IMG/VR virus record: IMGVR_UViG_3300017917_001342 | Location: 124,001 to 188,000 of that record | Strand: one strand, 5' to 3' | Length of the DNA: 64,000 bases | Shown: in pieces, positions 1 through 64,000 of the stretch | How positions within the stretch are numbered: the first letter of the stretch is position 1 | Layout of the letters: every line of letters starts with the position of its first letter | Notes under the pieces: model-generated | Told to the model about the DNA's origin: nothing | The model's database searches: none | What the model saw: the letters and a program-made list of their open reading frames with translations, nothing else | Made by a program: the position numbers and the translations under genes

Positions 1-76
1 GGCTTAAAGCAGCGGTTTGCTAAACCGTCGAGGGTCGAAAGGCCCTCCACTGGTTCGAATCCAGTACGCTCCGCCA
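1..76 (+). tRNA. tRNA-Ser(GCT), 5' end truncated by window edge
   Basis: anticodon arm CGGTT-TGCTAA-ACCG, long variable arm, GGTTCGAATCC T arm, CCA. Confidence 0.9.
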
Positions 77-314
77 ATAAAGTTGTCATTAACCGGTTGA
101 CACTGTAACCTAAACCATATAGTAATATGGCTGTAGCAAACGGAGAACTGCAATGGATATGGACTTTGAAGACTATCTGAACTATGTTCGTCAACTGCTT
201 GAGCAAGCCGAAGAAGACGGCTTTGAGATTGACGGATAACTGACACTCGGTACTGCTTGGCGGTTAAAGCAGCTAAGTCGCCTTTGTTCCTAGAGGTAGA
301 GCCACACACTTAAT

Positions 315-398
315 GGGTCGTACCCCGCAAGGTGCGGGAGCGGACTGTAACTCCGTCGGGGAAACCCACGCTTGGTTCGATTCCAAGACGACCCACCA
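315..398 (+). tRNA. tRNA-Tyr(GTA)
   Basis: GGGTCGT/ACGACCC acceptor, CTGTAAC loop, long variable arm, ACCA. Confidence 0.9.
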
Positions 399-486
399 AA
401 TACTAGGTAAGGCCCAAGGTTGGATACACGGTTGTGTGAAGGTTTGGGAGAAGCAGCAGAGCGAGAGGATGGGGCTGCGTGCTGTA

Positions 487-777
487 TTACTTTGCTTCTA
501 ATGTATCGAGACGATGCTCTAACACTGCAATGGCTTGTGAATTAGCTGCAATTAGTTCTTTGAGGTCAGCTCTAAGCTTTTCTCGTTCTAATTCGCTGTT
601 AACATTCATTGCCGGTTGATTGTCGTCTGTTACTACTACAGTGACTTTTGCTTTGAGATTGAGTATTTCTTCTTGCATGCTAATCATTGAGGATATAACG
701 TAGATAACACCCGATGTTAGCACTGGCAGAAATGCAAATACTACTTTTTCTAAAATACTACTCATGCTATGCTCCAA
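487..777 (-). CDS. membrane-anchored coiled-coil protein
   Basis: N-terminal hydrophobic helix then heptad-rich C-terminus; TAAATA motif just upstream on - strand. Confidence 0.55.
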   Translation of the reverse strand: MEHSMSSILEKVVFAFLPVLTSGVIYVISSMISMQEEILNLKAKVTVVVTDDNQPAMNVNSELEREKLRADLKELIAANSQAIAVLEHRLDTLEAK

Positions 778-801
778 ATTGCATACATATTTAAAGATTT
801 T

Positions 802-878
802 TGTCCCTTAGCTCAGGTGGTTAGAGCGAAGAGCTGATAACTCTTAGGTCGGTGGTTCGAGTCCACCAGGGACAACCA
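802..878 (+). tRNA. tRNA-Ile(GAT)
   Basis: cloverleaf, AGAG-CTGATAA-CTCT, ACCA. Confidence 0.92.
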
Positions 879-887
879 AACTAGGAG

Positions 888-1097
888 ATGTCAATGCCAC
901 AATTTAACTGTGATAGAGAATGGTGGTCTACTTTAACCAAAGAAGAACAAGATCACTGGCTTGATTTTGCAGAAAGTTGTGGTGCGCCTAGAGAACCGTT
1001 TTTAGTTGATCGCAATCCGGATTATCCAGATTTGGTTTGCATGCCCTGTGTTACTGTTGATATAGACGATGACGAATTAATAGAATTACTCCCGTAG
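888..1097 (+). CDS. small acidic hypothetical protein
   Basis: AGGAG RBS; 3' end overlaps the 5' end of tRNA-Glu. Confidence 0.5.
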   Translation: MSMPQFNCDREWWSTLTKEEQDHWLDFAESCGAPREPFLVDRNPDYPDLVCMPCVTVDIDDDELIELLP

Positions 1098-1165
1098 GAC
1101 TACTCGGTGATGGTCGCTGGCCTTTCAAGTCGGAGAAATGGGTTCGAAACCCATACGGGGGACCA
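1089..1165 (+). tRNA. tRNA-Glu(TTC)
   Basis: CTGGC-CTTTCAA-GTCGG, T arm TGGGTTCGAAACCCA, ACCA. Confidence 0.85.
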
Positions 1166-1177
1166 AAATTACTATGT

Positions 1178-1335
1178 GCCTGCGATGGCGAAATTGGAGA
1201 GACGCACCGGCAGGTGAGGCCGGCGGGCTCTAAGGAGTAGCAGTGAGCGAATGGGAGTAGGTCCGGAACGAAACCGCTAGCAATAGAATGCGAAAGTTAC
1301 CCCACATGTAGGTTCAAATCCTACTCGCAGCACCA
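1178..1335 (+). ncRNA. CCA-ended tRNA-like RNA with 84-nt variable region
   Basis: CTGCGA/TCGCAG acceptor, D-like arm, CCGGC/GCCGG stem, GTAGG-TTCAAAT-CCTAC, ACCA. Confidence 0.65.
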
Positions 1336-1361
1336 TTATTATTGTCGTGTAACCTCTGTAC

Positions 1362-1441
1362 GCTGTCGACATACGGGGGTATAGATAGGCTAGCGCAAGC
1401 CTGAAAGTGTATGTGGGTGCAACTCCTACCACGACAGCCAA
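1362..1441 (+). ncRNA. D-armless tRNA-like RNA (copy 1)
   Basis: GCTGTCG/CGACAGC stem, CATAC/GTATG arm, GTGGG-TGCAACT-CCTAC T-like arm. Confidence 0.5.
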
Positions 1442-1631
1442 ACAAAAGGTTCGAGAATGAATGAAGAATTATTAAAACAAGCAGAAATTGCATTGGGATC
1501 GTCATTCCGTCTTATGGAACAATATTACTTCTTAAAAAAACGCGGCTGGCATTGTTATTGGAATCTAGATACTGCTATTGCGCATGCAGCAAAAAATGTT
1601 AAATCATTGATTTGGTGTTAATACCAATCAT

Positions 1632-1707
1632 CCCTAGGTAGCTCAGTTGGTAGAGCACGTGCCTGAAGAGCATGGTGTCGGCGGTTCGATCCCGTCCCTA
1701 GGGGCCA
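1632..1707 (+). tRNA. tRNA-Phe(GAA)
   Basis: cloverleaf, CTGAAGA loop, CCA. Confidence 0.92.
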
Positions 1708-1746
1708 TTAGATCAAGTCTAGCTGATCTCGAAATAAGCTAGACCC

Positions 1747-1814
1747 GCTCCTGCAAGAGGATATACAGTTGTTCGAGCGACTGTATGTGGGATCGTTCCC
1801 CACCAGGAGTATCA
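1747..1814 (+). ncRNA. D-armless tRNA-like RNA (copy 2)
   Basis: GCTCCTG/CAGGAGT stem, 9-bp ATACAGTTG/CGACTGTAT arm, GTGGG-ATCGTTC-CCCAC. Confidence 0.5.
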
Positions 1815-1820
1815 AATATC

Positions 1821-1903
1821 GCGGGCGTGGTGGAATGGTAGACACAGGAGACTTAAAATCTCCCGCTTGATGCATGTCGGTTCGAGTCCGACCGCCCGCA
1901 CCA
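1821..1903 (+). tRNA. tRNA-Leu(TAA)
   Basis: GGAGA-CTTAAAA-TCTCC, long variable arm, ACCA. Confidence 0.93.
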
Positions 1904-1948
1904 AAATATAAGGTACGATAAATACTCACATAATTGGGAGTATTGGTT

Positions 1949-2452
1949 ATGCCTAGTAGAGAATTGCCGTGGATAGCAGAAGGTAAAACTGTTTTTGGTT
2001 TACACGAAACCAATAATAATCGACAACTTAGAGAGTGGCTTGTAAGTGATCGTAAAACACTAGGCGACCCCAAAGCGTTACCGTGGTGCGGCGATTACGT
2101 TGAAACTGCTATTAAGAAAAGTTTACCAAAAGAACCATTTACTGGTCCGCTTGCAGACAACCCATATTGGGCAAGAAACTGGATGAGTTTTGGTGTAGCT
2201 ACTAAACCTGTATATGGTGCAGTTGCAGTTTTCCAAAGAGAAGGCGGCGGCGGCCATGTTGGGTTTCTAGTAGGTGAAGATGCTACAGACTATTATGTAC
2301 TAGGTGGTAACCAGTCAAATGCTGTTAACATTAGCAGAATAGATAAAAAGCGTTGTTTAGGTACAAGATGGCCGAGCAGTTACAACAATCTTGGATTGAC
2401 ATTGCCTAGACTTTCTGCTACTAATATACCGAAAACAACAAACGAATTTTAA
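1949..2452 (+). CDS. TIGR02594-family NlpC/P60-like cell-wall hydrolase
   Basis: motifs LPWIAE, PWCGDYV, GGGHVGF, VLGGNQS. Confidence 0.8.
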   Translation: MPSRELPWIAEGKTVFGLHETNNNRQLREWLVSDRKTLGDPKALPWCGDYVETAIKKSLPKEPFTGPLADNPYWARNWMSFGVATKPVYGAVAVFQREGGGGHVGFLVGEDATDYYVLGGNQSNAVNISRIDKKRCLGTRWPSSYNNLGLTLPRLSATNIPKTTNEF

Positions 2453-2458
2453 GACTAT

Positions 2459-2533
2459 TGGGAGATAGTTCAGTGGTAGAACACGGGTTTTTGGTACCCG
2501 GTGTCGGGGGTTCGAGCCCTCCTCTCCCAGCCA
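2459..2533 (+). tRNA. tRNA-Gln(TTG)
   Basis: TGGGAGA/TCTCCCA, CGGGT-TTTTGGT-ACCCG, GCCA. Confidence 0.88.
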
Positions 2534-2540
2534 ATTATGT

Positions 2541-2617
2541 CAGGGTGTAGCTTAGCCTGGTAAAGTGCCGGACCTGGACTCCGGAGACCGTTGGTTCAAC
2601 TCCAACTACCCTGACCA
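2541..2617 (+). tRNA. tRNA-Pro(TGG), C at position 33
   Basis: CAGGGTG/TACCCTG, CCGGA-CCTGGAC-TCCGG, ACCA. Confidence 0.8.
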
Positions 2618-2625
2618 AACTATAT

Positions 2626-2702
2626 CTGGGTATAGCTCAGTCTGATAGAGTGCTGCACTCGGAATGCAGAGGCCGCTGGTTTGAATCCAGTTACCCAGAC
2701 CA
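2626..2702 (+). tRNA. tRNA-Pro(CGG)
   Basis: CTGCA-CTCGGAA-TGCAG, ACCA. Confidence 0.88.
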
Positions 2703-2707
2703 AACAC

Positions 2708-2715
2708 TATAAATA
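2708..2715 (+). promoter_or_regulatory. T4-like late promoter TATAAATA
   Basis: exact TATAAATA 5 nt before ATG at 2720; TAAATA recurs ahead of ORFs at 1917, 8664, 24561, 27118, 29966, 56802 and on - strand at 793 and 15743. Confidence 0.55.
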
Positions 2716-2719
2716 CTGT

Positions 2720-3022
2720 ATGCTTATAAGAGAAATACTTTCAGAACTAACATTCATGGGCAGTCCTTGCACAAAGGATTGCAGCGGACACAAAGCTGGC
2801 TATGAATGGGGCATACGTCACAAAGGCAGAACTGCTAAAAGTTGGAGCAACAGTTTCAACAACGGCACGGATATTGCTAAACAAAAAATTGCAATGCGTC
2901 CACAAGGTGGGGGTAAGCTGCCGGGTTATGTAAGCCAAACACCTAGTGCAGTCCGTAAACGTGCTCAACGAGCAGCTAGACCTGCTGTAGCACAGCCGCC
3001 GCAAGCACCTGTTGCAGAATAA
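2720..3022 (+). CDS. hypothetical phage protein (CTKDCSGHKAGYEW motif)
   Basis: ORF directly downstream of TATAAATA. Confidence 0.65.
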   Translation: MLIREILSELTFMGSPCTKDCSGHKAGYEWGIRHKGRTAKSWSNSFNNGTDIAKQKIAMRPQGGGKLPGYVSQTPSAVRKRAQRAARPAVAQPPQAPVAE

Positions 3023-3027
3023 ATTAT

Positions 3028-3116
3028 AGGCATCCGGCGACGATGGAGTGTCGTGCTGGTCTCCAAAACCAGTGTCTGTAAAGACTTAGCGAGTTCGAAT
3101 CTCGCGATGCCTGCCA
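3028..3116 (+). tRNA. tRNA-Trp(CCA) with long variable arm
   Basis: AGGCATC/GATGCCT, CTGGT-CTCCAAA-ACCAG, GCCA. Confidence 0.8.
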
Positions 3117-3161
3117 AAAAAGAACTTGTATTAAACGAGTTAAATAGTATACTTAAAAAGT

Positions 3162-3238
3162 CGGAGTGTAGCTCAGTTTGGTAGAGCGCCTGGTTTGGGA
3201 CCAGGATGTCGTGGGTTCAAATCCTGCCACTCCGACCA
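3162..3238 (+). tRNA. tRNA-Pro(TGG)
   Basis: CGGAGTG/CACTCCG, CCTGG-TTTGGGA-CCAGG. Confidence 0.93.
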
Positions 3239-3263
3239 TTTTATTTTGTACTGTGGGGCAATA

Positions 3264-3410
3264 ATGTGTAAGTCTAGTATAGAATACGCAGAATTAGCAG
3301 GTATCAACATATCTGCGTCAAATCTTTCAGCAAAAAAAGACTTGACAAAAGACGAAGAAACTGTTTTAACTTGGCTTACAAAACGTGCAGAATATTTGAA
3401 AAAACTATAG
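3264..3410 (+). CDS. small hypothetical protein
   Basis: fills spacer between tRNAs; ATG at 3264. Confidence 0.45.
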   Translation: MCKSSIEYAELAGINISASNLSAKKDLTKDEETVLTWLTKRAEYLKKL

Positions 3411-3414
3411 TTAC

Positions 3415-3491
3415 GCCTTCGTAGCTCAGTGGACTAGAGCGGTGCGCTTCGAACGCATTGGCCGGGGGTTCGAATCCCTCCGAGGGCTCCA
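3415..3491 (+). tRNA. tRNA-Arg(TCG)
   Basis: GTGCG-CTTCGAA-CGCAT, TCCA. Confidence 0.9.
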
Positions 3492-3556
3492 TTTTAACCT
3501 GTGAACACTGTGTTCACCCTGTATCAGTAAGCAGGCGCGGTATGTGAGAGGACAAT

Positions 3557-3817
3557 ATGAAAACACCCGATGAAAAACAAAAATTCTACGAAACATGCAG
3601 TGCAATATTGAACATTGCACATGAATATAATACTCCTGTAAGACGTAGAACAAGATGGAATACAAGACGACTTGGTAACGGTAGATATCCGGGCTTTGGA
3701 CTAATTCAATGCTTTGGCAGTACTGTGCGAGTTGTTAGTAAACAAGGTACGCGAATGTTCAAAACCTACGAAGAAGTTTATGAATATTTGCATAAAACTA
3801 TTAACATTATAGAATAA
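3557..3817 (+). CDS. hypothetical protein
   Basis: GAGG RBS, 86 aa. Confidence 0.6.
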   Translation: MKTPDEKQKFYETCSAILNIAHEYNTPVRRRTRWNTRRLGNGRYPGFGLIQCFGSTVRVVSKQGTRMFKTYEEVYEYLHKTINIIE

Positions 3818-3819
3818 AT

Positions 3820-3893
3820 GGCTGCGTGATGAAATGGTATCATACCGGATTGTCTATCCGAGGTCGTGGGTTCGATTCCCATCGCGGTCGCCA
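3820..3893 (+). tRNA. tRNA-Asp(GTC)
   Basis: CGGA-TTGTCTA-TCCG, GCCA. Confidence 0.88.
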
Positions 3894-3900
3894 ATTTTTA

Positions 3901-3990
3901 GGATAGATGGCCGAGAGGCTTAAGGCGTTGCTCTCGAAAAGCAAAGGCGGGTAACACCGTCCGTGAGTTCGAATCTCACTCTATCCGCCA
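3901..3990 (+). tRNA. tRNA-Ser(CGA)
   Basis: TTGCT-CTCGAAA-AGCAA, long variable arm, GCCA. Confidence 0.92.
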
Positions 3991-4001
3991 TAGTGAATTT
4001 T

Positions 4002-4077
4002 GGGGTCTTAGCTCAGTTGGGAGAGCGGTAGCTTTGCAAGCTTCAGGTCATCGGTTCGATCCCGATAGGCTCCACCA
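4002..4077 (+). tRNA. tRNA-Ala(TGC)
   Basis: GGGGTCT acceptor with G3.U70, TTTGCAA loop. Confidence 0.93.
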
Positions 4078-4080
4078 AAA

Positions 4081-4213
4081 TTAAAGTACTGCGAAAGTGG
4101 TCCTACGGGAGATACGGGTATCTTCCAGTTAAAACAAAAACCCTCCGACGAGTGGACGTAATGCGTCAGAAAACATGCTATTTGATACGACATGCAATGT
4201 CGCAGTACTTTAA
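4081..4213 (+). ncRNA. structured spacer RNA closed by a perfect 14-bp stem
   Basis: TTAAAGTACTGCGA / TCGCAGTACTTTAA with internal hairpins. Confidence 0.5.
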
Positions 4214-4221
4214 ACTATAAC

Positions 4222-4296
4222 GCCCTAATAGCTCAGTGGTAGAGCAACCGCCTTGTAAGCGGTAGGCCGGGAGTTCAAATCTCTCTTGGGGCACCA
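4222..4296 (+). tRNA. tRNA-Thr(TGT)
   Basis: ACCGC-CTTGTAA-GCGGT. Confidence 0.92.
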
Positions 4297-4302
4297 TAAT
4301 AT

Positions 4303-4377
4303 GCGGGATTAGCGCAGTGGTAGCGCACCTCCTTTACACGGAGAGGGTCGGGAGTTCGAATCTCTCATCCCGCACCA
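4303..4377 (+). tRNA. tRNA-Val(TAC)
   Basis: CTCC-TTTACAC-GGAG. Confidence 0.92.
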
Positions 4378-4400
4378 TATTATCTGTATAACTAAGTTGT

Positions 4401-5177
4401 ATGCAGGATACCAAGATGTCGTCTAACCTTTATATAGATAAATTCAAAAAAACCGTTTTAAATCCAAATATAGTTTGGGACACTGATGAAAATACTGACA
4501 TGTGGGTGTTAGATGTGTTTGGATTTGATCGAACTGGTACTTTTATCGATGCAGGTGCAGCCGGAAGAAGCAACAGTTACAACTTAGAAACACACTTTAA
4601 CTGGTCCGGTATTTGTTTAGAACCACACGAAAAATCCTATAAAGAACTAGTCGAATCTGGTAGAAAATTAGTATTAAACAAATGTCTATACGGATACAGC
4701 GGTGAAGTTGAATTCTATGAGTGCAATGGTATTGTACCCGGTAAAACTAACAAAAATGGTGGCGATTGGGTGTCTGATCAATTAAGCTGCATACCGCAAC
4801 ATATTATGCCATGGCATGAAAACGATGTAAAATCAACTGGTAAACTGGTTAGAAAAACTGCTGTTACAATTAGCGAATTACTAGCTACCTATAACATTCA
4901 AACACCTATAGAACTGTTATTGATGGACATCGAAGGGTCTGAAGAATCTGTAATAGAAACGTTACCGTTCGATAGTTGTGTATTTTTGTCAATGGTAATA
5001 GAAAACGGTTTACGATTTGCTGAGTTGCTGTATAATAACAATTACTATATGGTAGAAAATCCCTATAGAGAAAAACCCTACTACGATTATTACTTTTTAC
5101 ACGAGTCGATGATACAACAGTATCCACATAAAATTTACTCGTTAAGTGACATAATAAACATGCGAAATACAAATTAA
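4401..5177 (+). CDS. FkbM-family SAM-dependent methyltransferase
   Basis: FIDAGA motif I, NWSGICLEP, LLMDIEGSE. Confidence 0.75.
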   Translation: MQDTKMSSNLYIDKFKKTVLNPNIVWDTDENTDMWVLDVFGFDRTGTFIDAGAAGRSNSYNLETHFNWSGICLEPHEKSYKELVESGRKLVLNKCLYGYSGEVEFYECNGIVPGKTNKNGGDWVSDQLSCIPQHIMPWHENDVKSTGKLVRKTAVTISELLATYNIQTPIELLLMDIEGSEESVIETLPFDSCVFLSMVIENGLRFAELLYNNNYYMVENPYREKPYYDYYFLHESMIQQYPHKIYSLSDIINMRNTN

Positions 5178-5178
5178 T

Positions 5179-5254
5179 GGCCTGTTAGTCGAGTGGTTAA
5201 GACGCCTGCCTGTCACGCAGGAGAACACCGGTTCAATCCCGGTACAGGTCGCCA
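5179..5254 (+). tRNA. tRNA-Asp(GTC)
   Basis: CCTGC-CTGTCAC-GCAGG. Confidence 0.93.
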
Positions 5255-5348
5255 TTGGTGTTGAGACTGTCCCAACTTAGCGGTGGTTCTCCCTGGGATG
5301 AGATTACGTTCAATAGGGGCCCAGATCGACCACAGGCAGACTAACAAT

Positions 5349-5422
5349 GCGGGTATCGTATAAAGGTATTACATCTGCTTGCCAAGCAGAAGAAATGGGA
5401 TCGTTCCCCATTACCCGCTCCA
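5349..5422 (+). tRNA. tRNA-Gly(GCC)
   Basis: TCTGC-TTGCCAA-GCAGA, TCCA. Confidence 0.88.
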
Positions 5423-5436
5423 ATAAATAGAATCAT

Positions 5437-5511
5437 GCTGCCATAGCTCAGTGGTAGAGCTACTGATTAGTAATCAGTGGGTCGGGAGTTCGAATCTCTC
5501 TGGCAGCACCA
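5437..5511 (+). tRNA. tRNA-Thr(AGT)
   Basis: ACTGA-TTAGTAA-TCAGT, canonical D and T arms, ACCA. Confidence 0.88.
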
Positions 5512-5518
5512 TAATCAC

Positions 5519-5593
5519 GGGTTTGTAGCTCAACGGTAGAGCAGGTGTCTCTAAAACATCGAGGTGTGGGTTCGAATCCCATCTTACCCGCCA
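5519..5593 (+). tRNA. amber suppressor tRNA (CTA)
   Basis: GGTGT-CTCTAAA-ACATC; acceptor has two U.U mismatches; GCCA. Confidence 0.8.
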
Positions 5594-5732
5594 ATTTTGT
5601 ATAAGTAACAATGAGATAGCATCAGAAGAGGAAAAGATGCCAAACGACGGTCATAGACTATAGCCATCAGGAACATGGTAGCTTGATCGACGCTCCCGTG
5701 CTCTTGATGGCGTTAACATTAAGGAGCACGGA

Positions 5733-6062
5733 ATGAACCAGGCCATTCACACTGGATTTGATTTTCTTAGCAATTGGATTGCAAGAATAACAGGTAAACC
5801 GCAGAGTTTTTTAATTGCATGTGCAATAGTATTGTGTTGGGCAATAACAGGTCCGCTATTTCATTTTAGCGACACTTGGCAATTGGTCATCAACACAGGT
5901 ACTACTATCACAACATTCCTTATGGTATTTTTGCTGCAAAACACAGGCAACAGAACTATCGAAGAAATGCATGATAGACTGCGTATGTTGGAATCACAAA
6001 ACGCAGAAATTATTGCTGCGTTGAGAAAAATACCGGTTGACCACGCTGCTATAGAAGTGTAA
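5733..6062 (+). CDS. low-affinity iron permease family protein
   Basis: WAITGPLFHFSDTWQLVINTGTTITTFLMVFLLQNT signature. Confidence 0.85.
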   Translation: MNQAIHTGFDFLSNWIARITGKPQSFLIACAIVLCWAITGPLFHFSDTWQLVINTGTTITTFLMVFLLQNTGNRTIEEMHDRLRMLESQNAEIIAALRKIPVDHAAIEV

Positions 6063-6092
6063 GATACACACATAACAAAAGGGTACTACGCA

Positions 6093-6272
6093 ATGAAACG
6101 CAAAAACAAACCAGCGCCTAAAGAGCGCAATCCGTTTGTTCAGCATGCTATGTTCCGCAGCGGAGCAGGCGTGCATGACAAACCTCACAAAGTTAAACGT
6201 GCATCCGAAAAGGTTGCCATGAAGAAACGGGTCAGGGACGGATTCGACCCTGACTATCAAATTGCTGCATAA
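6093..6272 (+). CDS. small highly basic protein (59 aa, not in ORF track)
   Basis: MKRKNKPAPKERNPFVQHAMFRSGAGVHDK...YQIAA. Confidence 0.55.
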   Translation: MKRKNKPAPKERNPFVQHAMFRSGAGVHDKPHKVKRASEKVAMKKRVRDGFDPDYQIAA

Positions 6273-6275
6273 CAT

Positions 6276-6353
6276 GGACCAGTAGCTGAGTTGGTTTAGC
6301 GGGAGACTTTTAATCTCTGTCATACGTGAGTTCGATCCTCACCTGGTTCACCA
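6276..6353 (+). tRNA. tRNA-Lys(TTT)
   Basis: GGAGA-CTTTTAA-TCTCT. Confidence 0.9.
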
Positions 6354-6453
6354 TTACTTTGACGATAACAGTATAGCAGATCTTGGGTGATTAAGTTCGC
6401 TTTAAAGTGGGATCAGGGATATGTTGCGAGCCCTGCTGTTATCTTCTAAGTAA

Positions 6454-6574
6454 TGATTGTTTTGATGATATACTAAGTTGGGTTCCTAGCTTCGCTAGGC
6501 TACAGTGGGTGCCGGCTATCCTGTGAAAATCCGCCGGCACGTTGGATTTTCTTAGTATATCTTCAAAACAATTG
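6454..6574 (+). ncRNA. multibranch RNA on a ~22-bp closing stem
   Basis: TGATTGTTTTGATGATATACTAAG / CTTAGTATATCTTCAAAACAATTG, internal CCTAGC-TTC-GCTAGG and GTGCCGGC stems. Confidence 0.5.
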
Positions 6575-6581
6575 TTTTTAT

Positions 6582-6664
6582 GATACACTTGTGGGCACCC
6601 AAGCGTCTTAGTGCGGTATCTGCGGATTGAAAGGGGAGACGGTTCAAATCCGTCGAAGTGTATC
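6582..6664 (+). ncRNA. tRNA-like core on an extended stem, no CCA
   Basis: GATACACTT/AAGTGTATC closing stem; GACGG-TTCAAAT-CCGTC T arm. Confidence 0.45.
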
Positions 6665-6694
6665 TTAACAACAATTTGCAACAACAGGTGCAAC

Positions 6695-6997
6695 ATGGCA
6701 GAGTTTTGTTTTATTGGTAAAAAATGCGAAGACGCAGACAAAACTATGCTGTTTGCTGCAACTGATGACCTGCAACCAATTCTAGAAACAGACACATCTA
6801 TGGCACACTTGCTTGCACGTATTGGCAAGTTTAGCAGTGTTAAAGATGCTAAACGCAATGGCTGGGATAAACCAATCCCTAAAGGTTGGGCAGAGTTTAC
6901 TGTTGGTAAAGGTGTTAACAGAGTTGACATTTACATTTGGAACCCAACTACAACACTAGCGGAATTTGTCGAACAGGACGCTGCGACTGAGCAATAG
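6695..6997 (+). CDS. hypothetical protein, possibly S4-like RNA-binding
   Basis: LLARIGKFSSVKDAKRNGW resembles the S4-domain helix pattern; AGG RBS. Confidence 0.45.
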   Translation: MAEFCFIGKKCEDADKTMLFAATDDLQPILETDTSMAHLLARIGKFSSVKDAKRNGWDKPIPKGWAEFTVGKGVNRVDIYIWNPTTTLAEFVEQDAATEQ

Positions 6998-7117
6998 GTA
7001 ATCCTAGTAGTAGGTACAACGCTCATGCAAATAGAAGCATTGTATTTGGGTGTTGATCTATTGCTTGACAAGTTTTTTAAACTGTGCTACAACACAATTC
7101 CAATTTAAGAGGACAGT

Positions 7118-7522
7118 GTGATGCTAGAATGTTTGATCATGGGCGATAGTATTGCTGTTGGCATTGCTCAGCAACGCCCCGAATGTGTAGTTGAAGCCAA
7201 AATTGGTATCAACAGCATGGATTATGTTAATGGGTTGTACTTTTTCTATGCAGTACCAGATGCAAAGACTACCGTGATTAGTCTTGGTAGTAACGACTTT
7301 GACAATAGCGAAACTTATCCTGTGCTGTTGACACTGCGTGAAGAAATCAAGGGTAACGTGTTGTGGATTTTGCCTGCACGAAATGACGAGGCACGTAATG
7401 TTATGCTAACCATTGCTCGAGAGCGTGGTGACGCAGTTGCAGATACTCGTGCTTGGCCATTGTCACCAGACGGTGTTCATCCTACCGTAAAAGGATACAA
7501 AGGACTGGCACAGTCTTGGTAA
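7118..7522 (+). CDS. SGNH/GDSL hydrolase
   Basis: GDSIAVG, SLGSND, DGVHPTVKGY blocks. Confidence 0.85.
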   Translation: MMLECLIMGDSIAVGIAQQRPECVVEAKIGINSMDYVNGLYFFYAVPDAKTTVISLGSNDFDNSETYPVLLTLREEIKGNVLWILPARNDEARNVMLTIARERGDAVADTRAWPLSPDGVHPTVKGYKGLAQSW

Positions 7523-7530
7523 AGAATAAT

Positions 7531-7612
7531 GCTCACGTATCCCCCTCCGCTACGAACGGAGAGTCAGGTAATTGGATGGAAGATGGGGGTTCGAGTCCCT
7601 CCGTGAGTACCA
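7531..7612 (+). tRNA. atypical D-armless tRNA-Arg(ACG)
   Basis: GCTCACG/CGTGAGT, CTCCG-CTACGAA-CGGAG directly after a 7-nt linker, 23-nt variable region, T arm, ACCA. Confidence 0.7.
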
Positions 7613-7812
7613 TATAAAGGAGAATGCACTATGCATGGTTATCAATATCTATTGCCAGCATGTTTGATAGCATGGGCTGTTGCTGTTGTCACACTGTTTC
7701 AATGGCCGCCCTGTGCTAAAATGTATTGGGCAACAGATCAACGATTGAATTGTGTATTGACATCCTGGCACGGTCCTGTACTAAACAATGGTACGTGGAC
7801 CTGGTAAATTTT

Positions 7813-7902
7813 GGACGGTTGTTAGAGTGGTTGATTATACGCCCCTGGAAAGGGCGTCTGGATGAAAGTCCAGCGGGGGTTCGAATCCCTCACCGTCCGC
7901 CA
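7813..7902 (+). tRNA. tRNA-Ser(GGA)
   Basis: CGCCC-CTGGAAA-GGGCG, long variable arm. Confidence 0.92.
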
Positions 7903-7924
7903 TTGATTAGTGAAAGGGCATATT

Positions 7925-8116
7925 ATGAAAATCATTGGATTTAAGAAAGGTGCTAACTCAATTAATGCTATAAAATCAGTAAGAAACCATACAGGTATGA
8001 GTCTTGCAGAAAGCAAACGTCTTATTGAAAGTGTACTCGAAGGTAAAATGGTAACACTTGATGAAGACATTGTGCTACGTGAAGAATTAACAGATCAGCT
8101 TTTTATTGTACATTGA
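7925..8116 (+). CDS. ribosomal protein L7/L12 C-terminal-domain-like protein
   Basis: GANSINAIKSVRNHTGMSLAESKRLIES aligns with [28 protein letters not shown] of bL12. Confidence 0.7.
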   Translation: MKIIGFKKGANSINAIKSVRNHTGMSLAESKRLIESVLEGKMVTLDEDIVLREELTDQLFIVH

Positions 8117-8168
8117 TTTTGTTCTTTGAAACGGTTAGCGAAAACAGATAAAACAATTCTGTTTTCAT

Positions 8169-8252
8169 CTATACACAAGGCGTAGGCCGCGCCGATGTTA
8201 TGGAAACAGGTTGGCATCAGCCGACTAGGTGGTTCGATTCCACAGTGTATAG
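8169..8252 (+). ncRNA. tRNA-like core on an extended stem, no CCA
   Basis: CTATACAC/GTGTATAG, D-like GGCG/CGCC, GATGTT/GGCATC arm, GTGG-TTCGATT-CCAC. Confidence 0.5.
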
Positions 8253-8267
8253 TTGAAAACGGAATAT

Positions 8268-8342
8268 TGGGGATTAGCCAAGTGGTAAGGCACCGGACTT
8301 TGATTCCGGCATACGGAGGTTCGACCCCTCCATCCCCAGCCA
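8268..8342 (+). tRNA. tRNA-Gln(TTG)
   Basis: CCGGA-CTTTGAT-TCCGG. Confidence 0.93.
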
Positions 8343-8348
8343 AATACT

Positions 8349-8423
8349 GCGCCGGTAGCTCAGAGGCAGAGCAGGGAGCTCTTAACTCCAAGGTCGGGAT
8401 TTCGAAATTCCCCCGGCACACCA
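8349..8423 (+). tRNA. tRNA-Lys(CTT)
   Basis: GGAG-CTCTTAA-CTCC. Confidence 0.88.
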
Positions 8424-8428
8424 ATCTA

Positions 8429-8539
8429 GGGCTGTTACGTCAAACGGACAACACTGGGGCCTGTGTAATACCAAGACAGTAATGTCCTCTGGAGTCAGAT
8501 AACCTTGGGATATCGGTTCGATCCCGATACAGTCCACCA
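8429..8539 (+). ncRNA. 111-nt CCA-ended tRNA/tmRNA-TLD-like RNA with G3.U70
   Basis: GGGCTGT/ACAGTCC-ACCA, ATCGG-TTCGATC-CCGAT, two internal hairpins. Confidence 0.65.
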
Positions 8540-8696
8540 TTGATAAGCTGTATCTCTAGGGTTAGAGAGAACAGGGCAGAGTGGGTGAAGCGGGGTTCGA
8601 GTCCCCAAACGATGAGGTTCGACTCCAAATCGTGCAGGTGCAATAGACCGCTGTTTTGATCACTAAATATTCCTGTTAACAACAGGAGTGTTTAAC

Positions 8697-8894
8697 ATGG
8701 AGTTTCTAAAAGGTTATAAAACTGTAATTTTTAACGTATTAGTATTAATTGCAGGGCTAGCACAAATAACAGATCTTGTTCAATTAGTTGCACCAGAATA
8801 TCTGCCAGCAGTAACGTTAGCAGTTGCAGTTGCAAATCTAATACTGCGTTGGGCAACTGATACTGGAATTTTTAAAACTACACCAACTGTGTGA
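8697..8894 (+). CDS. small two-TM holin-like protein
   Basis: KGYKTVIFN...ANLILRWATDT, AGGAG RBS, TAAATA upstream. Confidence 0.55.
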   Translation: MEFLKGYKTVIFNVLVLIAGLAQITDLVQLVAPEYLPAVTLAVAVANLILRWATDTGIFKTTPTV

Positions 8895-9082
8895 TTTAGA
8901 AGGTAAGAACAAAAGGGTAGCGGGCCGTGTGCCTACAGAGATGATGCTCTGCCGAGTAGGGACTACTGAAAGCTGTTTTAAGGTGTCAGCGACAAACCTT
9001 ATTTTTTTACAAAATCATCATTGACAAGTTAGATCAACTAGTATAGTTACAGTGTTGTAGAAACACACTAGGAGATACTACA

Positions 9083-9430
9083 ATGCCTTGCAGAGTTGAC
9101 GAAGACTGGGACACTACGCCGCGCCGCGTTGAACGTCACGGGATGGAACTTGCAGACTTTGAAGCTGCACTGTGCGGCGTTTTTACTGCCATTGAGCGGT
9201 GGGGTAATGATACTACCATTGAAGGTCGACTTAAACAGATGCTCGACAAAGTTGATTGGGATGAAGCTGGCGTCCGGCGCAAGACTGTTGAGACCTGGTG
9301 GAAAAAGCATAAAAAAGAAGACGAAGAACGCCGCGTTCGCGAAGCTGCTGCTCGTCGCAAAGAAGAACTCAAAGCTGCTGCAATCAGCAAGCTTTCTATG
9401 GAAGAACGTGCGGCGCTTGGTCTGCTGTAA
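9083..9430 (+). CDS. hypothetical protein with charged C-terminal helix
   Basis: TTGACA promoter and AGGAG RBS upstream. Confidence 0.7.
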   Translation: MPCRVDEDWDTTPRRVERHGMELADFEAALCGVFTAIERWGNDTTIEGRLKQMLDKVDWDEAGVRRKTVETWWKKHKKEDEERRVREAAARRKEELKAAAISKLSMEERAALGLL

Positions 9431-9457
9431 TAAAAACAATATAAGAAAGGTAGACGC

Positions 9458-9973
9458 ATGAAATACTTGGCATTTTTAGACATAGATGGCGTGTTTACGT
9501 CCAACCGTGTGCAATATGCGTCTGCCAATCCCAACGATATGTGGAATAAGTTTGATCCTATTGCAGTAGACTTTATGAACAAGCTTCACGATCGCGTAGA
9601 CGATTTGCATTTTGTTCTGATCTCTACATGGAAAGAATATCTGCGCGAAGCCGATGAGCAAACGTCACATTGGATAATTGCTGCATTTCGTAACGCAGGC
9701 TTCCGCGGCGAGTTTGCTTCGCCGTGGAAAACTAACCCAGAAAACTTCCCACGTTTTTATGAGCGTGGTATGACTCGTGCAAATGAAATCAAAGAATATC
9801 TTGAAGTCTATGCACCTAGTAACAAAGACTACATTATCTTTGATGATAATGATTACGGGTTTGAAAAGGTACTCGGTAAAAAACGTTGGGTGCATACAGA
9901 CCATGAAAACGGCATCCTTTGGAAACATCAACAACATGCAATGAGCATTGTTGGCCAGTGGGATCCAAAATAA
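9458..9973 (+). CDS. HAD-superfamily phosphatase (Swiss-army-knife RNA-repair type, HAD_SAK_2-like)
   Basis: FLDIDGV, LISTWK, YIIFDD motifs. Confidence 0.75.
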   Translation: MKYLAFLDIDGVFTSNRVQYASANPNDMWNKFDPIAVDFMNKLHDRVDDLHFVLISTWKEYLREADEQTSHWIIAAFRNAGFRGEFASPWKTNPENFPRFYERGMTRANEIKEYLEVYAPSNKDYIIFDDNDYGFEKVLGKKRWVHTDHENGILWKHQQHAMSIVGQWDPK

Positions 9974-9976
9974 TCT

Positions 9977-10050
9977 GCTCTAATGGTGTAGTGATAACGC
10001 AGGTCCTTGGTACGGACCAATCTCAGGTTTGATTCCTGGTTAGAGCACCA
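9977..10050 (+). tRNA. tRNA-Thr(GGT)
   Basis: GGTCC-TTGGTAC-GGACC, ACCA. Confidence 0.85.
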
Positions 10051-10055
10051 AAATA

Positions 10056-10270
10056 AAGTATCAGAAGGTTGGCTTAGAAGCAGCACATCCTTTAAAGAGT
10101 GGAACGAAGTACCACAGGAGCGAAAGATGCTATGTCGTACTGCATTGCAAGTGGCATAGTAAGATAGCTAAGTGGGAAAATACGGATAGCAACAGAGTCC
10201 CCAGAGAATACAATGGTATTACAACTGTAAGGCAACTGTTTTCCTTTGGCGTAACAGCACACTGATACTT
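10056..10270 (+). ncRNA. 23S rRNA H42-H44 (L11/GTPase-associated centre) mimic with ~150-nt insert
   Basis: AAGTATCAG/CTGATACTT stem enclosing AAGGTTGGCTTAGAAGCAGCACATCCTTTAAAGAGT ... GCGTAACAGCACA. Confidence 0.75.
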
Positions 10271-10566
10271 AGAATTCGAACGTCGTAAAGGGCATTGATG
10301 TGAAGCTGTAAACTCAGTTTAACAAGCGAAGAACCTATGGACGGTGGCATTGGTCTATGACTTGGCCATGAATGAGATCTTGAAAAATTAGATACTGGGA
10401 ACCTTTTAAGCTAACCGGGAGCCGCTATCATTCACGTTCGATTATAAGAATGCTCCTTGCTGTGTTCTGCACATTTCACGGCGAGGGAAGGGGGACAGTG
10501 CAGGTCCCCCGAGAGATTTGACAAACCGTACTGTTTACAGTAATCTATAAAAAAGATAGGCACAAT

Positions 10567-11016
10567 ATGAAGATCGAATATCGCAAAGGCAACCTGTTTG
10601 ATACCGACATACTGCACATTGTACACGGTTGCAATGCACAGGGTGTAATGGGATCCGGTGTTGCTAAAATTGTCAAAGAACAGTACTTCGATGCATTTAA
10701 GTTCTATGCAGAACAGTATGATGAATCAGGTCTTAAACTAGGCGATGTTCAGTTTGTACCATCTAACGGTAAAGTAATTGTCAACGCTATTACTCAAGAA
10801 AATTTCGGTCGCGATGGTAAACGCTATGTCGACTATAATGCGATTACCGCTGCAATGACTACAATCAATCGCGTATTAAAACTCGGTGGATACACAGAAG
10901 TTGCTATGCCACAAATTGGTGCCGGTTTAGGCGGCGGCGATTGGGATAATGTTATTTCAGGATTAATTGAATACGCAATGACTGATGTTAAACCTGTGGT
11001 TTATGTTTTAGAATAA
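10567..11016 (+). CDS. macro domain protein (ADP-ribose processing)
   Basis: KGNLF, HGCNAQGVMGSGVA, MPQIGAGLGGGDW. Confidence 0.9.
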   Translation: MKIEYRKGNLFDTDILHIVHGCNAQGVMGSGVAKIVKEQYFDAFKFYAEQYDESGLKLGDVQFVPSNGKVIVNAITQENFGRDGKRYVDYNAITAAMTTINRVLKLGGYTEVAMPQIGAGLGGGDWDNVISGLIEYAMTDVKPVVYVLE

Positions 11017-11072
11017 ACTATACAAACAATCATATAGATCATAAAATGTGTTAGACTTATGGAGTTTAACAC

Positions 11073-12017
11073 ATGGCTAGTTTACTAGACCCTGCAATAT
11101 TGTTTTTTATATTTGGTATTTTTGCGGGTTTGATTAAATCAAATCTAGCCATACCAGAACAGATTTCTAAATTTCTATCACTGTATTTGCTAATGGCATT
11201 AGGCCTTAAAGGTGGTTTTGCATTAGCTGCAAATGGCTTTACAGGCGAAATTGCATCGGTAATAGCAATAGGTTTACTATTAGCATTTGCTGTACCTATA
11301 TTAGGATATGCTGTGCTACGAACCAAATTAAATGGTTTTGACGCCGCAGCAGTTGCAGCAACTTACGGTTCAGTAAGTGCCGTCACATTTGTTACTGCAA
11401 CTCAATACTTGTCTATGGTTAACGTAGAATATGGCAGTTACATGGCAGCAGTAATGGCACTGATGGAATCACCTGCTATCATCATGGCTGTGGCATTAGC
11501 AGCGTATATCAGAGCAAGTAAGAGCGTTAGCATTAAACATGTATTGCACGAAAGCTTTACAGATGGTGCTCACATATTGCTGTTAGCAGCATTGGCTATT
11601 GGTTTTGTAACAGGTGCTAGTGGCGAAACAGTAATGAAACCATTTGTTGGTGACCTATTCAAAGGGCTGTTGGCATTCTTCCTGTTAGACATGGGACTAC
11701 AAGTTGCCAAGCGCATACCAGAACTTAGAGATAAAAGCATTGCATTGATAGTATATGCTGTTGCGTCTCCTATAGTTCATAGTATACTTGCATTAACACT
11801 GGCAGTGCTGTTTGGTGTATCTGTAGGCAACGCAATACTGTTAATGGTACTTGCTGCTAGTGCAAGTTACATTGCAGTACCAGCCGTATTAAAATTTGCC
11901 ATACCAGAAGCTAACCCTAGTGTTTACTTTGGATTGAGTTTAGGTATTACGTTCCCCTTTAACGTGCTAATAGGTATACCGTTGTATCATTGGCTAGCAT
12001 CATTAGTGATTGGATAA
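11073..12017 (+). CDS. sbtA: sodium-dependent bicarbonate transport family permease
   Basis: LLDPAILFF...SLYLLMALGLKGG, AATYGSVSAVTF, ASASYIAVPA. Confidence 0.85.
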   Translation: MASLLDPAILFFIFGIFAGLIKSNLAIPEQISKFLSLYLLMALGLKGGFALAANGFTGEIASVIAIGLLLAFAVPILGYAVLRTKLNGFDAAAVAATYGSVSAVTFVTATQYLSMVNVEYGSYMAAVMALMESPAIIMAVALAAYIRASKSVSIKHVLHESFTDGAHILLLAALAIGFVTGASGETVMKPFVGDLFKGLLAFFLLDMGLQVAKRIPELRDKSIALIVYAVASPIVHSILALTLAVLFGVSVGNAILLMVLAASASYIAVPAVLKFAIPEANPSVYFGLSLGITFPFNVLIGIPLYHWLASLVIG

Positions 12018-12020
12018 CAA

Positions 12021-12116
12021 ATGAAATACATTCTAAAATTCTTCGCTACATCGACATCGGGTGATAAGAGTTCACACAGACTCTATACTACTAGGTATGA
12101 GGATCTCTGCCAATGA
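12021..12116 (+). CDS. 31-aa ORF translationally coupled (ATGA overlap) to AOX
   Basis: MKYILKFF...YTTRYEDLCQ; stop overlaps the AOX start. Confidence 0.45.
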   Translation: MKYILKFFATSTSGDKSSHRLYTTRYEDLCQ

Positions 12117-12715
12117 CAGAGCCACAACCAAAAGACTTTAGCGATAGATTTGCTTATAGTTTAACTATGTTCTTTCGTTGGTTTGCTGATACATTTTTTG
12201 CAAAACGCTACGGACACCGTGCAGTGGTTTTAGAAACTGTTGCCGGTGTACCCGGTATGGTTGCAGGCATGTGGCAGCATCTGCGCAGTCTACGTAAAAT
12301 GGAACCAGACAAGCGTGGATGGATTCACACACTGTTAGCAGAAGCTGAAAATGAACGTATGCATTTGATGATCTTTATTGAAATTGCAAAACCAAATTGG
12401 TTTGAACGATTGATTGTAATGTTTGCACAGTTTGTGTTTTGGCATTTCTATTTTGTGCTGTATGTGTTTTTTCCAAAAACTGCACATCGCATGGTTGGAT
12501 ACTTTGAAAATCAAGCAGTTGTAAGTTATACACATTACCTGGAAGAAATTGATGCAGGTCGAGCAGAAAACATACCTGCTCCTAAAATTGCAATTGATTA
12601 CTATCACTTGCATCCCGACGCAAGGTTACGTGATGTTGTTATCGCAGTGCGATTAGATGAACAAGGTCATGCAGATGTTAATCACAGCATGGCAAATGAA
12701 TTAAGCAACGTTTGA
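12113..12715 (+). CDS. aox: alternative oxidase
   Basis: LETVAGVPGMV, EAENERMHL, ENQAVVSY, DEQGH di-iron motifs. Confidence 0.93.
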   Translation: MTEPQPKDFSDRFAYSLTMFFRWFADTFFAKRYGHRAVVLETVAGVPGMVAGMWQHLRSLRKMEPDKRGWIHTLLAEAENERMHLMIFIEIAKPNWFERLIVMFAQFVFWHFYFVLYVFFPKTAHRMVGYFENQAVVSYTHYLEEIDAGRAENIPAPKIAIDYYHLHPDARLRDVVIAVRLDEQGHADVNHSMANELSNV

Positions 12716-12721
12716 TACAAT

Positions 12722-12799
12722 GCTTCCGTAGCTCAATGGAATTAGAGTAGCGAGCTTCTACCTCGTTGGTTGTGGGTTCGAGTCCTACCGGGAGCACCA
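12722..12799 (+). tRNA. tRNA-Arg(TCT)
   Basis: GCGAG-CTTCTAC-CTCGT. Confidence 0.9.
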
Positions 12800-13027
12800 A
12801 TATACTAAAGGATTACCCATCGTCCTCCCGCAAGGGTTTATATATGAGGTTGACTAGAGTGGCGTTTAGTTAGTAGCAGACTTCTAAAACTAGAGAGGTC
12901 ACTGGTGTTGTTCGAAATGACAACTAGGTAGCTGGCGCCGAATAAAGCCAGCACACTAAATTTTTACTGTTGACAACCTAGACATTGTGTTGCAGTATAG
13001 TGTACAGATTTTCGAAAAGGAAAACTT

Positions 13028-13240
13028 ATGGAACTGATCTTTTTTCTCATTGGCATTGCACTGGTTGCATGGCTAAATCACTATCTTGCTACACAGCGCG
13101 GTCGTAACGCAGTGGGTTGGGCTATTGCGGGTGCAATTTTTGGCATTCTGTCAACAGTGCTATTGCTTATCCTAGGCAAGACTGAAGCACGTGAAGTTGA
13201 AATTACAAGCAAAGCAATCAACACTGCTAACAAAAACTAA
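13028..13240 (+). CDS. small membrane protein
   Basis: two hydrophobic segments, RGRNAVGW loop. Confidence 0.7.
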   Translation: MELIFFLIGIALVAWLNHYLATQRGRNAVGWAIAGAIFGILSTVLLLILGKTEAREVEITSKAINTANKN

Positions 13241-13371
13241 TAGAAAAACGGCAACGGCTTCTGGTACACCGGTTAACATTCCGAGAAGAAGTGCGGGCTA
13301 GCGTGATTGAATGTGGTAGGAGTAATTACCCTGCCTACATGAGCGCCAAGTGCATAGTTGCCACCAATTTT

Positions 13372-13477
13372 GCTGGGTATGGCATGGTGCTGCTGAAGAG
13401 GTTGATCACTCCAAGGCGAAGTAGAGAAATGAAACGCTCAAGTGCTTCATCCCGTTCGAATCGGACGCCCGGCGCCA
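13372..13477 (+). ncRNA. CCA-ended tRNA-like RNA with ~46-nt structured insert in the anticodon loop
   Basis: GCTGGGT/GCCCGGC-GCCA, TGAAG/CTTCA stem, TTCGAAT loop. Confidence 0.55.
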
Positions 13478-13492
13478 TTTAAGGAAATTACA

Positions 13493-13777
13493 ATGGAAGA
13501 ATTGCTTAATGCACATAGGTTTATGATGCGTAGATACAAGTCTATCATCTTAAACCGCAAACTAGAAGATCAAGAGTTTTTAGTAAACTTCTGTGATACT
13601 GCGCAGACTTTAACCAATCCAGACAAACTTAGCCGCTGGGTTGGTTACATACAAGGCATACTGATTGAACGCAAGATAATAGATACAGATTTTGAACGCG
13701 ATGTTAGTAGAGAAATCTACAAACCAATCTATGAACGGTTAGGTTACGATAGTTCAACAGTTGAGGTAACAAAATAA
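13493..13777 (+). CDS. hypothetical protein
   Basis: AAGGA RBS; KLSRWVGYIQG motif. Confidence 0.65.
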   Translation: MEELLNAHRFMMRRYKSIILNRKLEDQEFLVNFCDTAQTLTNPDKLSRWVGYIQGILIERKIIDTDFERDVSREIYKPIYERLGYDSSTVEVTK

Positions 13778-13783
13778 TTTAAC

Positions 13784-14059
13784 ATGCTGCAAACATATTT
13801 TGATCCTGTAACAGTTAATGGCACTGTATATCATCTTAGTACACACGGTGTTGTATTGGAAAGTGCAATAAAACAGAATGAAATACAGCTTGTGCCTGTT
13901 ATGCGTGTTTATGTAACTATCAATGGTGTTACACACAAACTGCATAATAAAGTTTGTTTTTATGACACGGAAGAAATATCATCAATGGATCTTTTTAAAG
14001 TTCAAAATGACTTTTATGCCAATGTTCAACAAGAAATAAAACACATTTTGTTAAACTAA
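13784..14059 (+). CDS. hypothetical protein
   Basis: operon spacing. Confidence 0.55.
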   Translation: MLQTYFDPVTVNGTVYHLSTHGVVLESAIKQNEIQLVPVMRVYVTINGVTHKLHNKVCFYDTEEISSMDLFKVQNDFYANVQQEIKHILLN

Positions 14060-14114
14060 CTATTGACACCAATCACAGTCCTATGCTATGTAAACTCAAG
14101 CAAAGGAGAACGTC

Positions 14115-14429
14115 ATGGGTTATGCATTTGAAAACTACTATCGCGGTGAGTTTGAGAATCACCGAGTTGAGATTTTCATTGGACGCGATTTGGACCTTGA
14201 TGTACTCAATGCTACCGGTGATGTTGTACCAGGTCGTATCAGAGACACACAGCTTTATGTTGATCTTGTGATTAACGGCGAAGTGTTGAAAGAAGATACT
14301 GTGTACGGTGATATTGTTGCTGGCGAGTTTCTGCGTGATGCAATTGGCTATGGGCCTGCAAAGGACATGCTTACAAAAATGAATCTACCTAAAAACAGCC
14401 TTATGTGGCGGCTAGGACAAAAGAGTTAA
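14115..14429 (+). CDS. hypothetical protein
   Basis: TTGACA promoter, AAGGAG RBS. Confidence 0.7.
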   Translation: MGYAFENYYRGEFENHRVEIFIGRDLDLDVLNATGDVVPGRIRDTQLYVDLVINGEVLKEDTVYGDIVAGEFLRDAIGYGPAKDMLTKMNLPKNSLMWRLGQKS

Positions 14430-14432
14430 ATT

Positions 14433-14777
14433 ATGCGATTGGTTAATCGTCCGTTGGCAGAAATACAAAATAAAACGCCCGAACTTGCACGTGATATAAT
14501 CGAATGCATTTTTTCCAATTGGTTTGTTTACCATAAAAACAGCAAGACATTTACACGAATTCCCGTTATCAGATATGCAAATAATGATGCAAATATCAGC
14601 ATGGGATATTGCGCTGCTGAAAAAGCAGTATGGATAGCAGCAAGTAGTCCTAATGTAACTGCTCGCGATTTGCTACTAGTATGGCAGCTAACATTAGTTA
14701 AACACCAGATGTCATTACGTATTGACAATGTGCTTAAAAGCTGCTATAAACAGCTAGATAATTTGACAACGCCGTAA
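14433..14777 (+). CDS. hypothetical protein
   Basis: operon spacing. Confidence 0.55.
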   Translation: MRLVNRPLAEIQNKTPELARDIIECIFSNWFVYHKNSKTFTRIPVIRYANNDANISMGYCAAEKAVWIAASSPNVTARDLLLVWQLTLVKHQMSLRIDNVLKSCYKQLDNLTTP

Positions 14778-14787
14778 GGCTTAAAAT

Positions 14788-14863
14788 CCTGACTTAGTGA
14801 TAGCGGTTAGCACGTCGGTCTGTGGAACCGATAGGGGTGGTTCGAATCCACCAGTCAGGACCA
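14788..14863 (+). tRNA. tRNA-His(GTG), A73 and no genomic G-1
   Basis: TCGGT-CTGTGGA-ACCGA; CCTGACT/AGTCAGG-ACCA. Confidence 0.88.
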
Positions 14864-14879
14864 ATAAACGGAGCATGAA

Positions 14880-15212
14880 ATGACTGCTGAAATGACAGAT
14901 GCACAAGTCGAATCAACTCTAATCAACATTGCCCTTGAAAAAGGCAATGATGATAAAGCTATAGTTGATTGGTTTTTGGCATTGCCTAATGAAACTAGGA
15001 CGCGAATTGGAAAATTTATCAGCGATGCAAATAACCGCGAAGGTTTCTATCCAGCATGGCAAGTTGAATACATGCGCATCAAACGTGATGTTCATGGTAA
15101 AAACATTTTTGTTCCTAAGAATCCAGAACTGTGGAAAGACTATTGGAACAAGCCCGGGTCAGCACCACAAGGCCATGTCGAATCTTTGCCGCGCACTGCG
15201 GTAAATAGTTGA
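14880..15212 (+). CDS. hypothetical protein
   Basis: GGAG RBS. Confidence 0.65.
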   Translation: MTAEMTDAQVESTLINIALEKGNDDKAIVDWFLALPNETRTRIGKFISDANNREGFYPAWQVEYMRIKRDVHGKNIFVPKNPELWKDYWNKPGSAPQGHVESLPRTAVNS

Positions 15213-15222
15213 TAGAATACGT

Positions 15223-15296
15223 AGGGGTGTGGTGAAATGGTATCACAGAAGTCTCCAAAACTTTTAGCGGGGGTTCGATTCCCTCCACCCCTGCCA
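15223..15296 (+). tRNA. tRNA-Trp(CCA)
   Basis: GAAGT-CTCCAAA-ACTTT, GCCA. Confidence 0.9.
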
Positions 15297-15300
15297 TAAC

Positions 15301-15732
15301 TTACTTAGATTGAAAAGCGTTACAGCAGCCTTTTGCGTCAACTTTTTCGTTTAGATCAAATGCATCTGGCATTTTTTCATTTAGTAGTTTGAATAAGTCG
15401 CAAGCTGAATCTTTGAACCATACACAGTTTTCGCAGCGTACTTGACCTAACACATAGCCAGCTTGTTCCGGAGTCACTGCGCCCGATATAGGTTGATCAT
15501 CATGTGGTTTACCGTGCAGATACAATCCGCAACTTGCATTGGCAACTACTTTGTCATTTTTGCCAAAAATGCCGCAACGTTCTTTAGTTGGTAAAAACAA
15601 TTGGCAGGTACTGCACTGTGCAAATTCGTCTTTATCACCTTTAGGTGGCAAATAGATGAATGCATTCACTGTTAGCTTGTTTGAACCGCTATCAGTAGCT
15701 TCTAACAGATTTATAATACGTCGCATATCCAT
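15301..15732 (-). CDS. Cys-rich protein with two HiPIP-like 4-Cys repeats
   Basis: CSTC..F..RCGIF..VVANASCGLY and CENC..F..ACDLF..VDAKGCCNAF. Confidence 0.6.
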   Translation of the reverse strand: MDMRRIINLLEATDSGSNKLTVNAFIYLPPKGDKDEFAQCSTCQLFLPTKERCGIFGKNDKVVANASCGLYLHGKPHDDQPISGAVTPEQAGYVLGQVRCENCVWFKDSACDLFKLLNEKMPDAFDLNEKVDAKGCCNAFQSK

Positions 15733-15876
15733 AAAGTTATTTATTACCTATAAACCATAGCGTTTGGACGCACAACCATTGGGTATAGTGTAGTCACTAA
15801 GTGGGGCACTTGTGCCGAACAGGGTTCGCGCCTGTTCTTTTTTTCAAAAAAACTGCATTTATTTTAAAAAATGCTG

Positions 15877-15943
15877 TTGACCATGCTGGCAAGAACAGCT
15901 ATGTTATGTGAGTAAGCAAAACAGCTTACACGCTCTTTGACAA
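15877..15943 (+). promoter_or_regulatory. sigma70 promoter + hairpin + rrn-type boxA leader (unit A)
   Basis: TTGACC-17-TATGTT; GTAAGC/GCTTAC; CGCTCTTTGACAA. Confidence 0.6.
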
Positions 15944-15949
15944 GATAGA

Positions 15950-16386
15950 AAACACAATAGACTTGGTAGTGTGAGGAACACGTAAACCCAAGTTGCGTAA
16001 CGTGTGCTGTTACTACCGCGCGGTTCGGGATACTGTAAAGTATTACTCGTATTGCTAATTGTAGCAGCACACACTAAACAGAAACTGGTAGCTATAGCAT
16101 ATTGTTAATGCGCTATGATATCAGAGGAAGACAGTGTGGCGGCTGTCCAGAGCACTAGCTCTGCAAGCACAAATCAGCTAACATGTGTACTGATACTGGA
16201 GAAACCTGTCGATTCAGGTCAATGGCTGTTTCTGTTTTTACTTGCAACCTGCCTATGTGGAATTGCGTGATAATCTGCTGCGTCAGGCCTGAAGGGACAA
16301 TTCCCGCGGCGCAATGGAAGAGCCACATTAGTCAAAACGTTGAGATTGTATCAAGATGCGAGTGGGTTGCAACTAAAAACAGAAAA
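15950..16386 (+). ncRNA. large structured ncRNA, unit A
   Basis: no credible ORF; long stems 16076-16085/16228-16237 and 16229-16249/16365-16385. Confidence 0.5.
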
Positions 16387-16390
16387 GGCA

Positions 16391-16459
16391 TTGACGTAGT
16401 AAATACGCGATGCTACATTAACTACGTAGACGGTAAACAGTTTACAGGTTCTTTGACAA
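16391..16459 (+). promoter_or_regulatory. sigma70 promoter + hairpin + boxA leader (unit B)
   Basis: TTGACG-17-TACATT; GTAAA/TTTAC; GGTTCTTTGACAA. Confidence 0.6.
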
Positions 16460-16469
16460 TTAGGGAATA

Positions 16470-16575
16470 CTAACAGTTGCGGTTGGGGCACAAGTGGTTG
16501 GCCTGAATCCATAAAACTCCTTGGGTGATGCCTGTCGGGAGCAAGCTGAGTTCGAATCTCAGACGCAACTGTTAG
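16470..16575 (+). ncRNA. tRNA-like core on a 12-bp stem, no CCA
   Basis: CTAACAGTTGCG/CGCAACTGTTAG; CTGAG-TTCGAAT-CTCAG. Confidence 0.55.
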
Positions 16576-16584
16576 TTAATAAAC

Positions 16585-16704
16585 AGCAACGCAAGTCTGT
16601 GTAATGCTAAGAGATCGGGGTTCAAATCCCCGGATTGCGGGGAAACCAGGCGAACTAGCTTAACTGGTAAAAGCGATTAGCGTAACAGGTATGCTTGCGT
16701 TGCT
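16585..16704 (+). ncRNA. circularly permuted tRNA-like module 1 (YrlA-type topology)
   Basis: long stem, then GAGAT, T arm, GAAA-capped acceptor-like stem, TAGCTT-AACTGGTA-AAAGC D arm, back into stem. Confidence 0.7.
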
Positions 16705-16712
16705 TTGATAAT

Positions 16713-16829
16713 ACAGGGTGTTGTTTGAATAACACTTGCCGGTGTCACGGGTTCGAGTCCCGTTCGGTCCATTGCGGGTCGATAGCTCAGTTGGTAGAGC
16801 ATGGTGAGAGTATCAAACATTCATCCTGT
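16713..16829 (+). ncRNA. circularly permuted tRNA-like module 2 (YrlA-type topology)
   Basis: GTGTC, ACGGG-TTCGAGT-CCCGT, TCGGTCC-ATTGC-GGGTCGA, TAGCTCAGTTGGTAGAGC. Confidence 0.75.
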
Positions 16830-17376
16830 TGTAAACGACATGGGCCCGAACTAAGTATCGGATAATAAAATAAAAAGGCCATAAGCGCAGCAGCGCAACG
16901 TCTTAAGTGACCATTTGTAGCAGCCTAGGCTACACCGAGGCACATGTTAACTAGCGCAGGGTGACGAACCCGTAAGACGCAAGAATATTGGTACTGCTAC
17001 TTGAAATGCAGCTAAGTCGCTCGAATACGAGAGTAGAGCCACACGCAGGAGGGTCCAACTGAAAGAGAAGGCGCTACCAAGTACACCATCAACTAAGTTG
17101 AATGTTTGTGCGACTTTAGGTAGAGATGCTACCCAGCAGAGTTTGCAAATCTAATGAGCTCGCACTGAAATTGGAATACGGTGTTAAAAGTTGCAATACT
17201 GATTCAAACGTATTAGTATACCCATCTTAATACGTTGGTGTTAATGGCTTGTGGGTAACGGTAACTTAACTTAGCAATAGGTTAGACGCGGAGGGACTAT
17301 CAGCGAAAGCTTGCATACCCATAGATGTGATGCCGGGCTGGCAGGGAGGAATGAGACTCCCACTTTGATAGATTTT

Positions 17377-17453
17377 GGGGGATTAGCTCAATTGGTTAGA
17401 GCGCCGGACTCATAATCCGTAGGTTGCTGGTTCGAGTCCTGCATTCCCTACCA
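17377..17453 (+). tRNA. tRNA-Met(CAT)
   Basis: CGGA-CTCATAA-TCCG. Confidence 0.9.
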
Positions 17454-17476
17454 TGTTTTATTAGTTGGAGAACAAT

Positions 17477-17647
17477 ATGAAAGTTGAAGCAAAAACACTT
17501 GTTGAATTGAAACAAAAAATTCGCAACAAAATGAAATGGCCAGACCGACGTACATGGACTCAACAAGAAACTGAAGAATTTAACTCTAAGTTTACAATTG
17601 AAATGGATCGCGATAGATCCGTATTTTTTGTTAAACCAAAAGAATAA
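17477..17647 (+). CDS. small hypothetical protein
   Basis: GGAG RBS. Confidence 0.55.
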   Translation: MKVEAKTLVELKQKIRNKMKWPDRRTWTQQETEEFNSKFTIEMDRDRSVFFVKPKE

Positions 17648-17650
17648 CAC

Positions 17651-18153
17651 GCCTGCTAGTCAAGAGTAGAAAAGCAATGAGACTAGTAGGTCCTTAGCGG
17701 GATAAACAAAGTAACCTGTGGCGCAGTGCTTGCGAGCATGGATGAAACGTAAGTGTTTAGACTATAACTGATATGCATCTCCTCCTTCCCCGCTAGCTAG
17801 GACGGGTTGGTTGTAGATCTGATGCTGATCGAATGGTTCGAATCCTGGGAGAGCACTGCATATCAGTTTAAATTCTGTTTTCACATGTACTATGTTCTGG
17901 GAACACTTTAACCAGGGTTAGAGTGCTGGGTTCGATTCCCGGGCGGGTTAAATGGGGGTTCGAGTCCCTCAGTAGTACAGTTGAAAGCAGAATTTGCAAT
18001 TCGGTTTCTACCTGCATTAGACAGTGTAAAGGTGCATATACTTTGGGCGAACGTAGTAAGATAGGATGAAGTACAAGTCCCGTATCTGCTAGTAGTTTTT
18101 GGACAAGGTGGGGCCAGTTCGAATCTGGCACTGATGCAGTTAGAAACAGAATT
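17651..18153 (+). ncRNA. ~500-nt structured RNA with several T-loop hairpins
   Basis: long stems at 17766/17857, 17871/17988, 17998/18141; GGTTCGA hairpins at 17926, 17954, 18113. Confidence 0.5.
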
Positions 18154-18155
18154 TT

Positions 18156-18234
18156 TGCGGGGTAGAGAAGTCTGGTCGTTCTCGCCGGGCTCATAACTCG
18201 GAGATCAGTGGTTCAAATCCACTCCCCGCAACCA
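18156..18234 (+). tRNA. tRNA-Met(CAT), initiator-like
   Basis: TGCGGGGTAGAG..., CCGGG-CTCATAA-CTCGG, AACCA. Confidence 0.85.
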
Positions 18235-18573
18235 ATATTATGAGTGTGTAACCCGCGGAGGGTTGAAGATACAAGAAGCTGTTGTATCGAGCGAGGTCAT
18301 TCTTCAGCGCAGACTCACCAATTATAACTAAATGCGGATAGCACCGCTTGCATACTGAGTAAGTATTAGCACGCCGCATATATCCCACCAGAGTGTCGGT
18401 AAACCACGGTAAGGGGAAGGTGCTTGAAGACATTGTATTACGTGTGGCAAATACTAGAGTATTACCTACTCCCACTTATCAGGGAATTACCTGCGCTGTA
18501 CATCTTAGATGATAACGGTTGCAAACACGATAAGACGTAATATAATTAAAACACTTATATAGGATATAATCCA

Positions 18574-18882
18574 ATGATTAAATCAATTATCGTTGTAGCA
18601 TTGCTTGCTGTTGCACCATTGTCTGCAAATGCAAACGAGTTAACAGCAGAACAAGAAAATTTTTGCATTAATATCGGTAAATTATCTGCTATGACTGCAA
18701 CACTTCGTGATACAGGACTCAGTGCATCTGATGTTTTTGGACTGTTATCCGATAAAGGTTTAAACGATAAACTTGCATTTATGGTAGTTAATATTGCATA
18801 TGAAAAAATGCCATATGCTTCACCTGATGCAGTTGCTGGTGTTACTCGCATTGCATGTGTGCAAGCTGTTAAAGAACAATAA
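18574..18882 (+). CDS. secreted hypothetical protein
   Basis: signal peptide ending ANA. Confidence 0.7.
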   Translation: MIKSIIVVALLAVAPLSANANELTAEQENFCINIGKLSAMTATLRDTGLSASDVFGLLSDKGLNDKLAFMVVNIAYEKMPYASPDAVAGVTRIACVQAVKEQ

Positions 18883-18889
18883 CAATTTC

Positions 18890-18966
18890 GGTGCCGTAGT
18901 TCAGATGGTTAGAACGCCTGGCTCATAACTAGGAGGTCGTTGGTTCGATTCCAACCGGCACTACCA
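18890..18966 (+). tRNA. tRNA(CAT), Met or Ile2
   Basis: CCTGG-CTCATAA-CTAGG. Confidence 0.88.
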
Positions 18967-19003
18967 AATAAATATCAAACACTAACACTGCATCGGAGAA
19001 ATT

Positions 19004-19222
19004 GTGTATACTGCAATAATAATGATGTGTTCTATGGATTTGCAGTGTTATACCATTGCAACTGACACTGGATATTTTGAAACCTATGCACAGTGTAAAC
19101 AAGCGATAAAAGAATTGATAACCGGCGAAGATTTTCAAACTACATACATGATTGAAAACGGTGAATACGTTTACTACGTGTACGGCGAACGATGTATAAA
19201 TTGGAATGACGTTGACGTTTAA
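19004..19222 (+). CDS. small Cys-containing hypothetical protein
   Basis: GGAG RBS. Confidence 0.5.
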   Translation: MYTAIIMMCSMDLQCYTIATDTGYFETYAQCKQAIKELITGEDFQTTYMIENGEYVYYVYGERCINWNDVDV

Positions 19223-19281
19223 AATATTTTTTGATATTGCATATATCAGAGATAAGTACTAACATAGTAAAGAGATAGCGT

Positions 19282-19356
19282 TCCCTAGTAGCTCAGGGGC
19301 AGAGCAGCTGACTGTTAATCAGCGGGTCGGTGGTTCGAAACCATCCTGGGGAGCCA
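19282..19356 (+). tRNA. tRNA-Asn(GTT)
   Basis: GCTGA-CTGTTAA-TCAGC. Confidence 0.93.
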
Positions 19357-19729
19357 AAATTTTCAAAAGGCAGTATAGTTTGCACGGATGAGTGTACCAA
19401 TGCAAATCAAACGCTTTGCGTTTTGAATGTTGTAAGTCGCCACATCGAGGTCGGGAAAATAGATGCTTTATATAGGGCCTTGCGGGGCGCTTATGTAGAC
19501 AACCTCTATTTGTAACCTTGGGAACCCGGATACTGAAAAGTGGATGCATACACGTTCCTTTTGATTTTGAATGGTCCGGAATCGCCTCTTAACAATGCGC
19601 ACCATTTATAGCAGGGATTTACCTGTGAACCCCGAGGACGCTCGGGACTACGGACATCCCGGGGTAATAAGCCCCATTTTATTATAAAATTTACACATAT
19701 ATCAAGTATAATTACTTGTAAAATATAGT

Positions 19730-20971
19730 GTGATAATGGATCAATTTTTTCAAAAAACTGTAGGTAGCAATTTTGCATGCGGCTATAAATGGGCATGGAG
19801 TACCATACGGTTACAGACTAGAACAACAAATAGTTGTCATAGAACCGATCAAGACATTATCACACCAGAAACATTTGATTCATTTCATAACACACCAATT
19901 AAATTGCAAACTCGCAAAGCCATGTTAAATGGACAATGGCCGGGTCACGGTTGCGAGTACTGTAAACACATAGAAGATTCTGGTGGCATCAGTGATCGCA
20001 TGTATGCTAATGAACATATACACAACGCTTACATACCTCATGAACTAATAACTAATCCAAAATCGTTAAAAACTACACCCACTATGGTTGAGGTGTATTT
20101 TAGTAATCTTTGCAATATGAGTTGCATTTACTGTAATGAATCATTTAGCACAGTTTGGGAACAAGAAAAACTCAAACACAACGAGCCGATTGCATCTAAT
20201 TTACTGTCGATTAGTTCTGTCGATTACAAAAAAATGACAGACGCATTTTTTACTTGGTTAGATAAAAATATCTATTCGATATTTGAGCTAAACATTTTGG
20301 GCGGCGAACCATTCTTTCAACCAGAACTTGATAGAATGTTAGCATTTATAGAAACGCACCCAAATCCAGATCTAACACTTAAAATATTTTCTAACTTAAA
20401 AGTTCCTACACAAAAGTTTTCTACTATTCTACGTAAATTAGATAGTTTTATCGAATGTAATATAGTCAAACAAGTTGAAATAATAACCAGTATAGACTGT
20501 TGGGGGCCGGAACAAGAATACATACGTACAGGAATTTCTCTTCGTCAATGGGAAGAGAATTTTTCGTACATGGTAAAAAATCATCAAAATATTAACATAC
20601 GAACCCACGGTACCATCACCTGTCTTACCATTAAGACTATATATGGCTTAATTGAAAAAATTAACTTTTACAATAGTTTCAGATCTAACTCTGAGATAAT
20701 TTATTCGTCCGATTTGCTAGTAGAACCAGAGTTCTTACAGTCGGGTATATTCCCATCGGGTTTTTTCGACGATGATTTTGCTGCTATTTTACAAATAGTA
20801 CAAGAAGATTATACAAAAGAGAAAATAACCAATCATTGGTTATCTGTAAACAATCATCAGTATAAACCAGAACTTATTTCAAAACTAAAAGCATTTTTAA
20901 CAACACTTGATATCAGACGCAACACCAACTGGAAATCTACATTTAAATGGCTAGATGAGTTTCAAGTGTAA
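19730..20971 (+). CDS. radical SAM protein (twitch/SPASM-type N-terminus), paralog 1
   Basis: NLCNMSCIYC, GGEPFF, N-terminal C..KW / SCH / CEYC. Confidence 0.88.
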   Translation: MIMDQFFQKTVGSNFACGYKWAWSTIRLQTRTTNSCHRTDQDIITPETFDSFHNTPIKLQTRKAMLNGQWPGHGCEYCKHIEDSGGISDRMYANEHIHNAYIPHELITNPKSLKTTPTMVEVYFSNLCNMSCIYCNESFSTVWEQEKLKHNEPIASNLLSISSVDYKKMTDAFFTWLDKNIYSIFELNILGGEPFFQPELDRMLAFIETHPNPDLTLKIFSNLKVPTQKFSTILRKLDSFIECNIVKQVEIITSIDCWGPEQEYIRTGISLRQWEENFSYMVKNHQNINIRTHGTITCLTIKTIYGLIEKINFYNSFRSNSEIIYSSDLLVEPEFLQSGIFPSGFFDDDFAAILQIVQEDYTKEKITNHWLSVNNHQYKPELISKLKAFLTTLDIRRNTNWKSTFKWLDEFQV

Positions 20972-20973
20972 AC

Positions 20974-22209
20974 ATGGAAAATATGTTTGAAAAATTAACA
21001 GGTTATCGTGCCGGATGTGCAGCTAAATGGAATTGGAGCACAGTTTTTTTAAACCAAGGCACAACTGCTAGCTGCCACAGAACCGATACTGATACTGTAG
21101 ATCATATATCTATACACAATTTTCATAATACCCCGCTAAAGTTGAAAACACGTCAACTGATGCAGCAAGGACAATGGCCAGGGCATGGGTGTGAGTATTG
21201 TAAACATATAGAAAACTCCGGTGGTATCAGCGACAGAATGAATTCAAATTCTCTGTTTAATGGCAAAAAGATTCCGCACGAATTGCTTGTTAATACAGAT
21301 GCAATACACACAACGCCCACGGTACTAGAAATAAATTTTACCAATTTATGTAACATGAGTTGTATATATTGCAGCGAAGGATGGAGTTCTGTATGGGAAC
21401 AGGAAAATATCAAATTCAATGATCGCATTGAACAAGCCCCTAGACTATTAAAAGGCGCAGAGTACGAAAGAATCCTGTTTGAATTCTTTCAATGGTTAGA
21501 CACAAACGTCGAACATTTGTCAGACCTACACATATTAGGTGGGGAACCATTTATTATGCCAGAATTTGACAAAACCGTCGAGTTTCTAAAAACACGCAAG
21601 TTGCCAGATTTGAATTTGGTAGTAATTACCAATTTGAAAATAACCAGAGACAAGCTAACTCAACACCTGTCGGTATTGAATTCGCTATTAGACAACAATG
21701 CCATTGGATCTGTAAGAATAGTTGCTAGTTTAGATTGTTGGGGACCGGAACAAGAGTATATACGTACTGGATTGTCCTTGCAGCAATGGGAAGACAACTT
21801 TGCATTTATAGTAAAAAACTATCGTAACATAGACATCAATGTACACAGTACAATCACAGGTCTTTCTATAAAGACCACCGACAGTTTAATAGACAAAATC
21901 AACTATTACAGGACATTGCTAGATAACAATAAAAACATTATTCATTCTAAGAATTTTGTTACAGGCTTTAGTTACTTGAGTCCAAAAATTTACCCTTATG
22001 GTTTTTTTGATAGCGATTTTGAAAAAATATTGACCAAAATAACTGATAGTTATGAGCTAGAAGAAATGAAAGGCTATAAATTATCAATTGATAACGAGCC
22101 ATATAACCCAGCTCTAATAGAAGATTTAAAACGATATCTAGATAAATTGGATTTTAGAAGAAACACAAATTGGCGTAACTATTTTTCATGGTTAGACGAG
22201 TTTAATTAA
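20974..22209 (+). CDS. radical SAM protein, paralog 2
   Basis: NLCNMSCIYC, GGEPF. Confidence 0.88.
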   Translation: MENMFEKLTGYRAGCAAKWNWSTVFLNQGTTASCHRTDTDTVDHISIHNFHNTPLKLKTRQLMQQGQWPGHGCEYCKHIENSGGISDRMNSNSLFNGKKIPHELLVNTDAIHTTPTVLEINFTNLCNMSCIYCSEGWSSVWEQENIKFNDRIEQAPRLLKGAEYERILFEFFQWLDTNVEHLSDLHILGGEPFIMPEFDKTVEFLKTRKLPDLNLVVITNLKITRDKLTQHLSVLNSLLDNNAIGSVRIVASLDCWGPEQEYIRTGLSLQQWEDNFAFIVKNYRNIDINVHSTITGLSIKTTDSLIDKINYYRTLLDNNKNIIHSKNFVTGFSYLSPKIYPYGFFDSDFEKILTKITDSYELEEMKGYKLSIDNEPYNPALIEDLKRYLDKLDFRRNTNWRNYFSWLDEFN

Positions 22210-22210
22210 A

Positions 22211-23461
22211 ATGGAAGATCAGTTTTCAAAACTCACCAATGGAAAATTTGGATGTGGTTACAAATGGGCATGGAGCACAATTTTTTTACAGCAAGGGTCT
22301 AGCTCTAGTTGTCATCGTACTATGCAGGACTTTTTTGATGAACAAACTGTGCAACAGTTTCATAACTCTCCATTGAAGCTGCAAAGTCGTAAAGCCATGT
22401 TAGATGGTCAATGGCCGGGGCATGGTTGTGAATACTGCAAAAATATAGAGGCTGCTGGCGGTATTAGTGATAGACAACAAATAAACAAAAAATTTCAAGG
22501 TCTTATTGTACCTAAAGAACTGTTAACTGATTCTACTGCAATCAATGTATCGCCTACTATGATTGAATTGCATTTTAGTAATTTGTGTAATATGAGTTGC
22601 ATATATTGTAACCAACGATTCAGTTCGGTATGGGAACAAGAAAATTTAAAGCACGGCAACATATTTGCAGATACCGAATTTCTATTAAATCACAGTGCAA
22701 CCGGTCGTATGATAGATTCATTTTTTGATTGGCTGCACTACAATATAGGCAATTTAGTTAAAATTAACATACTTGGTGGTGAACCATTTTATCAATCTGA
22801 GTTTTATAGATTTATAGATTTCTTAGCCGAGCATCCAAATCCAAATTTAGACATTACTGTGTTTTCTAATTTAAAAGTTAATGAAAATAAATTTTCATCG
22901 GCATTGAAACGATTAGAAACTTTTGTAAAATCCAACATTGTCAAAAGTGTAGAAATAGTTGCTAGTTTAGATTGTTGGGGACCTGAACAAGAATACGTTA
23001 GAACTGGGCTGTCTTTACAACAATGGGAAGATAATTTTGCACTGTTGGTAAACAATTTTCAAGATATTGAAGTACAAATTCATGGCACAATATCAAGTTT
23101 GACTATTAAAACTATCCCAGATCTACTCAACAAGATTAATTTTTACAATAGTATGCGTAGTAAACACCCAATAAGTTACTCTAATAACATACTAGTGCAT
23201 CCAAATTGCTTACAACCTGGTATATTTCCTTTGGGGTTTTTTGATGATGATTTCAACAAAATACTGCCTCTTATACAAAATCAAGCAGAACACGATGAAA
23301 TGCAAGGCTATTTCAAAACCATTAACAATACAGACTACAATCCTCAATTGATAATTGAATTGAAACAATACCTAGACACGTTGGATATCAGACGACACAC
23401 AAATTGGAAAACAGTGTTTCCATGGTTAGATCAGTTCGATGTTGACAAACATCACAGTTAG
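22211..23461 (+). CDS. radical SAM protein, paralog 3
   Basis: NLCNMSCIYC, GGEPFY. Confidence 0.88.
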   Translation: MEDQFSKLTNGKFGCGYKWAWSTIFLQQGSSSSCHRTMQDFFDEQTVQQFHNSPLKLQSRKAMLDGQWPGHGCEYCKNIEAAGGISDRQQINKKFQGLIVPKELLTDSTAINVSPTMIELHFSNLCNMSCIYCNQRFSSVWEQENLKHGNIFADTEFLLNHSATGRMIDSFFDWLHYNIGNLVKINILGGEPFYQSEFYRFIDFLAEHPNPNLDITVFSNLKVNENKFSSALKRLETFVKSNIVKSVEIVASLDCWGPEQEYVRTGLSLQQWEDNFALLVNNFQDIEVQIHGTISSLTIKTIPDLLNKINFYNSMRSKHPISYSNNILVHPNCLQPGIFPLGFFDDDFNKILPLIQNQAEHDEMQGYFKTINNTDYNPQLIIELKQYLDTLDIRRHTNWKTVFPWLDQFDVDKHHS

Positions 23462-23491
23462 TGATAGTATCACTGTAGAAAGGGCTGTGTT

Positions 23492-23971
23492 ATGAATGAC
23501 GATTATTACAAGTTGCGAGCAGAAGCTGTAACACGAGAACATATTCAACGTGTAGCAGAGCTACTTGGCAAATGTGCAACAGAATTAATTGCTCGTGGAG
23601 TAAACCACGACAAATCTAAACTAGAAGATCCGGAATTGCCAATTCTAGCAACTGTACAAGAAATTGTTGATAAAAATGGCTATTCTGAATATGGATCACC
23701 AGAATACTACGAAGTAATGCGTATTCTAAAACCTATGCATGAACATCATTATGCAAACAATAGGCATCATCCCGAATATTACCCAGATGGTGTAAACGGA
23801 ATGACACTGTTCGACCTTATTGAAATGTTTATAGATTGGAAAGCTGCTAGTGATCGCGCAAATGATCCACTAATGCACATTAGTCATTCTACAAAACGCT
23901 ACGGTATCGACACACAACTAGCTACGATACTGCGTAACACTGCTGATTATTTAGATTTTAAACACAACTGA
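23492..23971 (+). CDS. DUF5662-like HD-type protein
   Basis: HDKSK, HHYANNRHHPEYY, DLIEMFIDW. Confidence 0.7.
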   Translation: MNDDYYKLRAEAVTREHIQRVAELLGKCATELIARGVNHDKSKLEDPELPILATVQEIVDKNGYSEYGSPEYYEVMRILKPMHEHHYANNRHHPEYYPDGVNGMTLFDLIEMFIDWKAASDRANDPLMHISHSTKRYGIDTQLATILRNTADYLDFKHN

Positions 23972-24056
23972 AACAACTTGATTTTTTCCTAAGTGTGTGT
24001 TAAATATATAAAGTGCGGTATAGATCCGTACTACACACACAGAGAAAGTTATTAAA

Positions 24057-24380
24057 ATGAATACACCAGATTATCAAAAAATGGCCAATGATGTTGCAGA
24101 AACTGTAAAAGCTGCATTGGTTCCTGAAATTAAATTCAGCAAAAACGGCTATGAAATCCGTAGCGACATTCTCAAAGAAGCCAAGGACTTGGTTGCTCAA
24201 GACTTCCACATGAAATGGCAAGGTTGGGAACTTACTGCGAAACGTGACGAAAAAACTGGTCAAATTGTTACAGCAGTTGGCATGCCTGAGTTTCCAGGAC
24301 TTGATAAGGTTCTAGAAACTGCTGAAAAAATGTACGAGTTTGTTAACTACGGCAAGCGCCGCGAAGATAACAAAAAGTAA
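24057..24380 (+). CDS. hypothetical phage protein
   Basis: SKNGYEIRSDIL motif; terminator hairpin follows. Confidence 0.7.
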   Translation: MNTPDYQKMANDVAETVKAALVPEIKFSKNGYEIRSDILKEAKDLVAQDFHMKWQGWELTAKRDEKTGQIVTAVGMPEFPGLDKVLETAEKMYEFVNYGKRREDNKK

Positions 24381-24426
24381 TATCAACTGTAGTGGGCGTA
24401 ACTGCCCACTACACTTTAACAAATTT

Positions 24427-24446
24427 GGTTCCTTAGCTCAGCTGGA
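24427..24446 (+). pseudogene. 5' fragment of a disrupted tRNA-Arg
   Basis: GGTTCCTTAGCTCAGCTGGA; its acceptor strand pairs with AGGGACC of the fragment at 24915-24957. Confidence 0.7.
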
Positions 24447-24463
24447 ACAGGAAAACATATGCT

Positions 24464-24540
24464 GGTTCCGTAGCTCAGTTGGATAGAGCAGGGAACTTCT
24501 AATTCCAAGGTCGAGGGTTCGAATCCTTCCGGGACCGCCA
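24464..24540 (+). tRNA. tRNA-Arg(TCT)
   Basis: GGAA-CTTCTAA-TTCC, GCCA. Confidence 0.92.
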
Positions 24541-24586
24541 TATGTTTTCCATTGGTTAGAGATAAATACTCTAACCAGGAGCAATA

Positions 24587-24919
24587 ATGACATCATTCAC
24601 TTGTAGAACATGCGGCATAGAAGGTGAAGAAAACTTCTATAAAACTGCAAAGTATCAATGCAAGAAGTGCTGGAATCAGCGCACTTACAAAACAGGCATT
24701 GACAAGATCAATAAACTTAAATCTGAACTAGGCGGATGCTGTGCGCGATGCGGTTACGATAAGTATCTAGGCGCACTTGAGTTCCACCATTTGGATCCCA
24801 CAGTAAAAGAATTTGCACTAGGACACAAGAGGGGGCTGTCTGAAGAAGCACTTCGAAAAGAGATTAACAAGTGCATCCTACTGTGTGCGAACTGTCATAG
24901 AGAAGAACATCAAGTCTAA
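24587..24919 (+). mobile_element. HNH endonuclease inserted in a tRNA-Arg gene
   Basis: CARCGY..ALEFHH..LLCANCHREEH; stop codon lies in the TCTAA anticodon loop of the orphan 3' tRNA half. Confidence 0.8.
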
Positions 24920-24957
24920 GCAGTGGGTCGCAGGTTCGAGTCCTGCAGGGACCGCCA
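24915..24957 (+). pseudogene. 3' half of the disrupted tRNA-Arg(TCT)
   Basis: TCTAA-GCAGT-GGGTC-GCAGGTTCGAGTCCTGC-AGGGACC-GCCA. Confidence 0.75.
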
Positions 24958-25001
24958 TTTTAATTGACACAGTACAAGTTCTGTGCTATAAATAAGTTAA
25001 T

Positions 25002-25076
25002 GCGGGTGTAACTCAGAGGTAGAGTGTCAGCCTTCCAAGCTGTTCGTCGTGGGTTCGATTCCCATCGCCCGCTCCA
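25002..25076 (+). tRNA. tRNA-Gly(TCC)
   Basis: CAGC-CTTCCAA-GCTG. Confidence 0.92.
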
Positions 25077-25082
25077 AATTAC

Positions 25083-25157
25083 AGACTGTTAGTTCATTAG
25101 TAGAACGCTTGCGTGACATGCAAGAGGTAGTGGGAGCGTAACCCACACAGTCTACCA
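25083..25157 (+). tRNA. tRNA-Val(GAC), non-canonical T loop
   Basis: CTTGC-GTGACAT-GCAAG; T loop AGCGTAA. Confidence 0.75.
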
Positions 25158-25167
25158 GATAGAAAAC

Positions 25168-25839
25168 ATGTTCACATATCAACACATACGTAACGAAGTT
25201 AAACGACGCTGTAAAGCACAGCCGGCAACAATGATAGTGCCATGGGTATTAGATTATATCAATGCACACTTAGCAACACTGCCACCTAACAGTGTTATAG
25301 CAGAACTAGGTACATTTGTTGGTGGTACAGCAGTTTTATTTGCACAATCGCATCCATCGTTTGTGATACACACATATGATATAAACAAGTTTGACAATTT
25401 TGCCAACAGTTCAATGCTACAGTCATTAGATAAACGATACGACCTGCCATTGCTTAACAAAGATGATATTGTTGAAATTCAACGGTTGCATTTAGAAGAC
25501 TACCCTAATATAGTAATGCATGTTGAAGATTCGGCTAAGATCACAGTTGATAATTTATCAGCAGTACTAATAGACGATAATCGAGACGAGCACTCACTAT
25601 TTGAGTTGTTACACACTATTTGGCCGTTGTTGAATGATAACGGTATGATTTTTGCAGATGACGCAGATAATCCACATATACACAATGCGTTTTATAAATT
25701 TGCTAAAATCAAAGATTTAGAGTTGACAATATACAGTAAATGCATTAAATTAGTAAAAACAGCAGCAATGTCGGACAAAAGACAGTTTGATTTTAAAGAC
25801 ACCCTGTTGCACAGAATAACAATAGGAGACCACGTATGA
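25168..25839 (+). CDS. class I SAM-dependent methyltransferase
   Basis: IAELGTFVGGT, YDI, VLIDD. Confidence 0.65.
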   Translation: MFTYQHIRNEVKRRCKAQPATMIVPWVLDYINAHLATLPPNSVIAELGTFVGGTAVLFAQSHPSFVIHTYDINKFDNFANSSMLQSLDKRYDLPLLNKDDIVEIQRLHLEDYPNIVMHVEDSAKITVDNLSAVLIDDNRDEHSLFELLHTIWPLLNDNGMIFADDADNPHIHNAFYKFAKIKDLELTIYSKCIKLVKTAAMSDKRQFDFKDTLLHRITIGDHV

Positions 25840-25949
25840 GAAAAGCAGTTCACAAAGCAAACGTTAAGCGTCAGGCGCTTATGCTCAAGCGTGGTTGGGT
25901 AGGTCGAAAGAATCGCAAGCAAAAGCGCATGGCTGTTGCTGCAAGTTAA
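25836..25949 (+). CDS. 37-aa basic peptide
   Basis: AGGAG RBS; MRKAVHKANVKRQALMLKRGWVGRKNRKQKRMAVAAS. Confidence 0.45.
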   Translation: MRKAVHKANVKRQALMLKRGWVGRKNRKQKRMAVAAS

Positions 25950-25956
25950 ATTATTT

Positions 25957-26032
25957 GGGGTGTTAGCTCAGCTGGGAGAGCGGTAGCTTTGCAAGCTTCA
26001 GGTCAGGAGTTCGATCCTCCTACACTCCACCA
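25957..26032 (+). tRNA. tRNA-Ala(TGC)
   Basis: cloverleaf, TTTGCAA loop. Confidence 0.93.
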
Positions 26033-26050
26033 AAATATAAGGATGATATC

Positions 26051-26233
26051 ATGTTTGGTTTTTTGAATTCGACTCTTAAAGCAGCAGCAGCCGTAGTTGA
26101 TATTCCTGTTTCTATTGCAGCCGATGTGGTTACACTTGGCGGAGCATTGACAGATAAAGATACACTGTATACTACAGATGCAGCAAGTCGACTGGTTCAA
26201 AATGTCAAGAACATGACCGATCCAAAGGAATAA
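26051..26233 (+). CDS. small hypothetical protein
   Basis: AAGGA RBS. Confidence 0.65.
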   Translation: MFGFLNSTLKAAAAVVDIPVSIAADVVTLGGALTDKDTLYTTDAASRLVQNVKNMTDPKE

Positions 26234-26234
26234 T

Positions 26235-26309
26235 GCGGAATTAGCTCAGTGGTAGAGCGTCTCGTTTACACCGAGAATGTCGGGAGTTCGAAACTCTCAT
26301 TCCGCACCA
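26235..26309 (+). tRNA. tRNA-Val(TAC)
   Basis: TCTCG-TTTACAC-CGAGA. Confidence 0.92.
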
Positions 26310-26317
26310 TAAACTAG

Positions 26318-26763
26318 TTATAGAACAACTGTTGCGCGGCGCCAATCGGCGAAAGGTTGGGCAGTTGTCATAGCAAAATAGATTTGAGCGATAGAATGTT
26401 ATGCGCGGTGCACTCTGAATGCAACAGGCGATAACAACATGGCAATAATCAAATACCGTTCGTAACGATAGAATGTTATGCGCGATGCCCTTAGAAGGTA
26501 GCAGGCGATAACAACATGGTGAGAACAACAATAGAACATGCGATTTTACTGAATAGACTGCATGTCATTGTAAATTAGAAAGCAGAATACAACATAGTTG
26601 TTGCTATAGAATGTATTCTTTTTATATTAAAATAGACTGCTAAACACTATAGAGCCTGTGTATCACTAACAAAACATTATCTAGTAAGCACAGGCCATAG
26701 ACAAGAAAACTGTTGCTAAACCTATAGAGTAGCTTTTCTTTTAGATAGAAAGGATGCCATAGG
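26318..26763 (+). repeat. array of six hairpins sharing an AGAR/(Y or A)C internal loop
   Basis: NNAT-AGAR-[stem-loop]-HC-ATNN at 26318, 26389, 26466, 26529, 26647, 26722. Confidence 0.65.
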
Positions 26764-26836
26764 AGGCAAAAATAAATTGCAAAATTATCGAATATTCTGC
26801 GTATGAATATCATAATTAGGCATAAATTAACTTAGT

Positions 26837-26912
26837 GCTGTCATAGCTCAGCTGGTAGAGCATCTGATTTGTAATCAGAGGGTCGGGAGTTCAAGTCTCT
26901 CTGGCAGCACCA
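26837..26912 (+). tRNA. tRNA-Thr(TGT)
   Basis: TCTGA-TTTGTAA-TCAGA. Confidence 0.93.
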
Positions 26913-26923
26913 TTCAATACAAT

Positions 26924-26998
26924 GTCGCGTTAGCAAAACGTTAATGCGCTGCCCCGCAAAGGTAGAGGACTGTGGTTAAATTCCCAGACGCGACTCCA
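26924..26998 (+). tRNA. tRNA-Cys(GCA), divergent
   Basis: GTCGCGT/ACGCGAC-TCCA, CTGCC-CCGCAAA-GGTAG; D loop lacks GG. Confidence 0.7.
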
Positions 26999-27005
26999 AT
27001 TCAAT

Positions 27006-27089
27006 GCGACTGTGGTGGAATGGTAGACACGCTAGCTTGAGGTGCTAGTGGCGCAAGCCGTGGAAGTTCGAATCTTCTCAGTCGCACCA
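27006..27089 (+). tRNA. tRNA-Leu(GAG)
   Basis: CTAGC-TTGAGGT-GCTAG. Confidence 0.93.
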
Positions 27090-27129
27090 AATATTTCTCA
27101 ATAGTAGTTTTTTCACAGTAAATATCTTT

Positions 27130-28251
27130 ATGGAAAACACTGATAAAGATTTTTATTGTGCAGCACCGTTTGTGAATAGATCGTACGATCCAAACGGTAA
27201 AGTTAAACCTTGTTGCGAATGGCACAACTTAGATACAACTGTCGACGATGAACAACAGTTGATTTCTCTACGATCTCAATTTTTACAAAACAAACCAAAT
27301 CCCTGTTGTAAAGTCTGTCATAAAACAGAAGCTGCTGGGGTACAATCTACTAGAAATGATTTTAACAACAGGTACGGTAGACCAACTGTACCTGTGCTGC
27401 GTCATTTGGATCTAAGTCTAGGCAATCTATGTAATTTCAAATGTAGAATGTGCAGCAGTTTTTTTAGCACAAAATGGGCCAGTGACGAACAAGCATTGGG
27501 ATTGATTCCACACAAGTTGTACAGACGTACCTGGGATGAATTGAAACATTTAGACATATCAAATGTAGATATGATCAAGTTCAAAGGTGGCGAGCCTTTT
27601 CTAGAACAAGAAACAATGATCAATACCCTAACTGCAATCTTATCTCAAAAAGGCTCGTTAGAAAATATTACAGTTGTTGTAAACACAAATGGATCTATAG
27701 AAATAGAACCAAGATTGATAGAGTTGTTGTCTCTTTGCAAAACTGTTAACTTAACAGTTAGTATAGATGGATACGGTAAAGTAAACGAATATCAACGCAC
27801 AGGCGCAGTATGGAATGTAATAGAAAAAAATCTATTAGATTTTCAAAAAAATCTCAACAATAACTTTGACTTATCTATATGGTCTGTGTGGACTATACTC
27901 AACATTACTAACTTAAAAACACTGTTAGGCTGGGTTACAACCAACTTGCCTAGATACAAAATCTATGGTACTACGCTGCATTTTCCAGAAGAGTTTGCTA
28001 TACGCAATATACCAGACCAACTAAAAACGCAATTTTTTAATGACATTAGCAATTGGTGTGAACTCGATCACAACGACGGTGTGCTAGAAAACAAATTACA
28101 GATTTTAAATGAGTTACAACAACAGCCTATAAAAACGATCAACGAAGTTAAATCTTACATAGATAGCCTTGACAAAGTTAGAAATGAGTCGTTTTCTTTA
28201 ATAGATCCTGTGATGTATGCGGCATTTTTTGAATCAACTGTTGACATATGA
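27130..28251 (+). CDS. radical SAM protein with twitch/SPASM domain
   Basis: CAAPF..PCC, NLCNFKCRMC, GGEPF. Confidence 0.88.
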   Translation: MENTDKDFYCAAPFVNRSYDPNGKVKPCCEWHNLDTTVDDEQQLISLRSQFLQNKPNPCCKVCHKTEAAGVQSTRNDFNNRYGRPTVPVLRHLDLSLGNLCNFKCRMCSSFFSTKWASDEQALGLIPHKLYRRTWDELKHLDISNVDMIKFKGGEPFLEQETMINTLTAILSQKGSLENITVVVNTNGSIEIEPRLIELLSLCKTVNLTVSIDGYGKVNEYQRTGAVWNVIEKNLLDFQKNLNNNFDLSIWSVWTILNITNLKTLLGWVTTNLPRYKIYGTTLHFPEEFAIRNIPDQLKTQFFNDISNWCELDHNDGVLENKLQILNELQQQPIKTINEVKSYIDSLDKVRNESFSLIDPVMYAAFFESTVDI

Positions 28252-28306
28252 TATAAGACCTATTATCTTCTACGCTAATCATTGACAACCCTTGTGAGGT
28301 GACATT

Positions 28307-28693
28307 ATGGCTAGCAAAACTGATATGCTTATTGCTAAAGCACTTAGCACCGATAGCGAAGATGAAGCTATTGCATGCCTTAAAATGGCACGTAAACAAG
28401 GTGCATCTCATACCGCAGTTTCTACTAACAAGTCAACTCAAGACTGGGAAGCACTTGCACGCAAGTATCATAAAATTGCCTATGAAAATCAAGAAGACCT
28501 TAAACGTACCAAAGCTGCATTGAAATCACTGATGGTTTCAAAAACCATACATGCTGCGTACAGCAGTCTACAAGAAAACGATGCTGCTAAACTGCGTAAA
28601 CAGTTGTCGGCAGCAAAGAATGAAACTTACAAATGGAAAATGGTAAGTTTTGGTATACTGTGTTTTTGTACTTTTTTAATGTTTTTGATTTAA
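28307..28693 (+). CDS. coiled-coil protein with C-terminal TM helix
   Basis: GAGG RBS; EAIACLKMARK N-terminus. Confidence 0.65.
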   Translation: MASKTDMLIAKALSTDSEDEAIACLKMARKQGASHTAVSTNKSTQDWEALARKYHKIAYENQEDLKRTKAALKSLMVSKTIHAAYSSLQENDAAKLRKQLSAAKNETYKWKMVSFGILCFCTFLMFLI

Positions 28694-28798
28694 TTTACTG
28701 TTGACAACGTTCAAGTAACACACTATATTAACAACATGAAGCAGCACAAATTGAGTTGAAAAACAAAAAAGTGCTGCTTCAAAAAAAATAAAAAACAG

Positions 28799-28868
28799 TT
28801 GACACGCTGTACGTAAGGTGTTAAAGTAACTGAGTAAACAACAAAACGGTTTACATGCTCTTTAAAAA
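28799..28868 (+). promoter_or_regulatory. sigma70 promoter + hairpin + boxA leader (unit C)
   Basis: TTGACA-17-TAAAGT; GTAAAC/GTTTAC; TGCTCTTTAAAAA. Confidence 0.65.
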
Positions 28869-28914
28869 TTTACATGTGGTCCTAGCGCAAGCGATAATGG
28901 ACAAGAAGCGAAAG

Positions 28915-29036
28915 TTTCTGTTTACACATATTGTAACTGCTTTAGGTAATAGCATTTCGGTAATGCGCACTTGCTTAATCGAGTGAGATACGGTTCGAGT
29001 CCGCACCAAGCAAATTACAATAGCTGTAAACAGAAA
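28915..29036 (+). ncRNA. tRNA-like cloverleaf at the tip of a long helix
   Basis: TTTCTGTTTACA/TGTAAACAGAAA; GCATT-TCGGT-AATGC; CACTTG/CGAGTG; CGG-TTCGAGT-CCG. Confidence 0.6.
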
Positions 29037-29039
29037 TTG

Positions 29040-29920
29040 CACGATATTAACGTTGTGAAACGTGGATGTTGTGTTTACGCATTGGGGGTTTAGCCTCAAC
29101 AGGATAAGTGCAGTGATGCACCCAAAGCTAGAAAGCCTACATACTAGCGCCAGCAGTGGTCCATCTAAACAAGCCTGAACTAGACTTGACTCGGGTTAAA
29201 CCGAAAGCAAGTCCCGTCCGTAGAAAGGCGGTAGGCAGTAAGTTAGGAATAGTGTCCGAAAGGATAGTTGCAGAGCCAGTCGGTGAGCGATAAGAGGGTT
29301 GGCGCCCAAACACTGTTCAGCCAAACTAACGAATGCTGAAAGTTAACAGGTAGGTACAGAGTCTGAGCCCGCAAGCAAAGGCATGGTACCATTTCGAGAG
29401 TGGAAGGGTTAGGCCCCGGATACTTGAAGAAACACTGATTAGTCCGCAAGACGAAAGGTATGAGGTGTGCTGTATTGGGTATGTCAAAAGCATATTCAGC
29501 AGCCGAGGTAGCACATCTCGGATAGGTTGCAAAATCAGCTAATGGTAAGCTAATTCCCTTCTAAGGAATCGATTGCAGGTTCAACTCCTGTTTTTGAAAA
29601 ATGCAAAGTCTACCTCGGTATGTAGTGTAAGGTGTCAAATACTTGAGGCGCAAGCCAATCAAGTTCAACAAAGCTCGCAAGGCAGCGTTGATTTGTGCTA
29701 GAAGTTTCGTAGCCCGCAAGGCTTAATGGTCCGCAAGATCAACGGAAAACAAGGTGCAGAATAGCTACATACGACGAGTCTACTGCCTGACTCTAAAAAC
29801 GGCGACACTGTTAATGGACTAGGTTACCGCAAGGGACTTAGTGGATGTCGGAAGAAAGCGGCTCGCAAGGCTGGCAATAATGTCCGAAGCGTTAACATCG
29901 AACGTGTAATCTCAGCGTTT
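29040..29920 (+). ncRNA. GOLLD-like large ncRNA (5' boundary uncertain)
   Basis: ~0.9 kb without credible ORF, at least 9 GCAA/GAAA-capped hairpins, GGTAGGTAC..GAGTCTGAG, GAGGTAGCACATCTC and terminal GTAATCTCAG blocks recalled from GOLLD; tRNA-cluster context. Confidence 0.6.
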
Positions 29921-29924
29921 GTTT

Positions 29925-29950
29925 TAAAAAGGTCCTTCGGGACCTTTTCT
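29925..29950 (+). terminator. intrinsic terminator
   Basis: AAAAGGTCC-TTCG-GGACCTTTT. Confidence 0.85.
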
Positions 29951-29999
29951 CATGACTGATGCATTGATAAATATTCTGCATTTTAAATGGTATATTACA

Positions 30000-30665
30000 A
30001 TGAGATACAACGAGATCATAGCAGAAGCAGAAGTACCACAAGTCGACATCGAACATCTGGGAAACTGGACGGTATCTCTGAGTAAAGAACCTATTATACT
30101 CAAGTCAGTAACTGGCGACAAACCACAATTTGTAGCCAGAATCACTAACAAACGAAAAACAGGCGTAGTATTCACAGGCGCGGGACCTACACAAGGTGCT
30201 GCTCGCGATGCAGCAATGGCAAATGCTGCAAAAATGGATAGACCCGAAACTGTGAAAAAATATTCACATATCGAATGCCTAATGAACGTAGATTTCATTA
30301 ATACGTACATAGATGACCTATCTAATACGTATTTTAAATTTGTTCGAGACGATAACGACCAAACTGAATTAGTACTTGCTAGCAAGCATTTTGCAAAAGT
30401 ATATGCTAAAGAATTGATTCAACAGGGTTTTATGAAAGCATATCCCCATGCAAATCGTACTGCATGTAGATTCCTAATTAACCAACAAATCATGGAAAAA
30501 TACGGTCTTGTACCAAATATGCGTTACATTCTCAGAGAAGGAGACACTGACGACTATGGTAACCAAATGTTCGAATTGGTACCAACATTTAGGTCACAAG
30601 GACCGTGGGACAGTTTATTGCTAAACACCCCCGGTATGACTATAGCTGCAATTCCAGAGAAATAA
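30000..30665 (+). CDS. hypothetical protein
   Basis: GATAAATA upstream; MRYNEII-type start. Confidence 0.7.
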   Translation: MRYNEIIAEAEVPQVDIEHLGNWTVSLSKEPIILKSVTGDKPQFVARITNKRKTGVVFTGAGPTQGAARDAAMANAAKMDRPETVKKYSHIECLMNVDFINTYIDDLSNTYFKFVRDDNDQTELVLASKHFAKVYAKELIQQGFMKAYPHANRTACRFLINQQIMEKYGLVPNMRYILREGDTDDYGNQMFELVPTFRSQGPWDSLLLNTPGMTIAAIPEK

Positions 30666-30796
30666 TCAAAATACTTAATCTTACACGATTGACAGACTGT
30701 GGTTCTTAGGACACACTATGTACATGATGTTGCTAATCGGACACAGACCGGTAGCAAATCATTACATAGCACACCAGAACAAAATGGAGAACCAAA

Positions 30797-32032
30797 ATGT
30801 CAAGTGCAACGACAACTCTTGTCGCTAATCCCACACGGACAAATGTAGCGGCAACTCAACCTGTTGCAGCAAACTCTACTCAGAGTTATGCTGCTGTTCG
30901 CAATAAGCGATTTTCTAACAAAAAAGGTCTTAGCGTTACTATTGCTAAACGTTGGAACGATCTTGTTGCAGCGATGACCCCAACTGAACAAGCATCAGTA
31001 CAACAGCAATTAAACAATGCAATTGCTGAATTTCAACGGCGCATGCCGCATGTTAAATCCTGGGACGATTTAGATCTAGTTGAATCTAAAACTGTAACAA
31101 TGACTGCAATCTATATCGATGTAACTATTCAGCGTCTATTAGATGTTAATTGGGTATTGAAGATACTGAACAAATTCAAAGAAACCATGGTAATGCCAAT
31201 ATCACTATACAAGGATGATAATGGGGTTTACCATGCTCGAGACGGGCAACACACACTTATCATGCTATGGTTAGTTGCTACTAAGATACTAGGACTAAAC
31301 CCTGACACTGTTCAAGTACCAGTTAACATCTACAAAGATAAAACTCGTGCAGAAGTTCGTGAAAACTTTATCACTAGCAACAGCGACGGTAAACTACCTC
31401 TTGATGCATTTGACATCTACGAGCAAAAAGTAACAGGTGTACGGGTAGATAACAGCAAGAACCCAGAGTGGATCGAAGCAGAACGTAAACAACAACATAT
31501 TGAAAACAACGGATTGTTTGTTACTTCTAAAAAGTTCGGCGATGAAAATCAACCAGGCGCAATTAGTCGTTTGCACGAAATTAACAAAATGACTGTAGAC
31601 GCTGTAAAGAATTGCTGTGAATATCTCAAACTAGTAGGTTGTGACAAGCGACCTGTTAAAGAAAAAGAAATGGTAATGATGGGTCAATTCTTTGATCGTT
31701 GTTATCATGCAGAACAAAAATACAAGTACAATAGAGAAGACGGTGATCCAAAAGTTGTTGTTAATACAGCATTTATTGCTGATCTTGCAACAACCACAAC
31801 AAAGCTTTGGGATGCAGATTTTGCACCAGAAAGCAAATTTTGGAAGAAGGGTGCTGTTGCATATGTGAACTGGCATAAGACTACTGGTATTAATACCAAG
31901 CCAAAGTTTCTAAGCGAACCTGTTCATGGCTTACCTTTTATGCTTGCTTGTTTGAATAAACATTTTGCACATGCGATACCGCAGAATCGCAGCACATCAG
32001 AATTTACTCCAGCAGAAAAGGATCTATTCTAA
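30797..32032 (+). CDS. ParB/sulfiredoxin-like domain protein
   Basis: YIDVTIQR, RDGQHTL motifs. Confidence 0.55.
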   Translation: MSSATTTLVANPTRTNVAATQPVAANSTQSYAAVRNKRFSNKKGLSVTIAKRWNDLVAAMTPTEQASVQQQLNNAIAEFQRRMPHVKSWDDLDLVESKTVTMTAIYIDVTIQRLLDVNWVLKILNKFKETMVMPISLYKDDNGVYHARDGQHTLIMLWLVATKILGLNPDTVQVPVNIYKDKTRAEVRENFITSNSDGKLPLDAFDIYEQKVTGVRVDNSKNPEWIEAERKQQHIENNGLFVTSKKFGDENQPGAISRLHEINKMTVDAVKNCCEYLKLVGCDKRPVKEKEMVMMGQFFDRCYHAEQKYKYNREDGDPKVVVNTAFIADLATTTTKLWDADFAPESKFWKKGAVAYVNWHKTTGINTKPKFLSEPVHGLPFMLACLNKHFAHAIPQNRSTSEFTPAEKDLF

Positions 32033-32517
32033 TGTTGTATGCAGAATATGATGTTGTAAAATCCGCTGCTGTGTTGCGTGCAGAAGTTGGTAAAATCTGT
32101 ATTGTACCAGGTTGTAATGGGCACTTAACTCAGATGCAAGGACCGGGTAGCGGAGTGCTATGTAGAACTCATCAGCTCAAGCAACGTGAATACGGCGGCA
32201 TGGGTAGGATTGACAGACCTTGGACATTCCATCGCAAAAAGCACTGTCAACAATGTGGGTTTAATCCGTTTGAAGATAGTAAAAACCAATACTTTCATCT
32301 CAGTGTTTCAGACCCAGATCTGTGGAATAGATTGTGTAGAAACAAGCTGATAGGTGATCACATTATTAGAAAAGCAGATGGCGGTGAGGACACAGAAGAA
32401 AACATACAAACACTGTGTCTTAACTGTAACAGCGACAAAACTATCTTTAACGAAGACTGGCGCAGACCTGATAAGAAAGTGTTGTTAGACGAAGACAACA
32501 ACGTTATCGAAGACTAA
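32032..32517 (+). CDS. Zn-binding HNH endonuclease
   Basis: DHIIRKADGGEDTEENIQTLCLNCNSDK. Confidence 0.8.
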   Translation: MLYAEYDVVKSAAVLRAEVGKICIVPGCNGHLTQMQGPGSGVLCRTHQLKQREYGGMGRIDRPWTFHRKKHCQQCGFNPFEDSKNQYFHLSVSDPDLWNRLCRNKLIGDHIIRKADGGEDTEENIQTLCLNCNSDKTIFNEDWRRPDKKVLLDEDNNVIED

Positions 32518-32594
32518 CTGAAAGGCGCTAAGCGCCTTTCATATTGACAATAAGTTTTAAATTTGTTAACATAGACTGATTAAAGGATAACATC

Positions 32595-32804
32595 ATGGCT
32601 AAAAAATCTATTACTAAAATCAGCGATAAATTGGCTAAAGTAAACGAAAACTTCACTGTTAACATGTACGACAACGGATTTATGATCGAAGTCGGTGGTC
32701 GCGATCACGACGAAGAATGGGCAACAGTAAAGCTAATGGTAAGCACAGTAGACGAGCTAGTTGCACTAGTTCGTGAAACTGTTGATATGGATCGAGATAA
32801 TTAA
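32595..32804 (+). CDS. hypothetical protein
   Basis: TTGACA promoter, AAGGA RBS. Confidence 0.7.
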   Translation: MAKKSITKISDKLAKVNENFTVNMYDNGFMIEVGGRDHDEEWATVKLMVSTVDELVALVRETVDMDRDN

Positions 32805-32811
32805 TACACAA

Positions 32812-32899
32812 GGACGGGTGCGAGAGTGGTTTAATCGAGCGGTCTTGAAAACCGTCGTACCGCAAGGTACCGTGGGTTCGAATCCCACCCCGTCCGCCA
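32812..32899 (+). tRNA. tRNA-Ser(TGA)
   Basis: GCGGT-CTTGAAA-ACCGT. Confidence 0.94.
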
Positions 32900-33143
32900 T
32901 AATCCCCGTACAATAGTATTGAGGGTCTTATCAAAAACTGTGTTTGTGTAACAACGAGCGTGTTGACCACTAGTGTACATTAACACACGATAAGCGTATG
33001 CTGAAGTACGATAGCGTTCAGTAGGCTACATGATGTGAAGGTGGCAGTTGTGCAGCACAGCTAAAGGAGGATGATACCCCATGCTGCAATATTTGTTGAT
33101 TTTTTGTTTTTTAGACAGTAATATATGTATAAATAAATTTGAT

Positions 33144-33218
33144 GCGGGTGTAGCTCAGGGGTAGAGCGGCGGCTTGCCAAGCCTCAGGTCGTGGGTTCGA
33201 ATCCCATCGCCCGCTCCA
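33144..33218 (+). tRNA. tRNA-Gly(GCC)
   Basis: TTGCCAA loop, TCCA. Confidence 0.9.
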
Positions 33219-33237
33219 TGAATCCAAAAGGTCTTAA

Positions 33238-33789
33238 ATGGAAATTAAACTTCCCACAATTGATCAACTTAGATCAATGGGAACACCTGCATACTTTGGT
33301 TTAGGATTTATCCAACTCAAAGTGGATCAGACCTATCGCTTTCATTTTTATCACAACAGTTTAGAACCTATTGTACCAGACGATGAAATACATGATCATC
33401 GTTACAATTTCAAAAGTCATGTACTGCAAGGTACTTTTACACAATATCTATTTGAACTTGTACCAAATCCCAATGGTGCATTTGAAATACAAAACGTAAA
33501 CTGTCAAGGTCCAACTGATCAAGTTTTTGAAAAAACCTACGGTAATCTAAAATTGCTTAATCAAAGTACTTATACTGCTGGTTCAAGTTACTGGATAAAC
33601 GGCGATGTGTTACATACTGTGTTTGCAAAAAATAATGCAATAACTCTGTTAGAACGCGAAGATATTAAAAAAGACTACGCAAGAGTTGCAAGACCTGTTG
33701 GTGTAGAAACAGTATGCCCGTTTTCACAACCCCTAGAAGAATCGCGTTGTTGGGAATTAATTGAAGACATGTTACCTAAACAGTCTTGA
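33238..33789 (+). CDS. cupin-like hypothetical protein
   Basis: IHDHRYNFKSHVLQG ... DVLHTV. Confidence 0.55.
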   Translation: MEIKLPTIDQLRSMGTPAYFGLGFIQLKVDQTYRFHFYHNSLEPIVPDDEIHDHRYNFKSHVLQGTFTQYLFELVPNPNGAFEIQNVNCQGPTDQVFEKTYGNLKLLNQSTYTAGSSYWINGDVLHTVFAKNNAITLLEREDIKKDYARVARPVGVETVCPFSQPLEESRCWELIEDMLPKQS

Positions 33790-33827
33790 CAATTTTGAAA
33801 TAAGTAGTAATATAACTGTTAACAAAC

Positions 33828-33911
33828 GCCCCAGTGGTGGAATGGTAGACGCGGTTGACTCAAAATCAATTGCCGAAAGGCGTGGGGGTTCAAGTCCCTC
33901 CTGGGGCACCA
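33828..33911 (+). tRNA. tRNA-Leu(CAA)
   Basis: GTTGA-CTCAAAA-TCAAT. Confidence 0.93.
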
Positions 33912-33932
33912 TACACTGAATCGAGAACCTAA

Positions 33933-34145
33933 TTGGAAGCTGTAGTAGGGCTATTTTTTATAGTAGCAATCATAGTAGGTCTTATCGTCGGCGGTATACA
34001 GACATTCCAACGACATTGGGTTGTAGCACTGCTGCTTTTGATATTTTTCACACCGTTGTGGATTTGTTGGGCAATAGTAGAACTATTTCTACCAAAACCA
34101 GTCAAGAAACCATTGCACATAACTGTAACCCATCACTACAAATAA
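33933..34145 (+). CDS. small membrane protein
   Basis: two TM helices. Confidence 0.55.
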   Translation: MEAVVGLFFIVAIIVGLIVGGIQTFQRHWVVALLLLIFFTPLWICWAIVELFLPKPVKKPLHITVTHHYK

Positions 34146-34160
34146 TTACCTAGGTGATAC

Positions 34161-34646
34161 ATGAAACTTGTTCGTCAAAGCCGTGCTGTACGCAAAAATC
34201 AAGTCGTAGCTTCTTTCCTTGAACGTCAAGCTGAATATGCAGAAGCAAAAACTGCGTATGACAGTGCTTATGCAAAACTCAAAGCTGAAGCTACTAGAGT
34301 GCTAAAACTCTATGTACCGCTAAAAAATGCAGTCAGTGATCGCAACTGGTCTAACAAAACCATTGATAAAATCAAAATTAAAAAAAGTGGTCGAGTTATT
34401 GAACTAGAACTATATCTAAGCAGTAGGTATGGTGACGAGCATCTATCATATTGGGAATTTCCGTCCTGGATGATCGGTGCTACCGACGAGCGCATTGTTG
34501 AAGGTCTTAACCAGATCATTGAAGAAGACGGCCGAAGATTTGCTCGCAAAGAACAGGAACGTCAAGCACAGATTCGCGCAGCAGAACTTGCCAAACTTGA
34601 AGAACTAAAACAAAAATACAGTGAGAGTGAAAATGTCGTATCGTAA
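34161..34646 (+). CDS. hypothetical protein
   Basis: AGGTG RBS. Confidence 0.7.
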   Translation: MKLVRQSRAVRKNQVVASFLERQAEYAEAKTAYDSAYAKLKAEATRVLKLYVPLKNAVSDRNWSNKTIDKIKIKKSGRVIELELYLSSRYGDEHLSYWEFPSWMIGATDERIVEGLNQIIEEDGRRFARKEQERQAQIRAAELAKLEELKQKYSESENVVS

Positions 34647-34821
34647 GATAGAAGTAGACGGTAAAGAATACCAATATGTAGTTGGCAAAAGCAATGTCAA
34701 AGTCAAAGGCGTAGGCGTCTGGGGCAAGCATGAGATTGGCTATGTTATTGATGATCGCGAAGTTCGTGTGCAGCCTTCGCATGTTGTTGATGCAATTCGT
34801 AAAACAGTAAATAGTCATTGA
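34633..34821 (+). CDS. small hypothetical protein
   Basis: overlapping operon. Confidence 0.55.
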   Translation: MSYRKIEVDGKEYQYVVGKSNVKVKGVGVWGKHEIGYVIDDREVRVQPSHVVDAIRKTVNSH

Positions 34822-34860
34822 CAACTGTGTAATAGGCTGTAATATATAGATAAGAAATAT

Positions 34861-34945
34861 GCGGGTATGGCGGAATTGGCAGACGCACTGGATTTAGGTT
34901 CCAGCGCCGCAAGGCGTGAAGGTTCGACCCCTTTTACCCGCACCA
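34861..34945 (+). tRNA. tRNA-Leu(TAG)
   Basis: CTGGA-TTTAGGT-TCCAG. Confidence 0.94.
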
Positions 34946-35186
34946 AGTTTAAAGGAAACAGTTTGAAGTGGCGTTGTTTAATTACCGATCCGCCAACTGG
35001 TGATGAATATGCTGTTTTGCTGTTTCCTTTAAAGACAGATTGTGGTGTGCTTTACACTGTGAGTAATCCTCATTATGCTCGTGGAAAGTATGCATTAGAT
35101 CAGGGATACACACATTGGTGTGAATTTGAATTAGCGCCAGACCACGATAAATGGGAAGAATGGCAAAATAATTTAATTTCGGAGCA

Positions 35187-35393
35187 TTGACTATGGCAAA
35201 ACCCCAATTCGGTAAAGGTAGCGTAGTACAACTTGCAAGTGGTGGTCCTACAATGACTGTTATGGAACATTACACCGATTATAGCAAACCCGGTCTCTAT
35301 GGTACCGACACTGTGAGATGTGGTTGGTTTGATAACGAAAATAATTACCGTGAAGGTAAATTTACAACCGAATCTGTACTTTGGATAAAATGA
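35187..35393 (+). CDS. YodC/DUF2158-family protein
   Basis: GSVVQLASGGPTMTV ... CGWF. Confidence 0.8.
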   Translation: MTMAKPQFGKGSVVQLASGGPTMTVMEHYTDYSKPGLYGTDTVRCGWFDNENNYREGKFTTESVLWIK

Positions 35394-35411
35394 ATTTATA
35401 ATGACTATAAT

Positions 35412-35496
35412 GCCCGCTTGGTGAAACAGGTAGACACAAGAGACTTAAAATCTCTCGCTTTATTGCGTGCCGGTTCGACCCCGGCAGCGGGCACCA
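35412..35496 (+). tRNA. tRNA-Leu(TAA)
   Basis: AGAGA-CTTAAAA-TCTCT. Confidence 0.93.
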
Positions 35497-35517
35497 ATTA
35501 ATAAAAATGAAAATGAA

Positions 35518-35754
35518 ATGACACCTCAAGAAATTGCAGACTACAAACAACAATGGCTTAGCAAAGGCGGTTATGTTGTAGATACACACAGTGATCTAGA
35601 TGTTGCAGGTAAAGATTGGTGTAGACGCAATATCGGTAGGCACGAGTGGACATTTAAACCGCACACTGCTGTATATCAACACACATTTTGTTTTGAATCC
35701 AAAACACATGCTGAGCAGTTTGCAACGCATTTTAACGCAAAGGTTTCAACATGA
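35518..35754 (+). CDS. hypothetical protein
   Basis: GKDWCRRN..HTFCFE. Confidence 0.65.
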   Translation: MTPQEIADYKQQWLSKGGYVVDTHSDLDVAGKDWCRRNIGRHEWTFKPHTAVYQHTFCFESKTHAEQFATHFNAKVST

Positions 35755-36005
35755 AATTAGATCTTGATAAACTCACAGTGACATTCAACTACGCACCATA
35801 TCATCACGTGTTAGTTGAGCCAGGACCAAAAGACTATGATTGGGTGTTTACACAGCAATTTAAAAGTTGGTTAAGCACTAATATGATCAAAGTGTTTACT
35901 GATTTTGATTGTGGTGACAGCGGTGATCATAGTCCAATTACCACACTGCGATTTCAAACGCCACAAGATGCACAAGAGTTTTATAACACTTGGAACAGAG
36001 AATGA
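35751..36005 (+). CDS. hypothetical protein
   Basis: ATGA overlap. Confidence 0.6.
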   Translation: MKLDLDKLTVTFNYAPYHHVLVEPGPKDYDWVFTQQFKSWLSTNMIKVFTDFDCGDSGDHSPITTLRFQTPQDAQEFYNTWNRE

Positions 36006-36032
36006 AAAAGACGGGCAATGCCCGTCTTTTTA
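36005..36032. terminator. bidirectional terminator
   Basis: AAAAAGACGGGC-AAT-GCCCGTCTTTTT between convergent ORFs. Confidence 0.8.
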
Positions 36033-36049
36033 TTTGACCTGTGTTACAG

Positions 36050-36301
36050 TTAGTTGATAACTGCGGTTTCGCGTTCTGCCATAGCTTCTGCAATTTCAGC
36101 TTGCGCAATTTCCTGCATCAGCAAGGACATTTCCGCTTGAATTTCTGCTTGGAATCGGTCTTTGTGCTTGTGAACAATGTACTTGATAGGTTCAAAGTCG
36201 CCCAGCATACCCATGATGCCAATTGCTTGAATAGCAACATCTGGCTCTGTAACCAGTTCGTCAAGCAACAGCTTTTGCGTTTCAGTAAGATCAAAAAACA
36301 T
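36050..36301 (-). CDS. hypothetical protein
   Basis: AGGAG RBS on - strand. Confidence 0.65.
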   Translation of the reverse strand: MFFDLTETQKLLLDELVTEPDVAIQAIGIMGMLGDFEPIKYIVHKHKDRFQAEIQAEMSLLMQEIAQAEIAEAMAERETAVIN

Positions 36302-36458
36302 CTTAGTCTCCTGCGTTGTGCTACATGTTCATATACATAGCAGGCTCTGTTATAGTGTCAACCATAAAATAAGAAATTTTGTTCTTGCAAGTTGTTTATA
36401 ACGAGTATATGTTGATCATATCGAAATTGACTATCTATACCTGAGAAAGGGTTGAACT

Positions 36459-37028
36459 ATGATTGATGTTGCATTTGCCGCTTTTGGTGGTGCTTGGCTT
36501 GCAATTTTTATGCTGGCCTTTGTTGTTGTTGGTGTGATTGCTAACGAACTTGACAGCTTCTTTATGGGTGCTGCTACACTGTTGGTTGGCTTTGTGGGTC
36601 TGCAATGGATGTTTGGCTTGCCAATTTGGCAAACAGTTGCAGCCAATCCGTTCGTGCTGATCCTCTACGTTGCAGTGTATGTTGCAATTGGTGCACTTAT
36701 TACTGGTCTTTGGAGTTGGCCTAACTATATCCGAGAGAATGCCGACAATATCAAATATGCGTTTGAAGAGCATGTGCGAGCACAGAAGCGCGGCGGCCAC
36801 GAAGTTACGTTTGATCAGTTTCTTGTGTCGATTAGCTATCCATACAAAGCTAGCAAAAACAAAGACCGTCTTGCTGCCTGGGTACTGATGTGGCCGTTCG
36901 GTTTGCTGTGGGATCTGATTCATCGCCCTGCACGTTGGATTTGGAACGTTGCTTACTTTGGGCTTGGTGATGTGTTCGAAACTATCAGCAAGAACACTGC
37001 TCGCAAGGTTTACGAACGCAGCAAATGA
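36459..37028 (+). CDS. membrane protein
   Basis: several TM helices. Confidence 0.75.
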   Translation: MIDVAFAAFGGAWLAIFMLAFVVVGVIANELDSFFMGAATLLVGFVGLQWMFGLPIWQTVAANPFVLILYVAVYVAIGALITGLWSWPNYIRENADNIKYAFEEHVRAQKRGGHEVTFDQFLVSISYPYKASKNKDRLAAWVLMWPFGLLWDLIHRPARWIWNVAYFGLGDVFETISKNTARKVYERSK

Positions 37029-37213
37029 GCTATACCTGTAGACTTAATGAAGATCTTACAGTTACGTATGCAGGCAGCGATGTCTGCATACGTTATAATG
37101 ACCATTACTGGAGTCATACACCAGAGCAGACAGTGACTATACCCATTGACAAACTCAATATGTTGATTGCTGCACTTAACGACATTAAAACAATACGAAG
37201 CAAAGAGTGGTAA
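37025..37213 (+). CDS. small hypothetical protein
   Basis: ATGA overlap. Confidence 0.5.
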   Translation: MSYTCRLNEDLTVTYAGSDVCIRYNDHYWSHTPEQTVTIPIDKLNMLIAALNDIKTIRSKEW

Positions 37214-37214
37214 T

Positions 37215-37568
37215 ATGAGCGAATTAAAACAAATGATTGTAATGCGCAAAGATTTGAATATGCGCAAAGGTAAACTTGTTGCCCAAGGTGCTCACGCAGC
37301 TATGAAAGCCACGCTGAAAAACTTTGGTCATCCAAATGTAGCCAAATGGCTAGAAGGCAAGTTTACTAAAATCGCTGTCAGTGTAGACAGTGAAGAAGAA
37401 CTGTTTGCTGTGATGAACAAAGCCAAAGACGCAGGTCTTATTGTAGAGTTGATCACTGATGCAGGTCTTACTGAATTCAATGGTGTACCTACCAATACCT
37501 GCATTGCCGTAGGCCCAGCTACTCACGAAGATCTGCTACCAATCACCGGCCATCTAAAATTATTATAA
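37215..37568 (+). CDS. pth2: peptidyl-tRNA hydrolase, Pth2 family
   Basis: KQMIVMRKDLNMRKGKLVAQGAHA, DAGLTE, TCIAVGP. Confidence 0.92.
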   Translation: MSELKQMIVMRKDLNMRKGKLVAQGAHAAMKATLKNFGHPNVAKWLEGKFTKIAVSVDSEEELFAVMNKAKDAGLIVELITDAGLTEFNGVPTNTCIAVGPATHEDLLPITGHLKLL

Positions 37569-37579
37569 AGGTTTAATCA

Positions 37580-38545
37580 ATGGAAATTTTAACGACACTG
37601 GTTTTAGGAACACCTGCTTGGATGTGGTTGGTGTTTTTATCAACTGTAATTGTACTACTGGTATTTGATCTAGGTGTTCTGCACAAGGATTCACATGAGA
37701 TTGGAGTTGCAGAAAGTCTTAAACTGTCTGCGGTATACATTGCTATCGGACTAGCATTTGCTGGCTTTGTTTGGTATCAGATCGGTGAAGCACAGGCATT
37801 TGAATATCTCACAGCGTTTGTTGTAGAAAAGACTCTGGCACTTGACAACATCTTTGTTATTGCGCTGATTTTTGGATTCTTTGCTATACCGCGTGAATAT
37901 CAGCATCGTGTGTTGTTTTGGGGTATTCTAGGTGTTATTGTTCTACGCGGTATTATGATTGGGCTTGGTGCTACACTAGTAGCAGAGTTTGGTTGGATAC
38001 TTTATATATTTGCCGCATTCTTAATTGTCACCGGTATTAAGATGCTGTTTGTTAAAGAAAAGGAAAACAATCTAGAAAACAACATTGCTCTAAAGTTTAT
38101 GCGTAAACGTTTTAACGTTACTGATAAACTACACGGTCAGAAGTTTCTAGTAAAGATTGCAGACAAATGGTTTGTGACACCACTGTTTTTGGCATTGGTA
38201 TTAGTTGAATTTGCAGATGTCATTTTTGCTGTAGACAGTGTACCAGCGGTTTTTGCAATTACTACTGATCCATTTATTGTGTATACCAGCAACATCTTTG
38301 CAATTCTTGGACTGCGAGCATTGTACTTTGCACTGGATGCAGTACTGCATCGTTTCCACTATCTAAAATCTGCACTGTCTATACTGTTGGTGTTTATTGG
38401 TAGCAAGATCTTTATAGCAGACTTCCTTGGATTAGAAAAGTTTCCAGCTGAATGGTCTCTAGGTATCACTTTTGCTATACTCGGTGCAGGTGTGATCTAT
38501 TCGTTGATTAAGACACGAACCAAGACGGAGATTACAAATGGGTAA
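37580..38545 (+). CDS. terC: TerC/Alx-family membrane protein
   Basis: EKTLALDNIFV, QHRVLFWGILG, DVIFAVDSVPA. Confidence 0.92.
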   Translation: MEILTTLVLGTPAWMWLVFLSTVIVLLVFDLGVLHKDSHEIGVAESLKLSAVYIAIGLAFAGFVWYQIGEAQAFEYLTAFVVEKTLALDNIFVIALIFGFFAIPREYQHRVLFWGILGVIVLRGIMIGLGATLVAEFGWILYIFAAFLIVTGIKMLFVKEKENNLENNIALKFMRKRFNVTDKLHGQKFLVKIADKWFVTPLFLALVLVEFADVIFAVDSVPAVFAITTDPFIVYTSNIFAILGLRALYFALDAVLHRFHYLKSALSILLVFIGSKIFIADFLGLEKFPAEWSLGITFAILGAGVIYSLIKTRTKTEITNG

Positions 38546-38729
38546 AAAAGTCAAAGATCCATTTAAAGTTTGGACTAAAACACTATGTCATCATAACTTC
38601 ACAGCAGTAGATCCCAGACAGCCTTGCGATAGGGCTGTCTGTGTCTGCAACCAGTCATATAATCATAGACTCGAAGTTAGTAGACAACGACGTAGAGAAC
38701 ACAAAGTAAAAACTTCGGAAAATGCATAA
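38538..38729 (+). CDS. small Cys-rich basic protein
   Basis: overlap with terC. Confidence 0.45.
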   Translation: MGKKVKDPFKVWTKTLCHHNFTAVDPRQPCDRAVCVCNQSYNHRLEVSRQRRREHKVKTSENA

Positions 38730-38737
38730 TTAATTAT

Positions 38738-38965
38738 ATGTACAAAGTAATAGTCATAGGCAATGACGGATACACTATAAAATTAGCAGACTGGGATAAT
38801 AAGCCAGATTGCGAAGATGTGGTCTGTTTTAGTGGCGACGATACAGATCTTGTACCTCATGTTTATGAAAATCCCAATTCCGAATCTGCTATAGAAAAAC
38901 GCAATTGGGCAATTAAAAATGAATGTCAACAACGAATGTTTAAAGCCTACTACGACAAAAAATAA
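38738..38965 (+). CDS. hypothetical protein
   Basis: operon spacing. Confidence 0.5.
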   Translation: MYKVIVIGNDGYTIKLADWDNKPDCEDVVCFSGDDTDLVPHVYENPNSESAIEKRNWAIKNECQQRMFKAYYDKK

Positions 38966-39225
38966 CTGTTGCATTTTTAACTGCACTGTGCTATAGTGAG
39001 TTATTGATTATGCGAAAAAAGGTTCGTAGTAGCGGCTAGTAATCCAGGAACCTTGCGGCAAATAAGGTGAGAACGCCCGCCTCACACACCAGCAATGGTA
39101 AAGTAGCGAAAGCGAAGAGATGTAGGAATCTTGTCTATATGGCAAGTTGAAAACAGGGACCCTACTATTTGCCAATACCCATTAAGATCGTCTGTAGGCT
39201 AGCCAAATTTTTAAAAAGGTGTGTT

Positions 39226-39663
39226 ATGCAGCTAGAGCTATTGTTGGTATTACAAATATTATTTGCACATTGGGTCAGCGACTTTGTGTTGCAAAGCCAT
39301 TGGATGGCAACAAATAAAAGCCGTGATTGGCTGGCACTAACTGCCCATGCTGTGACTTACACTGTGAGTATGTTGTTGATAATGTTTGTTTTTATCACTG
39401 CAACTATGTATTTTAATACAGAACCGGGAACACTAGGTTCAATATTGTTTGTGTTTTTTCCAGTCACAGTTGCATATTTTGTTGCAGTATGGGCAGTTAT
39501 CAACGGTGTGTTACATTTTATAACTGACGCTGTGACAAGTAGAATTACATCTAAGCTGTGGCAAAAAGGCGACATGCATAACTTTTTTGTAGTAGTTGGA
39601 TTTGATCAACTCTTGCATTATGTGTGTTTATTTGCTACGTTGACCGCATTGTGGAATTATTAA
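39226..39663 (+). CDS. DUF3307-family membrane protein
   Basis: AHWVSDFVLQS, LTAHAVTY, HFITD, DQLLH. Confidence 0.8.
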   Translation: MQLELLLVLQILFAHWVSDFVLQSHWMATNKSRDWLALTAHAVTYTVSMLLIMFVFITATMYFNTEPGTLGSILFVFFPVTVAYFVAVWAVINGVLHFITDAVTSRITSKLWQKGDMHNFFVVVGFDQLLHYVCLFATLTALWNY

Positions 39664-39675
39664 GAGGATATAGGA

Positions 39676-40230
39676 ATGAGTAGATATAAAGATGAACAAA
39701 GGTTTTCGGCGGGCGACACTGTTATTGCAATCAACGGCAAGCGTCCTTTTAGAGTAACATCTACATGGGGTAATCGTGTGTCTGGTCGTTATTTGCACAG
39801 TGACAACCCTGCAAACTTTTACACAGACCAAGTAAAGCTTTACGAAGAAAACGATACAGATGAAGGAAAGAAAATGAGTCAATCCATTTACAAAGTTACA
39901 CTAGATAACGGCGAAGTTACTTTTGGTACCAAAGCTGGTGCAACTGCACAAGGCATGGTACTGATTGAAGAAAAAGGTACAGGCAAGATTCTGATTGTCA
40001 ATGACGGTCAACTTGAAGAACAACTGCCGTACACTTTTGCAGTACGTACACAAGGCAACACTCAACACTACATTGGCAAGCCGGGTATTGTTGAAAAGGG
40101 CGACATTGTGATCGTCATGGATCAAGGTGTTGACAAGTTTGTTGTTGGTATGGTTTCGGCCGTTGATACCAAGAACAAGAGCGCAACTAAGACTTTCAAG
40201 GGCCGCAAGGTACTAACAGAAGATCTTTAA
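39676..40230 (+). CDS. hypothetical protein
   Basis: GAGG RBS; terminator follows. Confidence 0.75.
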   Translation: MSRYKDEQRFSAGDTVIAINGKRPFRVTSTWGNRVSGRYLHSDNPANFYTDQVKLYEENDTDEGKKMSQSIYKVTLDNGEVTFGTKAGATAQGMVLIEEKGTGKILIVNDGQLEEQLPYTFAVRTQGNTQHYIGKPGIVEKGDIVIVMDQGVDKFVVGMVSAVDTKNKSATKTFKGRKVLTEDL

Positions 40231-40275
40231 GATAAGGCGGGCAACCGCCTTATCTACAACATAAAGGAACACACT

Positions 40276-40527
40276 ATGTCTAAACCACAGATGGAAATTA
40301 TCTTTGCACCCGGATGCTTTGATGAGTTTGAAGGTACGCAAGAAGAACTAGAAGCCTTTATAGCTGAGATCACTGAAACATTGTTGTCCGGTAATATTCA
40401 AGAAGACTGTGTAGTCAGTGATGAATTCGTTGCTACACGACATGTAGTTGAAGACGACGAAGATGAGTTTGATATTGCTGCATCAATTGAGCAGATGACG
40501 CAAGCACGAAAGCGTATGCTGAACTAA
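40276..40527 (+). CDS. acidic hypothetical protein
   Basis: IIFAPGCFDEFEGTQEELE. Confidence 0.7.
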   Translation: MSKPQMEIIFAPGCFDEFEGTQEELEAFIAEITETLLSGNIQEDCVVSDEFVATRHVVEDDEDEFDIAASIEQMTQARKRMLN

Positions 40528-40688
40528 ATAACTGCATGAGACTGCATGAGATCAAATCAAAGCCTCAGACTATTGCGTCTGCAACTGGCAAAAACGGTAT
40601 GATAAACCGTAAAAAATCTGCTGCGGCAGTGGACCCACGTGGCTATTTCAAAAATACCAAAAGTGCTTTTAAAAACGTTAAAGAGTAA

Positions 40689-40763
40689 GCCTTGTTAGTT
40701 CAAGTGGTATAACAGCGGATTCGTAACCCGCGGTCAACAGTTCGATTCTGTTACAAGGCACCA
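40689..40763 (+). tRNA. tRNA-Thr(CGT)
   Basis: GCGG-ATTCGTAAC-CCGC, ACCA. Confidence 0.85.
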
Positions 40764-41048
40764 TTACAGCAATGGATCATCTAACCACCGCATAATTGCA
40801 AATTTAAGCATAGACACAGCACGGTCTGGTGTAAGATTAAACCATTCACCTTTCAATCGCAAATACCCAAGTTCTGTGTGTAGTTTGCGTTCTAGTATAC
40901 GTACACGATGTTCTGGTACTGGTTCAGTATGATGAATTTTTAGTGGTGTAGGGTTGCCAGTTTGCAAAGTTTTCAAACGCTTTGCAACGTCTTTGCTAAA
41001 TCCAATTTTCTGGCGATCAGTGTCAGTGCCTATAATATACAAGTACAT
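40764..41048 (-). CDS. GIY-YIG (T5orf172/MUG113-like) nuclease
   Basis: YLYIIG..KIGFS..RLKTLQTGNP..E..LH..GEWF; abuts tRNA-Thr. Confidence 0.8.
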   Translation of the reverse strand: MYLYIIGTDTDRQKIGFSKDVAKRLKTLQTGNPTPLKIHHTEPVPEHRVRILERKLHTELGYLRLKGEWFNLTPDRAVSMLKFAIMRWLDDPLL

Positions 41049-41150
41049 GAAGATACTTATACAGTGTCGAGACCAAGTTAATGGTTGACACTGTGAAAAT
41101 CTTTGTGCTATACGTCTGTTTGTCATAACGTATTCAATAAAGGACATCAC

Positions 41151-42131
41151 ATGCAAGATGTAACTATCCTCAACGGTAGCTATCGCAACCAACCTCTCAC
41201 TGATGTTCGTTGCACACTGGTCCGTCCTATCAAAATTGGTAGCCGCGGTTGGTATGGCAACTTTCAAATCACTGGCATGGGTAACATTCGTGTTCAACTG
41301 CCCGACGAAAACAGCCTGATCTATCACGGCACTATCAAGTCAAAGAATTCAGATGCAGTTGCAGCAGAAGAAGCTACAGATGAGCAGATTGCAAATCGCA
41401 TTGAGGATCGTTTTAAGATCCTTGAAGAAATCACCGCAGGTGTTGCAAGCGACAATGTTCGCAGTCTGATTGTCAGCGGTGCGCCTGGTATGGGTAAAAG
41501 CGTTGGCATTCAAAACGTTCTCGATAACAACGACGACCTTGAATACAACAAGGTCAGTGGTTCTATCGCCAGTGCGTTCCAACTGTATCAACTGCTGTTT
41601 GACAATGCAGAGCATCACAATGTGTTGATCCTCGATGACTGCGACAGCCTGTTGTTTGACGGCGACTGTGTTAACCTGCTCAAAGCTGCACTTGAAAGCG
41701 GTGATCGTCCTCGCATTGTGAACTATAACAGCGAAAGTGTTGTCAAGCTGGGTATGCCCAAAAGCTTTGAGTTCAATGGGCGTGTGATTTTCATCACTAA
41801 CCTGGACTTCCAACAGATCATTGACAAAGACCGCGGTGCTGCAAAACACATTGCTGCACTGGTTGACCGTAGCCTGTATCTTGACTTGAGCATGCATACA
41901 CGCCGCGAAATTTGGTGCAGGATCGAAACCATGGTGCGTAAGCACAAGATGTTGAAGACCTTTGGTCTCGACGATGATATGATTGAACTGCTGCTGGAAT
42001 ATGTCAAAGAGCGTCGCGATGATTTCCGTCGCCTTAGCCTGCGCACAGTGGTTCAACTTGCACAGTTTGCTAAGACTAGCCCGGATGGTTGGCGCCGTAT
42101 GAGCGAAGCGTTCCAAATGAGGCCGCGGTAA
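41151..42131 (+). CDS. AAA+ ATPase
   Basis: SGAPGMGKS Walker A, LILDDCD Walker B, RVIFITN. Confidence 0.85.
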   Translation: MQDVTILNGSYRNQPLTDVRCTLVRPIKIGSRGWYGNFQITGMGNIRVQLPDENSLIYHGTIKSKNSDAVAAEEATDEQIANRIEDRFKILEEITAGVASDNVRSLIVSGAPGMGKSVGIQNVLDNNDDLEYNKVSGSIASAFQLYQLLFDNAEHHNVLILDDCDSLLFDGDCVNLLKAALESGDRPRIVNYNSESVVKLGMPKSFEFNGRVIFITNLDFQQIIDKDRGAAKHIAALVDRSLYLDLSMHTRREIWCRIETMVRKHKMLKTFGLDDDMIELLLEYVKERRDDFRRLSLRTVVQLAQFAKTSPDGWRRMSEAFQMRPR

Positions 42132-42406
42132 TGCCCGCTAGACAGGACCCGCGATTCCTAACTGCACAAGAGCATCGTAGAACCTTTGAGGAAACTGCTA
42201 AACAGTTTCCTCACTGTGTCACGGTCAAGGCTCTCAAAATTGCAAACGGTAAACGTCTTCGTGTAAGAGAATGGTTCCATGATCATAACCTCAGAGTATA
42301 TCAACTCTACGGTGACCGCGCTGATGTGTTGTGGAATACTAAATGGAACCAATTCTATTTCAAGAACAAAGAACACGCTTTACAATTTGCACTAACATGG
42401 TCATAG
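42131..42406 (+). CDS. hypothetical protein
   Basis: TAATG coupling. Confidence 0.55.
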   Translation: MPARQDPRFLTAQEHRRTFEETAKQFPHCVTVKALKIANGKRLRVREWFHDHNLRVYQLYGDRADVLWNTKWNQFYFKNKEHALQFALTWS

Positions 42407-42415
42407 GAGGACTGT

Positions 42416-43069
42416 ATGTCAGACACTGTTAAGCGCCATTGGCGCATTGCTATTCACGGTTGGGGTGGAGAGATTGTATTCGATCCCAGCACTGAAGAAG
42501 AATATGAATATTGGAACAGTGATCAACCATATATTGATATGGATATTGATCCAGCTGAAGAAGAAAGCGCACTTGCGTATTATGTTTGGGAAAATAGCTG
42601 TGAGCCAGGTATGTTTCCCAATGTCCCAGATCAGTTTCAAAACGACAACAACTGGTTTGATAGAGACACACTGCTTCATATCAACGGAGCAGATTTTGAA
42701 TCTGCATATATAACCATTGAAGAAGTCAACGGCGATGATTGGGATGCTGATCCAATTGCAGAACTTGTTGAAAACATGGGGCTTGGCGACTATGCTGAAC
42801 AAAACAGTGTGGCATTTGAACAAGTAGACTTTGAACCAGACGAAGAGTATCTTTTCCATGGTTTTAGCGAAGAAAAAGGTACGTTTTTCAATGGCATAGT
42901 TTCCACAGATGGCGAGTTTAACCCGTACAAGCTGAGTTTTGTTATTACCAACACCCCTGTTGGTTACAGTATTGTATCCGAAGTAAAATATGACGGAGAA
43001 TTTGTGGAGAATTCTCTAGGGTCTGATACCGATGGTAAAGGCATGACCATCGAGATTATCAGCAACTAA
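42416..43069 (+). CDS. acidic hypothetical protein
   Basis: GGAGG RBS. Confidence 0.7.
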   Translation: MSDTVKRHWRIAIHGWGGEIVFDPSTEEEYEYWNSDQPYIDMDIDPAEEESALAYYVWENSCEPGMFPNVPDQFQNDNNWFDRDTLLHINGADFESAYITIEEVNGDDWDADPIAELVENMGLGDYAEQNSVAFEQVDFEPDEEYLFHGFSEEKGTFFNGIVSTDGEFNPYKLSFVITNTPVGYSIVSEVKYDGEFVENSLGSDTDGKGMTIEIISN

Positions 43070-43211
43070 CTGTCATAAATCTGTTACAAAAACGCATAGC
43101 TGGTATCAATAAAATATAGAGAACATGCATATCAGCTATGCATTTGCAGCAATTGTTTTTTGCACCGCAGCATGATATATAGTATGTACACAGAGACAGA
43201 AGGATATCATT

Positions 43212-43424
43212 ATGATTAGAAAAATCATTGCAATTGTGGCTGCAAATCTTGCAGAACGTAGTACTATCAGAGAACTTAATAGACTAAGTGATCGCGAACT
43301 CAATGACATTGGCATCAGCCGTTGGGACATTCCAAACCTTGCTAAGCAAGAAGCCAATGCAAAGTTTAGCGAATTTTTTTCGTATAAAACACCTGTTAGA
43401 GCAAACGGTGTTACACATGCATAA
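43212..43424 (+). CDS. DUF1127-domain small protein
   Basis: RELNRLSDRELNDIGISRWDI. Confidence 0.85.
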   Translation: MIRKIIAIVAANLAERSTIRELNRLSDRELNDIGISRWDIPNLAKQEANAKFSEFFSYKTPVRANGVTHA

Positions 43425-43590
43425 TTTTGTGCTAGCGTTTTTTAACGCATTTACAAATATGTTTGGTCGTAGCGACTACCGATCCGAACAACAAAAGTTA
43501 GAACGCTTTTTAGGTCAAGCTGAAAATCGTTATCATCTAGAACAACTGGAACGTGAATATTTCAGTAAAGCAGGAAACACATGGCGCTGA
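43417..43590 (+). CDS. small protein (DUF3563-like)
   Basis: ERFLGQAENRYHLEQLEREY; terminator follows. Confidence 0.55.
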   Translation: MHNFVLAFFNAFTNMFGRSDYRSEQQKLERFLGQAENRYHLEQLEREYFSKAGNTWR

Positions 43591-43855
43591 ACAGCGCCAT
43601 GTTTTTTATTAGGGAATTGTATCATGTGGCCATATAATGACGACGAATGGGATTTTATAAGCAAGCCAAGAAACAAAGGCAAGCAACCCAAGTAATCTAA
43701 CACTGTAACATACTGTAACAGAACGTGTAGATTAAATGTTTACTTTATTATGAGTTGAGTTGACTTTTAGTCATAAATTAAACATACTAACGCATACAAA
43801 AAGGGTGCTAAGTCGACTCACACCCTTATGTGTAAATTTTACAAAGGAAAAATCA

Positions 43856-44413
43856 ATGAAAAAGACTATGATTGCTGTTGCTGCATTTGCAGCGTTTGCC
43901 GCTACTGCTGCTGTTGCTGAAACTACAGTTGCACTAACTTACGGTCAAGATTTCACTGCTGCTGGTTTCGGTGAAAAGACTTCTGACACTGTGGGTATCG
44001 CTGTTGCACATGATCTTGGTGCTTACACACTCGGCGCTTCTTACAGCGGTGATGCAGATGCACAAAACCTCGAAGCAACTGTTGGCCGTCACTTTGCAGT
44101 TAACGATCAACTCAGCATCGGTGCTGCACTTGGTGTTGGCCAGCGTTTTGACACCAACGACTTTGCATACTACACTGTTTCTGCAGATGCAGATGTTAAG
44201 GTCACTGACAAGCTGAGCTGGACTGCTGTTGAGTACCGTTATCGTAACGCATTTGACACTGCTAACGATTACGAATCGCATCGTCTTGGCACAGGTGTTA
44301 GCTATGCACTTACAGACGCTGTTGCTGTAAACGCAAGTGTTTACCGTAACTTTGACGGTGATCTTGATGCAACCGGCAATGCTGCATCAGTTGGTCTTGC
44401 TTACAAGTTCTAA
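43856..44413 (+). CDS. outer-membrane beta-barrel (porin/OmpA-TM-like) protein
   Basis: signal peptide, alternating beta strands, C-terminal VGLAYKF; terminator follows. Confidence 0.8.
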   Translation: MKKTMIAVAAFAAFAATAAVAETTVALTYGQDFTAAGFGEKTSDTVGIAVAHDLGAYTLGASYSGDADAQNLEATVGRHFAVNDQLSIGAALGVGQRFDTNDFAYYTVSADADVKVTDKLSWTAVEYRYRNAFDTANDYESHRLGTGVSYALTDAVAVNASVYRNFDGDLDATGNAASVGLAYKF

Positions 44414-44528
44414 TAGCAGACACAGCTAAAACTAAAGAGCCCTGGGGTAACACCCAGGGTTTCTTTTTGACCATTGACAAGTTGTCTATCACTGTATATT
44501 ATGTGATAATGAACAATGGTAAGAGAAA

Positions 44529-44738
44529 ATGAAAACTCTAATTGAAGTTGTAGATAGACTAGCACCCATTGGCATTGCAACTTGGTTGATTATGGATATG
44601 GTTTCTTATCCAGAACATGCGTTGATTGCAGTAGCTGGTATTGGTGGTTGGCTGTGTTATGTGCATGAGCGTAGACGCAGTTTTTTACTTGCAATTCAAT
44701 TAGCACATCTATTGAAAGAAATAAGAAAAAATGCTTGA
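44529..44738 (+). CDS. small membrane protein
   Basis: two hydrophobic segments. Confidence 0.55.
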   Translation: MKTLIEVVDRLAPIGIATWLIMDMVSYPEHALIAVAGIGGWLCYVHERRRSFLLAIQLAHLLKEIRKNA

Positions 44739-45294
44739 TGTAATTACAAACTCCGTTAAGGACATTTGGTTTATCAGTGACACACATTTTGGTCACTCAA
44801 ACTTCCTTAACTTCAAAGACTCAAACGGTAATCAAATCCGTAAGTTTGCTAACGTGAACGAAATGGATGATTTTATGATCACCAATTGGAACGAAAATAT
44901 CAAACCTGGTGACAAGGTTTATCACCTTGGTGATGTTGCTATGGGCAATCCTGCCGCAGCAAATACACTAGGTAAACTGCACGGTCATAAGCGACTGATT
45001 CTTGGTAACCACGACATTGTTAATCAAGATCTTACTAAACATTTCCGTAAGATCAGCATGTGGCGTGTGTTCCGCGAATATGACTTTATCTGTAGTCATG
45101 TACCGCTGCGTGAAGATTCAATGATGACTACGTTTAACCTGCACGGTCATATTCACCAAAATCCCAGCCCGAGCAATCGGCATATGAATCTCTGCGTAGA
45201 GCATACTGGTTACAAGCCCGTGCATCTAGAAGACATTCTCACTGAACTGGAACGTCGTCGTCCTGAAATTGGCGAGATTGCCCGTGCATATTAA
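44731..45294 (+). CDS. calcineurin-like metallophosphoesterase
   Basis: SDTHFGH, HLGD, GNHD, HGHIH. Confidence 0.9.
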   Translation: MLDVITNSVKDIWFISDTHFGHSNFLNFKDSNGNQIRKFANVNEMDDFMITNWNENIKPGDKVYHLGDVAMGNPAAANTLGKLHGHKRLILGNHDIVNQDLTKHFRKISMWRVFREYDFICSHVPLREDSMMTTFNLHGHIHQNPSPSNRHMNLCVEHTGYKPVHLEDILTELERRRPEIGEIARAY

Positions 45295-45520
45295 TCTGTT
45301 TACCGCCAATGGCTATTTGGTAGTACAACTGTTAGAAGGTAATCTAGTTGTAAGTGAAAGCAGTATTTCAGTAAGGGATCTACTTGCTGCTGTACCTAAC
45401 AATGCAATGCCTACAGATGATCTCTATATTCATGGTGCACCAAGACACAATCAGCAGATACTGACTAGAGAACAAAACGAAGCACTGCTTTTAGCAGAAC
45501 TTAAAAACAAAACCACTTGA
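45269..45520 (+). CDS. hypothetical protein
   Basis: overlapping operon. Confidence 0.45.
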   Translation: MARLPVHINLFTANGYLVVQLLEGNLVVSESSISVRDLLAAVPNNAMPTDDLYIHGAPRHNQQILTREQNEALLLAELKNKTT

Positions 45521-45574
45521 CACTGCTTTTATCTATGCTATTGTCTGCATAGAACAGCACAATAGGAAACTGAG

Positions 45575-46015
45575 ATGAGCAAAGTAATTGTATTTGATGT
45601 TGATGGCACGCTGGCCGACATGGAGCACCGCCGTCATTGGGTTGCAGAAAAACCCAAGAACTGGCCTGCATTTAATGCTGGTATGATTCGTGACACTACG
45701 CATGAAGACATTGTATGGCTCGCTCAACTGTTTGCTGCACAGGGTCACACTATCATCATCTGTTCTGGGCGTGGCGACGAAACTCGCAATGTAACTGAGC
45801 AATGGCTGCGTGATAACAGCGTACCGTTCACTCAGGTCTACATGCGTAGCTTCAAAGACTATCGCCAAGACAGCATTGTCAAAGTTGAACTGCTGGCACA
45901 GATTCGCGAACAACATGGCGAGCCTTGGCTGTGGTTTGATGATCGTCAACAGGTTGTTGATGCTATTCGTGCAGAAGGCGTTCGTGTTCTGCAAGTTGCA
46001 CCGGGGAATTTCTAA
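45575..46015 (+). CDS. PNKP-type 3'-phosphatase (HAD) domain protein
   Basis: FDVDGTLA, CSGR, FDDRQQVV as in the T4 Pnk C-terminal domain. Confidence 0.85.
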   Translation: MSKVIVFDVDGTLADMEHRRHWVAEKPKNWPAFNAGMIRDTTHEDIVWLAQLFAAQGHTIIICSGRGDETRNVTEQWLRDNSVPFTQVYMRSFKDYRQDSIVKVELLAQIREQHGEPWLWFDDRQQVVDAIRAEGVRVLQVAPGNF

Positions 46016-46016
46016 A

Positions 46017-46391
46017 ATGACTTACAAACTGTTTCTCGATGATTACCGTCATCCTCCGTTTCTTGATATCAAAGGGTTTAGCTATCCACATCAGGGCGAA
46101 TGGATAATTGCTCGTAGCATGGATCAGGCAATCCAAATTGTTAAAAATCGTGGGTTGCCCGACTTCATTGCTTTTGATCATGATCTCGAAGATCAACACT
46201 ATGATGGCGAACTTGGCCAGGAACGCACTGGTTATGAATTTGCCAAATGGTTTGCTGATTATGTGCTTGACAATAACCTCGAACTGCCTGCACACTTTGA
46301 TTACGTAGTTCACAGCATGAATCCTGCTGGTGCCGAAAACATTCGCGCATACATGCGTAACTTCATGCGATTTTATCAAAGTGGTAGGTAA
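46017..46391 (+). CDS. cyclic-phosphate-processing receiver-domain protein
   Basis: LFLDDYRHP, W..ARS, FDHDL, VHSMNPAGA. Confidence 0.75.
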   Translation: MTYKLFLDDYRHPPFLDIKGFSYPHQGEWIIARSMDQAIQIVKNRGLPDFIAFDHDLEDQHYDGELGQERTGYEFAKWFADYVLDNNLELPAHFDYVVHSMNPAGAENIRAYMRNFMRFYQSGR

Positions 46392-46588
46392 TGAAGTTTT
46401 CAGAAAAGCAGCGTGATTGGTTTCATGTTATGAAACTGTGGGTCCGTGTTAATACATTCTTTCCGCCTAGTGCGATGGTTTTTACTCTCATGGACCCACA
46501 TGTACAACAATGCTTTCGAGATGCGTTAAAAGAATACGATGCTGCGTTAGCTGCATATAATCTAAAATATCCTAAGAAATGGTATTGA
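46391..46588 (+). CDS. small hypothetical protein
   Basis: TAATG coupling. Confidence 0.5.
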   Translation: MKFSEKQRDWFHVMKLWVRVNTFFPPSAMVFTLMDPHVQQCFRDALKEYDAALAAYNLKYPKKWY

Positions 46589-46647
46589 CTGTATCTACAT
46601 TGATGCTATTGTCTATGTATAGGATTTAGCACACTGGAGCGTTTGCT

Positions 46648-47046
46648 ATGAAACTCGGCGAAAAACTGGCTAAAACTGTTGACGAACTTGAGGCTGCAAA
46701 GATCAAAAAGCTTGAAGAACAAGCTGCGGCTGACCTTGCAAAGGTTCGCAAAGAACGTCAAGAGCTTCACAATTTTGTCGATGATTTCCGTCAGTATCTG
46801 ATTGATACTATCACGGCTGACAAAGTACCTGCACAGAAGGTTAAAAACTACGAACGGCAGCAGTGGATTCGCGATGCCGTTAAAGGCACTGCTAAGCATC
46901 AGGACATTTGGAATGGCCTGCGCAATTGGGCTCGTGAACAAGCGTTGACAATCATTGCTCGCGAAGATCACGACGGCATGGGTATGGAAAGCTGGATCAC
47001 GCTCACTGCTGATGCAGTTCGTCCAGGTACTAGGGGTCTGTATTGA
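46648..47046 (+). CDS. hypothetical protein
   Basis: GGAG RBS, promoter upstream. Confidence 0.7.
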   Translation: MKLGEKLAKTVDELEAAKIKKLEEQAAADLAKVRKERQELHNFVDDFRQYLIDTITADKVPAQKVKNYERQQWIRDAVKGTAKHQDIWNGLRNWAREQALTIIAREDHDGMGMESWITLTADAVRPGTRGLY

Positions 47047-47291
47047 GTGATGTAATTAAATCTGCAAGACTAAGTGTTTCAAATCTTGGCGGCAGCGAGT
47101 TAAAAGCCGTTGCTGCCAATGAAGGTCTTCAAGAACTTTTTAAACAAAAACAAGCGTTGATGGCAGAAATGAATGTTGCTAAAAGAGCAGCAGCAGATGC
47201 CGCCGCAGTCCCATATTTAGAAGCAATTGCAGAAGTAGATCAAATGTATGCAATGCTGCTAGCAATGCTAGGGGACAACAAAGATGGCTAA
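47043..47291 (+). CDS. hypothetical helical protein
   Basis: GTGA overlap. Confidence 0.55.
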   Translation: MSDVIKSARLSVSNLGGSELKAVAANEGLQELFKQKQALMAEMNVAKRAAADAAAVPYLEAIAEVDQMYAMLLAMLGDNKDG

Positions 47292-47523
47292 GACCATTAT
47301 ACATGTCAATCAACATGTAATTAGAAGTAATCACAAAACTGGCGAACGCAATCCCACGCTAACTGTAAAGCGTGGCAAGACCAATACCTATGCTAGTGAA
47401 GTTGTAATCAACGGTCCTAGCAGAGTTGTATACAGTCCAGATAAGCCGCTTAGCTGTGGCGCAAAAGTATGGATTGAAACTGAAAGCGAAGTATCATTTA
47501 TAGGCGATCATAAGGAACTCTAA
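47284..47523 (+). CDS. conserved phage hypothetical protein
   Basis: IHVNQHVIR..PDKPLSCGAKVWIET. Confidence 0.7.
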   Translation: MAKTIIHVNQHVIRSNHKTGERNPTLTVKRGKTNTYASEVVINGPSRVVYSPDKPLSCGAKVWIETESEVSFIGDHKEL

Positions 47524-47526
47524 TCA

Positions 47527-48747
47527 ATGGCAATCAACAGCATTAAAATTCCAGCTAAGCACTATGTTGGCATGGTTAAACGACAGACTGAAAAAATCCC
47601 TCTTGGTTTTATTACACCTTGGGGAGAAGATGCTGCTGCAAAGAAACGTATGGACACTGTCGATAGTTGGTCCAAACAGAGTTACTATGGTAATAAAGCG
47701 TTGCCAGCAATGGTAATTGACAACGTGCCAATGGCTGGATTTAAGATGACTACTGACATTCGCAGTAGCAGCTATGGCGGCGTTGACAAATGGCGCATTG
47801 AAGATCCACGTGGTTTTGAGTTGGAAATCACCAGTCACAACCTTGCACAACTGCTCAGTGTTGGTATGATCGATCGTGGCGAAATTATGGATACCTGTGT
47901 TTGGGCTCGCAATGGTCAACAGAATGTACTGCTCAGTACTAACACTGATGAATATAAGGAGGCTGTAGAAAACACTGCTGTTGCTAATATGAAGGCAGAA
48001 TGGAAAGACGTCAAAGTCGGAAATAAGATTCTGTTGCAAAATAACATCACTGGTGTTTGGCTTGGACGTATGCATCAGCTGGGCTGGAATAGCAGTCATT
48101 ATGACGAAGCGGCCTGGACTAAGAACGAAGTTGTATCAGCTGATAAAAGTCAACACATCATCTATGTAGAAACCGCAGATAGCGAAGAACTACATGTTAT
48201 TGCAAGTCCAAAACTCGCAGCTATTGTAGAATCTACTACAATGACTGATGCAGATGCAGAACTGTTTGCAAATCGCAAACTCGTAAATCCAAAATGCAAA
48301 ACTGTTACTAATGGATACAGCACAATTCTTGCACTCACAGTTGGTAGTGTTAAAGCTGGAAAAACTATGACGTTTGAACTAACGCCAACTGATATCGGTA
48401 CCGAAGCAGAATTGCAGGCACATGTAAAAAATCGTCGCAGCAGCACAGCTATTTTTATTGATGCAGGTGACAAGGGCATTGTTAAACTGTTTGATCAAAG
48501 CTATTACGGCCGCACTAACACTACTCCAATTGGTGCAGTTGTGTATCTAAAGGATCGATTTGCAGCACATGAACTAGTGCCGCATACAACACAAGAACTA
48601 AATGACAACTATTACAACCGTCGCTATTATACTAAACAGCTAAGCTACAATTTTCAGTGGACTGATAATTGCGTTGGTAAACTCTGCACACTGACTATCA
48701 AATTGCAGACTAAAACTGGCAACATTATCCGTTGCACACTGCAATAA
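47527..48747 (+). CDS. hypothetical protein
   Basis: 406-aa ORF; IEDPRGFELEI. Confidence 0.75.
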   Translation: MAINSIKIPAKHYVGMVKRQTEKIPLGFITPWGEDAAAKKRMDTVDSWSKQSYYGNKALPAMVIDNVPMAGFKMTTDIRSSSYGGVDKWRIEDPRGFELEITSHNLAQLLSVGMIDRGEIMDTCVWARNGQQNVLLSTNTDEYKEAVENTAVANMKAEWKDVKVGNKILLQNNITGVWLGRMHQLGWNSSHYDEAAWTKNEVVSADKSQHIIYVETADSEELHVIASPKLAAIVESTTMTDADAELFANRKLVNPKCKTVTNGYSTILALTVGSVKAGKTMTFELTPTDIGTEAELQAHVKNRRSSTAIFIDAGDKGIVKLFDQSYYGRTNTTPIGAVVYLKDRFAAHELVPHTTQELNDNYYNRRYYTKQLSYNFQWTDNCVGKLCTLTIKLQTKTGNIIRCTLQ

Positions 48748-48811
48748 CAGTTGACACACTCAAACTATCCTGCTATAACTCACACATCGAAAACAACACA
48801 CAGAGGCTAAA

Positions 48812-49885
48812 ATGACTCATTACCTTAAGAACGGCAACGCCTACAAAGTAGCTGACGAAAACAGCATGGAAATGTATAGCAAGTTGCCAGTAGGTAACTA
48901 TATTATCGGACAGGATATGTTTGGTAATTTCTATCTTGAACAAGTTGATTCGTTCACTGCACCGTCGCGTATCTACGGTGATACCACTAAGATGGTTGAT
49001 CGTATTCTGCGCACTTACCAAAGCCGTCCGGCTAGCACTGGTGTTATGCTTACTGGCGAAAAGGGTTCCGGTAAGACTCTGCTCAGCAAGATGCTTAGCA
49101 TTGTTGGAGCCGAACAGGGCATTCCCACAATTATCATCAACAGCGCCTGGAAAGGTGATGCATTCAACAAGCTGATGCAAGACATTGATCAGCCGTGCAT
49201 TGTTGTTTTCGATGAATTTGAGAAAGTCTACGACAGCAATGAGCAGGAAGCTATCCTTACGCTGCTCGACGGTGTGTTTCCCAGCAAGAAACTGTTTGTG
49301 CTGACTTGCAACGACAAATGGCGTGTTGACCAACATATGCGTAACCGTCCGGGACGTATTTTTTACATGCTGGACTACACTGGTCTTGATCAGGGATTTG
49401 TTCGCGAGTACTGCGAAGAAAACCTCGACGACAAAACTCAAATCGACGCTGTGTGCAATGCTGCTAGCCTGTTTACCAGCTTCAACTTTGACATGCTCAA
49501 GGCAGTTGTTGAGGAAATGAACCGCTACAACGAAACTCCGCAGCAAGTGCTTAAGTACCTCAATGCTAAGCCAGAGTTCATCAATGCTGACAGCTTTACT
49601 GTTGAAGCTGTTGTTGACGGCGAGCCGATCAAGCGTGCTGACATTTCGCCGGAAACTTGGCGCGGTAACCCACTGCGTGACGAGCTTAACATCAGCGTTA
49701 AGCGTGTGCTCGAAAATGTCGATGAAGACGAAGACGAGTACGAATGGGTTGACATTGAGATGAACAATGGCAACCTTAAGAAAGTCGACGGCAACAACGG
49801 TCGCTTTGTGTTTACCAACGAGGATGGCACTATCATCCTTACTCGTGTGCAAGCACCGAAAGTTGATTACTGGGGTGTGCTCTAA
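48812..49885 (+). CDS. AAA ATPase
   Basis: GEKGSGKT, VFDEFEK, RPGR. Confidence 0.88.
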   Translation: MTHYLKNGNAYKVADENSMEMYSKLPVGNYIIGQDMFGNFYLEQVDSFTAPSRIYGDTTKMVDRILRTYQSRPASTGVMLTGEKGSGKTLLSKMLSIVGAEQGIPTIIINSAWKGDAFNKLMQDIDQPCIVVFDEFEKVYDSNEQEAILTLLDGVFPSKKLFVLTCNDKWRVDQHMRNRPGRIFYMLDYTGLDQGFVREYCEENLDDKTQIDAVCNAASLFTSFNFDMLKAVVEEMNRYNETPQQVLKYLNAKPEFINADSFTVEAVVDGEPIKRADISPETWRGNPLRDELNISVKRVLENVDEDEDEYEWVDIEMNNGNLKKVDGNNGRFVFTNEDGTIILTRVQAPKVDYWGVL

Positions 49886-49902
49886 GTTATCACTAACACC
49901 AA

Positions 49903-49928
49903 TCAGGGCGCTTCGGCGCCCTGATTCT
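49903..49928 (+). terminator. intrinsic terminator
   Basis: AATCAGGGCGC-TTCG-GCGCCCTGATT. Confidence 0.8.
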
Positions 49929-49948
49929 ATTTCGTATAGGAGTTCGAT

Positions 49949-50620
49949 TTGATACAACCATTTATACACAAGGACGACGTACTGATTGTAGAAAGACTAT
50001 GCAGTGTTAGATCTAATTTTTGGATTGCTGGCGGTGCACCTTTAAATTGGTATCAAAATATACCAGCAGACAGCGACATAGATTTATATTTCAAAAGCCA
50101 AAAAGATTACAACACATTAAACGATGCGTTATCCGCTGCATATGAGTCCGACGAGCATGTAGCAACAGACGGATACTTTACACTGTTTAGCAGTGCAACA
50201 AAGAAAAAAGCAAGACTGTTTAAAAACGATATTGTAGTCCAACACCGACACAATACAGAAAACGCAGTTACCTACACACTAGGTGTTGCTACTAAAACCG
50301 GTGACATAGACGAAGACTTTCCTATTTGGAAAGTTCAGTTGATCAAACGTAAATTCTACGATACCGTACAAGAAGTCATTGATGATTTTGATATTACTGT
50401 GTGTCAAATTGCACTAGACGTGCTTGTTAGACCCGTCACTGGTAAACTGTTTGCAGAAGATGTTGCTGCTAAACGTTTGAGATTTAATCGTCTATCACCT
50501 GGCAGCGCAAAAAGATTGATAAAATATTGGACCTATGGCTATACTCCCAGCGATGAGGTATTACAATCAGTTATTGATCATCCAGACCTAGATCTGCGTG
50601 TATCGGGAGATGACTACTAA
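49949..50620 (+). CDS. nucleotidyltransferase (polyA polymerase/CCA head-like)
   Basis: WIAGGAP..DSDIDLYF..DDFDITVCQIA. Confidence 0.7.
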   Translation: MIQPFIHKDDVLIVERLCSVRSNFWIAGGAPLNWYQNIPADSDIDLYFKSQKDYNTLNDALSAAYESDEHVATDGYFTLFSSATKKKARLFKNDIVVQHRHNTENAVTYTLGVATKTGDIDEDFPIWKVQLIKRKFYDTVQEVIDDFDITVCQIALDVLVRPVTGKLFAEDVAAKRLRFNRLSPGSAKRLIKYWTYGYTPSDEVLQSVIDHPDLDLRVSGDDY

Positions 50621-51024
50621 TGAGTACGCAAAGACATCAAGCTGCTTGGAGCAAACTCAGTCCAGTTCCAACTATGCATTATCATCCGCCTAGTGCTAGT
50701 CACATTGTCTATTGGAATGGTGTTGGTATGGTACGCAGCACTGCATTAATACTGTTAGGCACATGGTGGAACGTAATGTGGCCAACACCTAAGATGCGAG
50801 ACAAATCCTATGAAGAGTTTATCAAAGCATATAGACTGGGCGCATTTGGTGATGTAGACTGGGACAATATCATCCCACGTGATCCCAAACAATATTATGC
50901 GTTAATTACCAAATGGATAAACAAACACCAAGACCAACCTCCGCATCAACTAAAAGAACAATATACATTCCAAGAAGCATTGGCTTGGTTTAAAACAGAT
51001 AACGAAACTGTAATTGACGACTAA
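50620..51024 (+). CDS. hypothetical protein
   Basis: TAATG coupling. Confidence 0.6.
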   Translation: MSTQRHQAAWSKLSPVPTMHYHPPSASHIVYWNGVGMVRSTALILLGTWWNVMWPTPKMRDKSYEEFIKAYRLGAFGDVDWDNIIPRDPKQYYALITKWINKHQDQPPHQLKEQYTFQEALAWFKTDNETVIDD

Positions 51025-51069
51025 CATGGTCGTAAGGTATAGTTATAGATTAACTCAATAGGAGAATAT

Positions 51070-52167
51070 ATGTCGTACCTTTTCACTAGTGAAAGTGTCA
51101 GCGAAGGGCATCCGGACAAAGTAGCAGATGCTATTAGTGATGCTGTTTTAGACATGGTAATGAGTCATAAAGATTCAGCAATGCGTTGTGCATGTGAAAC
51201 CCTGGTTACTACTAATCGTGTTGTGATTGCAGGCGAATACAAAGGCGTACTAGGTTCTAGCGCAGTTGATGACACTGTACGCAGTGTTATTAGACAAATA
51301 GGTTATGAACAACCAGGGTTTGATTGGCGTACCGTAGAAATTACAAACCTCATGCACGGCCAAAGTGCTGATATTGCACTTGGCACTGATAATTTTGGTG
51401 CAGGTGATCAAGGTCTTATGTTTGGCTATGCTTGCAACGAAAACAGCAACTACATGCCAAGTGCAATCTACTACAGTCACCGTATCGTAGAAGAACTAAC
51501 TAGACTGCGCAAGCTAGGCGGCGAAGAAAGCTGGCTTGGCCCAGACGCAAAAAGTCAAGTTACATTTGAATACGACGACAACAATAAACCTGTGCGTATT
51601 GCCAAAGTTGTTTGTAGTACACAGCATAGCGAGTCAGTTGACATTGTTCGTGTACGCGAAGTAGTAGAAACTATCATACGCGGTGTATTGCCTGCTAATC
51701 TAGTTGATACTAATACAGAATTCTACATTAACCCAACTGGACGTTTTGTTATCGGCGGACCAGATGGTGACACAGGCTTAACCGGTCGTAAGATCATTGT
51801 TGATACCTATGGTGGTTATGCACCGCACGGTGGTGGTGCGTTTAGTGGTAAAGATCCTACCAAAGTTGATCGCAGTGCTGCATATATGATGCGTTATCTT
51901 GCAAAGAACATTGTGGCAAGTGGTCGTGCTGATTGGGCAACTGTACAGGTCAGCTATGCTATTGGTGTTAAAGATCCAATGAGTTTCTACGTAGAAAGCA
52001 ACGGCGATAGCAGAGCTCTTACTGCATGGATTAAAGACAATGTTGATCTAACTCCCGCAGGAATTATTAAACATTTCGACTTGTTCAGACCTATCTATAG
52101 TGCTACAACTAACTACGGACACTTCGGCAAGAATGGCTTGCCATGGGAAAAGGTAGATCTATTCTAA
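51070..52167 (+). CDS. metK: S-adenosylmethionine synthetase
   Basis: FTSESVSEGHPDK, GAGDQGLMFG, GGGAFSGKDPTKVDRS. Confidence 0.97.
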   Translation: MSYLFTSESVSEGHPDKVADAISDAVLDMVMSHKDSAMRCACETLVTTNRVVIAGEYKGVLGSSAVDDTVRSVIRQIGYEQPGFDWRTVEITNLMHGQSADIALGTDNFGAGDQGLMFGYACNENSNYMPSAIYYSHRIVEELTRLRKLGGEESWLGPDAKSQVTFEYDDNNKPVRIAKVVCSTQHSESVDIVRVREVVETIIRGVLPANLVDTNTEFYINPTGRFVIGGPDGDTGLTGRKIIVDTYGGYAPHGGGAFSGKDPTKVDRSAAYMMRYLAKNIVASGRADWATVQVSYAIGVKDPMSFYVESNGDSRALTAWIKDNVDLTPAGIIKHFDLFRPIYSATTNYGHFGKNGLPWEKVDLF

Positions 52168-53192
52168 TGACAAACTCTTCAATCAAGCGCATTGGTTTTG
52201 CTTGCAAATGGCTCGACAGCGACATTGCTGCACGAAATGATGATCTTAACACAAGTACTACCACTGTGGCTTGGTTGAACAGGCAAACTCGAGACGTCGC
52301 AGAACAGCGTCTTTGGGATCTTATGATTCACAACATTCGATCTGCTAGACTGCTAGTGGAAGCAGTTGCTAAACTAGCGCCGCAATTGCGTATGGTACGA
52401 CTGGGCAGCGATATTTTGCCAGTATATACTGAATCAACTTGGAGTTATTTTTGGTCTAAGCCAGATGTCATTGCCTACGCTGAACGTGAGTTTGCTCGTG
52501 TAGGTGAAGCAGCTCGTGTCAATGATGTTCGATTGAGCATGCACCCTGGCCAGTTCACTGTGCTTGCTAGCGACAATCCTGATATTGTCAATCGCAGTAT
52601 TGCAGAATTTGAATATCATGTTGACATGGCTCGTTGGATGGGCTATGGTCAACGTTTCCAAGATTTTAAAATCAATGTGCATATCAGTGGCAAACAAGGT
52701 CCGGCGGGTATTCGTGCAGTACTGCCGCGCCTTTCAATTGAAGCACGTAACTGTATTACCATTGAGAACGACGAGAACGGTTGGGGGCTCGATGCTAGTC
52801 TTGAACTAGAACGAGACGTCCCGCTTGTGCTTGATATCCACCATCATTGGGTTCGCTCAGGTGAATATATTCAAGCCAACGACGATCGTGTTAAGCGTGT
52901 GATTGATAGTTGGCGCGGTGTACGTCCTGCAATGCATTACAGTGTTAGCAGAGAAGACTATGTGGTTAACCACGATGTTAACAATCTTCCTGATATGGAA
53001 TCTTTGTTGTCAACTGGTTACAAGAAACAGAAACTGCGGGCGCATAGCGACTACTATTGGAATGTTGCTGCCAACAATTGGGCGCTGAGTTTCAACGAAA
53101 ATTTTGATATTATGTGCGAAAGCAAGGCAAAGAATCTTGCTAGCAAAAAACTATTTGAATACGCAAATCAGACCGGCATACTGCTAGTCTAA
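52167..53192 (+). CDS. uvsE: UV-damage endonuclease
   Basis: RIGFACK, RLSMHPGQF, IENDE, LDIHHH, HSDY. Confidence 0.92.
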   Translation: MTNSSIKRIGFACKWLDSDIAARNDDLNTSTTTVAWLNRQTRDVAEQRLWDLMIHNIRSARLLVEAVAKLAPQLRMVRLGSDILPVYTESTWSYFWSKPDVIAYAEREFARVGEAARVNDVRLSMHPGQFTVLASDNPDIVNRSIAEFEYHVDMARWMGYGQRFQDFKINVHISGKQGPAGIRAVLPRLSIEARNCITIENDENGWGLDASLELERDVPLVLDIHHHWVRSGEYIQANDDRVKRVIDSWRGVRPAMHYSVSREDYVVNHDVNNLPDMESLLSTGYKKQKLRAHSDYYWNVAANNWALSFNENFDIMCESKAKNLASKKLFEYANQTGILLV

Positions 53193-53194
53193 CT

Positions 53195-53750
53195 TTGTAG
53201 AACACTGCTGATAACCTGACCCGGGTGGTTGAATTGGGTGGCTCACCTTCAGGATAGGAGGGACGCCAGTGTGCAGCAGCACGGCTGATTTTCACTACCC
53301 ACTGATGGTGGATGAGTGAAGTCCACCAAAGTGGTTCCGTATTACAAATCAAACTTCCTGAACTTCAGCGCAAAAAGCAAGCAAACGGTAAAAGCTTCGA
53401 AAGAAGCACTTGAGATATTAGGCGGTAATCTCACGTCTATGATTATCAGTGGTGGTGTGTCCGAGGGTCACTGGTATAGACGAGCAGGCATTAAGCGTAA
53501 TTAGGGAGGCAATCGTAACAGCCCCTATCCTGTAACAAGGTGGTGAACAGATGGACAGGTGAAATGACTCAGCGAATAGCATTTTATTTTTTACACGGTG
53601 GCAAAGTTGTCGCCGTGTGGCTAGAGATCTAGCGAATAACAATAGAATATTAATTCATTATCAATAAGATAAAAGCGATTGAGTTTATGAGTGCAGCTTG
53701 CGAAACGACATAAACGAAAGGCGCATTGAGTCTTTAGACTCAATATCAAA
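53195..53750 (+). ncRNA. ~550-nt hairpin-rich non-coding region
   Basis: GC-richer than flanks, many hairpins, no convincing ORF. Confidence 0.4.
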
Positions 53751-53825
53751 CTGATTTACACTTTAATGAATAATTCTGATTTAACTTTTTTGGTTTAGCA
53801 GCTACAATAGAAAAAAGGAAAGCAT

Positions 53826-54539
53826 ATGAAATACGGCAATGTTGTTAAGTTTAATCTAGATGTATCGGGTACTATTTTGTCTGTAAAAGACATGTACGAA
53901 CCTAACACAGTAAAAGACATAAAAGAAAAAATCGCCAATCGAGAAGTTGGTAAACAAGTTGATCGTTGGGCTAGTTATACATTTAAAAATTATAATCATG
54001 GTAAAGGTGCAGATACTTCATTTAACGGTATCCCTCTTGAGATTAAAAGTAGGTGGGATCAAGCCAAACTTAATAGCACTGTATCTATAGGTAACATTAC
54101 AGAAAATGCAATTAAAACGAATAGATATAGTAACTTAGTTGATATTAAAAACAAGCTACAATATATGGTAATGGTTCATTACAAACTAGTATTAGTTAAT
54201 AACGTCATTGATCATGATCATATAGAAATAACAGGACATGATTTCTATAATCTAACCAGTAACGAAATACAAGCTGAACTAGAACACTTGCTTAACTGTG
54301 CTATTGATGCCTATAACAATAAAAATATAAAGCCGGTAACTAATGAGTGTTTAACACCTGTTAGCGATGATAATACAACACATTGGTATAAGTTTGGGGA
54401 TACGTCTAAGCTGTATATTGAAACTGAAATTAATTCAGGTAGACTTGCTGTTAAAATGTCATATTCATATCTACTTAGCTTAGGCAGACAAGTGCAAAAT
54501 ATTCGAGTTTTAAACAAAAACCCTTGTTTTGAATATTAA
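53826..54539 (+). CDS. PD-(D/E)xK nuclease-like protein
   Basis: GADTSFNGIPLEIKSR; AT-rich. Confidence 0.45.
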   Translation: MKYGNVVKFNLDVSGTILSVKDMYEPNTVKDIKEKIANREVGKQVDRWASYTFKNYNHGKGADTSFNGIPLEIKSRWDQAKLNSTVSIGNITENAIKTNRYSNLVDIKNKLQYMVMVHYKLVLVNNVIDHDHIEITGHDFYNLTSNEIQAELEHLLNCAIDAYNNKNIKPVTNECLTPVSDDNTTHWYKFGDTSKLYIETEINSGRLAVKMSYSYLLSLGRQVQNIRVLNKNPCFEY

Positions 54540-54550
54540 AAGATAAAACT

Positions 54551-54790
54551 ATGTTCTGGGATCAAGAACCAAGCGATTTTGTTGTAGACTCTGTGCATAC
54601 CAGTCATGTGATGCACTACACTAATGAAACTTGGTATGATAAATTCTGCATCAATTGTGGAGAAACCAATCAAGTACCGAAAGGATTGAGCAAGCTTGTA
54701 TTGCTCTGTCCTAACGAACCAGAACAGCATCGTATCGCCCGACTGCTGGGAGCAAGTGATGAATTTATTAAATCTACGGAGCAAACATGA
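54551..54790 (+). CDS. small CxxC protein
   Basis: CINCG. Confidence 0.5.
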   Translation: MFWDQEPSDFVVDSVHTSHVMHYTNETWYDKFCINCGETNQVPKGLSKLVLLCPNEPEQHRIARLLGASDEFIKSTEQT

Positions 54791-55395
54791 TAGATTACAA
54801 CCAGATTGCCGCAGCTATAGATTTTTATGCTAACAAGGGGTTTCAGCGTATCGAAACCCCTTGGCTAGTGTCTAAAGATATTGCAGATCTAACAAAACCG
54901 TTAGATGCTAGCACTTACATTGTTCAAAAAGACAGTGAACGTAAACAAAAAGCGTTTGTTGCCAGCGGTGAACAGAGTTTTCTCTATTTGATCAACAAAG
55001 GGCATTTGCCTTCGAGTGGTCGGTATCAAACTGTGACACCTTGCTTAAGAGATGATGCGTGGGATACAACTCACATGAAAAACTTTATCAAACTTGAATT
55101 GATAGAGTATATCACCTACAGCGATTATTCAAACATCAAACTAAACACTATTACTGCTGTGCATCGCATGGTTGATCAAGCACTGAGTTTCTTTTCAACC
55201 AAAGTAGATGCATCACTGCTGTCAGTGATAAACACTTCTACAAAAGATTCTGTATCATTTGATATCAACCTTGACGGCGTTGAAATTGGCAGTTATGGTT
55301 ACAGAAACAGTATGTTCTGTGAATGGATCTACGGCACAGGCATAGCAGAACCCAGATTTTCAAGATTAGTTAACAGTGTAAAAAGGAAACGATAA
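54787..55395 (+). CDS. class II aaRS catalytic-core-like protein (no anticodon-binding domain)
   Basis: GFQRIETPWLV (motif 1), ASGEQSF, PCLR (motif 2), YGTGIAEPR (motif 3). Confidence 0.7.
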   Translation: MIDYNQIAAAIDFYANKGFQRIETPWLVSKDIADLTKPLDASTYIVQKDSERKQKAFVASGEQSFLYLINKGHLPSSGRYQTVTPCLRDDAWDTTHMKNFIKLELIEYITYSDYSNIKLNTITAVHRMVDQALSFFSTKVDASLLSVINTSTKDSVSFDINLDGVEIGSYGYRNSMFCEWIYGTGIAEPRFSRLVNSVKRKR

Positions 55396-55655
55396 TGGCT
55401 GGATATCATCTACGAGAGATTCCACGCGGTGAATACGGCGAAGTATCTAAAATCAAAGAAGAATATGAAGAATTCTTAGAAAGTCTCGAACAGAACAATC
55501 CCATAATGGCCCTGGTAGAACTCAGTGATCTCATTGGCGCAATCGAAGGCTACGCTAAGAAACACTATAACATATCACTAGATGAAATTATGGCATTGAA
55601 AAATGCTACAGAACGTGCATTTAAATCAGGATGCCGTACACCCAAACGCTATTGA
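55395..55655 (+). CDS. MazG-like NTP pyrophosphohydrolase
   Basis: KIKEEYEEF..ELSDLIG. Confidence 0.7.
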   Translation: MAGYHLREIPRGEYGEVSKIKEEYEEFLESLEQNNPIMALVELSDLIGAIEGYAKKHYNISLDEIMALKNATERAFKSGCRTPKRY

Positions 55656-55714
55656 CACTGTGCAACGACTGTGTTATATACCAAGCATCGTAACCGAATA
55701 TAGAGGATATTCGA

Positions 55715-56287
55715 ATGTCTAAGATTAAGTTTGTTCTTGCAATTGTGTTTACACTGTTTGCTACCAACATCGCAGTAGCAGGTTCGTGTGATCAACTAGA
55801 AGTGCCAGGCATGACTGACAGTCAACTGATTGATCTCAAGAAAAAGTGTGTTGACATGTCTGGGACTGGATCTGCTACTGTATCTGCTAACAACATGGCA
55901 GAATATGCAGAACTTGGCAAAAAGTATGGCATTGCACTTAGCGAAGTTGCAAAGAGCATTGGCACTACTGTAAACGAACTTGCACAAACCCCGGTTGGTA
56001 AGTTTATGCTGGTTATGGTTGCGTATCAGGTTCTTGGCAACGATCTGCTTGGTATTGTGGGTAGCTTCCTGTGGTTTGGTATTATGATCCCGCTGTGGGT
56101 TTACATGTTCCACCGCATGGTATTAAGCACTCGCAAAACATATGAAAACTTTGATGCCAACGGCAAACTGACCAAGCGTGAGATTCAGCCAGTTAACTGG
56201 AGTGATGCGCCGGGTGTCATTGCTATTGTGATGATGTTTGTAATGCTGTTCATCTGCGTTAGCGGCTTCTTTATGGCGTTTGGTTAA
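55715..56287 (+). CDS. exported/membrane hypothetical protein
   Basis: signal peptide + TM helices. Confidence 0.75.
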   Translation: MSKIKFVLAIVFTLFATNIAVAGSCDQLEVPGMTDSQLIDLKKKCVDMSGTGSATVSANNMAEYAELGKKYGIALSEVAKSIGTTVNELAQTPVGKFMLVMVAYQVLGNDLLGIVGSFLWFGIMIPLWVYMFHRMVLSTRKTYENFDANGKLTKREIQPVNWSDAPGVIAIVMMFVMLFICVSGFFMAFG

Positions 56288-56297
56288 TAGGTGTAAA

Positions 56298-56792
56298 GTG
56301 AAAGAAGAACTGCAAACTCAACTAGAAACACGGTATCCGCTGATTTTTTCACAACGTTGTGAAATCTCATGTGGTGACGGCTGGTTTAATCTAGTTAATA
56401 CTCTGTGTCATACTATCCAAGGTCACATTGACAGTCGTGCTAGACAACGCGATTGGGCGATCAAACAGAATGAACGTCGTGAGCAGCGTATCGCTGCTGG
56501 TGAAACTGCGGTACAAGCAGAATACGACATACCAGAAGTTGTTGAGCAAGCAATTGCTCAACAGATCAAAGAAAAGTTCGGTACACTGCGTTTTTATATC
56601 ACAGGCGGTGACGATTACATCCATGGTGCAATTAATCTAGCTGATCATCTTAGCGAAACTATTTGCGAAGAATGTGGCAACGTTGGTCAACGACGTAATG
56701 GCAGTTGGATTAGAACACTGTGTGATGACCATCATGTGGCAAAGAGTCTTGGTGCGCATAGTGGCTTTTTGAATAAGATTGACAACCAATAA
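56298..56792 (+). CDS. conserved hypothetical protein
   Basis: CGDGW, QIKEKFGTLRFY, CEECG. Confidence 0.7.
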   Translation: MKEELQTQLETRYPLIFSQRCEISCGDGWFNLVNTLCHTIQGHIDSRARQRDWAIKQNERREQRIAAGETAVQAEYDIPEVVEQAIAQQIKEKFGTLRFYITGGDDYIHGAINLADHLSETICEECGNVGQRRNGSWIRTLCDDHHVAKSLGAHSGFLNKIDNQ

Positions 56793-56856
56793 ACTAGACA
56801 ATATAAATAACTGCGCAACGGGATAGACCCAACGCATAACAATAGTAGGATTTACT

Positions 56857-57954
56857 ATGGACAAAAAATATGATATGGCTGTATTCATCGGCCGCCTTGA
56901 GCCCTTTACTGAAGCACACCGTCGAAATGTGCAAACTGCGCTCAACAATGCAAAAAAAGTCACTGTGATTATTGGCTCTGCAAATGCGCCACGCAGTCAT
57001 CGTTTGCCTTTTACTTTTGAAGAACGTGCAGCAATGGTCAAAGCTGCGTTTCCGGCAGATGCAGATCGTATCTACTGCGAACCTGTTGAAGATACTATCT
57101 ACAACGACGAACAGTGGGTTAAAAACGTACAAGCTGCTGTGAAGCATGCGTTTACTGCTGCATTTGGTGCTTGGCATCCACTGGCAAAAGTTGCACTGGT
57201 TGGGCACGGCAAAGACAGCACTAGCTTTTACCTAAAACTGTTTCCACAGTGGGAAAGCATCAACGTACCTAATCACAAAAATATCAATGCAACTGATGTT
57301 CGTAAAAAGTTTTTCAGCGTTGATTCGATGTATGAACCAATTATGAATGTGCTGTCGCTAGACGAACTTCCGCAGTCGACTATTGATTTTCTACACAAAT
57401 TTTCTATGTCGCCTGACTACAGCAACATTGTAGATGAATACGAATTTGTTAAAAAGTATCGCAGTGCATGGGATGCTGCACCGTTTCCTCCGACATTTGT
57501 CACTGTTGACAGTGTGATTGTGCAGAGTGGTCACATCTTGCTTGTAGAACGTGGTGCTCGTCCTGGTAAAGGACTTTGGGCATTGCCGGGTGGGTTCCTT
57601 CGTGCATACGACGAACTTGACAGCAAATCTGGTAAGATGAAGCCAGCAGACAAGACTATGCTCGACGGTGCTATCCGCGAACTGCGTGAAGAAACTAAGA
57701 TCAAAGTGCCAGAACCAGTTCTGCGTGGCAATGTAAAAGCATCACAGGTGTTTGCTGATCCGAACCGCAGCAGCCGCGGGCGTACTATTACACATGCGTT
57801 TCTTATTCATCTTCCGCCAAACGAAGAACTGCCTAAAGTCAAAGGCAGCGACGATGCAAAGAAAGCCAAATGGGTACCGCTTGCAGACGTTAAACGCAAT
57901 ATGATGTTTGAAGATCACTATGACATCATTTTGTCTATGACTGCACTGATCTAA
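56857..57954 (+). CDS. nadM: bifunctional NMN adenylyltransferase / Nudix ADP-ribose hydrolase
   Basis: FIGRLEPFTEAH, IGSAN, LPGGF, AIRELREET Nudix box. Confidence 0.92.
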   Translation: MDKKYDMAVFIGRLEPFTEAHRRNVQTALNNAKKVTVIIGSANAPRSHRLPFTFEERAAMVKAAFPADADRIYCEPVEDTIYNDEQWVKNVQAAVKHAFTAAFGAWHPLAKVALVGHGKDSTSFYLKLFPQWESINVPNHKNINATDVRKKFFSVDSMYEPIMNVLSLDELPQSTIDFLHKFSMSPDYSNIVDEYEFVKKYRSAWDAAPFPPTFVTVDSVIVQSGHILLVERGARPGKGLWALPGGFLRAYDELDSKSGKMKPADKTMLDGAIRELREETKIKVPEPVLRGNVKASQVFADPNRSSRGRTITHAFLIHLPPNEELPKVKGSDDAKKAKWVPLADVKRNMMFEDHYDIILSMTALI

Positions 57955-57965
57955 GGACAAAGAAA

Positions 57966-58196
57966 ATGGCACATTACACTCAGGGTGACAAAAGTCGAGC
58001 AATATGCGAAGACTGTAATCGCATTGTTACTACTACATTTGAAATTCGTGATGTGCCATTTTTTGACGGATCTGGCCTAGCAGAAAATGTTCTTGTTGCT
58101 GTATGCGATGATTGTAACAGTGTAGTAGCAATACCTGCACAATCTGCATTGGAAATACGAGCAGCTTGGGATAAAACAAGATTGGAATCAAAATGA
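57966..58196 (+). CDS. small Zn-ribbon protein
   Basis: CEDC ... CDDC. Confidence 0.65.
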   Translation: MAHYTQGDKSRAICEDCNRIVTTTFEIRDVPFFDGSGLAENVLVAVCDDCNSVVAIPAQSALEIRAAWDKTRLESK

Positions 58197-58594
58197 AAAT
58201 TGGTGTTACAGGTACTCGCAGCGGAATGAATGAAACACAATTTGCCGAAGTGCAAAACTATCTAAGTCAGTTTGATCCTGCTACTACAGAACTACATCAC
58301 GGTGACTGTGTTGGCGTAGATGCCGAAGTAGCTGTTCTTGCAAAATCGTTGGGTATGCGTGTTGTATGTCATCCACCTGAGAAGGATGATCTTCGTGCAT
58401 TCGTTGAAAGTGACGAATCTAAAACGCCGCTAAGCTACTTTGCTCGTAACCGTAACATTGTAGATGAAACTGATCAATTGCTAGTTGTGCCATATCAAGA
58501 TAAACATCAGCCCAATGGTGGTACTTGGTACACACATGACTATGCAAAGAAAAAACATAAAAACACCATTGTGTTTTTTCCTAAAAGAGACTAA
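58193..58594 (+). CDS. SLOG-family nucleotide-binding protein
   Basis: IGVTGTR, LHHGDCVGVD, RNRNIVD, GGTW. Confidence 0.7.
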   Translation: MKIGVTGTRSGMNETQFAEVQNYLSQFDPATTELHHGDCVGVDAEVAVLAKSLGMRVVCHPPEKDDLRAFVESDESKTPLSYFARNRNIVDETDQLLVVPYQDKHQPNGGTWYTHDYAKKKHKNTIVFFPKRD

Positions 58595-58650
58595 ATTATA
58601 GTATAAGTCCTCGAAATAGATTGAGGCAGCAACGTCAAGGGATACTTGAA

Positions 58651-58995
58651 ATGACCGTTAAACCTATTAAGCCGAGCGAACTGCCGGCTGTGCGACTAAA
58701 ACAAATTCCAGACACTGTGATTGACTGCTGGAATAACATTATCGCAAAAAACTGGAACCCCACAAACAAGCGCAGTTGTGTACTGCAAAAGGATATTGTC
58801 GCGCTTATCCTCGAACAGCATCCAGATATTGAACGTCATACTGTATTTGACGAGCATTGGCTGGATATCGAAGATCTCTATCGCGAACAGGGTTGGCTTG
58901 TAAAATATGACAAGCCACACTACACTGAAAGCTACGAAGCTAATTTTGAATTCCGTGAAAATCCTGTGCCTGATCTAAGTGACAGGCAACGCTAA
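58651..58995 (+). CDS. hypothetical protein
   Basis: WLDIEDLYREQGWLVKYDKP. Confidence 0.65.
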   Translation: MTVKPIKPSELPAVRLKQIPDTVIDCWNNIIAKNWNPTNKRSCVLQKDIVALILEQHPDIERHTVFDEHWLDIEDLYREQGWLVKYDKPHYTESYEANFEFRENPVPDLSDRQR

Positions 58996-59056
58996 CAGTT
59001 ACTAACCAAGTCCAACTGATAGACAGTTGGCATCTAACTCAAGGGAGACTTGAAAA

Positions 59057-60436
59057 ATGACTAACCTAATCCTAAACACAGACAGCTACAAAGCCAGCCA
59101 TTGGGGACAATACCCTAAAGGCACTGAAAACGTTTTCAGCTACATCGAAAGCCGCGGTGGCATCTTTGATCGCACAGTGGTATTTGGACCGCAGATGTTT
59201 GTCAAAAACACGCTGATGAAAGGTGTCACAGTAGACAACGTTAAAGAAGCCAAAGAAATGTGGACTGCACATGGCGAGCCTTTTAACGAAGACGGCTGGA
59301 TGGACATTGCAACACGACTCGGTGGTAAACTACCTCTGCTAATCAAAGCTGTACCCGAAGGCACTGTGCTACCAACTCACAACGCTATGGTTACAGTTGA
59401 AGCTACTGATCCCAAGCACTACTGGTTGACCAGCTACGTTGAAACACCACTGCTTCGTGCAGTTTGGTACCCAACTACAGTTGCTACTCTCAGCTGGCAT
59501 ATCAAGCAGTTGATCAAAGCTGCAATTGAAAAGACTAGTGATGTTCCTGAACAGATTGCATTCAAACTGCATGACTTTGGTGCTCGCGGTGTCAGCAGCG
59601 AAGAAACTGCTATGATCGGTGGCGCTGCACACCTTGTCAACTTCATGGGTACTGACACTATGAGCGGCATTGTTGCTGCTAAGCGTTTCTATCATGAACC
59701 CATGGCAGGTTTCAGTATTCCTGCTGCTGAACACAGCACTATGACTAGCTGGGAACGCGATCACGAAGTAGATGCGTATGCAAACATGATTGATCTCTAT
59801 GCTAAGCCTGGTGCACTGTTTGCAGTTGTTAGCGACAGCTATGACTTTTGGAATGCTGTTAGCAACATCTGGGGCGAGCAACTGCGAGAACGTGTGATCA
59901 ACAGTGGTGCAACACTGGTAGTGCGTCCTGATAGCGGTGATCCTACTACTGTGCCTGTTAAAGCTATTCAGTTGCTTGCTGAAAAGTTTGGTTACACTGT
60001 AAACAGCAAAGGTTACAAAGTTCTGCCTAGCTGTGTGCGAGTGATCCAAGGTGACGGTATCACACTGGACAGCATCAAAGTTATCATCAAGAATCTCACT
60101 GATGCTGGCTTTGCTATTGACAACCTTGCATTTGGTATGGGCGGCGGACTTGGTCAGATGGTCAACCGTGACACACTGAAGTTTGCACAGAAAGCCAGTG
60201 CTGCTAAAGTCAACGGTGTATGGCGCGATGTCTACAAAGACCCCGTAACTGACCACGGTAAGCGTAGCAAGCGCGGTCGTCTTGCACTGGTACGTGACCG
60301 TGGACACTGGGAAACTGTACGCGAAGAAGATCGCATGGGTGTTGATTACCTGGAACCAATCTTCTGCAACGGCGAACTGCTGCGTGACCAAACCTTTGCA
60401 GATATTCGCGCTCGTAGCGAAATTGCACAAGACTAA
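59057..60436 (+). CDS. nadV: nicotinamide phosphoribosyltransferase
   Basis: TDSYKASH, LHDFGARG, PAAEHST, VSDSYD, RPDSGDP, QGDGI. Confidence 0.95.
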   Translation: MTNLILNTDSYKASHWGQYPKGTENVFSYIESRGGIFDRTVVFGPQMFVKNTLMKGVTVDNVKEAKEMWTAHGEPFNEDGWMDIATRLGGKLPLLIKAVPEGTVLPTHNAMVTVEATDPKHYWLTSYVETPLLRAVWYPTTVATLSWHIKQLIKAAIEKTSDVPEQIAFKLHDFGARGVSSEETAMIGGAAHLVNFMGTDTMSGIVAAKRFYHEPMAGFSIPAAEHSTMTSWERDHEVDAYANMIDLYAKPGALFAVVSDSYDFWNAVSNIWGEQLRERVINSGATLVVRPDSGDPTTVPVKAIQLLAEKFGYTVNSKGYKVLPSCVRVIQGDGITLDSIKVIIKNLTDAGFAIDNLAFGMGGGLGQMVNRDTLKFAQKASAAKVNGVWRDVYKDPVTDHGKRSKRGRLALVRDRGHWETVREEDRMGVDYLEPIFCNGELLRDQTFADIRARSEIAQD

Positions 60437-60556
60437 AACTTTAGTAGAGAGTGTAATAACTCTCTACTATCTTTTTCTAAAGTAACTATTGACACCATTC
60501 AAAATAACTGCTATAAATCAACTCTTAGATTAACAACTCATACGAGGTCGAATACC

Positions 60557-62221
60557 ATGAGTGCTAGCGCATCACTATCGCGTAAACAACAACTTGAAGA
60601 AATTCTTGCCGTTCGCGGCAAGGCTGCACCAACTGCTAAGCAAAAAGAAGAAGTTGCTGCAAAAGATTCTCGATTTGCAAAGATTGAAACTAATCCTTTC
60701 TTTCAAGCAATTTTCGACGAATCACTAAGCCCTGAACAAAAGCAAGCTGCTGTTACCAAGCTGCTTACATTCACAGGTACACGAGAAGAAAATCGTGAAC
60801 GTGTTAAGGCGTTTGACCTGTTCAAAGAATATCTGCAAAGTGAACGCGAAGTTATGGCTACGCAGATCATCAAGATGAGCGATACCAAAAACTTTGCCAC
60901 GCTGAAAACTACGTTTGAAGATATCAACTCGTCGCTGATTCAGTTTGAAAACGACATGAAGCCGTTGACAGACATTATCGACGCACTGCATGAACTGCGG
61001 GCTGATAACCAAACACTTGATGCGTTCCGTGAAATCAAAGATGAAGAAGCTCGTGCTGCTGCTATTGCAAAGCGTGATGCCGAAATCACTGACCAGATTA
61101 ATGCTGTGCAGGCACGTATCAATGAACTCAAAACTCAAAACAAAGTTGAAGAACAAAAGAAAGGTTTCTTTGGCTTTGGTGGGTTGAAGCCCGATGCGAT
61201 CCAAAACATCGCACGTAACAATGTAGCTATTGAAAACGCTGCTGCTGAACTGCAAAAAATGGCAGACGAGGCCAAAGCCAATGCTGCAAAAAATACCAAC
61301 ACTGAAAGCAAAGTTACTAATCTTGCAGCTAAAGAAAAGCTGAAAGAAATGCTTAACCTTGCCACTGATGAACATCAGCAACGTTCGCAGAACTTGATCA
61401 ATAGTGCTGTTAACTTTGTTCAAACTTCTAAGAGCAAGATTGAAACTATTCGTGAACACCTGTCTAACATGGGTGGGCAGATTCAAAATCTCGATGATGC
61501 TAACAGCCAAATGAGTTTCATCTATGCTATCCTTGGTGAAGGTGTCAAGGGTGCAGAAAATGAAAACAAAAAGCTGCGCGAATCTGTACTGCAAGCACCT
61601 GAAACTGAAAACATGGTTGAGAAACTGACACGCGAATCCAAACAGCGTGATCTCAATGAGCATATTCAAATGCTTGAAGTCAGTGCTGCTGATACCACTG
61701 CAACGGTTGCGGACTTGACCAGTGCTAGCATTCGTATTAAGAATATGAATGACGCTAACCAAAGTCAGATCCAAATGGCTCGTGACATGCATGCTCGCGG
61801 TGTTGCTGGTGTTGCAGACCGACTGAGTACTGTTATCCAAGCTGTTGGTGCTGCTGCAATTGCCGAGTCTAATGCTATGACTGCTGAAACACTGCACACT
61901 ATGTCTACTAACACTGACATTATTGCGCAGAAAGAGTCGATGCGTATCGCAATGGGTCTGCAGGATCGCAACAACGACATGGTTCGTGCTATCGAAAGCC
62001 TTGCACAGTATGGCGAAGTCAACAAGGTTGCTACCGAGTTTACACGTCAAGGTATCGAAACGCTGCGTGAAAATCTTAACTTGATGGAACAGACTGCCCG
62101 AGAGGTTGCAGAAACTGTGCTTGAAAGCAAGAGCGTAGTTGCTGATGTTGTCATGGGTAAGAATGCCGATGACAACAAAGCAGTTGAAACCAAAAAAGCC
62201 AAAAGCCCGTTTAACCTCTAA
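60557..62221 (+). CDS. large coiled-coil protein
   Basis: 554-aa helical, Ala/Glu/Lys-rich ORF; promoter and GAGG RBS upstream. Confidence 0.8.
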   Translation: MSASASLSRKQQLEEILAVRGKAAPTAKQKEEVAAKDSRFAKIETNPFFQAIFDESLSPEQKQAAVTKLLTFTGTREENRERVKAFDLFKEYLQSEREVMATQIIKMSDTKNFATLKTTFEDINSSLIQFENDMKPLTDIIDALHELRADNQTLDAFREIKDEEARAAAIAKRDAEITDQINAVQARINELKTQNKVEEQKKGFFGFGGLKPDAIQNIARNNVAIENAAAELQKMADEAKANAAKNTNTESKVTNLAAKEKLKEMLNLATDEHQQRSQNLINSAVNFVQTSKSKIETIREHLSNMGGQIQNLDDANSQMSFIYAILGEGVKGAENENKKLRESVLQAPETENMVEKLTRESKQRDLNEHIQMLEVSAADTTATVADLTSASIRIKNMNDANQSQIQMARDMHARGVAGVADRLSTVIQAVGAAAIAESNAMTAETLHTMSTNTDIIAQKESMRIAMGLQDRNNDMVRAIESLAQYGEVNKVATEFTRQGIETLRENLNLMEQTAREVAETVLESKSVVADVVMGKNADDNKAVETKKAKSPFNL

Positions 62222-62237
62222 TTAAGGGACTATAACA

Positions 62238-64000
62238 ATGCAATTTCTGATTTCGGGTCGCGAAGTTCTTGAACGTAACAAAGACTTTAAACTAGTAGGA
62301 CGCGACAACGATCTCAAGCGTTTGTCCTCGGTACTGATGCGGACCAAAGCCGCATCAGTAATCCTAGTTGGTCCTGGCGGTGTAGGTGTTACTGCACTGT
62401 GCATGGGGCTACAAGCTGCTAAAGAAGATCCTAACGTTGCCTTTGACATTGTTAGCAAGCGTATCTTCTGGCTTAAAACAGATGAACTGTTTGGCCAAGG
62501 CAATATGGAAGCTATCAACAAAGGCTTTACCAGTGTTCTAAATATTCTCAAACGTACACCTGATAGTATCCTTGTAATTGAAGACACTCGTGATTTTATC
62601 GAAGCTGCTCGCAACAACGGTTGCAGCCACTTTATCAACGGTCTTAACTCTGTAGTAAAGAATGGTGAAAGTCAGGTTATTCTTGAAGCAAAAGATCAAG
62701 ACTTGGATATGATCTTTGCTGCACACAGCGACATGCGTCAATGCTACACTATGATTGACATCAGCGAACCGTTTGGTAATGATCTCAAAGAGATTGTAAA
62801 AACAAATGCTGCATCACTTGAACAGCATCACGGTATTCGTATTGAGCCGGATGCTATTGATACTGCAATTGATCTTACAAACAAGTATCGTACTCGTGAT
62901 GCTAGCCTTAGTCGTGCTCAACCAGAACGCAGCTATAACCTGCTAGACCGTGCTCTTGCAACATATCGTCTTGAAGCACATAAGCGTCATCCAAAGATTG
63001 ATCTGCTGCTCAGCAAAGGTGTGCCAGCTGATTCTGCTGAAATTCTTCAACTAGAAACTGAGTTTGCAAAAACTCAAGCTAGGATTAAAGAACTCTACAA
63101 TCTACAGCGTGAAGGCGAGATTGCAGTGATCAACCTAGAAGAGCAAATTGCTAAGCAAAAGCAACTAGATGACGAAGCTGCTGCTCGTGGTGAAACAGTA
63201 GAAGAAGAGCAGCCACAGCGTCGTATTCAAATGTTCAGCAGTGTTGCTAAAGCTGCGGGCTTTGAAAGCGCAAAAGTTCGTGCGCTGCGTGAAGAAGTTC
63301 GTCGCTTCCAAGCAGTGATCAACGAAAATCGTGCAGAGTTTGATGTGCTTACAGAAGCTATCAACGAACAACTGTGTCTTACCAAAGACATTGTGCTTGC
63401 AGAGTTTAGTCGTTTGAGCGGTATCCCTGCTAACAAGCTAAACGAAGATGAACGCGAAAAACTGCGTAATCTTGAAGCTACACTAAATGGTCGTGTGTTT
63501 GGTCAAAGCACAGTTATTGCTAAGATTGCCAATGCTATCAAAGTTGCACGTATTGGTCGTCGCAATGGTAACAAGCCGCAGGCTAGCTTCTTGATCATGG
63601 GCCCAAGTGGTACTGGTAAGACTGAAGTCTGTAAAGCACTGGCACATGCACTGAAAGATGATGAAGCTGCACTTACTCGCTTTGACATGAGTGAATACAT
63701 GGAAAAGCACAGTGTTGCTAAACTGATTGGTGCACCTGCAGGTTACGAAGGCAGCGAGCGCGGTGGTATTCTTACCAACGCAATGCGTCAGAATCCAAAC
63801 CGTATCATTCTGTTTGATGAAATTGAAAAAGCTGACCCCGCAGTGTTTGACCTGTTCCTACAGATTCTCAGTGATGGTCGACTGACTGATAACCATGGGC
63901 GTACTGTTAACTTCAGTGAGTCTATGATTATCATGACTACTAACATAGGGCAAACATTCTTCCTCAATGACAGCCTTAGCGATGAAGAAAGCGAACGTCT
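62238..64000 (+). CDS. clpB: ClpA/ClpB-family AAA+ chaperone, runs off window (absent from ORF track)
   Basis: LVGRD, degenerate GPGGVGVT, second domain GPSGTGKT, RFDMSEYMEKHSVAKLIGAPAGY, LFDEIEKA, DGRLTD. Confidence 0.88.
   Translation, partial: MQFLISGREVLERNKDFKLVGRDNDLKRLSSVLMRTKAASVILVGPGGVGVTALCMGLQAAKEDPNVAFDIVSKRIFWLKTDELFGQGNMEAINKGFTSVLNILKRTPDSILVIEDTRDFIEAARNNGCSHFINGLNSVVKNGESQVILEAKDQDLDMIFAAHSDMRQCYTMIDISEPFGNDLKEIVKTNAASLEQHHGIRIEPDAIDTAIDLTNKYRTRDASLSRAQPERSYNLLDRALATYRLEAHKRHPKIDLLLSKGVPADSAEILQLETEFAKTQARIKELYNLQREGEIAVINLEEQIAKQKQLDDEAAARGETVEEEQPQRRIQMFSSVAKAAGFESAKVRALREEVRRFQAVINENRAEFDVLTEAINEQLCLTKDIVLAEFSRLSGIPANKLNEDEREKLRNLEATLNGRVFGQSTVIAKIANAIKVARIGRRNGNKPQASFLIMGPSGTGKTEVCKALAHALKDDEAALTRFDMSEYMEKHSVAKLIGAPAGYEGSERGGILTNAMRQNPNRIILFDEIEKADPAVFDLFLQILSDGRLTDNHGRTVNFSESMIIMTTNIGQTFFLNDSLSDEESER

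What the first reader, a model, noticed from the sequence alone, without database searches (positions are those of the whole stretch)
1362..1814. Two paralogous minimal tRNA-like RNAs lacking a D arm (1362-1441, 1747-1814)
Each has a 7-bp acceptor-like stem, one arm bounded by ATAC...GTAT, and then directly GTGGG-[T-like loop]-CCYAC. The junction GTATGTGGG is identical in both. The 3' ends are CAAA and ATCA instead of CCA. Two independent copies with different stems argue for a real small family.
Basis: seen in the sequence. Interest (0 to 1): 0.62.

Follow-up and report, generated by a model that had tools for sequence, protein, structure and literature searches.

The report
Two unrelated tRNA-like genes, one conserved
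Inside the transfer-RNA gene array of a 519-kb phage, one of the two flagged elements belongs to a small, previously undescribed family of tRNA-shaped RNAs whose folding is conserved across other large-phage contigs, and the other is a lone, oddly built tRNA-like gene; they are not copies of each other.

Summary
The window lies in the tRNA array of a 518,643-bp phage genome with terminal repeats (46 ARAGORN tRNAs, all on the + strand). Both flagged sequences exist, but the reading needs correction.

Candidate 2 (1747-1814) is real. It is the 3' part of a ~110-nt element (1708-1817) with six homologues in phage and metagenome contigs. The element has:
- a 5' hairpin;
- a tRNA-like three-way junction with a 7-bp acceptor stem (G1·U72);
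- a 9-nt linker with a conserved GG and no D stem;
- a 9-bp arm capped by the hexaloop UUCGAG;
- a T arm;
- a 3' tail A-U/A-C-A, never a clean NCCA.

Of 34 proposed pairs, 16 show compensatory changes. The hexaloop is exactly complementary to the 5' hairpin loop, with one compensatory change. No Rfam family matches.

Candidate 1 is better read as 1343-1440: a 98-nt, four-armed tRNA-like gene. It has a perfect acceptor stem flush with the T arm, a G-CCA end, a 9-bp hairpin at the D position and a 6-nt anticodon-type loop. No homologue was found.

The two are not detectable paralogues, and the shared GTATGTGGG junction is common in phage tRNAs. Function is untested; a non-decoding tRNA mimic made by tRNA-processing enzymes is my best guess.

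The parts
1708..1817 (+). Whole conserved element containing candidate 2: a 5' hairpin plus a tRNA-like three-way junction. It sits between tRNA-Phe (1632-1707) and tRNA-Leu (1821-1903).
   Evidence: Seven-member alignment A5 and model R3. The seven members score 100-132 bits; the next-best hits are ordinary tRNAs at 30 bits or less.
1717..1744 (+). 5' hairpin P0 (GTCTAGC / GCTAGAC stem). In six of seven members it closes further to a 7-nt loop, CUCGAAA.
   Evidence: Four of its 7 pairs show compensatory changes. RNAalifold predicts the hairpin independently.
1728..1733 (+). CTCGAA in the P0 loop, proposed to pair with the hexaloop at 1772-1777 as a kissing interaction.
   Evidence: Exact reverse complement of the hexaloop. 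97.6% of cells are paired across the family. L158 carries CUUGAA together with UUCAAG, a compensatory change.
1747..1753 (+). Acceptor-like stem, 5' strand. It pairs with 1804-1810. G1·U72 wobble in 6 of 7 members.
   Evidence: 100% of cells paired; 4 of 7 pairs show compensatory changes.
1754..1762 (+). Unpaired linker CAAGAGGAT in place of a D arm. CAA..GG.T is conserved, and the GG resembles the G18G19 of a D loop.
   Evidence: Invariant columns in A5. An ordinary phage tRNA with the same T arm has the D loop CAAGUGGUAAGG. The elbow contact with the T loop is inferred, not tested.
1763..1786 (+). Arm P2: a 9-bp stem (1763-1771 / 1778-1786) with hexaloop TTCGAG (1772-1777), at the position of the anticodon arm.
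   Evidence: Seven of 9 pairs show compensatory changes. The loop is 6 nt in six of the seven members (7 nt in L158), so it is not a normal anticodon loop.
1787..1803 (+). T arm GTGGG ATCGTTC CCCAC.
   Evidence: Identical in all seven members. It served as the search anchor for L158, L230, L231 and L236. L148 and L152 were also recovered by a pattern that does not include it. The same T loop occurs in tRNA-Gly at 5349-5422.
1804..1814 (+). Acceptor 3' strand CAGGAGT plus the tail ATCA (no encoded CCA).
   Evidence: Tails across the family are ATCA, AACA, ATCG, AACA, ATAC, ATCC and ATCA. All 51 ARAGORN tRNAs on the + strand of this genome encode NCCA.
1343..1440 (+). Candidate 1, re-delimited: a 98-nt four-armed tRNA-like gene.
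- Acceptor stem 1343-1349 / 1430-1436.
- 9-bp hairpin at the D position, 1352-1380.
- Anticodon-type arm 1386-1403 with the 6-nt loop AGCGCA (1392-1397).
- T arm 1413-1429 (GTGGG TGCAACT CCTAC).
- G1437 followed by CCA at 1438-1440.
   Evidence: The minimum-energy and centroid folds give this cloverleaf. It is one of 48 hits to the strict tRNA grammar, against 0.63 expected. It starts 7 nt after the preceding CCA at 1333-1335. No homologue was found.
1362..1368 (+). It pairs with 1432-1438, which competes with the 1343-1349 pairing.
Evidence: The sequence permits both pairings.

Best explanation
The finding covers two separate, non-paralogous tRNA-derived genes. Both are co-oriented with the tRNA array of a 519-kb phage and packed into it.

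**Candidate 2** is the 3' two-thirds of a conserved ~110-nt structured RNA (1708-1817).
- The tRNA-like body keeps the parts that tRNA-processing enzymes read: a 7-bp acceptor stem, a T arm, and a linker GG that could make the elbow contact with the T loop.
- It has no D stem.
- Its 9-bp arm is as long as the stacked D and anticodon stems of a tRNA.
- That arm ends in a 6-nt loop that cannot decode. Instead the loop is exactly complementary to the loop of the hairpin just upstream.

Most likely mechanism (inferred, not shown):
1. The element is transcribed with its neighbouring tRNAs.
2. It is recognised as a tRNA by RNase P and by a 3' end-maker. RNase Z or exonucleases are plausible because no CCA is encoded.
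3. CCA may then be added by the host enzyme or by one of the phage's two PF01743-family (PolyA_pol) nucleotidyltransferases.
4. It persists as an L-shaped, anticodon-less tRNA mimic whose distal loop is capped by the loop-loop contact.

It would then act as a ligand or decoy for a tRNA-binding protein, or as a processing handle that releases or positions the 5' hairpin.

**Candidate 1** (1343-1440) is an orphan tRNA-like gene. It has intact processing signals (acceptor stem, T arm, GCCA) but a remodelled D region and a 6-nt loop. It is either a second non-decoding tRNA mimic or a tRNA gene in decay.
For: Context:
- The window is G000:124001-188000 of a 518,643-bp virus record with terminal repeats.
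- 46 tRNAs are called, all on the + strand, together with GOLLD and skipping-rope RNAs.
- No + strand terminator-like site lies in 1-4000.

Candidate 2, the fold itself:
- Fold z-score is -4.3 alone and -4.4 with the 5' hairpin.
- G·U pairs (G1·U72 in 6 of 7 members, and U·G pairs in P0) fix the strand as +.

Candidate 2, homologues:
- L152, L148 and L158 came from a T-arm 17-mer scan.
- L148 and L152 were recovered again by a pattern built only from the hairpin loop and the linker.
- L230, L231 and L236 came from metagenome contigs.
- All sit inside tRNA arrays on the tRNA strand, but with different neighbours: Phe|Leu, Ile|Tyr, Tyr|Tyr-like, ORF|Tyr, and Trp-like|Asn three times.

Candidate 2, covariation on A5:
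- 97.5% of cells are paired.
- 16 of 34 pairs show changes on both sides, against 0-4 when the partners are slid by 1-3 columns.
- 0 of 500 shuffles reach the observed covariation score.
- RNAalifold finds the same four helices without being given my structure.
- The loop-loop pairing is 6 of 6 complementary, with one compensatory change.

Candidate 2, separation from ordinary tRNAs:
- The family model separates members (100-132 bits) from tRNAs (30 bits or less).
- The tail is never a clean NCCA, although all 51 + strand tRNAs of this genome encode NCCA.
- The genome carries two PF01743-family (PolyA_pol) ORFs.

Candidate 1:
- It fits the strict tRNA grammar (48 observed, 0.63 expected), with the normal 7-nt spacing and a cloverleaf fold.

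No paralogy.
Against: - No expression or end-mapping data.
- The family has only seven sequences, several of them close to each other. Four were found through the T arm, so T-arm conservation is partly circular.
- The kissing contact rests on a single compensatory event. I did not test whether the hairpin can geometrically reach the end of the 9-bp arm in an L-shaped fold.
- In the window's own copy the inner part of the 5' hairpin does not close to the 7-nt loop seen in the other six members.
- Candidate 1 has an unremarkable fold energy (z = -0.89) and no homologue, so no covariation test is possible.
- Nothing distinguishes a decoy role from a processing role or some other role.
Confidence: 0.75

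Rival explanations
1. Candidate 1 alone is a decaying tRNA gene: a pseudogene that still looks processable and has no function of its own.
For: - No homologue in the genome, in 44 related or large viral records, in GenBank phages, or in two exact-word scans of IMG/VR.
- Fold z-score only -0.89.
- The 6-nt loop lacks U33.
- An imperfect direct repeat, TGTCGTGTAAC (1343) against TGTCGACATAC (1364), suggests the 5' end was duplicated, turning a 77-nt tRNA into a 98-nt one (inference).
Against: - All four stems are intact. The acceptor stem is 7 of 7 Watson-Crick, and the 9-bp hairpin has no mismatch.
- GCCA and the 7-nt spacing are kept.
- Random decay should damage stems as often as loops.
Confidence: 0.4
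2. One reading: two paralogous members of one small family of minimal, D-armless tRNA-like RNAs with non-CCA ends.
For: - A shared exact 9-mer, GTATGTGGG, at the junction before a T-type hairpin, present only at these two places in the window.
- Both have 6-nt loops with a central CG in ARAGORN's relaxed models.
Against: - The models do not cross-hit at E<=10.
- Their alignment score is lower than either scores against ordinary tRNAs.
- Candidate 1 has a hairpin at the D position and a GCCA end.
- The junction is widespread in phage tRNAs.
- T loops, 3' T strands and overall architecture differ.
Confidence: 0.05
3. The candidate 2 family is a cis-acting processing or punctuation element of the polycistronic tRNA transcript. 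The tRNA-like body exists only to recruit RNase P or RNase Z, and the product that matters is the released 5' hairpin or the correct maturation of neighbouring tRNAs.
For: - It always lies 3-5 nt after the CCA of an upstream tRNA and 6-10 nt before the next tRNA.
- It has no encoded CCA.
- The 5' hairpin loop is conserved.
- From my own knowledge, tRNA-like handles are used this way in MALAT1/mascRNA and in the murine gammaherpesvirus tRNA-miRNA units.
Against: - Ordinary tRNAs in the same arrays are matured without such an element.
- The strong conservation of the 9-bp arm length, the hexaloop and the linker GG goes beyond what a cleavage signal needs.
- The loop-loop complementarity ties the hairpin to the body rather than releasing it.
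Confidence: 0.25
4. Candidate 2 is a working, aminoacylated decoder tRNA of unusual shape, comparable to D-armless mitochondrial tRNAs.
For: - ARAGORN's mitochondrial mode calls it as a D-replacement-loop tRNA.
- Other elements in these arrays that lack a normal D hairpin keep proper 7-nt anticodon loops, for example ACG at 7531-7612 and UAU/CAU in a 78-nt family.
Against: - The loop is 6 nt in 6 of 7 members and is conserved as a complement of the upstream hairpin, not as an anticodon.
- There is no variable region and no encoded CCA.
Confidence: 0.04
5. Chance stems, or a DNA-level signal such as a recombination or protein-binding site, rather than RNA.
For: - The bare descriptor is frequent by chance.
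- The element contains two GATC sites and a TCGA site.
Against: - Compensatory changes in three helices, conserved G·U pairs that would be A·C on the other strand, and seven independent contexts argue against this for candidate 2.
- Candidate 1 meets a grammar with 0.63 chance hits per genome strand.
Confidence: 0.03

Closest known systems
Phage T4 RNA C and RNA D (species 1 and species 2 RNAs)
   Same: - Small stable RNAs encoded inside a phage tRNA gene cluster, on the tRNA strand, directly after a tRNA.
- Their roles are still unknown (annotation; PMC3014915 and PMC9697503).
- T4 rnaC folds with a canonical T-type hairpin next to its 3' end.
   Different: - No sequence or structure homology: the family model R3 finds nothing in the T4 region at E<=10.
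- The T4 RNAs are 139 and 119 nt with different architectures.
- No loop-loop complementarity of the kind seen here was examined or is known to me.
Canonical tRNA (Rfam RF00005)
   Same: - 7-bp acceptor stem, 5-bp T stem with a 7-nt loop flush against the acceptor stem, a discriminator base, and array spacing.
- The T loops TGCAACT and ATCGTTC also occur in bona fide phage tRNAs.
   Different: - No RF00005 hit for either element, even at E<=10.
- 6-nt loops in place of the anticodon loop.
- Candidate 2 has no D stem, no variable region and no CCA.
- Candidate 1 has a 9-bp hairpin with an 11-nt loop at the D position.
D-armless mitochondrial tRNAs (nematode type)
   Same: Candidate 2 has an acceptor stem, a short unpaired replacement for the D arm, one long arm and a T arm. 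ARAGORN's mitochondrial mode reports it as a D-replacement-loop tRNA.
   Different: - Mitochondrial forms keep a 7-nt anticodon loop and decode.
- Here the loop is 6 nt and is complementary to an upstream hairpin.
- The setting is a phage genome, and a 5' hairpin is part of the element.
tRNA-like domain of tmRNA
   Same: From my own knowledge: an acceptor stem plus T arm, a D region reduced to a loop with no stem, and a long helix where the anticodon arm would be.
   Different: - ARAGORN's tmRNA search finds none in the window.
- There is no G3·U70 pair (position 3:70 is U-A or C-G).
- There is no coding region or pseudoknot ring.
- The arm is a closed 9-bp hairpin.
tRNA-like processing handles (mascRNA of MALAT1; gammaherpesvirus tRNA-miRNA units)
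   Same: From my own knowledge: non-decoding tRNA look-alikes joined to another structured RNA, recognised by RNase P or RNase Z, and given CCA after transcription.
   Different: - Those are eukaryotic or herpesviral.
- In them the partner hairpins are not complementary to the tRNA-like loop.
- No homology was tested or is expected.

Membership tests
Canonical tRNA (RF00005) | Scores above the family threshold of the tRNA covariance model | tested here: not met
   No RF00005 match over 1343-1440 or 1747-1814, even at E<=10, while neighbouring tRNAs score 40-68 bits.
Canonical tRNA (RF00005) | 7-nt anticodon loop with U33 | tested here: not met
   Candidate 1 has the loop AGCGCA (6 nt). Candidate 2 has TTCGAG (6 nt), conserved in the family.
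Canonical tRNA (RF00005) | D stem-loop of 3-4 bp with G18G19 in the loop | tested here: not met
   Candidate 2 has no D stem, only a 9-nt linker with a conserved GG. Candidate 1 has a 9-bp stem and an 11-nt loop without GG.
Canonical tRNA (RF00005) | 7-bp acceptor stem flush with a 5-bp/7-nt T arm, then a discriminator and (in this genome) an encoded CCA | tested here: inconclusive
   Met by candidate 1 at 1343-1440. Candidate 2 meets the stems but carries ATCA in place of NCCA, as do its relatives.
D-armless (mitochondrial-type) tRNA | D-replacement loop with otherwise decodable anticodon arm | tested here: not met
   ARAGORN -mt calls 1747-1811 as a D-replacement-loop tRNA, but with a two-base 'anticodon' in a 6-nt loop. 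Candidate 1 is not called in that mode.
tmRNA tRNA-like domain | Detected as tmRNA; G3·U70 alanine identity pair | tested here: not met
   No tmRNA in the window. Pair 3:70 is U-A or C-G across the family.
T4 RNA C / RNA D | Detectable sequence or structure similarity to T4 rnaC or rnaD | tested here: not met
   Model R3 finds nothing in T4 69500-74500 at E<=10. The resemblance is one of genomic setting only.
Any Rfam 15 family | A match at or near a family's gathering score | tested here: not met
   The window scan at gathering thresholds and the 1-2000 scan at E<=10 give nothing over either element.
New family proposed here (5' hairpin plus D-stem-less tRNA-like body) | Four helices kept by compensatory change, a conserved linker GG, hexaloop complementary to the hairpin loop, and a non-CCA tail | tested here: met
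   Candidate 2 scores 127.5 bits against the seven-member model. Covariation is shown. Candidate 1 does not match the model.
New family proposed here | Transcribed and processed into a discrete RNA | not testable with these tools

The most novel reading that the evidence does not exclude
The candidate 2 family is a phage-made, anticodon-less tRNA mimic. An anticodon-loop-like 5' hairpin (CUCGAAA; CUUGAAA in one member) docks on a codon-like hexaloop at the tip of the tRNA body. This would present a self-contained imitation of a tRNA engaged with its codon. It would act as a decoy or inhibitor for a host tRNA-targeting defence nuclease, or for a tRNA-processing or modifying enzyme, during infection by very large phages.
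Probability: 0.2. Interest if true: 0.85.

Novelty: new variant of a known kind. Interest (0 to 1): 0.62.

Why it matters
Very large phages carry dozens of tRNA genes, and why they do so is still debated. Standard tRNA finders see only the canonical ones.

This window shows that the arrays also hold tRNA-shaped genes that cannot decode. At least one of them (1708-1817) is kept by selection on its structure across different phage contigs, and it is absent from Rfam.

A conserved tRNA body without an anticodon, tied by a loop-loop contact to its own 5' hairpin, is a concrete and cheap target for biochemistry: RNase P, RNase Z and CCA-enzyme assays, chemical probing, and pull-downs.

It also bears on two open questions: what the long-known T4 RNAs C and D are for, and whether phages use tRNA look-alikes against tRNA-directed host defences.

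In practical terms, counts of phage 'tRNAs' miss a class of related genes. In this genome three elements fit the strict tRNA-gene grammar but are not called by ARAGORN.

Tried and rejected
**Searches that led nowhere**
- Rfam over the window at gathering thresholds and over 1-2000 at E<=10: nothing over either element.
- GenBank phages by blastn:
  - 1100-2000 matched only through tRNA-Leu;
  - 1708-1816 gave no match;
  - 1336-1445 gave no match.
- Synteny through neighbouring proteins:
  - The CHAP-domain protein at 1949-2452 gave 16 loci.
  - The 54-aa ORF at 1457-1621 gave 3 loci.
  - In the CHAP loci, blastn and nhmmer found no copy of either element. In the records behind both sets, the single-sequence models R1 and R2 and the family model R3 found none.
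- Single-sequence models R1 and R2 against 41 viral records returned only weak hits. For R1 these were to tRNA-like elements I had pre-selected by a shared 16-nt motif, so I discounted them as biased.
- Exact-word scans for candidate 1:
  - The T-arm 17-mer hit only unrelated tRNAs and a coding family.
  - The anticodon-arm 18-mer had 0 hits.
- Scans for more members of the candidate 2 family:
  - The hairpin-loop plus linker pattern added only chance hits beyond L148 and L152.
  - The U-variant of that pattern added only L158 plus coding families.
  - The 19-mer in species-representative bacterial and archaeal genomes gave 5 unrelated hits.

**Structural ideas rejected or not pursued**
- An alternative helix AGATCA/TGATCT upstream of the 5' hairpin breaks whenever it varies, so I rejected it.
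- A 4-bp loop-loop match in candidate 1 (AGCG with CGCU) has a chance probability of roughly 0.1 by my own estimate, so I make no claim from it.
- Derivation of candidate 2 from the genome's tRNA-Gly, which has the same T loop: there is no similarity beyond the T loop.

**Other negatives**
- RtcB is not encoded in the genome.
- The supplement of the 2023 catalogue of viral candidate structured RNAs is not held. I could not check whether the family is already listed there.
- Promoter-like sites in 1-4000 are at chance level.
Full report
**Setting.** The window is positions 124001-188000 of a 518,643-bp viral record with direct terminal repeats, that is, a very large phage. ARAGORN finds 46 tRNA genes in the window, all on the + strand between 315 and 40763. 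Rfam adds one more tRNA, a GOLLD RNA and a skipping-rope RNA. Across the genome, all 51 + strand tRNAs called by ARAGORN encode NCCA, and adjacent genes are often only 6-8 nt apart. No GenBank phage is close: a 900-nt query around the finding matched only through tRNA-Leu.

**Checking the observation.** The bare pattern is weak evidence, however. A 7-bp stem that closes 55-100 nt and abuts a 5-bp/7-nt hairpin occurs about 80 times per 518-kb strand in shuffled sequence. Neither element matches any Rfam family, even at E<=10. Default ARAGORN misses both. Its mitochondrial mode calls candidate 2 as a D-replacement-loop tRNA with a 6-nt loop, and a relaxed threshold calls both.

**Candidate 1 re-delimited.**
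- TGTCGTG (1343-1349) pairs perfectly with CACGACA (1430-1436). This is flush with the T hairpin (1413-1429) and is followed by G1437 and CCA at 1438-1440.
- The new start lies 7 nt after the CCA (1333-1335) of the preceding element, which is the normal spacing in this array.
- Without constraints, 1343-1440 folds into a four-armed cloverleaf. It has the acceptor stem, a 9-bp hairpin with an 11-nt loop at the D position, a 6-bp arm with the 6-nt loop AGCGCA, a 9-nt variable stretch and the T arm.
- A strict tRNA-gene grammar (7-bp acceptor with at most one G·U, flush T hairpin, discriminator plus CCA) has 48 hits on the + strand, 2 on the - strand, and a mean of 0.63 in 30 shuffles. Forty-five of the 48 are ARAGORN tRNAs. 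The other three are 1343-1440, 7531-7612 and an element 4.3 kb upstream of the window.

So candidate 1 is a gene-like unit of the array. It is not minimal, it does not lack a D-position hairpin, and it ends in GCCA.

Its fold energy is unremarkable (z = -0.89). I found no relative in any of these searches:
- the genome itself;
- 44 viral records;
- GenBank phages;
- two exact-word scans of IMG/VR.

Its T loop, TGCAACT, occurs in ordinary phage tRNAs, so that feature is not degenerate.

**Candidate 2 is a member of a conserved family.** A scan of IMG/VR for its T-arm 17-mer returned three loci whose flanks align with it (L152, L148, L158). A second pattern, built only from the upstream hairpin loop and the linker, recovered L148 and L152 again. 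A metagenome scan added L230, L231 and L236. The conserved unit is about 110 nt (window 1708-1817) and consists of:
- a 5' hairpin, followed by 2-3 nt;
- a 7-bp acceptor-like stem with G1·U72 in 6 of 7 members;
- the linker CAAGNGGNU;
- a 9-bp arm with the hexaloop UUCGAG;
- the T arm GUGGG AUCGUUC CCCAC;
- a tail A-U/A-C-A.

Covariation on the seven-row alignment is strong.
- 97.5% of cells are paired.
- 16 of 34 pairs change on both sides: 4 in the 5' hairpin, 4 in the acceptor stem, 7 of 9 in the long arm and 1 in the loop-loop contact.
- Sliding the partners by 1-3 columns leaves 0-4 such pairs, and no shuffle of 500 reaches the observed score.
- RNAalifold predicts the same four helices on its own.
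- The conserved G·U pairs fix the strand.

A model built from the seven sequences scores its members at 100-132 bits. Everything else in 49 viral records scores 30 bits or less, and those weaker hits are ordinary tRNAs that share the T arm. The family is not in GenBank phages. By exact word, it is not in species-representative bacterial or archaeal genomes either.

**The loop-loop contact.** CUCGAA in the 5' hairpin loop (1728-1733) is the exact reverse complement of the hexaloop UUCGAG (1772-1777). In L158 the hairpin reads CUUGAA and the distal loop UUCAAG, a compensatory change. Across the family 97.6% of these cells pair.

In six of seven members the 5' hairpin closes further to a 7-nt loop, CUCGAAA, which has the outline of an anticodon loop. 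The window's own copy does not close this inner part.

This contact rests on one compensatory event plus a complementarity that I estimate at about 0.002 by chance. I regard it as likely but not proven. A rival upstream helix (AGATCA/TGATCT) breaks whenever it varies, so I rejected it.

**Genomic grammar.** Every member lies in a tRNA array on the tRNA strand, 3-5 nt after the CCA of an upstream tRNA where there is one, and 6-10 nt before the next tRNA. The neighbours differ: Phe|Leu here, then Ile|Tyr, Tyr|Tyr-like, ORF|Tyr, and Trp-like|Asn three times. The element therefore behaves as a cassette of its own. No + strand terminator-like site lies in 1-4000, which is compatible with co-transcription.

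**Are the two elements paralogues?** No evidence supports this.
- Each single-sequence model finds only itself in the genome at E<=10.
- The family model does not touch 1343-1440.
- The global alignment score between the two (6-7) is below what either scores against ordinary tRNAs of the genome (13-14.5). Ordinary tRNAs score a median of 34 against their best partner.
- The shared junction occurs in 72 IMG/VR loci, mostly tRNAs or tRNA-like elements.

**How it most likely works.**

Shown:
- Candidate 2 is a structure-conserved RNA.
- It keeps the acceptor stem, the T arm and a linker GG.
- It lacks a D stem, a usable anticodon loop and an encoded CCA.

Inferred:
- The linker GG plays the part of G18G19 against U55 and C56 of the T loop. 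An ordinary phage tRNA with the same T arm has the D loop CAAGUGGUAAGG.
- The 9-bp arm stands in for the stacked D and anticodon stems, so the body can take an L shape.
- RNase P and a 3' end-maker process it, and CCA is added afterwards. The genome encodes two PF01743-family (PolyA_pol) nucleotidyltransferases.

My committed reading is a non-decoding tRNA mimic that serves as a ligand or decoy for a tRNA-binding protein. I give that specific role about 0.3. A processing-handle role gets about 0.25. The remainder is open.

For candidate 1, I put a second mimic and a decaying tRNA gene at roughly even odds.

**Comparison with what is known.** The closest analogue in setting is T4 RNA C and RNA D. 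These are small stable RNAs at the end of the T4 tRNA cluster whose roles remain unknown. They are not homologous to this family. The resemblances to D-armless mitochondrial tRNAs, to the tRNA-like domain of tmRNA, and to mascRNA-type handles are architectural only. The defining features of each were tested and not met, or rest on my own knowledge (see the membership table). A 2023 catalogue lists about 10,000 candidate structured RNAs in viruses, some of them tRNA-like (PMC10690425). Its supplement is not held, so prior listing cannot be excluded.

**Limits.**
- No alternative genetic code was used.

Noticed in passing
window 1180-1335: A tRNA-like element of about 156 nt, called by neither ARAGORN nor Rfam. 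It has a class-II-type D region, a 5-bp stem with the 7-nt loop AGGUGAG, an insertion of about 80 nt where the variable arm would be, a canonical T arm (GTAGG TTCAAAT CCTAC), and an acceptor stem with a C1xC72 mismatch ending in A-CCA.
   Followed up: partly
window 7531-7612; L091:3319-3406; L092:1062-1149: A tRNA-Arg(ACG)-like gene with a proper 7-nt loop (CUACGAA), a canonical T arm and an ACCA end, but no local D hairpin. The 5' D-side strand pairs with the region after the anticodon arm instead. A homologue with changed stems lies in related contigs. ARAGORN and Rfam call neither.
   Followed up: partly
L025, L028, L029, L040, L048, L063, L064, L066, L074, L087, L088 (matches listed): A recurrent element of about 78 nt in many phage contigs, several longer than 200 kb. 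It has an acceptor stem, UA, a short strand, an anticodon arm with UAU (CAU in one), a 3-4-bp helix closed after the anticodon arm with covarying sequence (CGU/ACG, CCC/GGG, CUCA/UGAG), UAAUUGGUGUAU, and a canonical T arm. It looks like an isoleucine decoder with a rearranged D region.
   Followed up: partly
G000:119680-119754 (4.3 kb upstream of the window): A 75-nt element that fits the strict tRNA grammar and ends in ACCA. It has the T loop CGCAAUA and a loop reading UUCUAAA. ARAGORN does not call it.
   Followed up: no
window 29462-29918 and 39057-39173: A full-length GOLLD RNA (234 bits) that encloses tRNA-Arg at 29527-29600, and a skipping-rope RNA (46.9 bits), both inside the tRNA array.
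   Followed up: no
window 5519-5593: A tRNA with anticodon CUA, which would read the amber codon. ARAGORN labels it Pyl. I did not test whether the phage reassigns TAG, and I used no alternative genetic code.
   Followed up: no
window 6584-6666, 11073-11156, 16475-16574, 17887-17982, 26924-26995: Further stretches on the tRNA strand with an acceptor-type stem next to a T-type hairpin, several with canonical TTCGA/TTCAA loops. ARAGORN misses all of them. The last is called by Rfam at 46.6 bits.
   Followed up: no
G000:307125-307493 (-) and G000:398809-399171 (+): Two ORFs (403 and 278 aa) with the PolyA_pol nucleotidyltransferase domain (PF01743), the family that includes CCA-adding enzymes. 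No RtcB was found.
   Followed up: partly
L152:1359-1447: Another non-canonical tRNA-like gene in a relative's array. It has a 6-nt loop (UUGCAG) in a 5-bp stem, a long variable arm and a canonical T arm. ARAGORN reports it with a two-base anticodon.
   Followed up: no
L152:~1850-1890 and L093:~3310-3350: A conserved spacer hairpin between tRNAs (CAGATCCRGCUG...UUUCYGGCUG) with an apparent compensatory change (A/U against G/C). This suggests that other small structured elements sit in these arrays.
   Followed up: no
window 1949-2452 and 4401-5177: Protein genes embedded in the tRNA array: a 167-aa protein with a weak CHAP-domain match (25 bits, just under the cut-off) that has 16 relatives in viral contigs, and an FkbM-type methyltransferase.
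   Followed up: partly

What the first reader, a model, noticed from the sequence alone, without database searches (positions are those of the whole stretch)
6582..29036. tRNA-shaped cores mounted on long helices without CCA (6582-6664, 8169-8252, 16470-16575, 28915-29036)
Each has a canonical T arm (GGTTC(G/A)A..CC) and D-like/anticodon-like arms. The acceptor continues as an 8-25-bp helix with no NCCA end, and the anticodon loop is irregular. They could display a tRNA elbow while being unchargeable, as decoys would (inference).
Basis: partly seen in the sequence, partly recalled or inferred. Interest (0 to 1): 0.62.

Follow-up and report, generated by a model that had tools for sequence, protein, structure and literature searches.

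The report
Phage tRNA-like RNAs in rRNA-style leaders
The four odd "tRNA-shaped" objects are real members of an uncatalogued RNA family in large freshwater phages: a small tRNA-derived core clamped by a long conserved helix, placed behind a promoter and a boxA signal exactly as 16S rRNA sits in a bacterial rRNA operon, and usually directly in front of the phage's tRNA genes.

Summary
All four loci have a T arm (E4's has one A·C mismatch), a closing helix and no CCA. None is called as tRNA or matches any Rfam 15 family.

They are not isolated. The window holds at least seven such elements plus two sub-threshold YrlA-like RNAs. It is part of a 518-kb phage genome with 55 tRNAs.

Pattern and covariance-model searches found about 40 distinct relatives in about 30 IMG/VR viral contigs. 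Their shared anatomy is:
- a 12-bp sequence-conserved outer helix;
- a 2x2 internal loop;
- a 7-9-bp covarying inner helix;
- a variable core with 0-3 T arms.

E2 and E4 carry this handle. E3's core recurs in the canonical handle elsewhere. E1 is a diverged relative with an orthologue. T loops are conserved and T stems covary in every orthologue group.

The context was unexpected. It runs sigma70-like promoter, hairpin, rrn-type boxA, the helix-clamped core, then a tRNA 1-6 nt downstream. That is the plan of an rRNA operon's 16S module.

I read the elements as leader cassettes of Nus-antiterminated phage tRNA operons, with the long helix acting as a leader-trailer or RNase III-type stalk. The decoy idea is untested. 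This is a new variant of known kinds; interest is moderately high.

The parts
6570..6676 (+). E1: diverged member. It has a roughly 19-bp closing helix and a core with T arm 6638-6654. A boxC-like TGTGGGCAC follows the 5' helix strand directly.
   Evidence: Sequence and fold. Orthologue L034:4549-4664 is 85% identical and is followed by a tRNA at 4671. Model R1 does not hit it.
8121..8148 (+). Degenerate boxA-like GTTCTTTGAAACGG, followed by a solo GAAAACAGA copy of the 3' handle strand, upstream of E2.
   Evidence: Read. The orthologue in L032 has a clean TTGACA-17-TATATT promoter and GTTCTTTGAAAATTAGG.
8156..8265 (+). E2: canonical handle (12-bp P1, internal loop, 7-8-bp P2) around a core of a D-like hairpin, two hairpins and a T arm. 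tRNA-Gln starts 2 nt after it.
   Evidence: R1 gives 69 bits, though E2 is in the seed. Fold z = -3.65. Orthologues are L032, L046 and L020a. Downstream tRNA.
15877..15948 (+). Promoter-like site (TTGACC-17-TATGTT) and boxA GCTCTTTGACAAGATAG, heading the unit that contains F2.
   Evidence: A terminator-like hairpin lies just upstream at 15817-15837.
16229..16385 (+). F2: family member without a T loop. It overlaps a probably spurious ORF at 16183-16473.
   Evidence: R1 gives 39.4 bits, E 1.6e-8, and F2 is not in the seed. Its upstream flank is orthologous to that of L044.
16391..16464 (+). Promoter-like site (TTGACG-17-TACATT with TG) and boxA GTTCTTTGACAATTAGG, heading E3.
16466..16580 (+). 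E3: tRNA-like core (D arm with GG, rod-like arm, T arm) in a private 13-bp helix.
   Evidence: The core is 88% identical to L035 and L039, where it sits in the canonical handle and is followed by tRNA-Gln. An RNA-library contig spans 16440-16600 with no differences.
16586..16822 (+). Two YrlA-like RNAs (16586-16706 and 16722-16822) directly after E3. Their arms run T arm, hairpin, D arm.
   Evidence: Rfam YrlA scores 27.6 and 44.8 bits, below the gathering score of 69. An RNA-library contig spans 16627-16939.
17872..17993 (+). E5: canonical handle with two T arms (17926-17942 and 17954-17970).
   Evidence: R1 gives 88.6 bits. Sequence. It is absent from a strain variant seen in an RNA-library contig.
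17999..18152 (+). E6: member in tandem with E5, with T arm 18113-18129. tRNA-Met starts 3 nt after it.
   Evidence: R1 gives 41.9 bits, E 3.5e-9, and E6 is not in the seed. Orthologues L030:10214-10370 and L037 show three compensatory T-stem changes.
28701..28902 (+). Head of the E4 unit. It holds tandem promoter-like sites (28701-28729 and 28799-28827), boxA GCTCTTTAAAAATTTAC (28857-28873) and a small conserved hairpin (28878-28902).
   Evidence: This boxA matches the published consensus GYTCTTTAANA exactly.
28915..29036 (+). E4: canonical handle variant (TTTCTGTTTACA.../...TGTAAACAGAAA) with an extra inner helix and a T arm that has one mismatch. GOLLD follows 425 nt downstream.
   Evidence: R1 gives 63.6 bits, though E4 is in the seed. 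Fold z = -4.8. GOLLD.

Best explanation
The objects are leader cistrons of phage tRNA (and GOLLD) transcription units that are built on the plan of a bacterial rRNA operon.

Shown here:
- Each typical unit has, in order: a sigma70-type promoter; a hairpin; a boxA motif; often a second small hairpin; a solo copy of AAACAGAA; then the element.
- The boxA motif is GCTCTTTGA(A/C)AATTTAG, near-identical to E. coli rrn boxA.
- The element is a leader-trailer-type helix of about 22 bp. It has a 12-bp conserved P1, a 2x2 loop CA/G(C/U) and a 7-9-bp covarying P2.
- The helix closes a compact, variable, tRNA-derived core. The core's T arm usually stacks on P2 as a T arm stacks on an acceptor stem.
- A tRNA gene often starts 1-6 nt after the helix.

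Inferred:
- Host RNA polymerase transcribes the unit. NusB/NusE load on boxA and make the complex resistant to Rho over the long untranslated array, as in rrn operons.
- The 5' strand, held near the polymerase, pairs with the 3' strand once the short core is made.
- The two-turn helix with a central loop is cut by host RNase III. RNase P cuts at the first tRNA.
- The product is a stable, end-protected small RNA with a tRNA elbow but no CCA. The leader carrying boxA may remain attached to it.
- The helix-capped core would thus serve as a processing and stabilising module at the head of the operon. Any further activity of the released core, such as binding tRNA-recognising proteins, would be additional.
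For: Family and structure:
- Two pattern scans of IMG/VR returned 19 and 29 stretches.
- This gave 37-43 distinct elements, all on the tRNA strand.
- RNAalifold recovers exactly P1 + 2x2 loop + P2, and 13 of 20 pairs show double compensatory changes.
- P2 positions 3-9 pair in 0.89 of cases, against 0.55 +/- 0.03 when strands are swapped between elements.
- Model R1 finds the non-seed members E6 and F2 at E about 1e-8. The forward strand outscores the reverse by 35-50 bits.

Context:
- 32 of 43 elements have a boxA-like 15-mer within 260 nt upstream. Chance is about 0.003 per element.
- 15 of 43 have a tRNA starting 1-6 nt downstream.
- Promoters of the form TTGACA-N17-TATAAT lie about 30-45 nt before boxA.

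Comparison with the rRNA operon:
- The E. coli rrnH leader reads ...CACTGCTCTTTAACAATTTATCAGACAATCTGTGTGGGCAC... and its trailer is complementary.
- The published layout is boxB-boxA-boxC, with boxC in the 5' strand of a leader-trailer helix that needs more than 17 bp.
- The published boxA consensus is GYTCTTTAANA.
- E1 and its orthologue carry (C)TGTGTGGGCAC, the core of boxC.

Other support:
- The phage has no RNase III or NusB of its own, so host factors would be used.
- Contigs from two RNA libraries cover E3, the YrlA-like pair and E6, but not the neighbouring ORFs at 13.3-14.7 kb, which DNA runs cover evenly.
Against: - No cleavage site, transcript end or Nus binding was observed. The RNA evidence is a few low-depth contigs from libraries that may contain DNA.
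- The handle sequence was not found next to boxA in any of about 185,000 species-representative bacterial genomes. The one hit was a chance match in coding DNA. It is therefore not a simple copy of a known host rrn leader.
- 11 of 43 members lack a detectable boxA within 260 nt. E1 in this window is followed by an ORF, not a tRNA.
- The model does not explain why the core so often keeps T arms (25 of 37 members, up to three per element).
- It also does not explain why P1 is conserved in sequence rather than only in pairing.
- A continuous helix is a poor RNase P context. The role of the competing upstream AAACAGAA copy is unexplained.
Confidence: 0.6

Rival explanations
1. tRNA-elbow decoys. 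The released cores display a T-loop/D-loop elbow on a rigid helix. They titrate host proteins that recognise tRNA shape, such as defence nucleases, modification enzymes or RNase P, without being chargeable.
For: T loops are conserved and T stems covary in all orthologue groups. 25 of 37 members keep at least one strict T loop and some keep two or three. There is no CCA and no anticodon loop. The phage invests heavily in translation parts: 55 tRNAs, a tmRNA and two CCA-adding-type enzymes.
Against: The cores lack anticodon stem-loops, which are the target of the known anticodon nucleases. 12 of 37 members have no T loop at all, yet keep the handle and context. The most conserved part is the handle, not the tRNA-like core. 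No defence or counter-defence gene co-occurs with the elements.
Confidence: 0.15
2. Y-RNA-like RNAs. The long helix is a protein-binding stem and the tRNA-like module is a tether. This would parallel bacterial YrlA and Yrn1 with Ro60/Rsr, using a host Rsr or an unknown phage protein.
For: Two sub-threshold YrlA matches lie directly after E3. A canonical-handle member, L034:2750-2866, gets a full-length YrlA match of 32 bits at E 0.004. L020b has the YrlA arm order. The literature describes Yrn1 with the opposite arm order, as in E1-E4, and reports YrlA in phages. A sequence-conserved helix with a conserved internal loop looks like a protein site.
Against: There is no TROVE/Rsr and no RtcB gene in the 518-kb genome. 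The GNCGAAN0-1G Rsr motif is absent from the handle. No match reaches the Rfam gathering score of 69 bits. No protein family co-occurs in the flanks.
Confidence: 0.1
3. Precursors of functional tRNA-like adaptors. When the upstream AAACAGAA pairs with the 5' strand of P1, P2 plus the T arm becomes a pre-tRNA-like minihelix. RNase P would cut at the internal loop, the 3' trailer would be trimmed, and a phage CCA-adding enzyme would add CCA.
For: In 18 of 25 members with a T loop, the loop lies 11-15 nt from the internal loop, against 12 in tRNA. 19 of 37 members have the competing AAACAGAA copy 0-9 nt upstream. The phage has two CCA-adding-type genes. M. smegmatis YrlA is cut by RNase P and receives CCA.
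Against: The distance is not fixed at 12. There is no anticodon loop and no known identity element. The closed form is the one supported by covariation.
Confidence: 0.1
4. Decaying tRNA pseudogenes, or a MITE-like mobile DNA whose terminal inverted repeats merely look like a helix.
For: Presence varies between close relatives: the syntenic 20 kb of L009 has none of E1-E6. Strain variants lack or swap elements at handle borders. The outer helix is a sequence-conserved inverted repeat.
Against: The inner helix varies in sequence but stays complementary, with 33 distinct 8-mers. DNA terminal repeats do not require that. Strand and position relative to promoter, boxA and tRNA are fixed. T stems covary. 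No target-site duplication is present and no transposase co-occurs.
Confidence: 0.05

Closest known systems
16S module of a bacterial rRNA operon: promoters P1/P2, boxB-boxA-boxC leader, leader-trailer helix, spacer tRNA (E. coli rrn; PMC10250234, PMC5725501)
   Same: The order of parts is the same: sigma70 promoter (tandem before E4), hairpin, boxA, 5' helix strand, structured RNA, 3' helix strand, tRNA. The boxA sequence matches: CACTGCTCTTT(G/A)A(A/C)AATTTA against E. coli CACTGCTCTTTAACAATTTA. Both have a TCTGT...CAC stretch at the start of the 5' strand, and E1 carries the boxC core. The helix exceeds 17 bp.
   Different: The enclosed RNA is a 60-110-nt tRNA-like core, not 16S rRNA. The tRNA follows after 1-6 nt rather than about 70. 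The handle has its own conserved sequence and a 2x2 loop. The units are in phage genomes and occur in tandem. Nus binding and RNase III cutting are not shown.
Bacterial Y RNAs: YrlA (Rfam RF02553) and D. radiodurans Yrn1 (PMC4201824)
   Same: Both are small RNAs whose 5' and 3' ends form a long stem carrying a tRNA-like module with T and D arms and no CCA. Both arm orders occur, as in YrlA versus Yrn1. Sub-threshold YrlA matches lie in the window and in one canonical-handle member.
   Different: There is no Rsr/TROVE gene in the genome. The stem lacks the Rsr-binding GNCGAAN0-1G motif. Scores are below the gathering threshold. The context is a boxA leader and tRNA genes rather than an rsr/rtcBA locus.
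Phage T7 early-region RNase III processing signals (from my own knowledge, not checked here)
   Same: Both are phage-encoded two-turn hairpin stalks with a conserved central internal loop, placed between cistrons of a polycistronic transcript made by host polymerase.
   Different: T7 signals are simple hairpins between mRNAs. Here the stalk closes a tRNA-like multi-helix core and sits in a non-coding tRNA operon. Cleavage is untested.
tRNA (Rfam RF00005)
   Same: Shared features are a T arm with loop TTCRANY stacked on a helix, D-like loops with GG in some cores, and the same strand and arrays as real tRNA genes.
   Different: There is no 7-nt anticodon loop and no discriminator-CCA. The acceptor-like helix continues for 20 bp. 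Neither ARAGORN nor the tRNA model calls them.
mascRNA / MALAT1 tRNA-like element with leader-trailer pairing (PMC8457004, title and abstract only)
   Same: A tRNA-like fold embedded in a longer transcript acts as a processing signal, and flanking sequences pair.
   Different: It is eukaryotic, serves RNase P/Z-dependent 3'-end formation of a long non-coding RNA, and has no boxA or operon context.

Membership tests
tRNA (RF00005) | Cloverleaf scoring above threshold with ARAGORN or the Rfam model | tested here: not met
   None of E1-E6 is called by ARAGORN. None is matched by RF00005 even at E<=10.
tRNA (RF00005) | 7-bp acceptor stem ending in a discriminator plus CCA, encoded as in the neighbouring tRNAs | tested here: not met
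   The helix runs on for 13-21 bp and no CCA follows. The regular tRNAs in the window do encode CCA.
tRNA (RF00005) | T arm: 5-bp stem with 7-nt loop TTCRANY | tested here: met
   Present in E1, E3, E5 (twice) and E6. E2 has a 4-bp stem. E4 has one A.C mismatch. It is conserved with covarying stems in orthologues.
YrlA / bacterial Y RNA (RF02553) | Score at or above the Rfam gathering threshold (69 bits) | tested here: not met
   There is no match on E1-E6. The neighbours 16586-16706 and 16722-16822 score 27.6 and 44.8 bits. L034:2750-2866 scores 32 bits.
YrlA / bacterial Y RNA (RF02553) | Gene for Ro60/Rsr (TROVE domain) nearby or in the genome | tested here: not met
   There is no TROVE match in the 518-kb genome, while the controls responded. 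There is no RtcB either. The host genome is unknown.
YrlA / bacterial Y RNA (RF02553) | Rsr-binding GNCGAAN0-1G motif in the 5' strand of the stem (PMC4201824) | tested here: not met
   The handle consensus ATTCTGTTTTCACATGCA lacks it. A GGCGAA(C/A)G occurs inside the E6-group core only and is not kept in L030.
rrn-type antitermination leader with leader-trailer helix | boxA matching the consensus (GYTCTTTAANA in gamma-proteobacteria; E. coli TGCTCTTTAACAA) | tested here: met
   E4's boxA GCTCTTTAAAA matches exactly. Most others differ at one position (GCTCTTTGAAA or GCTCTTTGACA). 32 of 43 elements have it within 260 nt upstream.
rrn-type antitermination leader with leader-trailer helix | Promoter, then boxB-type hairpin, then boxA, then the 5' strand of a helix of more than 17 bp that closes the structural RNA | tested here: met
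   Promoter-like sites lie at 15877, 16391, 28701 and 28799, and in most loci. The helix is P1 12 bp + P2 7-9 bp with covariation. The layout was compared with E. coli rrnH and with PMC10250234.
rrn-type antitermination leader with leader-trailer helix | boxC (UCUGUGUGGG) within the 5' strand of the helix | tested here: inconclusive
   The canonical handle shares only TCTGT...CAC. E1 and L034 carry (C)TGTGTGGGCAC just inside the helix.
rrn-type antitermination leader with leader-trailer helix | NusB-NusE binding, Rho resistance and RNase III cleavage of the helix | not testable with these tools
   These need biochemistry or end-mapping. The phage has no NusB or RNase III of its own.
rrn-type antitermination leader with leader-trailer helix | The enclosed RNA is ribosomal RNA | tested here: not met
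   The core is 60-110 nt, is tRNA-like and has no rRNA match.

The most novel reading that the evidence does not exclude
Large freshwater phages carry miniature mimics of a pre-16S rRNA. The units would load the host's ribosomal antitermination machinery at boxA. They would then release stable helix-capped RNAs that still carry boxA and/or a tRNA elbow. These RNAs would act in trans, sponging NusB/S10, RNase III or tRNA-shape-reading proteins. The effect would be to divert host rRNA/tRNA transcription and processing capacity, or tRNA-directed defences, to the phage's own translation parts.
Probability: 0.15. Interest if true: 0.85.

Novelty: new variant of a known kind. Interest (0 to 1): 0.68.

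Why it matters
Huge phages carry tens of tRNA genes and large RNAs such as GOLLD. How these long untranslated arrays are transcribed and processed is largely unknown.

The elements give a concrete, testable answer. The arrays appear to be organised into units headed by host-type promoters and rrn-type boxA signals. Each unit begins with a helix-clamped tRNA-like RNA in the place of 16S rRNA.

The finding has three further consequences:
- It adds an uncatalogued structured RNA family, about 40 members so far with strong covariation, to the short list of phage non-coding RNAs.
- It links that family structurally to bacterial Y RNAs.
- It places GOLLD (window 29462-29918) inside such a unit, which offers a handle on GOLLD expression.

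For annotation, it explains 'orphan' T arms in phage tRNA arrays and flags overlapping ORF calls, such as 16183-16473, as probably spurious.

Tried and rejected
- Rfam at gathering score and at E<=10 gave no family on E1-E6.
- Megablast of 6000-30000 against GenBank phages found only tRNA-sized hits. A distant blastn of a full unit (L043:3885-4068) found no match.
- The search for related loci with ORF 28307-28693 found no relative. With ORF 7118-7522 it gave L009, a syntenic relative at about 80% identity. L009 lacks E1-E6 in 20 kb.
- An exact 25-mer of E3 in IMG/VR found nothing.
- I looked for a protein family that co-occurs with the elements in the flanks. There is none: the most shared ORF is in 10 loci and overlaps RNA genes.
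- A genome-contig scan for boxA plus the handle found one chance match in coding DNA of a Desulfocapsaceae MAG, with no Rfam RNA there. The handle is therefore not a copy of a known species-representative rrn leader, and the host stays unknown.
- I first took the GCTCTTTGAAAAT motif for a -35 region. I rejected that because a full TTGACA-N17-TATAAT promoter lies 30-45 nt upstream, the motif matches boxA, and an RNA-library contig includes it.
- I tested whether the internal loop sits at a fixed tRNA-like 12 nt from the T loop. It sits at 11-15 nt in 18 of 25 members, so it is close but not fixed.
- I rejected the MITE / target-duplication reading. The upstream AAACAGAA copies the 3' strand rather than flanking it, and the inner helix covaries.
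- Alignment A2 from the model search mixes both strands because the handle is palindromic. I did not use it for pair counts.
- One row of alignment A3 (L014) was given with wrong coordinates and should be ignored.
- The R1 hit at genome 232832-233002(-) lies in probable coding DNA with no T loop or boxA. I did not count it as a member.

Full report
**Setting.** The window is bases 124001-188000 of a 518,643-bp IMG/VR virus record with direct terminal repeats. The window holds 46 tRNA genes, all on the + strand. It also holds a GOLLD RNA (29462-29918) and a skipping-rope RNA. The whole genome has 55 tRNAs and a permuted tmRNA. Near-identical DNA occurs in pond and freshwater metagenomes of 13 studies.

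**The observation.** The four loci are as described.
- E1 (6582-6664), E2 (8169-8252) and E3 (16470-16575) have a T arm of tRNA type. E4 (28915-29036) has loop TTCGAGT on a stem with one A.C mismatch.
- Each is closed by a helix of its 5' and 3' ends with no CCA behind it, although the ordinary tRNAs here encode CCA.
- None has a 7-nt anticodon loop. None is called by ARAGORN or by any Rfam 15 model, even at E<=10.
- Folding z-scores are -3.7, -4.1 and -4.8 for E2-E4, and -1.4 for the inner part of E1.

**Chance.**
- The T-arm motif (G[TG]TC[AG]ANNC flanked by a 4-5-bp stem) occurs 54 times on the + strand of the window and 3 times, weakly, on the - strand.
- Outside the tRNA region, the rest of the genome gives about five weak matches on both strands together.
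- Twelve + strand T arms in the window lie outside called tRNAs. A thirteenth, at 49-65, belongs to a tRNA-Ser cut by the window's edge.
It includes E5 (17872-17993, two T arms inside one helix), E6 (17999-18152) and two RNAs at 16586-16706 and 16722-16822. Those two match the Y-RNA-like family YrlA below threshold: 27.6 and 44.8 bits against a gathering score of 69.

**A conserved family.** E2 and E5 share the flanks ATTCTGTTTTCA...TGAAA(A/G)C(G/A)GAAT.
- A scan of IMG/VR for the 5' flank plus a T loop gave 19 stretches. At least six were clear relatives.
- A scan for both flanks gave 29 stretches.
- With relaxed local scanning this yields 37-43 distinct elements in about 30 viral contigs.

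All share the same anatomy:
- an outer helix P1 of 11-12 bp with conserved sequence, (A)TTCTGTTTTCA / TGAAAACAGAA(T);
- a 2x2 internal loop, CA opposite G(C/T);
- an inner helix P2 of 7-9 bp that starts TGCA.../...TGCA and then varies;
- a core of about 60-110 nt that differs between elements.

The structure is well supported:
- RNAalifold on 29 of them predicts exactly P1, the loop and P2. Thirteen of 20 pairs show changes on both sides that keep the pair.
- P2 positions 3-9 pair in 0.89 of cases. When 5' and 3' strands are swapped among elements the figure is 0.55 +/- 0.03, with a maximum of 0.63 in 2000 permutations. My selection required the first five P2 pairs. Positions 6-8 were free and still pair in 37, 34 and 30 of 37 cases, with four pair types.
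- A covariance model (R1) finds E6 at 41.9 bits and a further element, F2 (16229-16385), at 39.4 bits. Neither is in the seed.
- R1 also finds one element just 5' of the window, at genome 122211-122359.
- The handle is nearly palindromic, yet the forward strand outscores the reverse by 35-50 bits everywhere.

**The four candidates within the family.**
- E2 and E4 carry the handle directly.
- E3 has a private 13-bp helix. Its core is 88% identical to the cores of L035 and L039, which sit in the canonical handle.
- E1 has a diverged helix (TTGTTTTTATGATACAC.../...GTGTATCTTAACAACAA). It has an orthologue, L034:4549-4664, at 85% identity, followed 6 nt later by a tRNA.

In every orthologue group the T loop is kept and the T stem changes by compensation:
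- E2: GTGG/CCAC becomes GCGG/CCGC.
- E3: CTGAG/CTCAG becomes CTAGG/CCTAG.
- E6: GCCAG/CTGGC becomes GTTGG/CCAAC.

Across the family:
- 25 of 37 members have at least one strict T loop, and four of those have two or three.
- In 18 of the 25, the last T loop lies 11-15 nt from the internal loop. The T arm therefore stacks on P2 much as it stacks on an acceptor stem.
- Some cores (L020b, L034a) have the arm order T arm, hairpin, D arm, as in YrlA. One of them gets a weak full-length YrlA match of 32 bits at E 0.004.

**Context.**
- All elements lie on the tRNA strand.
- In 15 of 43 a tRNA starts 1-6 nt after the 3' strand. Tandem copies occur (E5/E6, L020a/b, L042).
- In 32 of 43 a motif GCTCTTTGA(A/C)AATTT, allowing up to 3 mismatches, lies within 260 nt upstream, mostly 33-128 nt. 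Chance is about 0.003 per element.
- Some 30-45 nt before that motif lies a TTGACA-N17-TATAAT-type promoter, with a hairpin between the two.
- In the window, promoter-like sites lie at 15877-15905, 16391-16419 and, in tandem, 28701-28729 and 28799-28827.
- After the motif there is often a small covarying hairpin (GTCTTAG...GATAATAGAC).
- In 19 of 37 elements a solo copy of AAACAGAA follows, 0-9 nt before the handle, most often 4 nt. It could pair with the 5' strand of P1 instead of the 3' strand.

**Comparison with the rRNA operon.** The motif is boxA.
- The E. coli rrnB boxA is given in a paper's primer as cactgctctttaacaatttatcag.
- The gamma-proteobacterial consensus is GYTCTTTAANA. E4's copy, GCTCTTTAAAA, matches it exactly.
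- The E. coli rrnH region reads TTGACT-17-TAATAT, then 40 nt, then TGCTCTTTAACAATTTATCAGACAATCTGTGTGGGCACTCG. After 16S comes the complementary CAGTGCTCACACAGATTGTCTGAT, and then tRNA-Ile.
- It aligns with the phage leaders through boxA and again at TCTGT...CAC.
- The published layout is promoter, boxB, boxA, then boxC inside the 5' strand of a leader-trailer helix. That helix must exceed 17 bp. RNase III processes it. It is thought to form while boxA holds the leader at the polymerase.
- The phage units have this layout with a small tRNA-like core in the place of 16S rRNA.
- E1 and its orthologue even carry (C)TGTGTGGGCAC, the core of boxC.
- E4's unit continues into GOLLD 425 nt downstream.

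**Expression.** All laid runs are contigs, so ends and strand cannot be read. In two freshwater RNA libraries:
- contigs lie on 16440-16600 (E3 with its boxA, no differences), on 16627-16939 (the YrlA-like pair) and on 17946-18272 (E6 and tRNA-Met);
- none lies on the ORFs at 13.3-14.7 kb, which DNA runs cover evenly.

This is modest evidence that the non-coding units are transcribed and abundant.

DNA and RNA contigs of strain variants lack E5 or replace the stretch between F2 and E6, with borders at handles. The syntenic 20 kb of the relative L009 has none of E1-E6. Turnover is therefore fast, probably by recombination between handles.

**Mechanism.** The anatomy, the covariation, the context and the boxA identity are shown here. 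The following steps are inferred:
- Host polymerase starts at the promoters.
- NusB/NusE and partners load at boxA and protect the long untranslated array from Rho. The phage has no NusB or RNase III gene of its own.
- The handle forms as a leader-trailer helix around the quickly folding core.
- RNase III cuts the two-turn stalk, and RNase P cuts at the first tRNA.
- The helix-capped RNA that results is stable, and the boxA leader may remain attached to it.

I give this 0.6 overall. The structural and contextual part is near certain. The enzymology is perhaps even odds.

The model does not explain three things: why T arms are so often kept, why P1 is conserved in sequence, and what the competing AAACAGAA copy does. 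These leave room for the rivals:
- decoys of tRNA-shape readers (0.15);
- Y-RNA-like protein tethers (0.10; no Rsr or RtcB gene);
- precursors matured by RNase P and a phage CCA-adding enzyme (0.10; two such genes);
- pseudogenes or mobile DNA (0.05).

**Known families.**
- The elements are not tRNAs, because they lack the cloverleaf score, the anticodon loop and CCA.
- They are not members of YrlA, because the score is below threshold, there is no Rsr and the binding motif is absent.
- They work most like the 16S module of an rrn operon and resemble Y RNAs in shape.
- They are in neither Rfam 15 nor GenBank phage records. Six literature searches found no description.
- The handle next to boxA was not found in species-representative bacterial genomes, apart from one chance hit.
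- I class the family as a new variant of known kinds.

**Limits.**
- The host is unknown.
- No transcript ends were seen.
- The family census rests on pattern-anchored searches, which favour canonical handles.
- E1's membership rests on architecture, one orthologue and the boxC-like motif, not on the model.

Noticed in passing
window 1180-1340: A tRNA-like gene of about 160 nt with an acceptor stem, a 3-bp D stem, an odd anticodon loop (AGGUGAG), an ~83-nt variable region, a T arm and an encoded ACCA. It is 80% conserved in the relative L009.
   Followed up: partly
window 8429-8539: A 111-nt tRNA-like gene with a 7-bp acceptor stem (GGGCTGT/ACAGTCC), a T arm and ACCA, but a long irregular middle. 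Neither ARAGORN nor Rfam calls it. Another orphan T arm lies at 8592-8606, with a relative in L052.
   Followed up: partly
window 24587-24955: An HNH-like ORF (24587-24919) is followed at once by the 3' half of a tRNA (T arm, acceptor strand, CCA). This could be a remnant of a homing-endonuclease insertion or a split tRNA.
   Followed up: no
window 5519-5593: A tRNA with anticodon CUA, which ARAGORN labels 'Pyl'. It is an amber-suppressor-type tRNA, which raises the question of whether TAG is read through late in infection.
   Followed up: no
window 29462-29918: The GOLLD RNA (234 bits) has tRNA-Arg(TCT) embedded at 29527-29600. It lies 425 nt downstream of E4, so it sits in the unit headed by the tandem promoters and boxA at 28701-28873.
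   Followed up: partly
window 39057-39173; L033:2726-2843: A skipping-rope RNA lies in the window and also in another contig that carries the family. Several non-coding RNA families therefore travel together in these phage tRNA regions.
   Followed up: no
window 19730-23461: Three tandem paralogous radical-SAM-like ORFs of about 412 aa each sit in a 34.5% GC island inside the tRNA region. A fourth lies at 27130-28251.
   Followed up: no
window 11073-12715 and 37580-63998: Host-like metabolic genes are present: an SbtA-like bicarbonate transporter, alternative oxidase/PTOX, TerC, SAM synthetase, UvdE, NadM-NUDIX, NAMPT and a ClpB-like ATPase.
   Followed up: no
genome 307125-307493(-) and 398809-399171(+); 311343-311751(-): The genome has two CCA-adding-type nucleotidyltransferase genes and a permuted tmRNA. 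It has no RNase III, NusB, TROVE or RtcB genes.
   Followed up: partly
L009:15850-15980: In the relative, tRNA-Asn(GTT) carries a 55-nt insertion inside the anticodon. The insertion itself contains a T-arm-like hairpin and a copy of the acceptor 3' strand. The window's tRNA-Asn (19282-19356) is intact.
   Followed up: no
window 16183-16473: This 96-aa ORF overlaps F2, a promoter-like site and a boxA. It is probably not a gene.
   Followed up: partly
window 28878-28902 and loci L014, L029, L036, L042, L043, L053: A small conserved hairpin lies between boxA and the handle. It has a covarying outer stem, an internal loop TAG / GAT(A/G)AT and a short capped stem. Its function is unknown and it has no Rfam match.
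   Followed up: partly
genome 232832-233002 (-): A handle-like helix (34.9 bits with R1) lies far from the tRNA region. It has no T loop or boxA and sits in probable coding DNA.
   Followed up: partly

What the first reader, a model, noticed from the sequence alone, without database searches (positions are those of the whole stretch)
7531..7612. tRNA-Arg(ACG) with the D arm removed and D-loop-like sequence relocated to the variable region
Only TATCCCC separates the acceptor stem from a perfect anticodon arm (CTCCG-CTACGAA-CGGAG). The variable region AGTCAGGTAATTGGATGGAAGAT contains a D-loop-like AATTGG, and its GGAT can pair with ATCC of the linker. This would rebuild the elbow with swapped topology. 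It is the only ACG decoder in the window.
Basis: partly seen in the sequence, partly recalled or inferred. Interest (0 to 1): 0.65.

Follow-up and report, generated by a model that had tools for sequence, protein, structure and literature searches.

The report
Phage arginine tRNA with rewired D-arm
This is a real arginine tRNA gene of a 519-kb freshwater phage, and it belongs to a widespread family of phage arginine tRNAs, absent from the papers I could search, that have no D hairpin but keep its pieces in a different order, so annotation programs miss them.

Summary
Window 7531-7612 (+) has a 7-bp acceptor stem, a perfect ACG anticodon arm, a T arm and an encoded CCA. Only 7 nt stand where the D arm should be, and 23 nt lie between the anticodon and T arms.

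It is not a decayed gene. I found 89 distinct relatives with the same layout: in 69 IMG/VR phage loci, 13 tRNA arrays in bacterial genomes or MAGs, and at least 7 cultured phages (Rhizobium, Xanthomonas, Stenotrophomonas, Microbacterium), where none of the six records I opened annotates it as a tRNA. All three stems covary strongly. 88 of 89 carry Arg anticodons (ACG, TCG, GCG, TCT, CCT).

Instead, linker positions 11-12 (7541-7542) covary with positions 38-37 (7568-7567). The motif that follows, UAAYYGGA, matches the D loop of ordinary phage tRNA-Arg, including the A20 arginine identity base, and its R15-like base covaries with the base before the T stem.

My reading: the D-stem 3' strand now follows A9, and the D 5' strand plus D loop sit in the variable region, rebuilding the normal core with swapped connectivity. 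Charging and decoding are untested. No description was found in the literature.

The parts
7531..7537 (+). Acceptor stem, 5' strand (tRNA positions 1-7)
   Evidence: Pairs with 7602-7608. All 7 pairs show compensatory changes and 100% of cells are paired in 45 and 68 relatives.
7538..7539 (+). U8 A9
   Evidence: TA in 89 of 89 distinct family members. It was not part of any search pattern.
7540..7544 (+). 5-nt linker TCCCC. Proposed equivalent of the D-stem 3' strand (canonical 22-25) plus position 26. C11 and C12 (7541-7542) pair with G38 and G37 (7568-7567).
   Evidence: Pair types CG/GC/UA/AU at both pairs. 98.9% of cells paired in alignment A1 and 98.5% in A2. Both pairs rank among the top mutual-information pairs.
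7545..7561 (+). Anticodon arm: 5-bp stem and loop CUACGAA, anticodon ACG at 7552-7554
   Evidence: Read directly. All 5 pairs covary. U33, C35, A37 and A38 are nearly invariant.
7562..7566 (+). 5-nt connector AGTCA (positions 32-36) between the anticodon stem and the short helix. A32 and A36 are conserved.
   Evidence: Column counts: A32 in 33/40, A36 in 37/40.
7567..7569 (+). GGT: proposed equivalent of the D-stem 5' strand (canonical 11-13). G37 and G38 pair with C12 and C11.
   Evidence: Covariation.
7570..7577 (+). AATTGGAT: relocated D loop. Proposed equivalents are A14, R15, Y16, Y17, G18, G19, A20 and U20a.
   Evidence: The D loop of the ordinary tRNA-Arg(ACG) at the same genomic place in a sister phage reads AACTGGAT, differing at one of eight bases (C for T at Y16), and it matches the family consensus exactly. 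GGA occurs in 88/89 members, in 31/35 ordinary Arg tRNAs and in only 26/317 non-Arg tRNAs of the same arrays. The R15-like base covaries with the base before the T stem: AU 63, GC 4, other 1.
7578..7584 (+). GGAAGAT: return strand. The last bases are proposed to act as variable-loop 46-48, with U54 (7584) as Y48.
   Evidence: AGAT or AAAT/AAAC is conserved. Some members insert an extra hairpin just before GAU, where class II variable arms sit.
7585..7601 (+). T arm: 5-bp stem and loop TTCGAGT
   Evidence: The loop TTCGA is kept in nearly all members (TTCAA in four), including those found by the covariance model alone.
7602..7612 (+). Acceptor stem 3' strand (7602-7608), discriminator A73 (7609), encoded CCA (7610-7612)
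   Evidence: CCA is encoded in 73/89 members. The only strain polymorphism seen inside the gene is A7609G.

Best explanation
The element is a functional elongator tRNA-Arg(ACG) of a 519-kb freshwater phage. It belongs to a conserved, phage-borne class of tRNA-Arg whose core is rewired.

In secondary structure it is a three-way junction of acceptor stem, anticodon arm and T arm. I propose that the D-arm parts are all still present but connected in a different order:
- After U8-A9 the chain runs straight into what is normally the D-stem 3' strand (positions 10-13) and on into the anticodon stem.
- After the anticodon stem a short connector leads into the D-stem 5' strand (positions 36-39; the inner two pairs, 11:38 and 12:37, are Watson-Crick).
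- Next comes the D loop (A14, R15, Y16, Y17, G18, G19, A20 equivalents).
- Then a short return strand ends in variable-loop-like AGAU and enters the T stem.

The three new joints (9 to 22, 45 to 10, 21 to 46 in canonical numbering) connect residues that are neighbours in the normal L-shaped core. So the usual tertiary contacts (U8-A14, R15-Y48, G18/G19 with the T loop) and the distance from anticodon to elbow could be kept.

The phage has no ArgRS, so the host enzyme would charge this tRNA through the retained A20-like base, C35 and G36. Host TadA would convert A34 to inosine. The tRNA would then read CGU, CGC and CGA, which make up 63% of the phage's Arg codons.

Shown: the gene, the family, the stems, the 2-bp helix, the conserved D-loop motif, the Arg-only anticodons.
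Inferred: the 3D fold, charging, decoding, and why phages keep this form.
For: 1. Family. 89 distinct sequences share the layout. They come from 69 IMG/VR loci, 13 genome or MAG loci inside dense tRNA arrays and cultured phages.
2. Selection on structure. 99.2-99.4% of cells are paired, and compensatory changes occur in 16-18 of 19-20 pairs. No shuffle of 500 reached the observed paired fraction or covariation score, and slid controls fell to 34-46% paired.
3. The short helix 11:38 / 12:37 shows CG, GC, UA and AU types.
4. The Levitt-like pair reads AU 63, GC 4, other 1. Over all 89 members it reads AU 83, GC 5, GG 1.
5. U8 A9 is invariant in 89/89, and the T loop reads TTCGA in nearly all members (TTCAA in four).
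6. The D-loop motif, with GGA, is that of ordinary tRNA-Arg. GGA is Arg-specific in these arrays: 31/35 Arg against 26/317 other tRNAs. A20, C35 and G/U36 are the bacterial Arg identity set (PMC9976931).
7. Anticodons: ACG 51, TCT 21, TCG 8, CCT 5, GCG 3 and UAU 1. The single non-Arg member is also the only one with GGU instead of GGA.
8. Complementary distribution. None of 45 family-bearing loci has an ordinary tRNA-Arg(ACG). The sister phage L003 has an ordinary one at the syntenic site, after an 86%-identical SGNH-like gene. One contig (L037) carries ACG, TCG, TCT and CCT members, all in this form, and no ordinary Arg tRNA in the 10 kb held.
9. The genome has no other ACG tRNA and no ArgRS. 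CGT + CGC + CGA make up 63% of Arg codons.
Against: - There is no direct evidence of transcription, processing, charging or decoding. The one RNA run covers only the neighbouring ORF.
- The proposed helix is only 2 Watson-Crick pairs. RNAalifold and single-sequence folding do not predict it, and the fold energy is no better than shuffles (z = 0.34).
- The outer layers (10:39, 13:36) are mostly mismatches.
- Most members were found with a pattern that fixed TAAYYGGA, AGAT and GGTTCGA, so conservation of those columns is partly by construction. The independent support is the 6 distinct D-hairpin-less sequences and the roughly 25 model-only members.
- The G-C Levitt-like pairs are few and may stem from two or three lineages. 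One member has G-G.
- The 3D rewiring is reasoned from the known yeast tRNA-Phe core, not modelled.
- Microbacterium phage Zooman carries both an ordinary and a rewired ACG tRNA, so replacement is not strict.
Confidence: 0.7

Rival explanations
1. The RNA is a conserved tRNA-like molecule that is not used in translation, or not mainly. It might act as a decoy or sponge for host tRNA-targeting defence nucleases or for ArgRS, or as a regulatory or priming RNA.
For: - The architecture departs from what EF-Tu, the ribosome and modification enzymes normally see.
- tRNA arrays of phages and plasmids are discussed as counter-defence (PMC12803027; PMC12409363, listed).
- No expression or charging data exist.
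- Zooman keeps an ordinary ACG tRNA beside it.
Against: - Every feature needed for translation is under selection: a 7/5 acceptor/T branch, encoded CCA, U33, A37 and a perfect anticodon arm.
- Anticodons shift among five Arg anticodons while the Arg identity bases are kept.
- The form replaces the ordinary ACG tRNA in 45/45 loci.
- One contig (L037) has four Arg isoacceptors in this form.
- A decoy would not need a matched set of anticodons.
Confidence: 0.15
2. It is a functional D-armless tRNA-Arg in which the long connector is simply a flexible or differently folded variable region, as in mitochondrial D-armless tRNAs. In this view it makes no canonical D-loop/T-loop and Levitt contacts, and the 2-bp covariation merely extends the anticodon arm.
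For: - Only 2 Watson-Crick pairs are seen, and energy models see three stems only.
- Mammalian mitochondrial tRNA-Ser(AGY) works without a D arm (my own knowledge of mitochondrial tRNAs; the review PMC4394434 surfaced but I did not read it).
Against: - The strict conservation of U8, A9, A14-like, GG and the T loop is unlike mitochondrial armless tRNAs. So are the identity to ordinary Arg D loops and the R15/Y48-like covariation.
- Length variation is confined to the stretch after GGA.
Confidence: 0.12
3. It is a decayed tRNA pseudogene with its D arm deleted, or an assembly artefact.
For: ARAGORN does not call it. The Rfam score is barely above threshold. The sister phage has a normal gene at this place.
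Against: - 89 distinct relatives in independent assemblies and in cultured, finished phage genomes, with compensatory changes in every stem.
- The same sequence is present in contigs from other freshwater studies, with a single difference in the gene.
Confidence: 0.02

Closest known systems
Canonical bacterial and phage tRNA-Arg (Rfam RF00005; identity set A20, C35, G/U36, N73)
   Same: 7-bp acceptor stem, 5-bp T stem with a TTCGA loop, 5-bp anticodon stem, loop CUACGAA identical to E. coli tRNA-Arg(ACG), encoded CCA, U8 A9, a D-loop sequence AAYYGGA with the A20-like base, and location in a phage tRNA array.
   Different: There is no D hairpin. The two D-stem strands are contributed by segments on either side of the anticodon arm, only two Watson-Crick pairs are kept, and the D loop lies between the anticodon arm and the T arm.
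Mitochondrial D-armless tRNAs (metazoan mt-tRNA-Ser(AGY), nematode mt-tRNAs)
   Same: A few nucleotides stand in place of the D hairpin. In secondary structure both are three-way junctions.
   Different: The mitochondrial forms lose the conserved GG and T-loop elements and have short connectors. Here those elements are conserved and relocated, the connector is 16-20 nt or more, and the context is bacteriophage with the standard bacterial translation apparatus.
Class II tRNAs (Leu, Ser, bacterial Tyr) and allo-tRNAs / tRNA-Sec-like species (Mukai et al., PMC5389517)
   Same: A long region lies between the anticodon and T arms, and unusual tRNAs occur in phage tRNA clusters. A few family members do carry an extra hairpin there.
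   Different: In the window and in most members the long region has no covarying hairpin. Class II and allo-tRNAs keep a D hairpin. The acceptor/T branch here is the standard 7/5, not 8/4 or 9/3.
Permuted tRNA genes of Cyanidioschyzon merolae and other algae
   Same: The order of tRNA parts along the gene is changed.
   Different: In the algal genes the 3' half precedes the 5' half, and a circular intermediate restores a normal tRNA. Here the termini are normal and the permutation is internal, so the mature RNA itself would be rewired.

Membership tests
tRNA (Rfam RF00005) | Score at or above the curated gathering threshold | tested here: met
   29.8 bits against a threshold of 29, E 2.8e-4. 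Marginal, because the D-arm positions are deleted.
tRNA (Rfam RF00005) | Acceptor stem, anticodon arm and T arm with conserved loops | tested here: met
   Covariation in all three stems.
tRNA (Rfam RF00005) | D arm as a local hairpin (stem 10-13/22-25 closing the D loop) | tested here: not met
   Only 7 nt lie between the acceptor and anticodon stems. The Rfam alignment deletes 15 model positions.
Bacterial tRNA-Arg identity | C35 and G36 or U36 | tested here: met
   Anticodon ACG at 7552-7554. 88/89 family members have NCG or NCU anticodons. Identity set taken from PMC9976931.
Bacterial tRNA-Arg identity | A20 in the D loop, contacted by ArgRS | tested here: inconclusive
   An A follows the conserved GG (7576) in 88/89 members, as in ordinary Arg tRNAs of the same arrays. 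Whether it occupies the A20 position in 3D cannot be tested here.
Bacterial tRNA-Arg identity | Aminoacylation with arginine | not testable with these tools
   Needs a charging assay.
Mitochondrial-type D-armless tRNA | Loss of the D-loop/T-loop elements (GG, T-loop consensus), with a short replacement loop and a short variable region | tested here: not met
   GG and TTCGA are conserved and the connector is 23 nt. ARAGORN's mitochondrial mode does not find it.
Class II (long variable arm) tRNA | A base-paired variable arm plus a normal D arm | tested here: not met
   A possible hairpin at 7564-7575 is not kept in relatives. No D hairpin.
Permuted or split tRNA gene restored by processing | 3' half upstream of the 5' half, termini inside the gene | tested here: not met
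   The acceptor strands are at the two ends and CCA is encoded at the 3' end.
Rewired-D-arm phage tRNA-Arg family (model R1, defined here) | Layout acceptor-UA-5 nt-anticodon arm-7 nt-UAAYYGGA-...-AGAU-T arm, with pairs 11:38 and 12:37 | tested here: met
   95.9 bits to R1, against 35 bits or less for ordinary tRNAs. The window sequence was among the 45 used to build R1, so it matches partly by construction. Relatives that were not used to build it score 46-98 bits.

The most novel reading that the evidence does not exclude
This would be a natural, widespread structural class of elongator tRNA in which the tertiary core is built from the same parts in a permuted strand order. It is specific to arginine, carried by phage tRNA arrays that turn up in bacterial assemblies from several phyla, and missed by ARAGORN and by the GenBank records I checked. 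If it is charged and decodes, the cloverleaf connectivity is not required by bacterial ArgRS, EF-Tu, RNase P, TadA and the ribosome. The form may also give phages a tRNA-Arg that escapes host enzymes or nucleases that read the D arm.
Probability: 0.55. Interest if true: 0.88.

Novelty: new variant of a known kind. Interest (0 to 1): 0.82.

Why it matters
- Outside mitochondria the tRNA cloverleaf is almost universal. A conserved family that keeps the core's parts but rewires their order would test which features of tRNA architecture the bacterial translation apparatus really reads.
- It exposes a blind spot. ARAGORN misses these genes, and none of the six GenBank records of cultured phages that I opened annotates them. 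In this phage the missed gene is the only decoder for about half of all Arg codons.
- The family is present in cultured phages with tractable hosts, so charging, structure and a possible role in the contest between phage tRNAs and host tRNA-targeting defences can be tested directly.
- It also offers a natural scaffold for tRNA engineering.

Tried and rejected
- ARAGORN in standard, intron, relaxed and mitochondrial modes gave no sensible call.
Comparative data reject that pairing.
- My own first idea, a variable-arm hairpin UCAG-GUAA-UUGG with a GNRA loop (7564-7575), is not conserved in relatives.
- An intron or a processing-restored canonical tRNA is rejected: removing any single segment leaves no complete cloverleaf.
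- RNAalifold finds only the three long stems.
- T5-like coliphage hits (36-42 bits, 'tRNA-OTHER' in one record) share the TAACTGG...GGAAGAT-T-arm stretch. Their 5' part does not fit the model (R1 skips 16-20 nt there), so I did not count them as members.
- Reads: contigs of public runs show the phage in freshwater samples of many studies. They give no information on expression or ends of the tRNA. The low polymorphism inside the gene (1 against about 2 expected) is not significant.
- No ArgRS gene in the phage. No promoter or terminator signal beside the gene beyond chance.
- Eight literature searches and three papers read found no description of such tRNAs. The library lacks most subscription journals, so absence is not proof.

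Full report
**Where the window lies.** The window is bases 124,001-188,000 of a 518,643-bp IMG/VR virus record with direct terminal repeats. Contigs nearly identical to the region occur in pond, freshwater, aquatic and sediment metagenomes from 13 studies. The genome carries 55 tRNA genes that ARAGORN calls, plus a tmRNA; 46 of the tRNAs are in this window. The Arg tRNAs it calls are CCT, TCG and three TCT. No ACG tRNA is called anywhere.

**The observation.**
- A 7-bp acceptor stem (7531-7537 with 7602-7608; the first pair is G-U).
- U8 A9, then five further bases (7540-7544).
- A perfect anticodon arm (7545-7561) with loop CUACGAA.
- 23 nt (7562-7584).
- A T arm (7585-7601) with loop TTCGAGT, then A73 and an encoded CCA.

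The gene fills the gap between an SGNH/GDSL-like ORF (7118-7522; weak Pfam hits) and a 58-codon ORF with a good ribosome-binding site (7631-7807). Rfam's tRNA model matches at 29.8 bits, just over its threshold. That alignment deletes the D arm and inserts 20 nt in the variable region. ARAGORN misses it in every mode.

**It is not a wreck, it is a family.** A sister phage contig (L003) has an 86%-identical upstream protein. At the same place it has an ordinary tRNA-Arg(ACG), followed directly by tRNA-Ser(GGA). That could suggest decay in our phage. Two pattern scans of IMG/VR say otherwise.
- The first scan fixed only the anticodon arm and T loop and asked for a long gap. It returned 12 loci. 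Eleven of them carry six distinct D-hairpin-less sequences, and all six share the same internal motifs.
- The second scan used those motifs and returned 82 loci. Most were this architecture; the rest were ordinary tRNAs hit by chance.

A covariance model (R1) built from 45 distinct sequences separates the family cleanly. The window scores 95.9 bits, and the best ordinary tRNA in the genome scores 35. Searched over the fetched loci, R1 found about 25 further members that did not match the search motif, giving members in 69 IMG/VR loci.

The same pattern over one genome per prokaryotic species gave 13 loci with members. All 12 that I scanned with ARAGORN hold other tRNA genes, ten of them 13-23 tRNAs within 8 kb, in MAGs or genomes of Alphaproteobacteria, Acidobacteria, Bacteroidota and Clostridia.

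In GenBank phages, members occur in:
- Rhizobium phage RHph_I1_18 (86.5 bits)
- Microbacterium phage Zooman (79.5 bits)
- Stenotrophomonas phages RAS14 and DLP_6 by the model, and CM1 by BLAST only
- Xanthomonas phages Xoo-sp13 and BUDD by the model, and X1 by BLAST only

In the six annotation tables I opened, none marks it as a tRNA. In the Rhizobium phage record the locus-tag series even skips a number at that spot.

**Structure from comparison.** On the 45-sequence MAFFT alignment, the acceptor, anticodon and T stems are paired in 98-100% of cells. Compensatory changes occur in 14 of their 17 pairs. No shuffle of 500 reaches the observed paired fraction or covariation score, and sliding the partners drops pairing to 34-46%. 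The 68-sequence alignment gives the same picture. These genes are under selection for tRNA structure.

It is paired in 71.6% of cells, with no compensatory change, because GG stays fixed while linker positions 11 and 12 vary.

Positions 11 and 12 instead covary with positions 38 and 37, the two bases just before the conserved UAA.
- Pair 11:38 reads CG 59, UA 4, GC 3, AU 1.
- Pair 12:37 reads CG 41, GC 19, AU 5, UA 2.
- Each has a single unpaired exception.

In the window these are 7541:7568 and 7542:7567. Energy-based methods do not predict this 2-bp helix; it rests on covariation alone.

**The relocated D loop.** After that helix comes UAAYYGGA (7569-7576 in the window).
- In the sister phage's ordinary tRNA-Arg(ACG), D-loop positions 14-20a read AACTGGAT. 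That matches the family consensus and differs from the window's AATTGGAT only at the first pyrimidine.
- Ordinary Arg tRNAs from the same arrays mostly have AAYYGGA or a close variant.
- GGA (G18, G19, A20) is found in 31 of 35 ordinary Arg tRNAs but in only 26 of 317 other tRNAs.
- A20 is the main bacterial arginine identity element, together with C35, G/U36 and N73 (PMC9976931).

Among the 89 distinct members, 88 have GGA. U8 A9 is invariant, although it was never part of a search pattern.

The base I equate with R15 (7571) covaries with the last base before the T stem (7584, the place of Y48). The counts are A-U 63 and G-C 4, with one exception, on the 68-sequence alignment, and 83/5/1 over all 89. 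This is the pattern of the Levitt pair. The pair was not part of the model to which the alignment was fitted.

Some members (phages BUDD and DLP_6, locus L068) carry an extra small hairpin just before the final GAU, where class II variable arms sit. This supports reading the terminal AGAU as the 3' part of the variable loop.

**The model.** Put together, family positions 36-46 correspond to canonical 10-20 (D 5' strand plus D loop). Family positions 10-14 correspond to canonical 22-26. The last bases before the T stem correspond to 46-48.

Relative to a normal tRNA, three joints are broken (9-10, 21-22, 45-46) and three are made (9-22, 45-10, 21-46). From the known L-shaped core (yeast tRNA-Phe; my knowledge, not a tool result):
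- A9 lies against the 12-23 pair.
- Position 45 lies against pair 10-25.
- Position 21 lies next to 46-48.

So each new joint links spatial neighbours. The stack of anticodon stem, two non-Watson-Crick layers, two Watson-Crick pairs and one more layer has about the length of the normal anticodon-plus-D stack. This is inference and needs a structure. A plausible origin is a tandem duplication of the D-plus-anticodon segment followed by loss of the outer halves, the usual route to circular permutation. I found no clear intermediate.

**Function.**
- Anticodons in the family are ACG 51, TCT 21, TCG 8, CCT 5, GCG 3 and UAU 1. This is after correcting two script mis-parses by eye.
- The single non-Arg member is also the only one with GGU in place of GGA.
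- One contig (L037) carries ACG, TCG, TCT and CCT members, all in this form, with no ordinary Arg tRNA in the 10 kb held.
- None of 45 family-bearing loci has an ordinary tRNA-Arg(ACG), although many have ordinary CCT, TCT, CCG or TCG genes.
- In our phage, CGT, CGC and CGA make up 32%, 19% and 12% of Arg codons in long ORFs. The rewired gene is the only phage-encoded ACG tRNA, and no ArgRS gene is present.

The anticodon loop equals that of E. coli tRNA-Arg(ACG), the substrate of TadA (my knowledge). The simplest reading is an arginine-charged, I34-modified elongator tRNA that stands in for the ordinary one.

Why this form persists in phages is open. It could be neutral spread of a single invention. 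Anticodon changes within the Arg box keep the identity, which would explain why the family is Arg-only. Alternatively it could escape host factors that read the D arm.

**What is missing.** There is no evidence on expression. The one RNA-library run with part of the stretch covers only the upstream ORF, and contigs cannot show ends. Strain variants differ from the window at 18-33 of 1,201 positions but at only one inside the gene (A7609G, the discriminator). That is in the expected direction but not significant.

**Novelty.** Rfam has no dedicated family. Eight full-text searches and three papers read gave no description of a D-hairpin-less or rewired phage tRNA-Arg. The nearest report is of 8/4 and 9/3 allo-tRNAs in bacteria and alphaproteobacterial phages (PMC5389517). 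I rate this a new variant of a known kind: a tRNA with an undescribed core topology. I am confident that the family is real (about 0.95), moderately confident that it is a working tRNA-Arg (about 0.75), and less sure of the exact 3D rewiring (about 0.6).

Noticed in passing
window 3028-3116 (+): This tRNA-Trp(CCA) is 89 nt long. It has a 5-bp D stem and a long variable arm (hairpin GTCT-GTAA-AGAC). Trp tRNAs are normally class I.
   Followed up: partly
window 5519-5593 (+): An amber-suppressor-type tRNA (anticodon CUA; ARAGORN labels it Pyl) sits in the array. TAG ends only 43 of 467 long ORFs. Opening TAG lengthens ORFs no more than opening TGA or TAA does, so there is no sign of recoding.
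   Followed up: partly
L076:6155-6238 (-): A member of the rewired family has anticodon UAU (Ile, AUA) and GGU instead of GGA. It is the only non-Arg member and possibly an identity switch.
   Followed up: partly
L010:1729-1815 (+): This tRNA-Arg(ACG) has a normal D arm plus a 17-nt variable region, on the same contig as a rewired CCT member (L010:2103-2181). It may be a relative or an intermediate form.
   Followed up: no
L113:6545-6637 and L117:6336-6425 (-): ARAGORN calls tRNA-Ile(UAU) genes of 90-93 nt next to rewired Arg(TCT) genes, in tRNA arrays of Acidobacteria MAGs.
   Followed up: no
L102:1470-1544, L103:1470-1544 (T5-like coliphages, e.g. BASEL phage DaisyDussoix): A tRNA-like gene shares the stretch TAACTGG-GGAAGAT-T arm with the family, but its 5' part does not fit the family model. 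It is variously unannotated, 'tRNA-OTHER', 'tRNA-Ser', or overlapped by a hypothetical ORF.
   Followed up: partly
window 29527-29600 (+): ARAGORN's third tRNA-Arg(TCT) has an odd 5' end (TTGCAAA AT CAGC ...) and lacks U8 A9. It may be a doubtful call. A similar one occurs in L024.
   Followed up: no
genome C1:311343-311751 (-), outside the window: The phage encodes a tmRNA, marked with an asterisk by ARAGORN, with tag ANDNVAPSYALAA.
   Followed up: no
window 7585/7601 and the family T stems: The first T-stem pair (49:65) is G-U in half of the family members (34 of 68). In the window it is G-C, and the window's G-U is the next pair.
   Followed up: no
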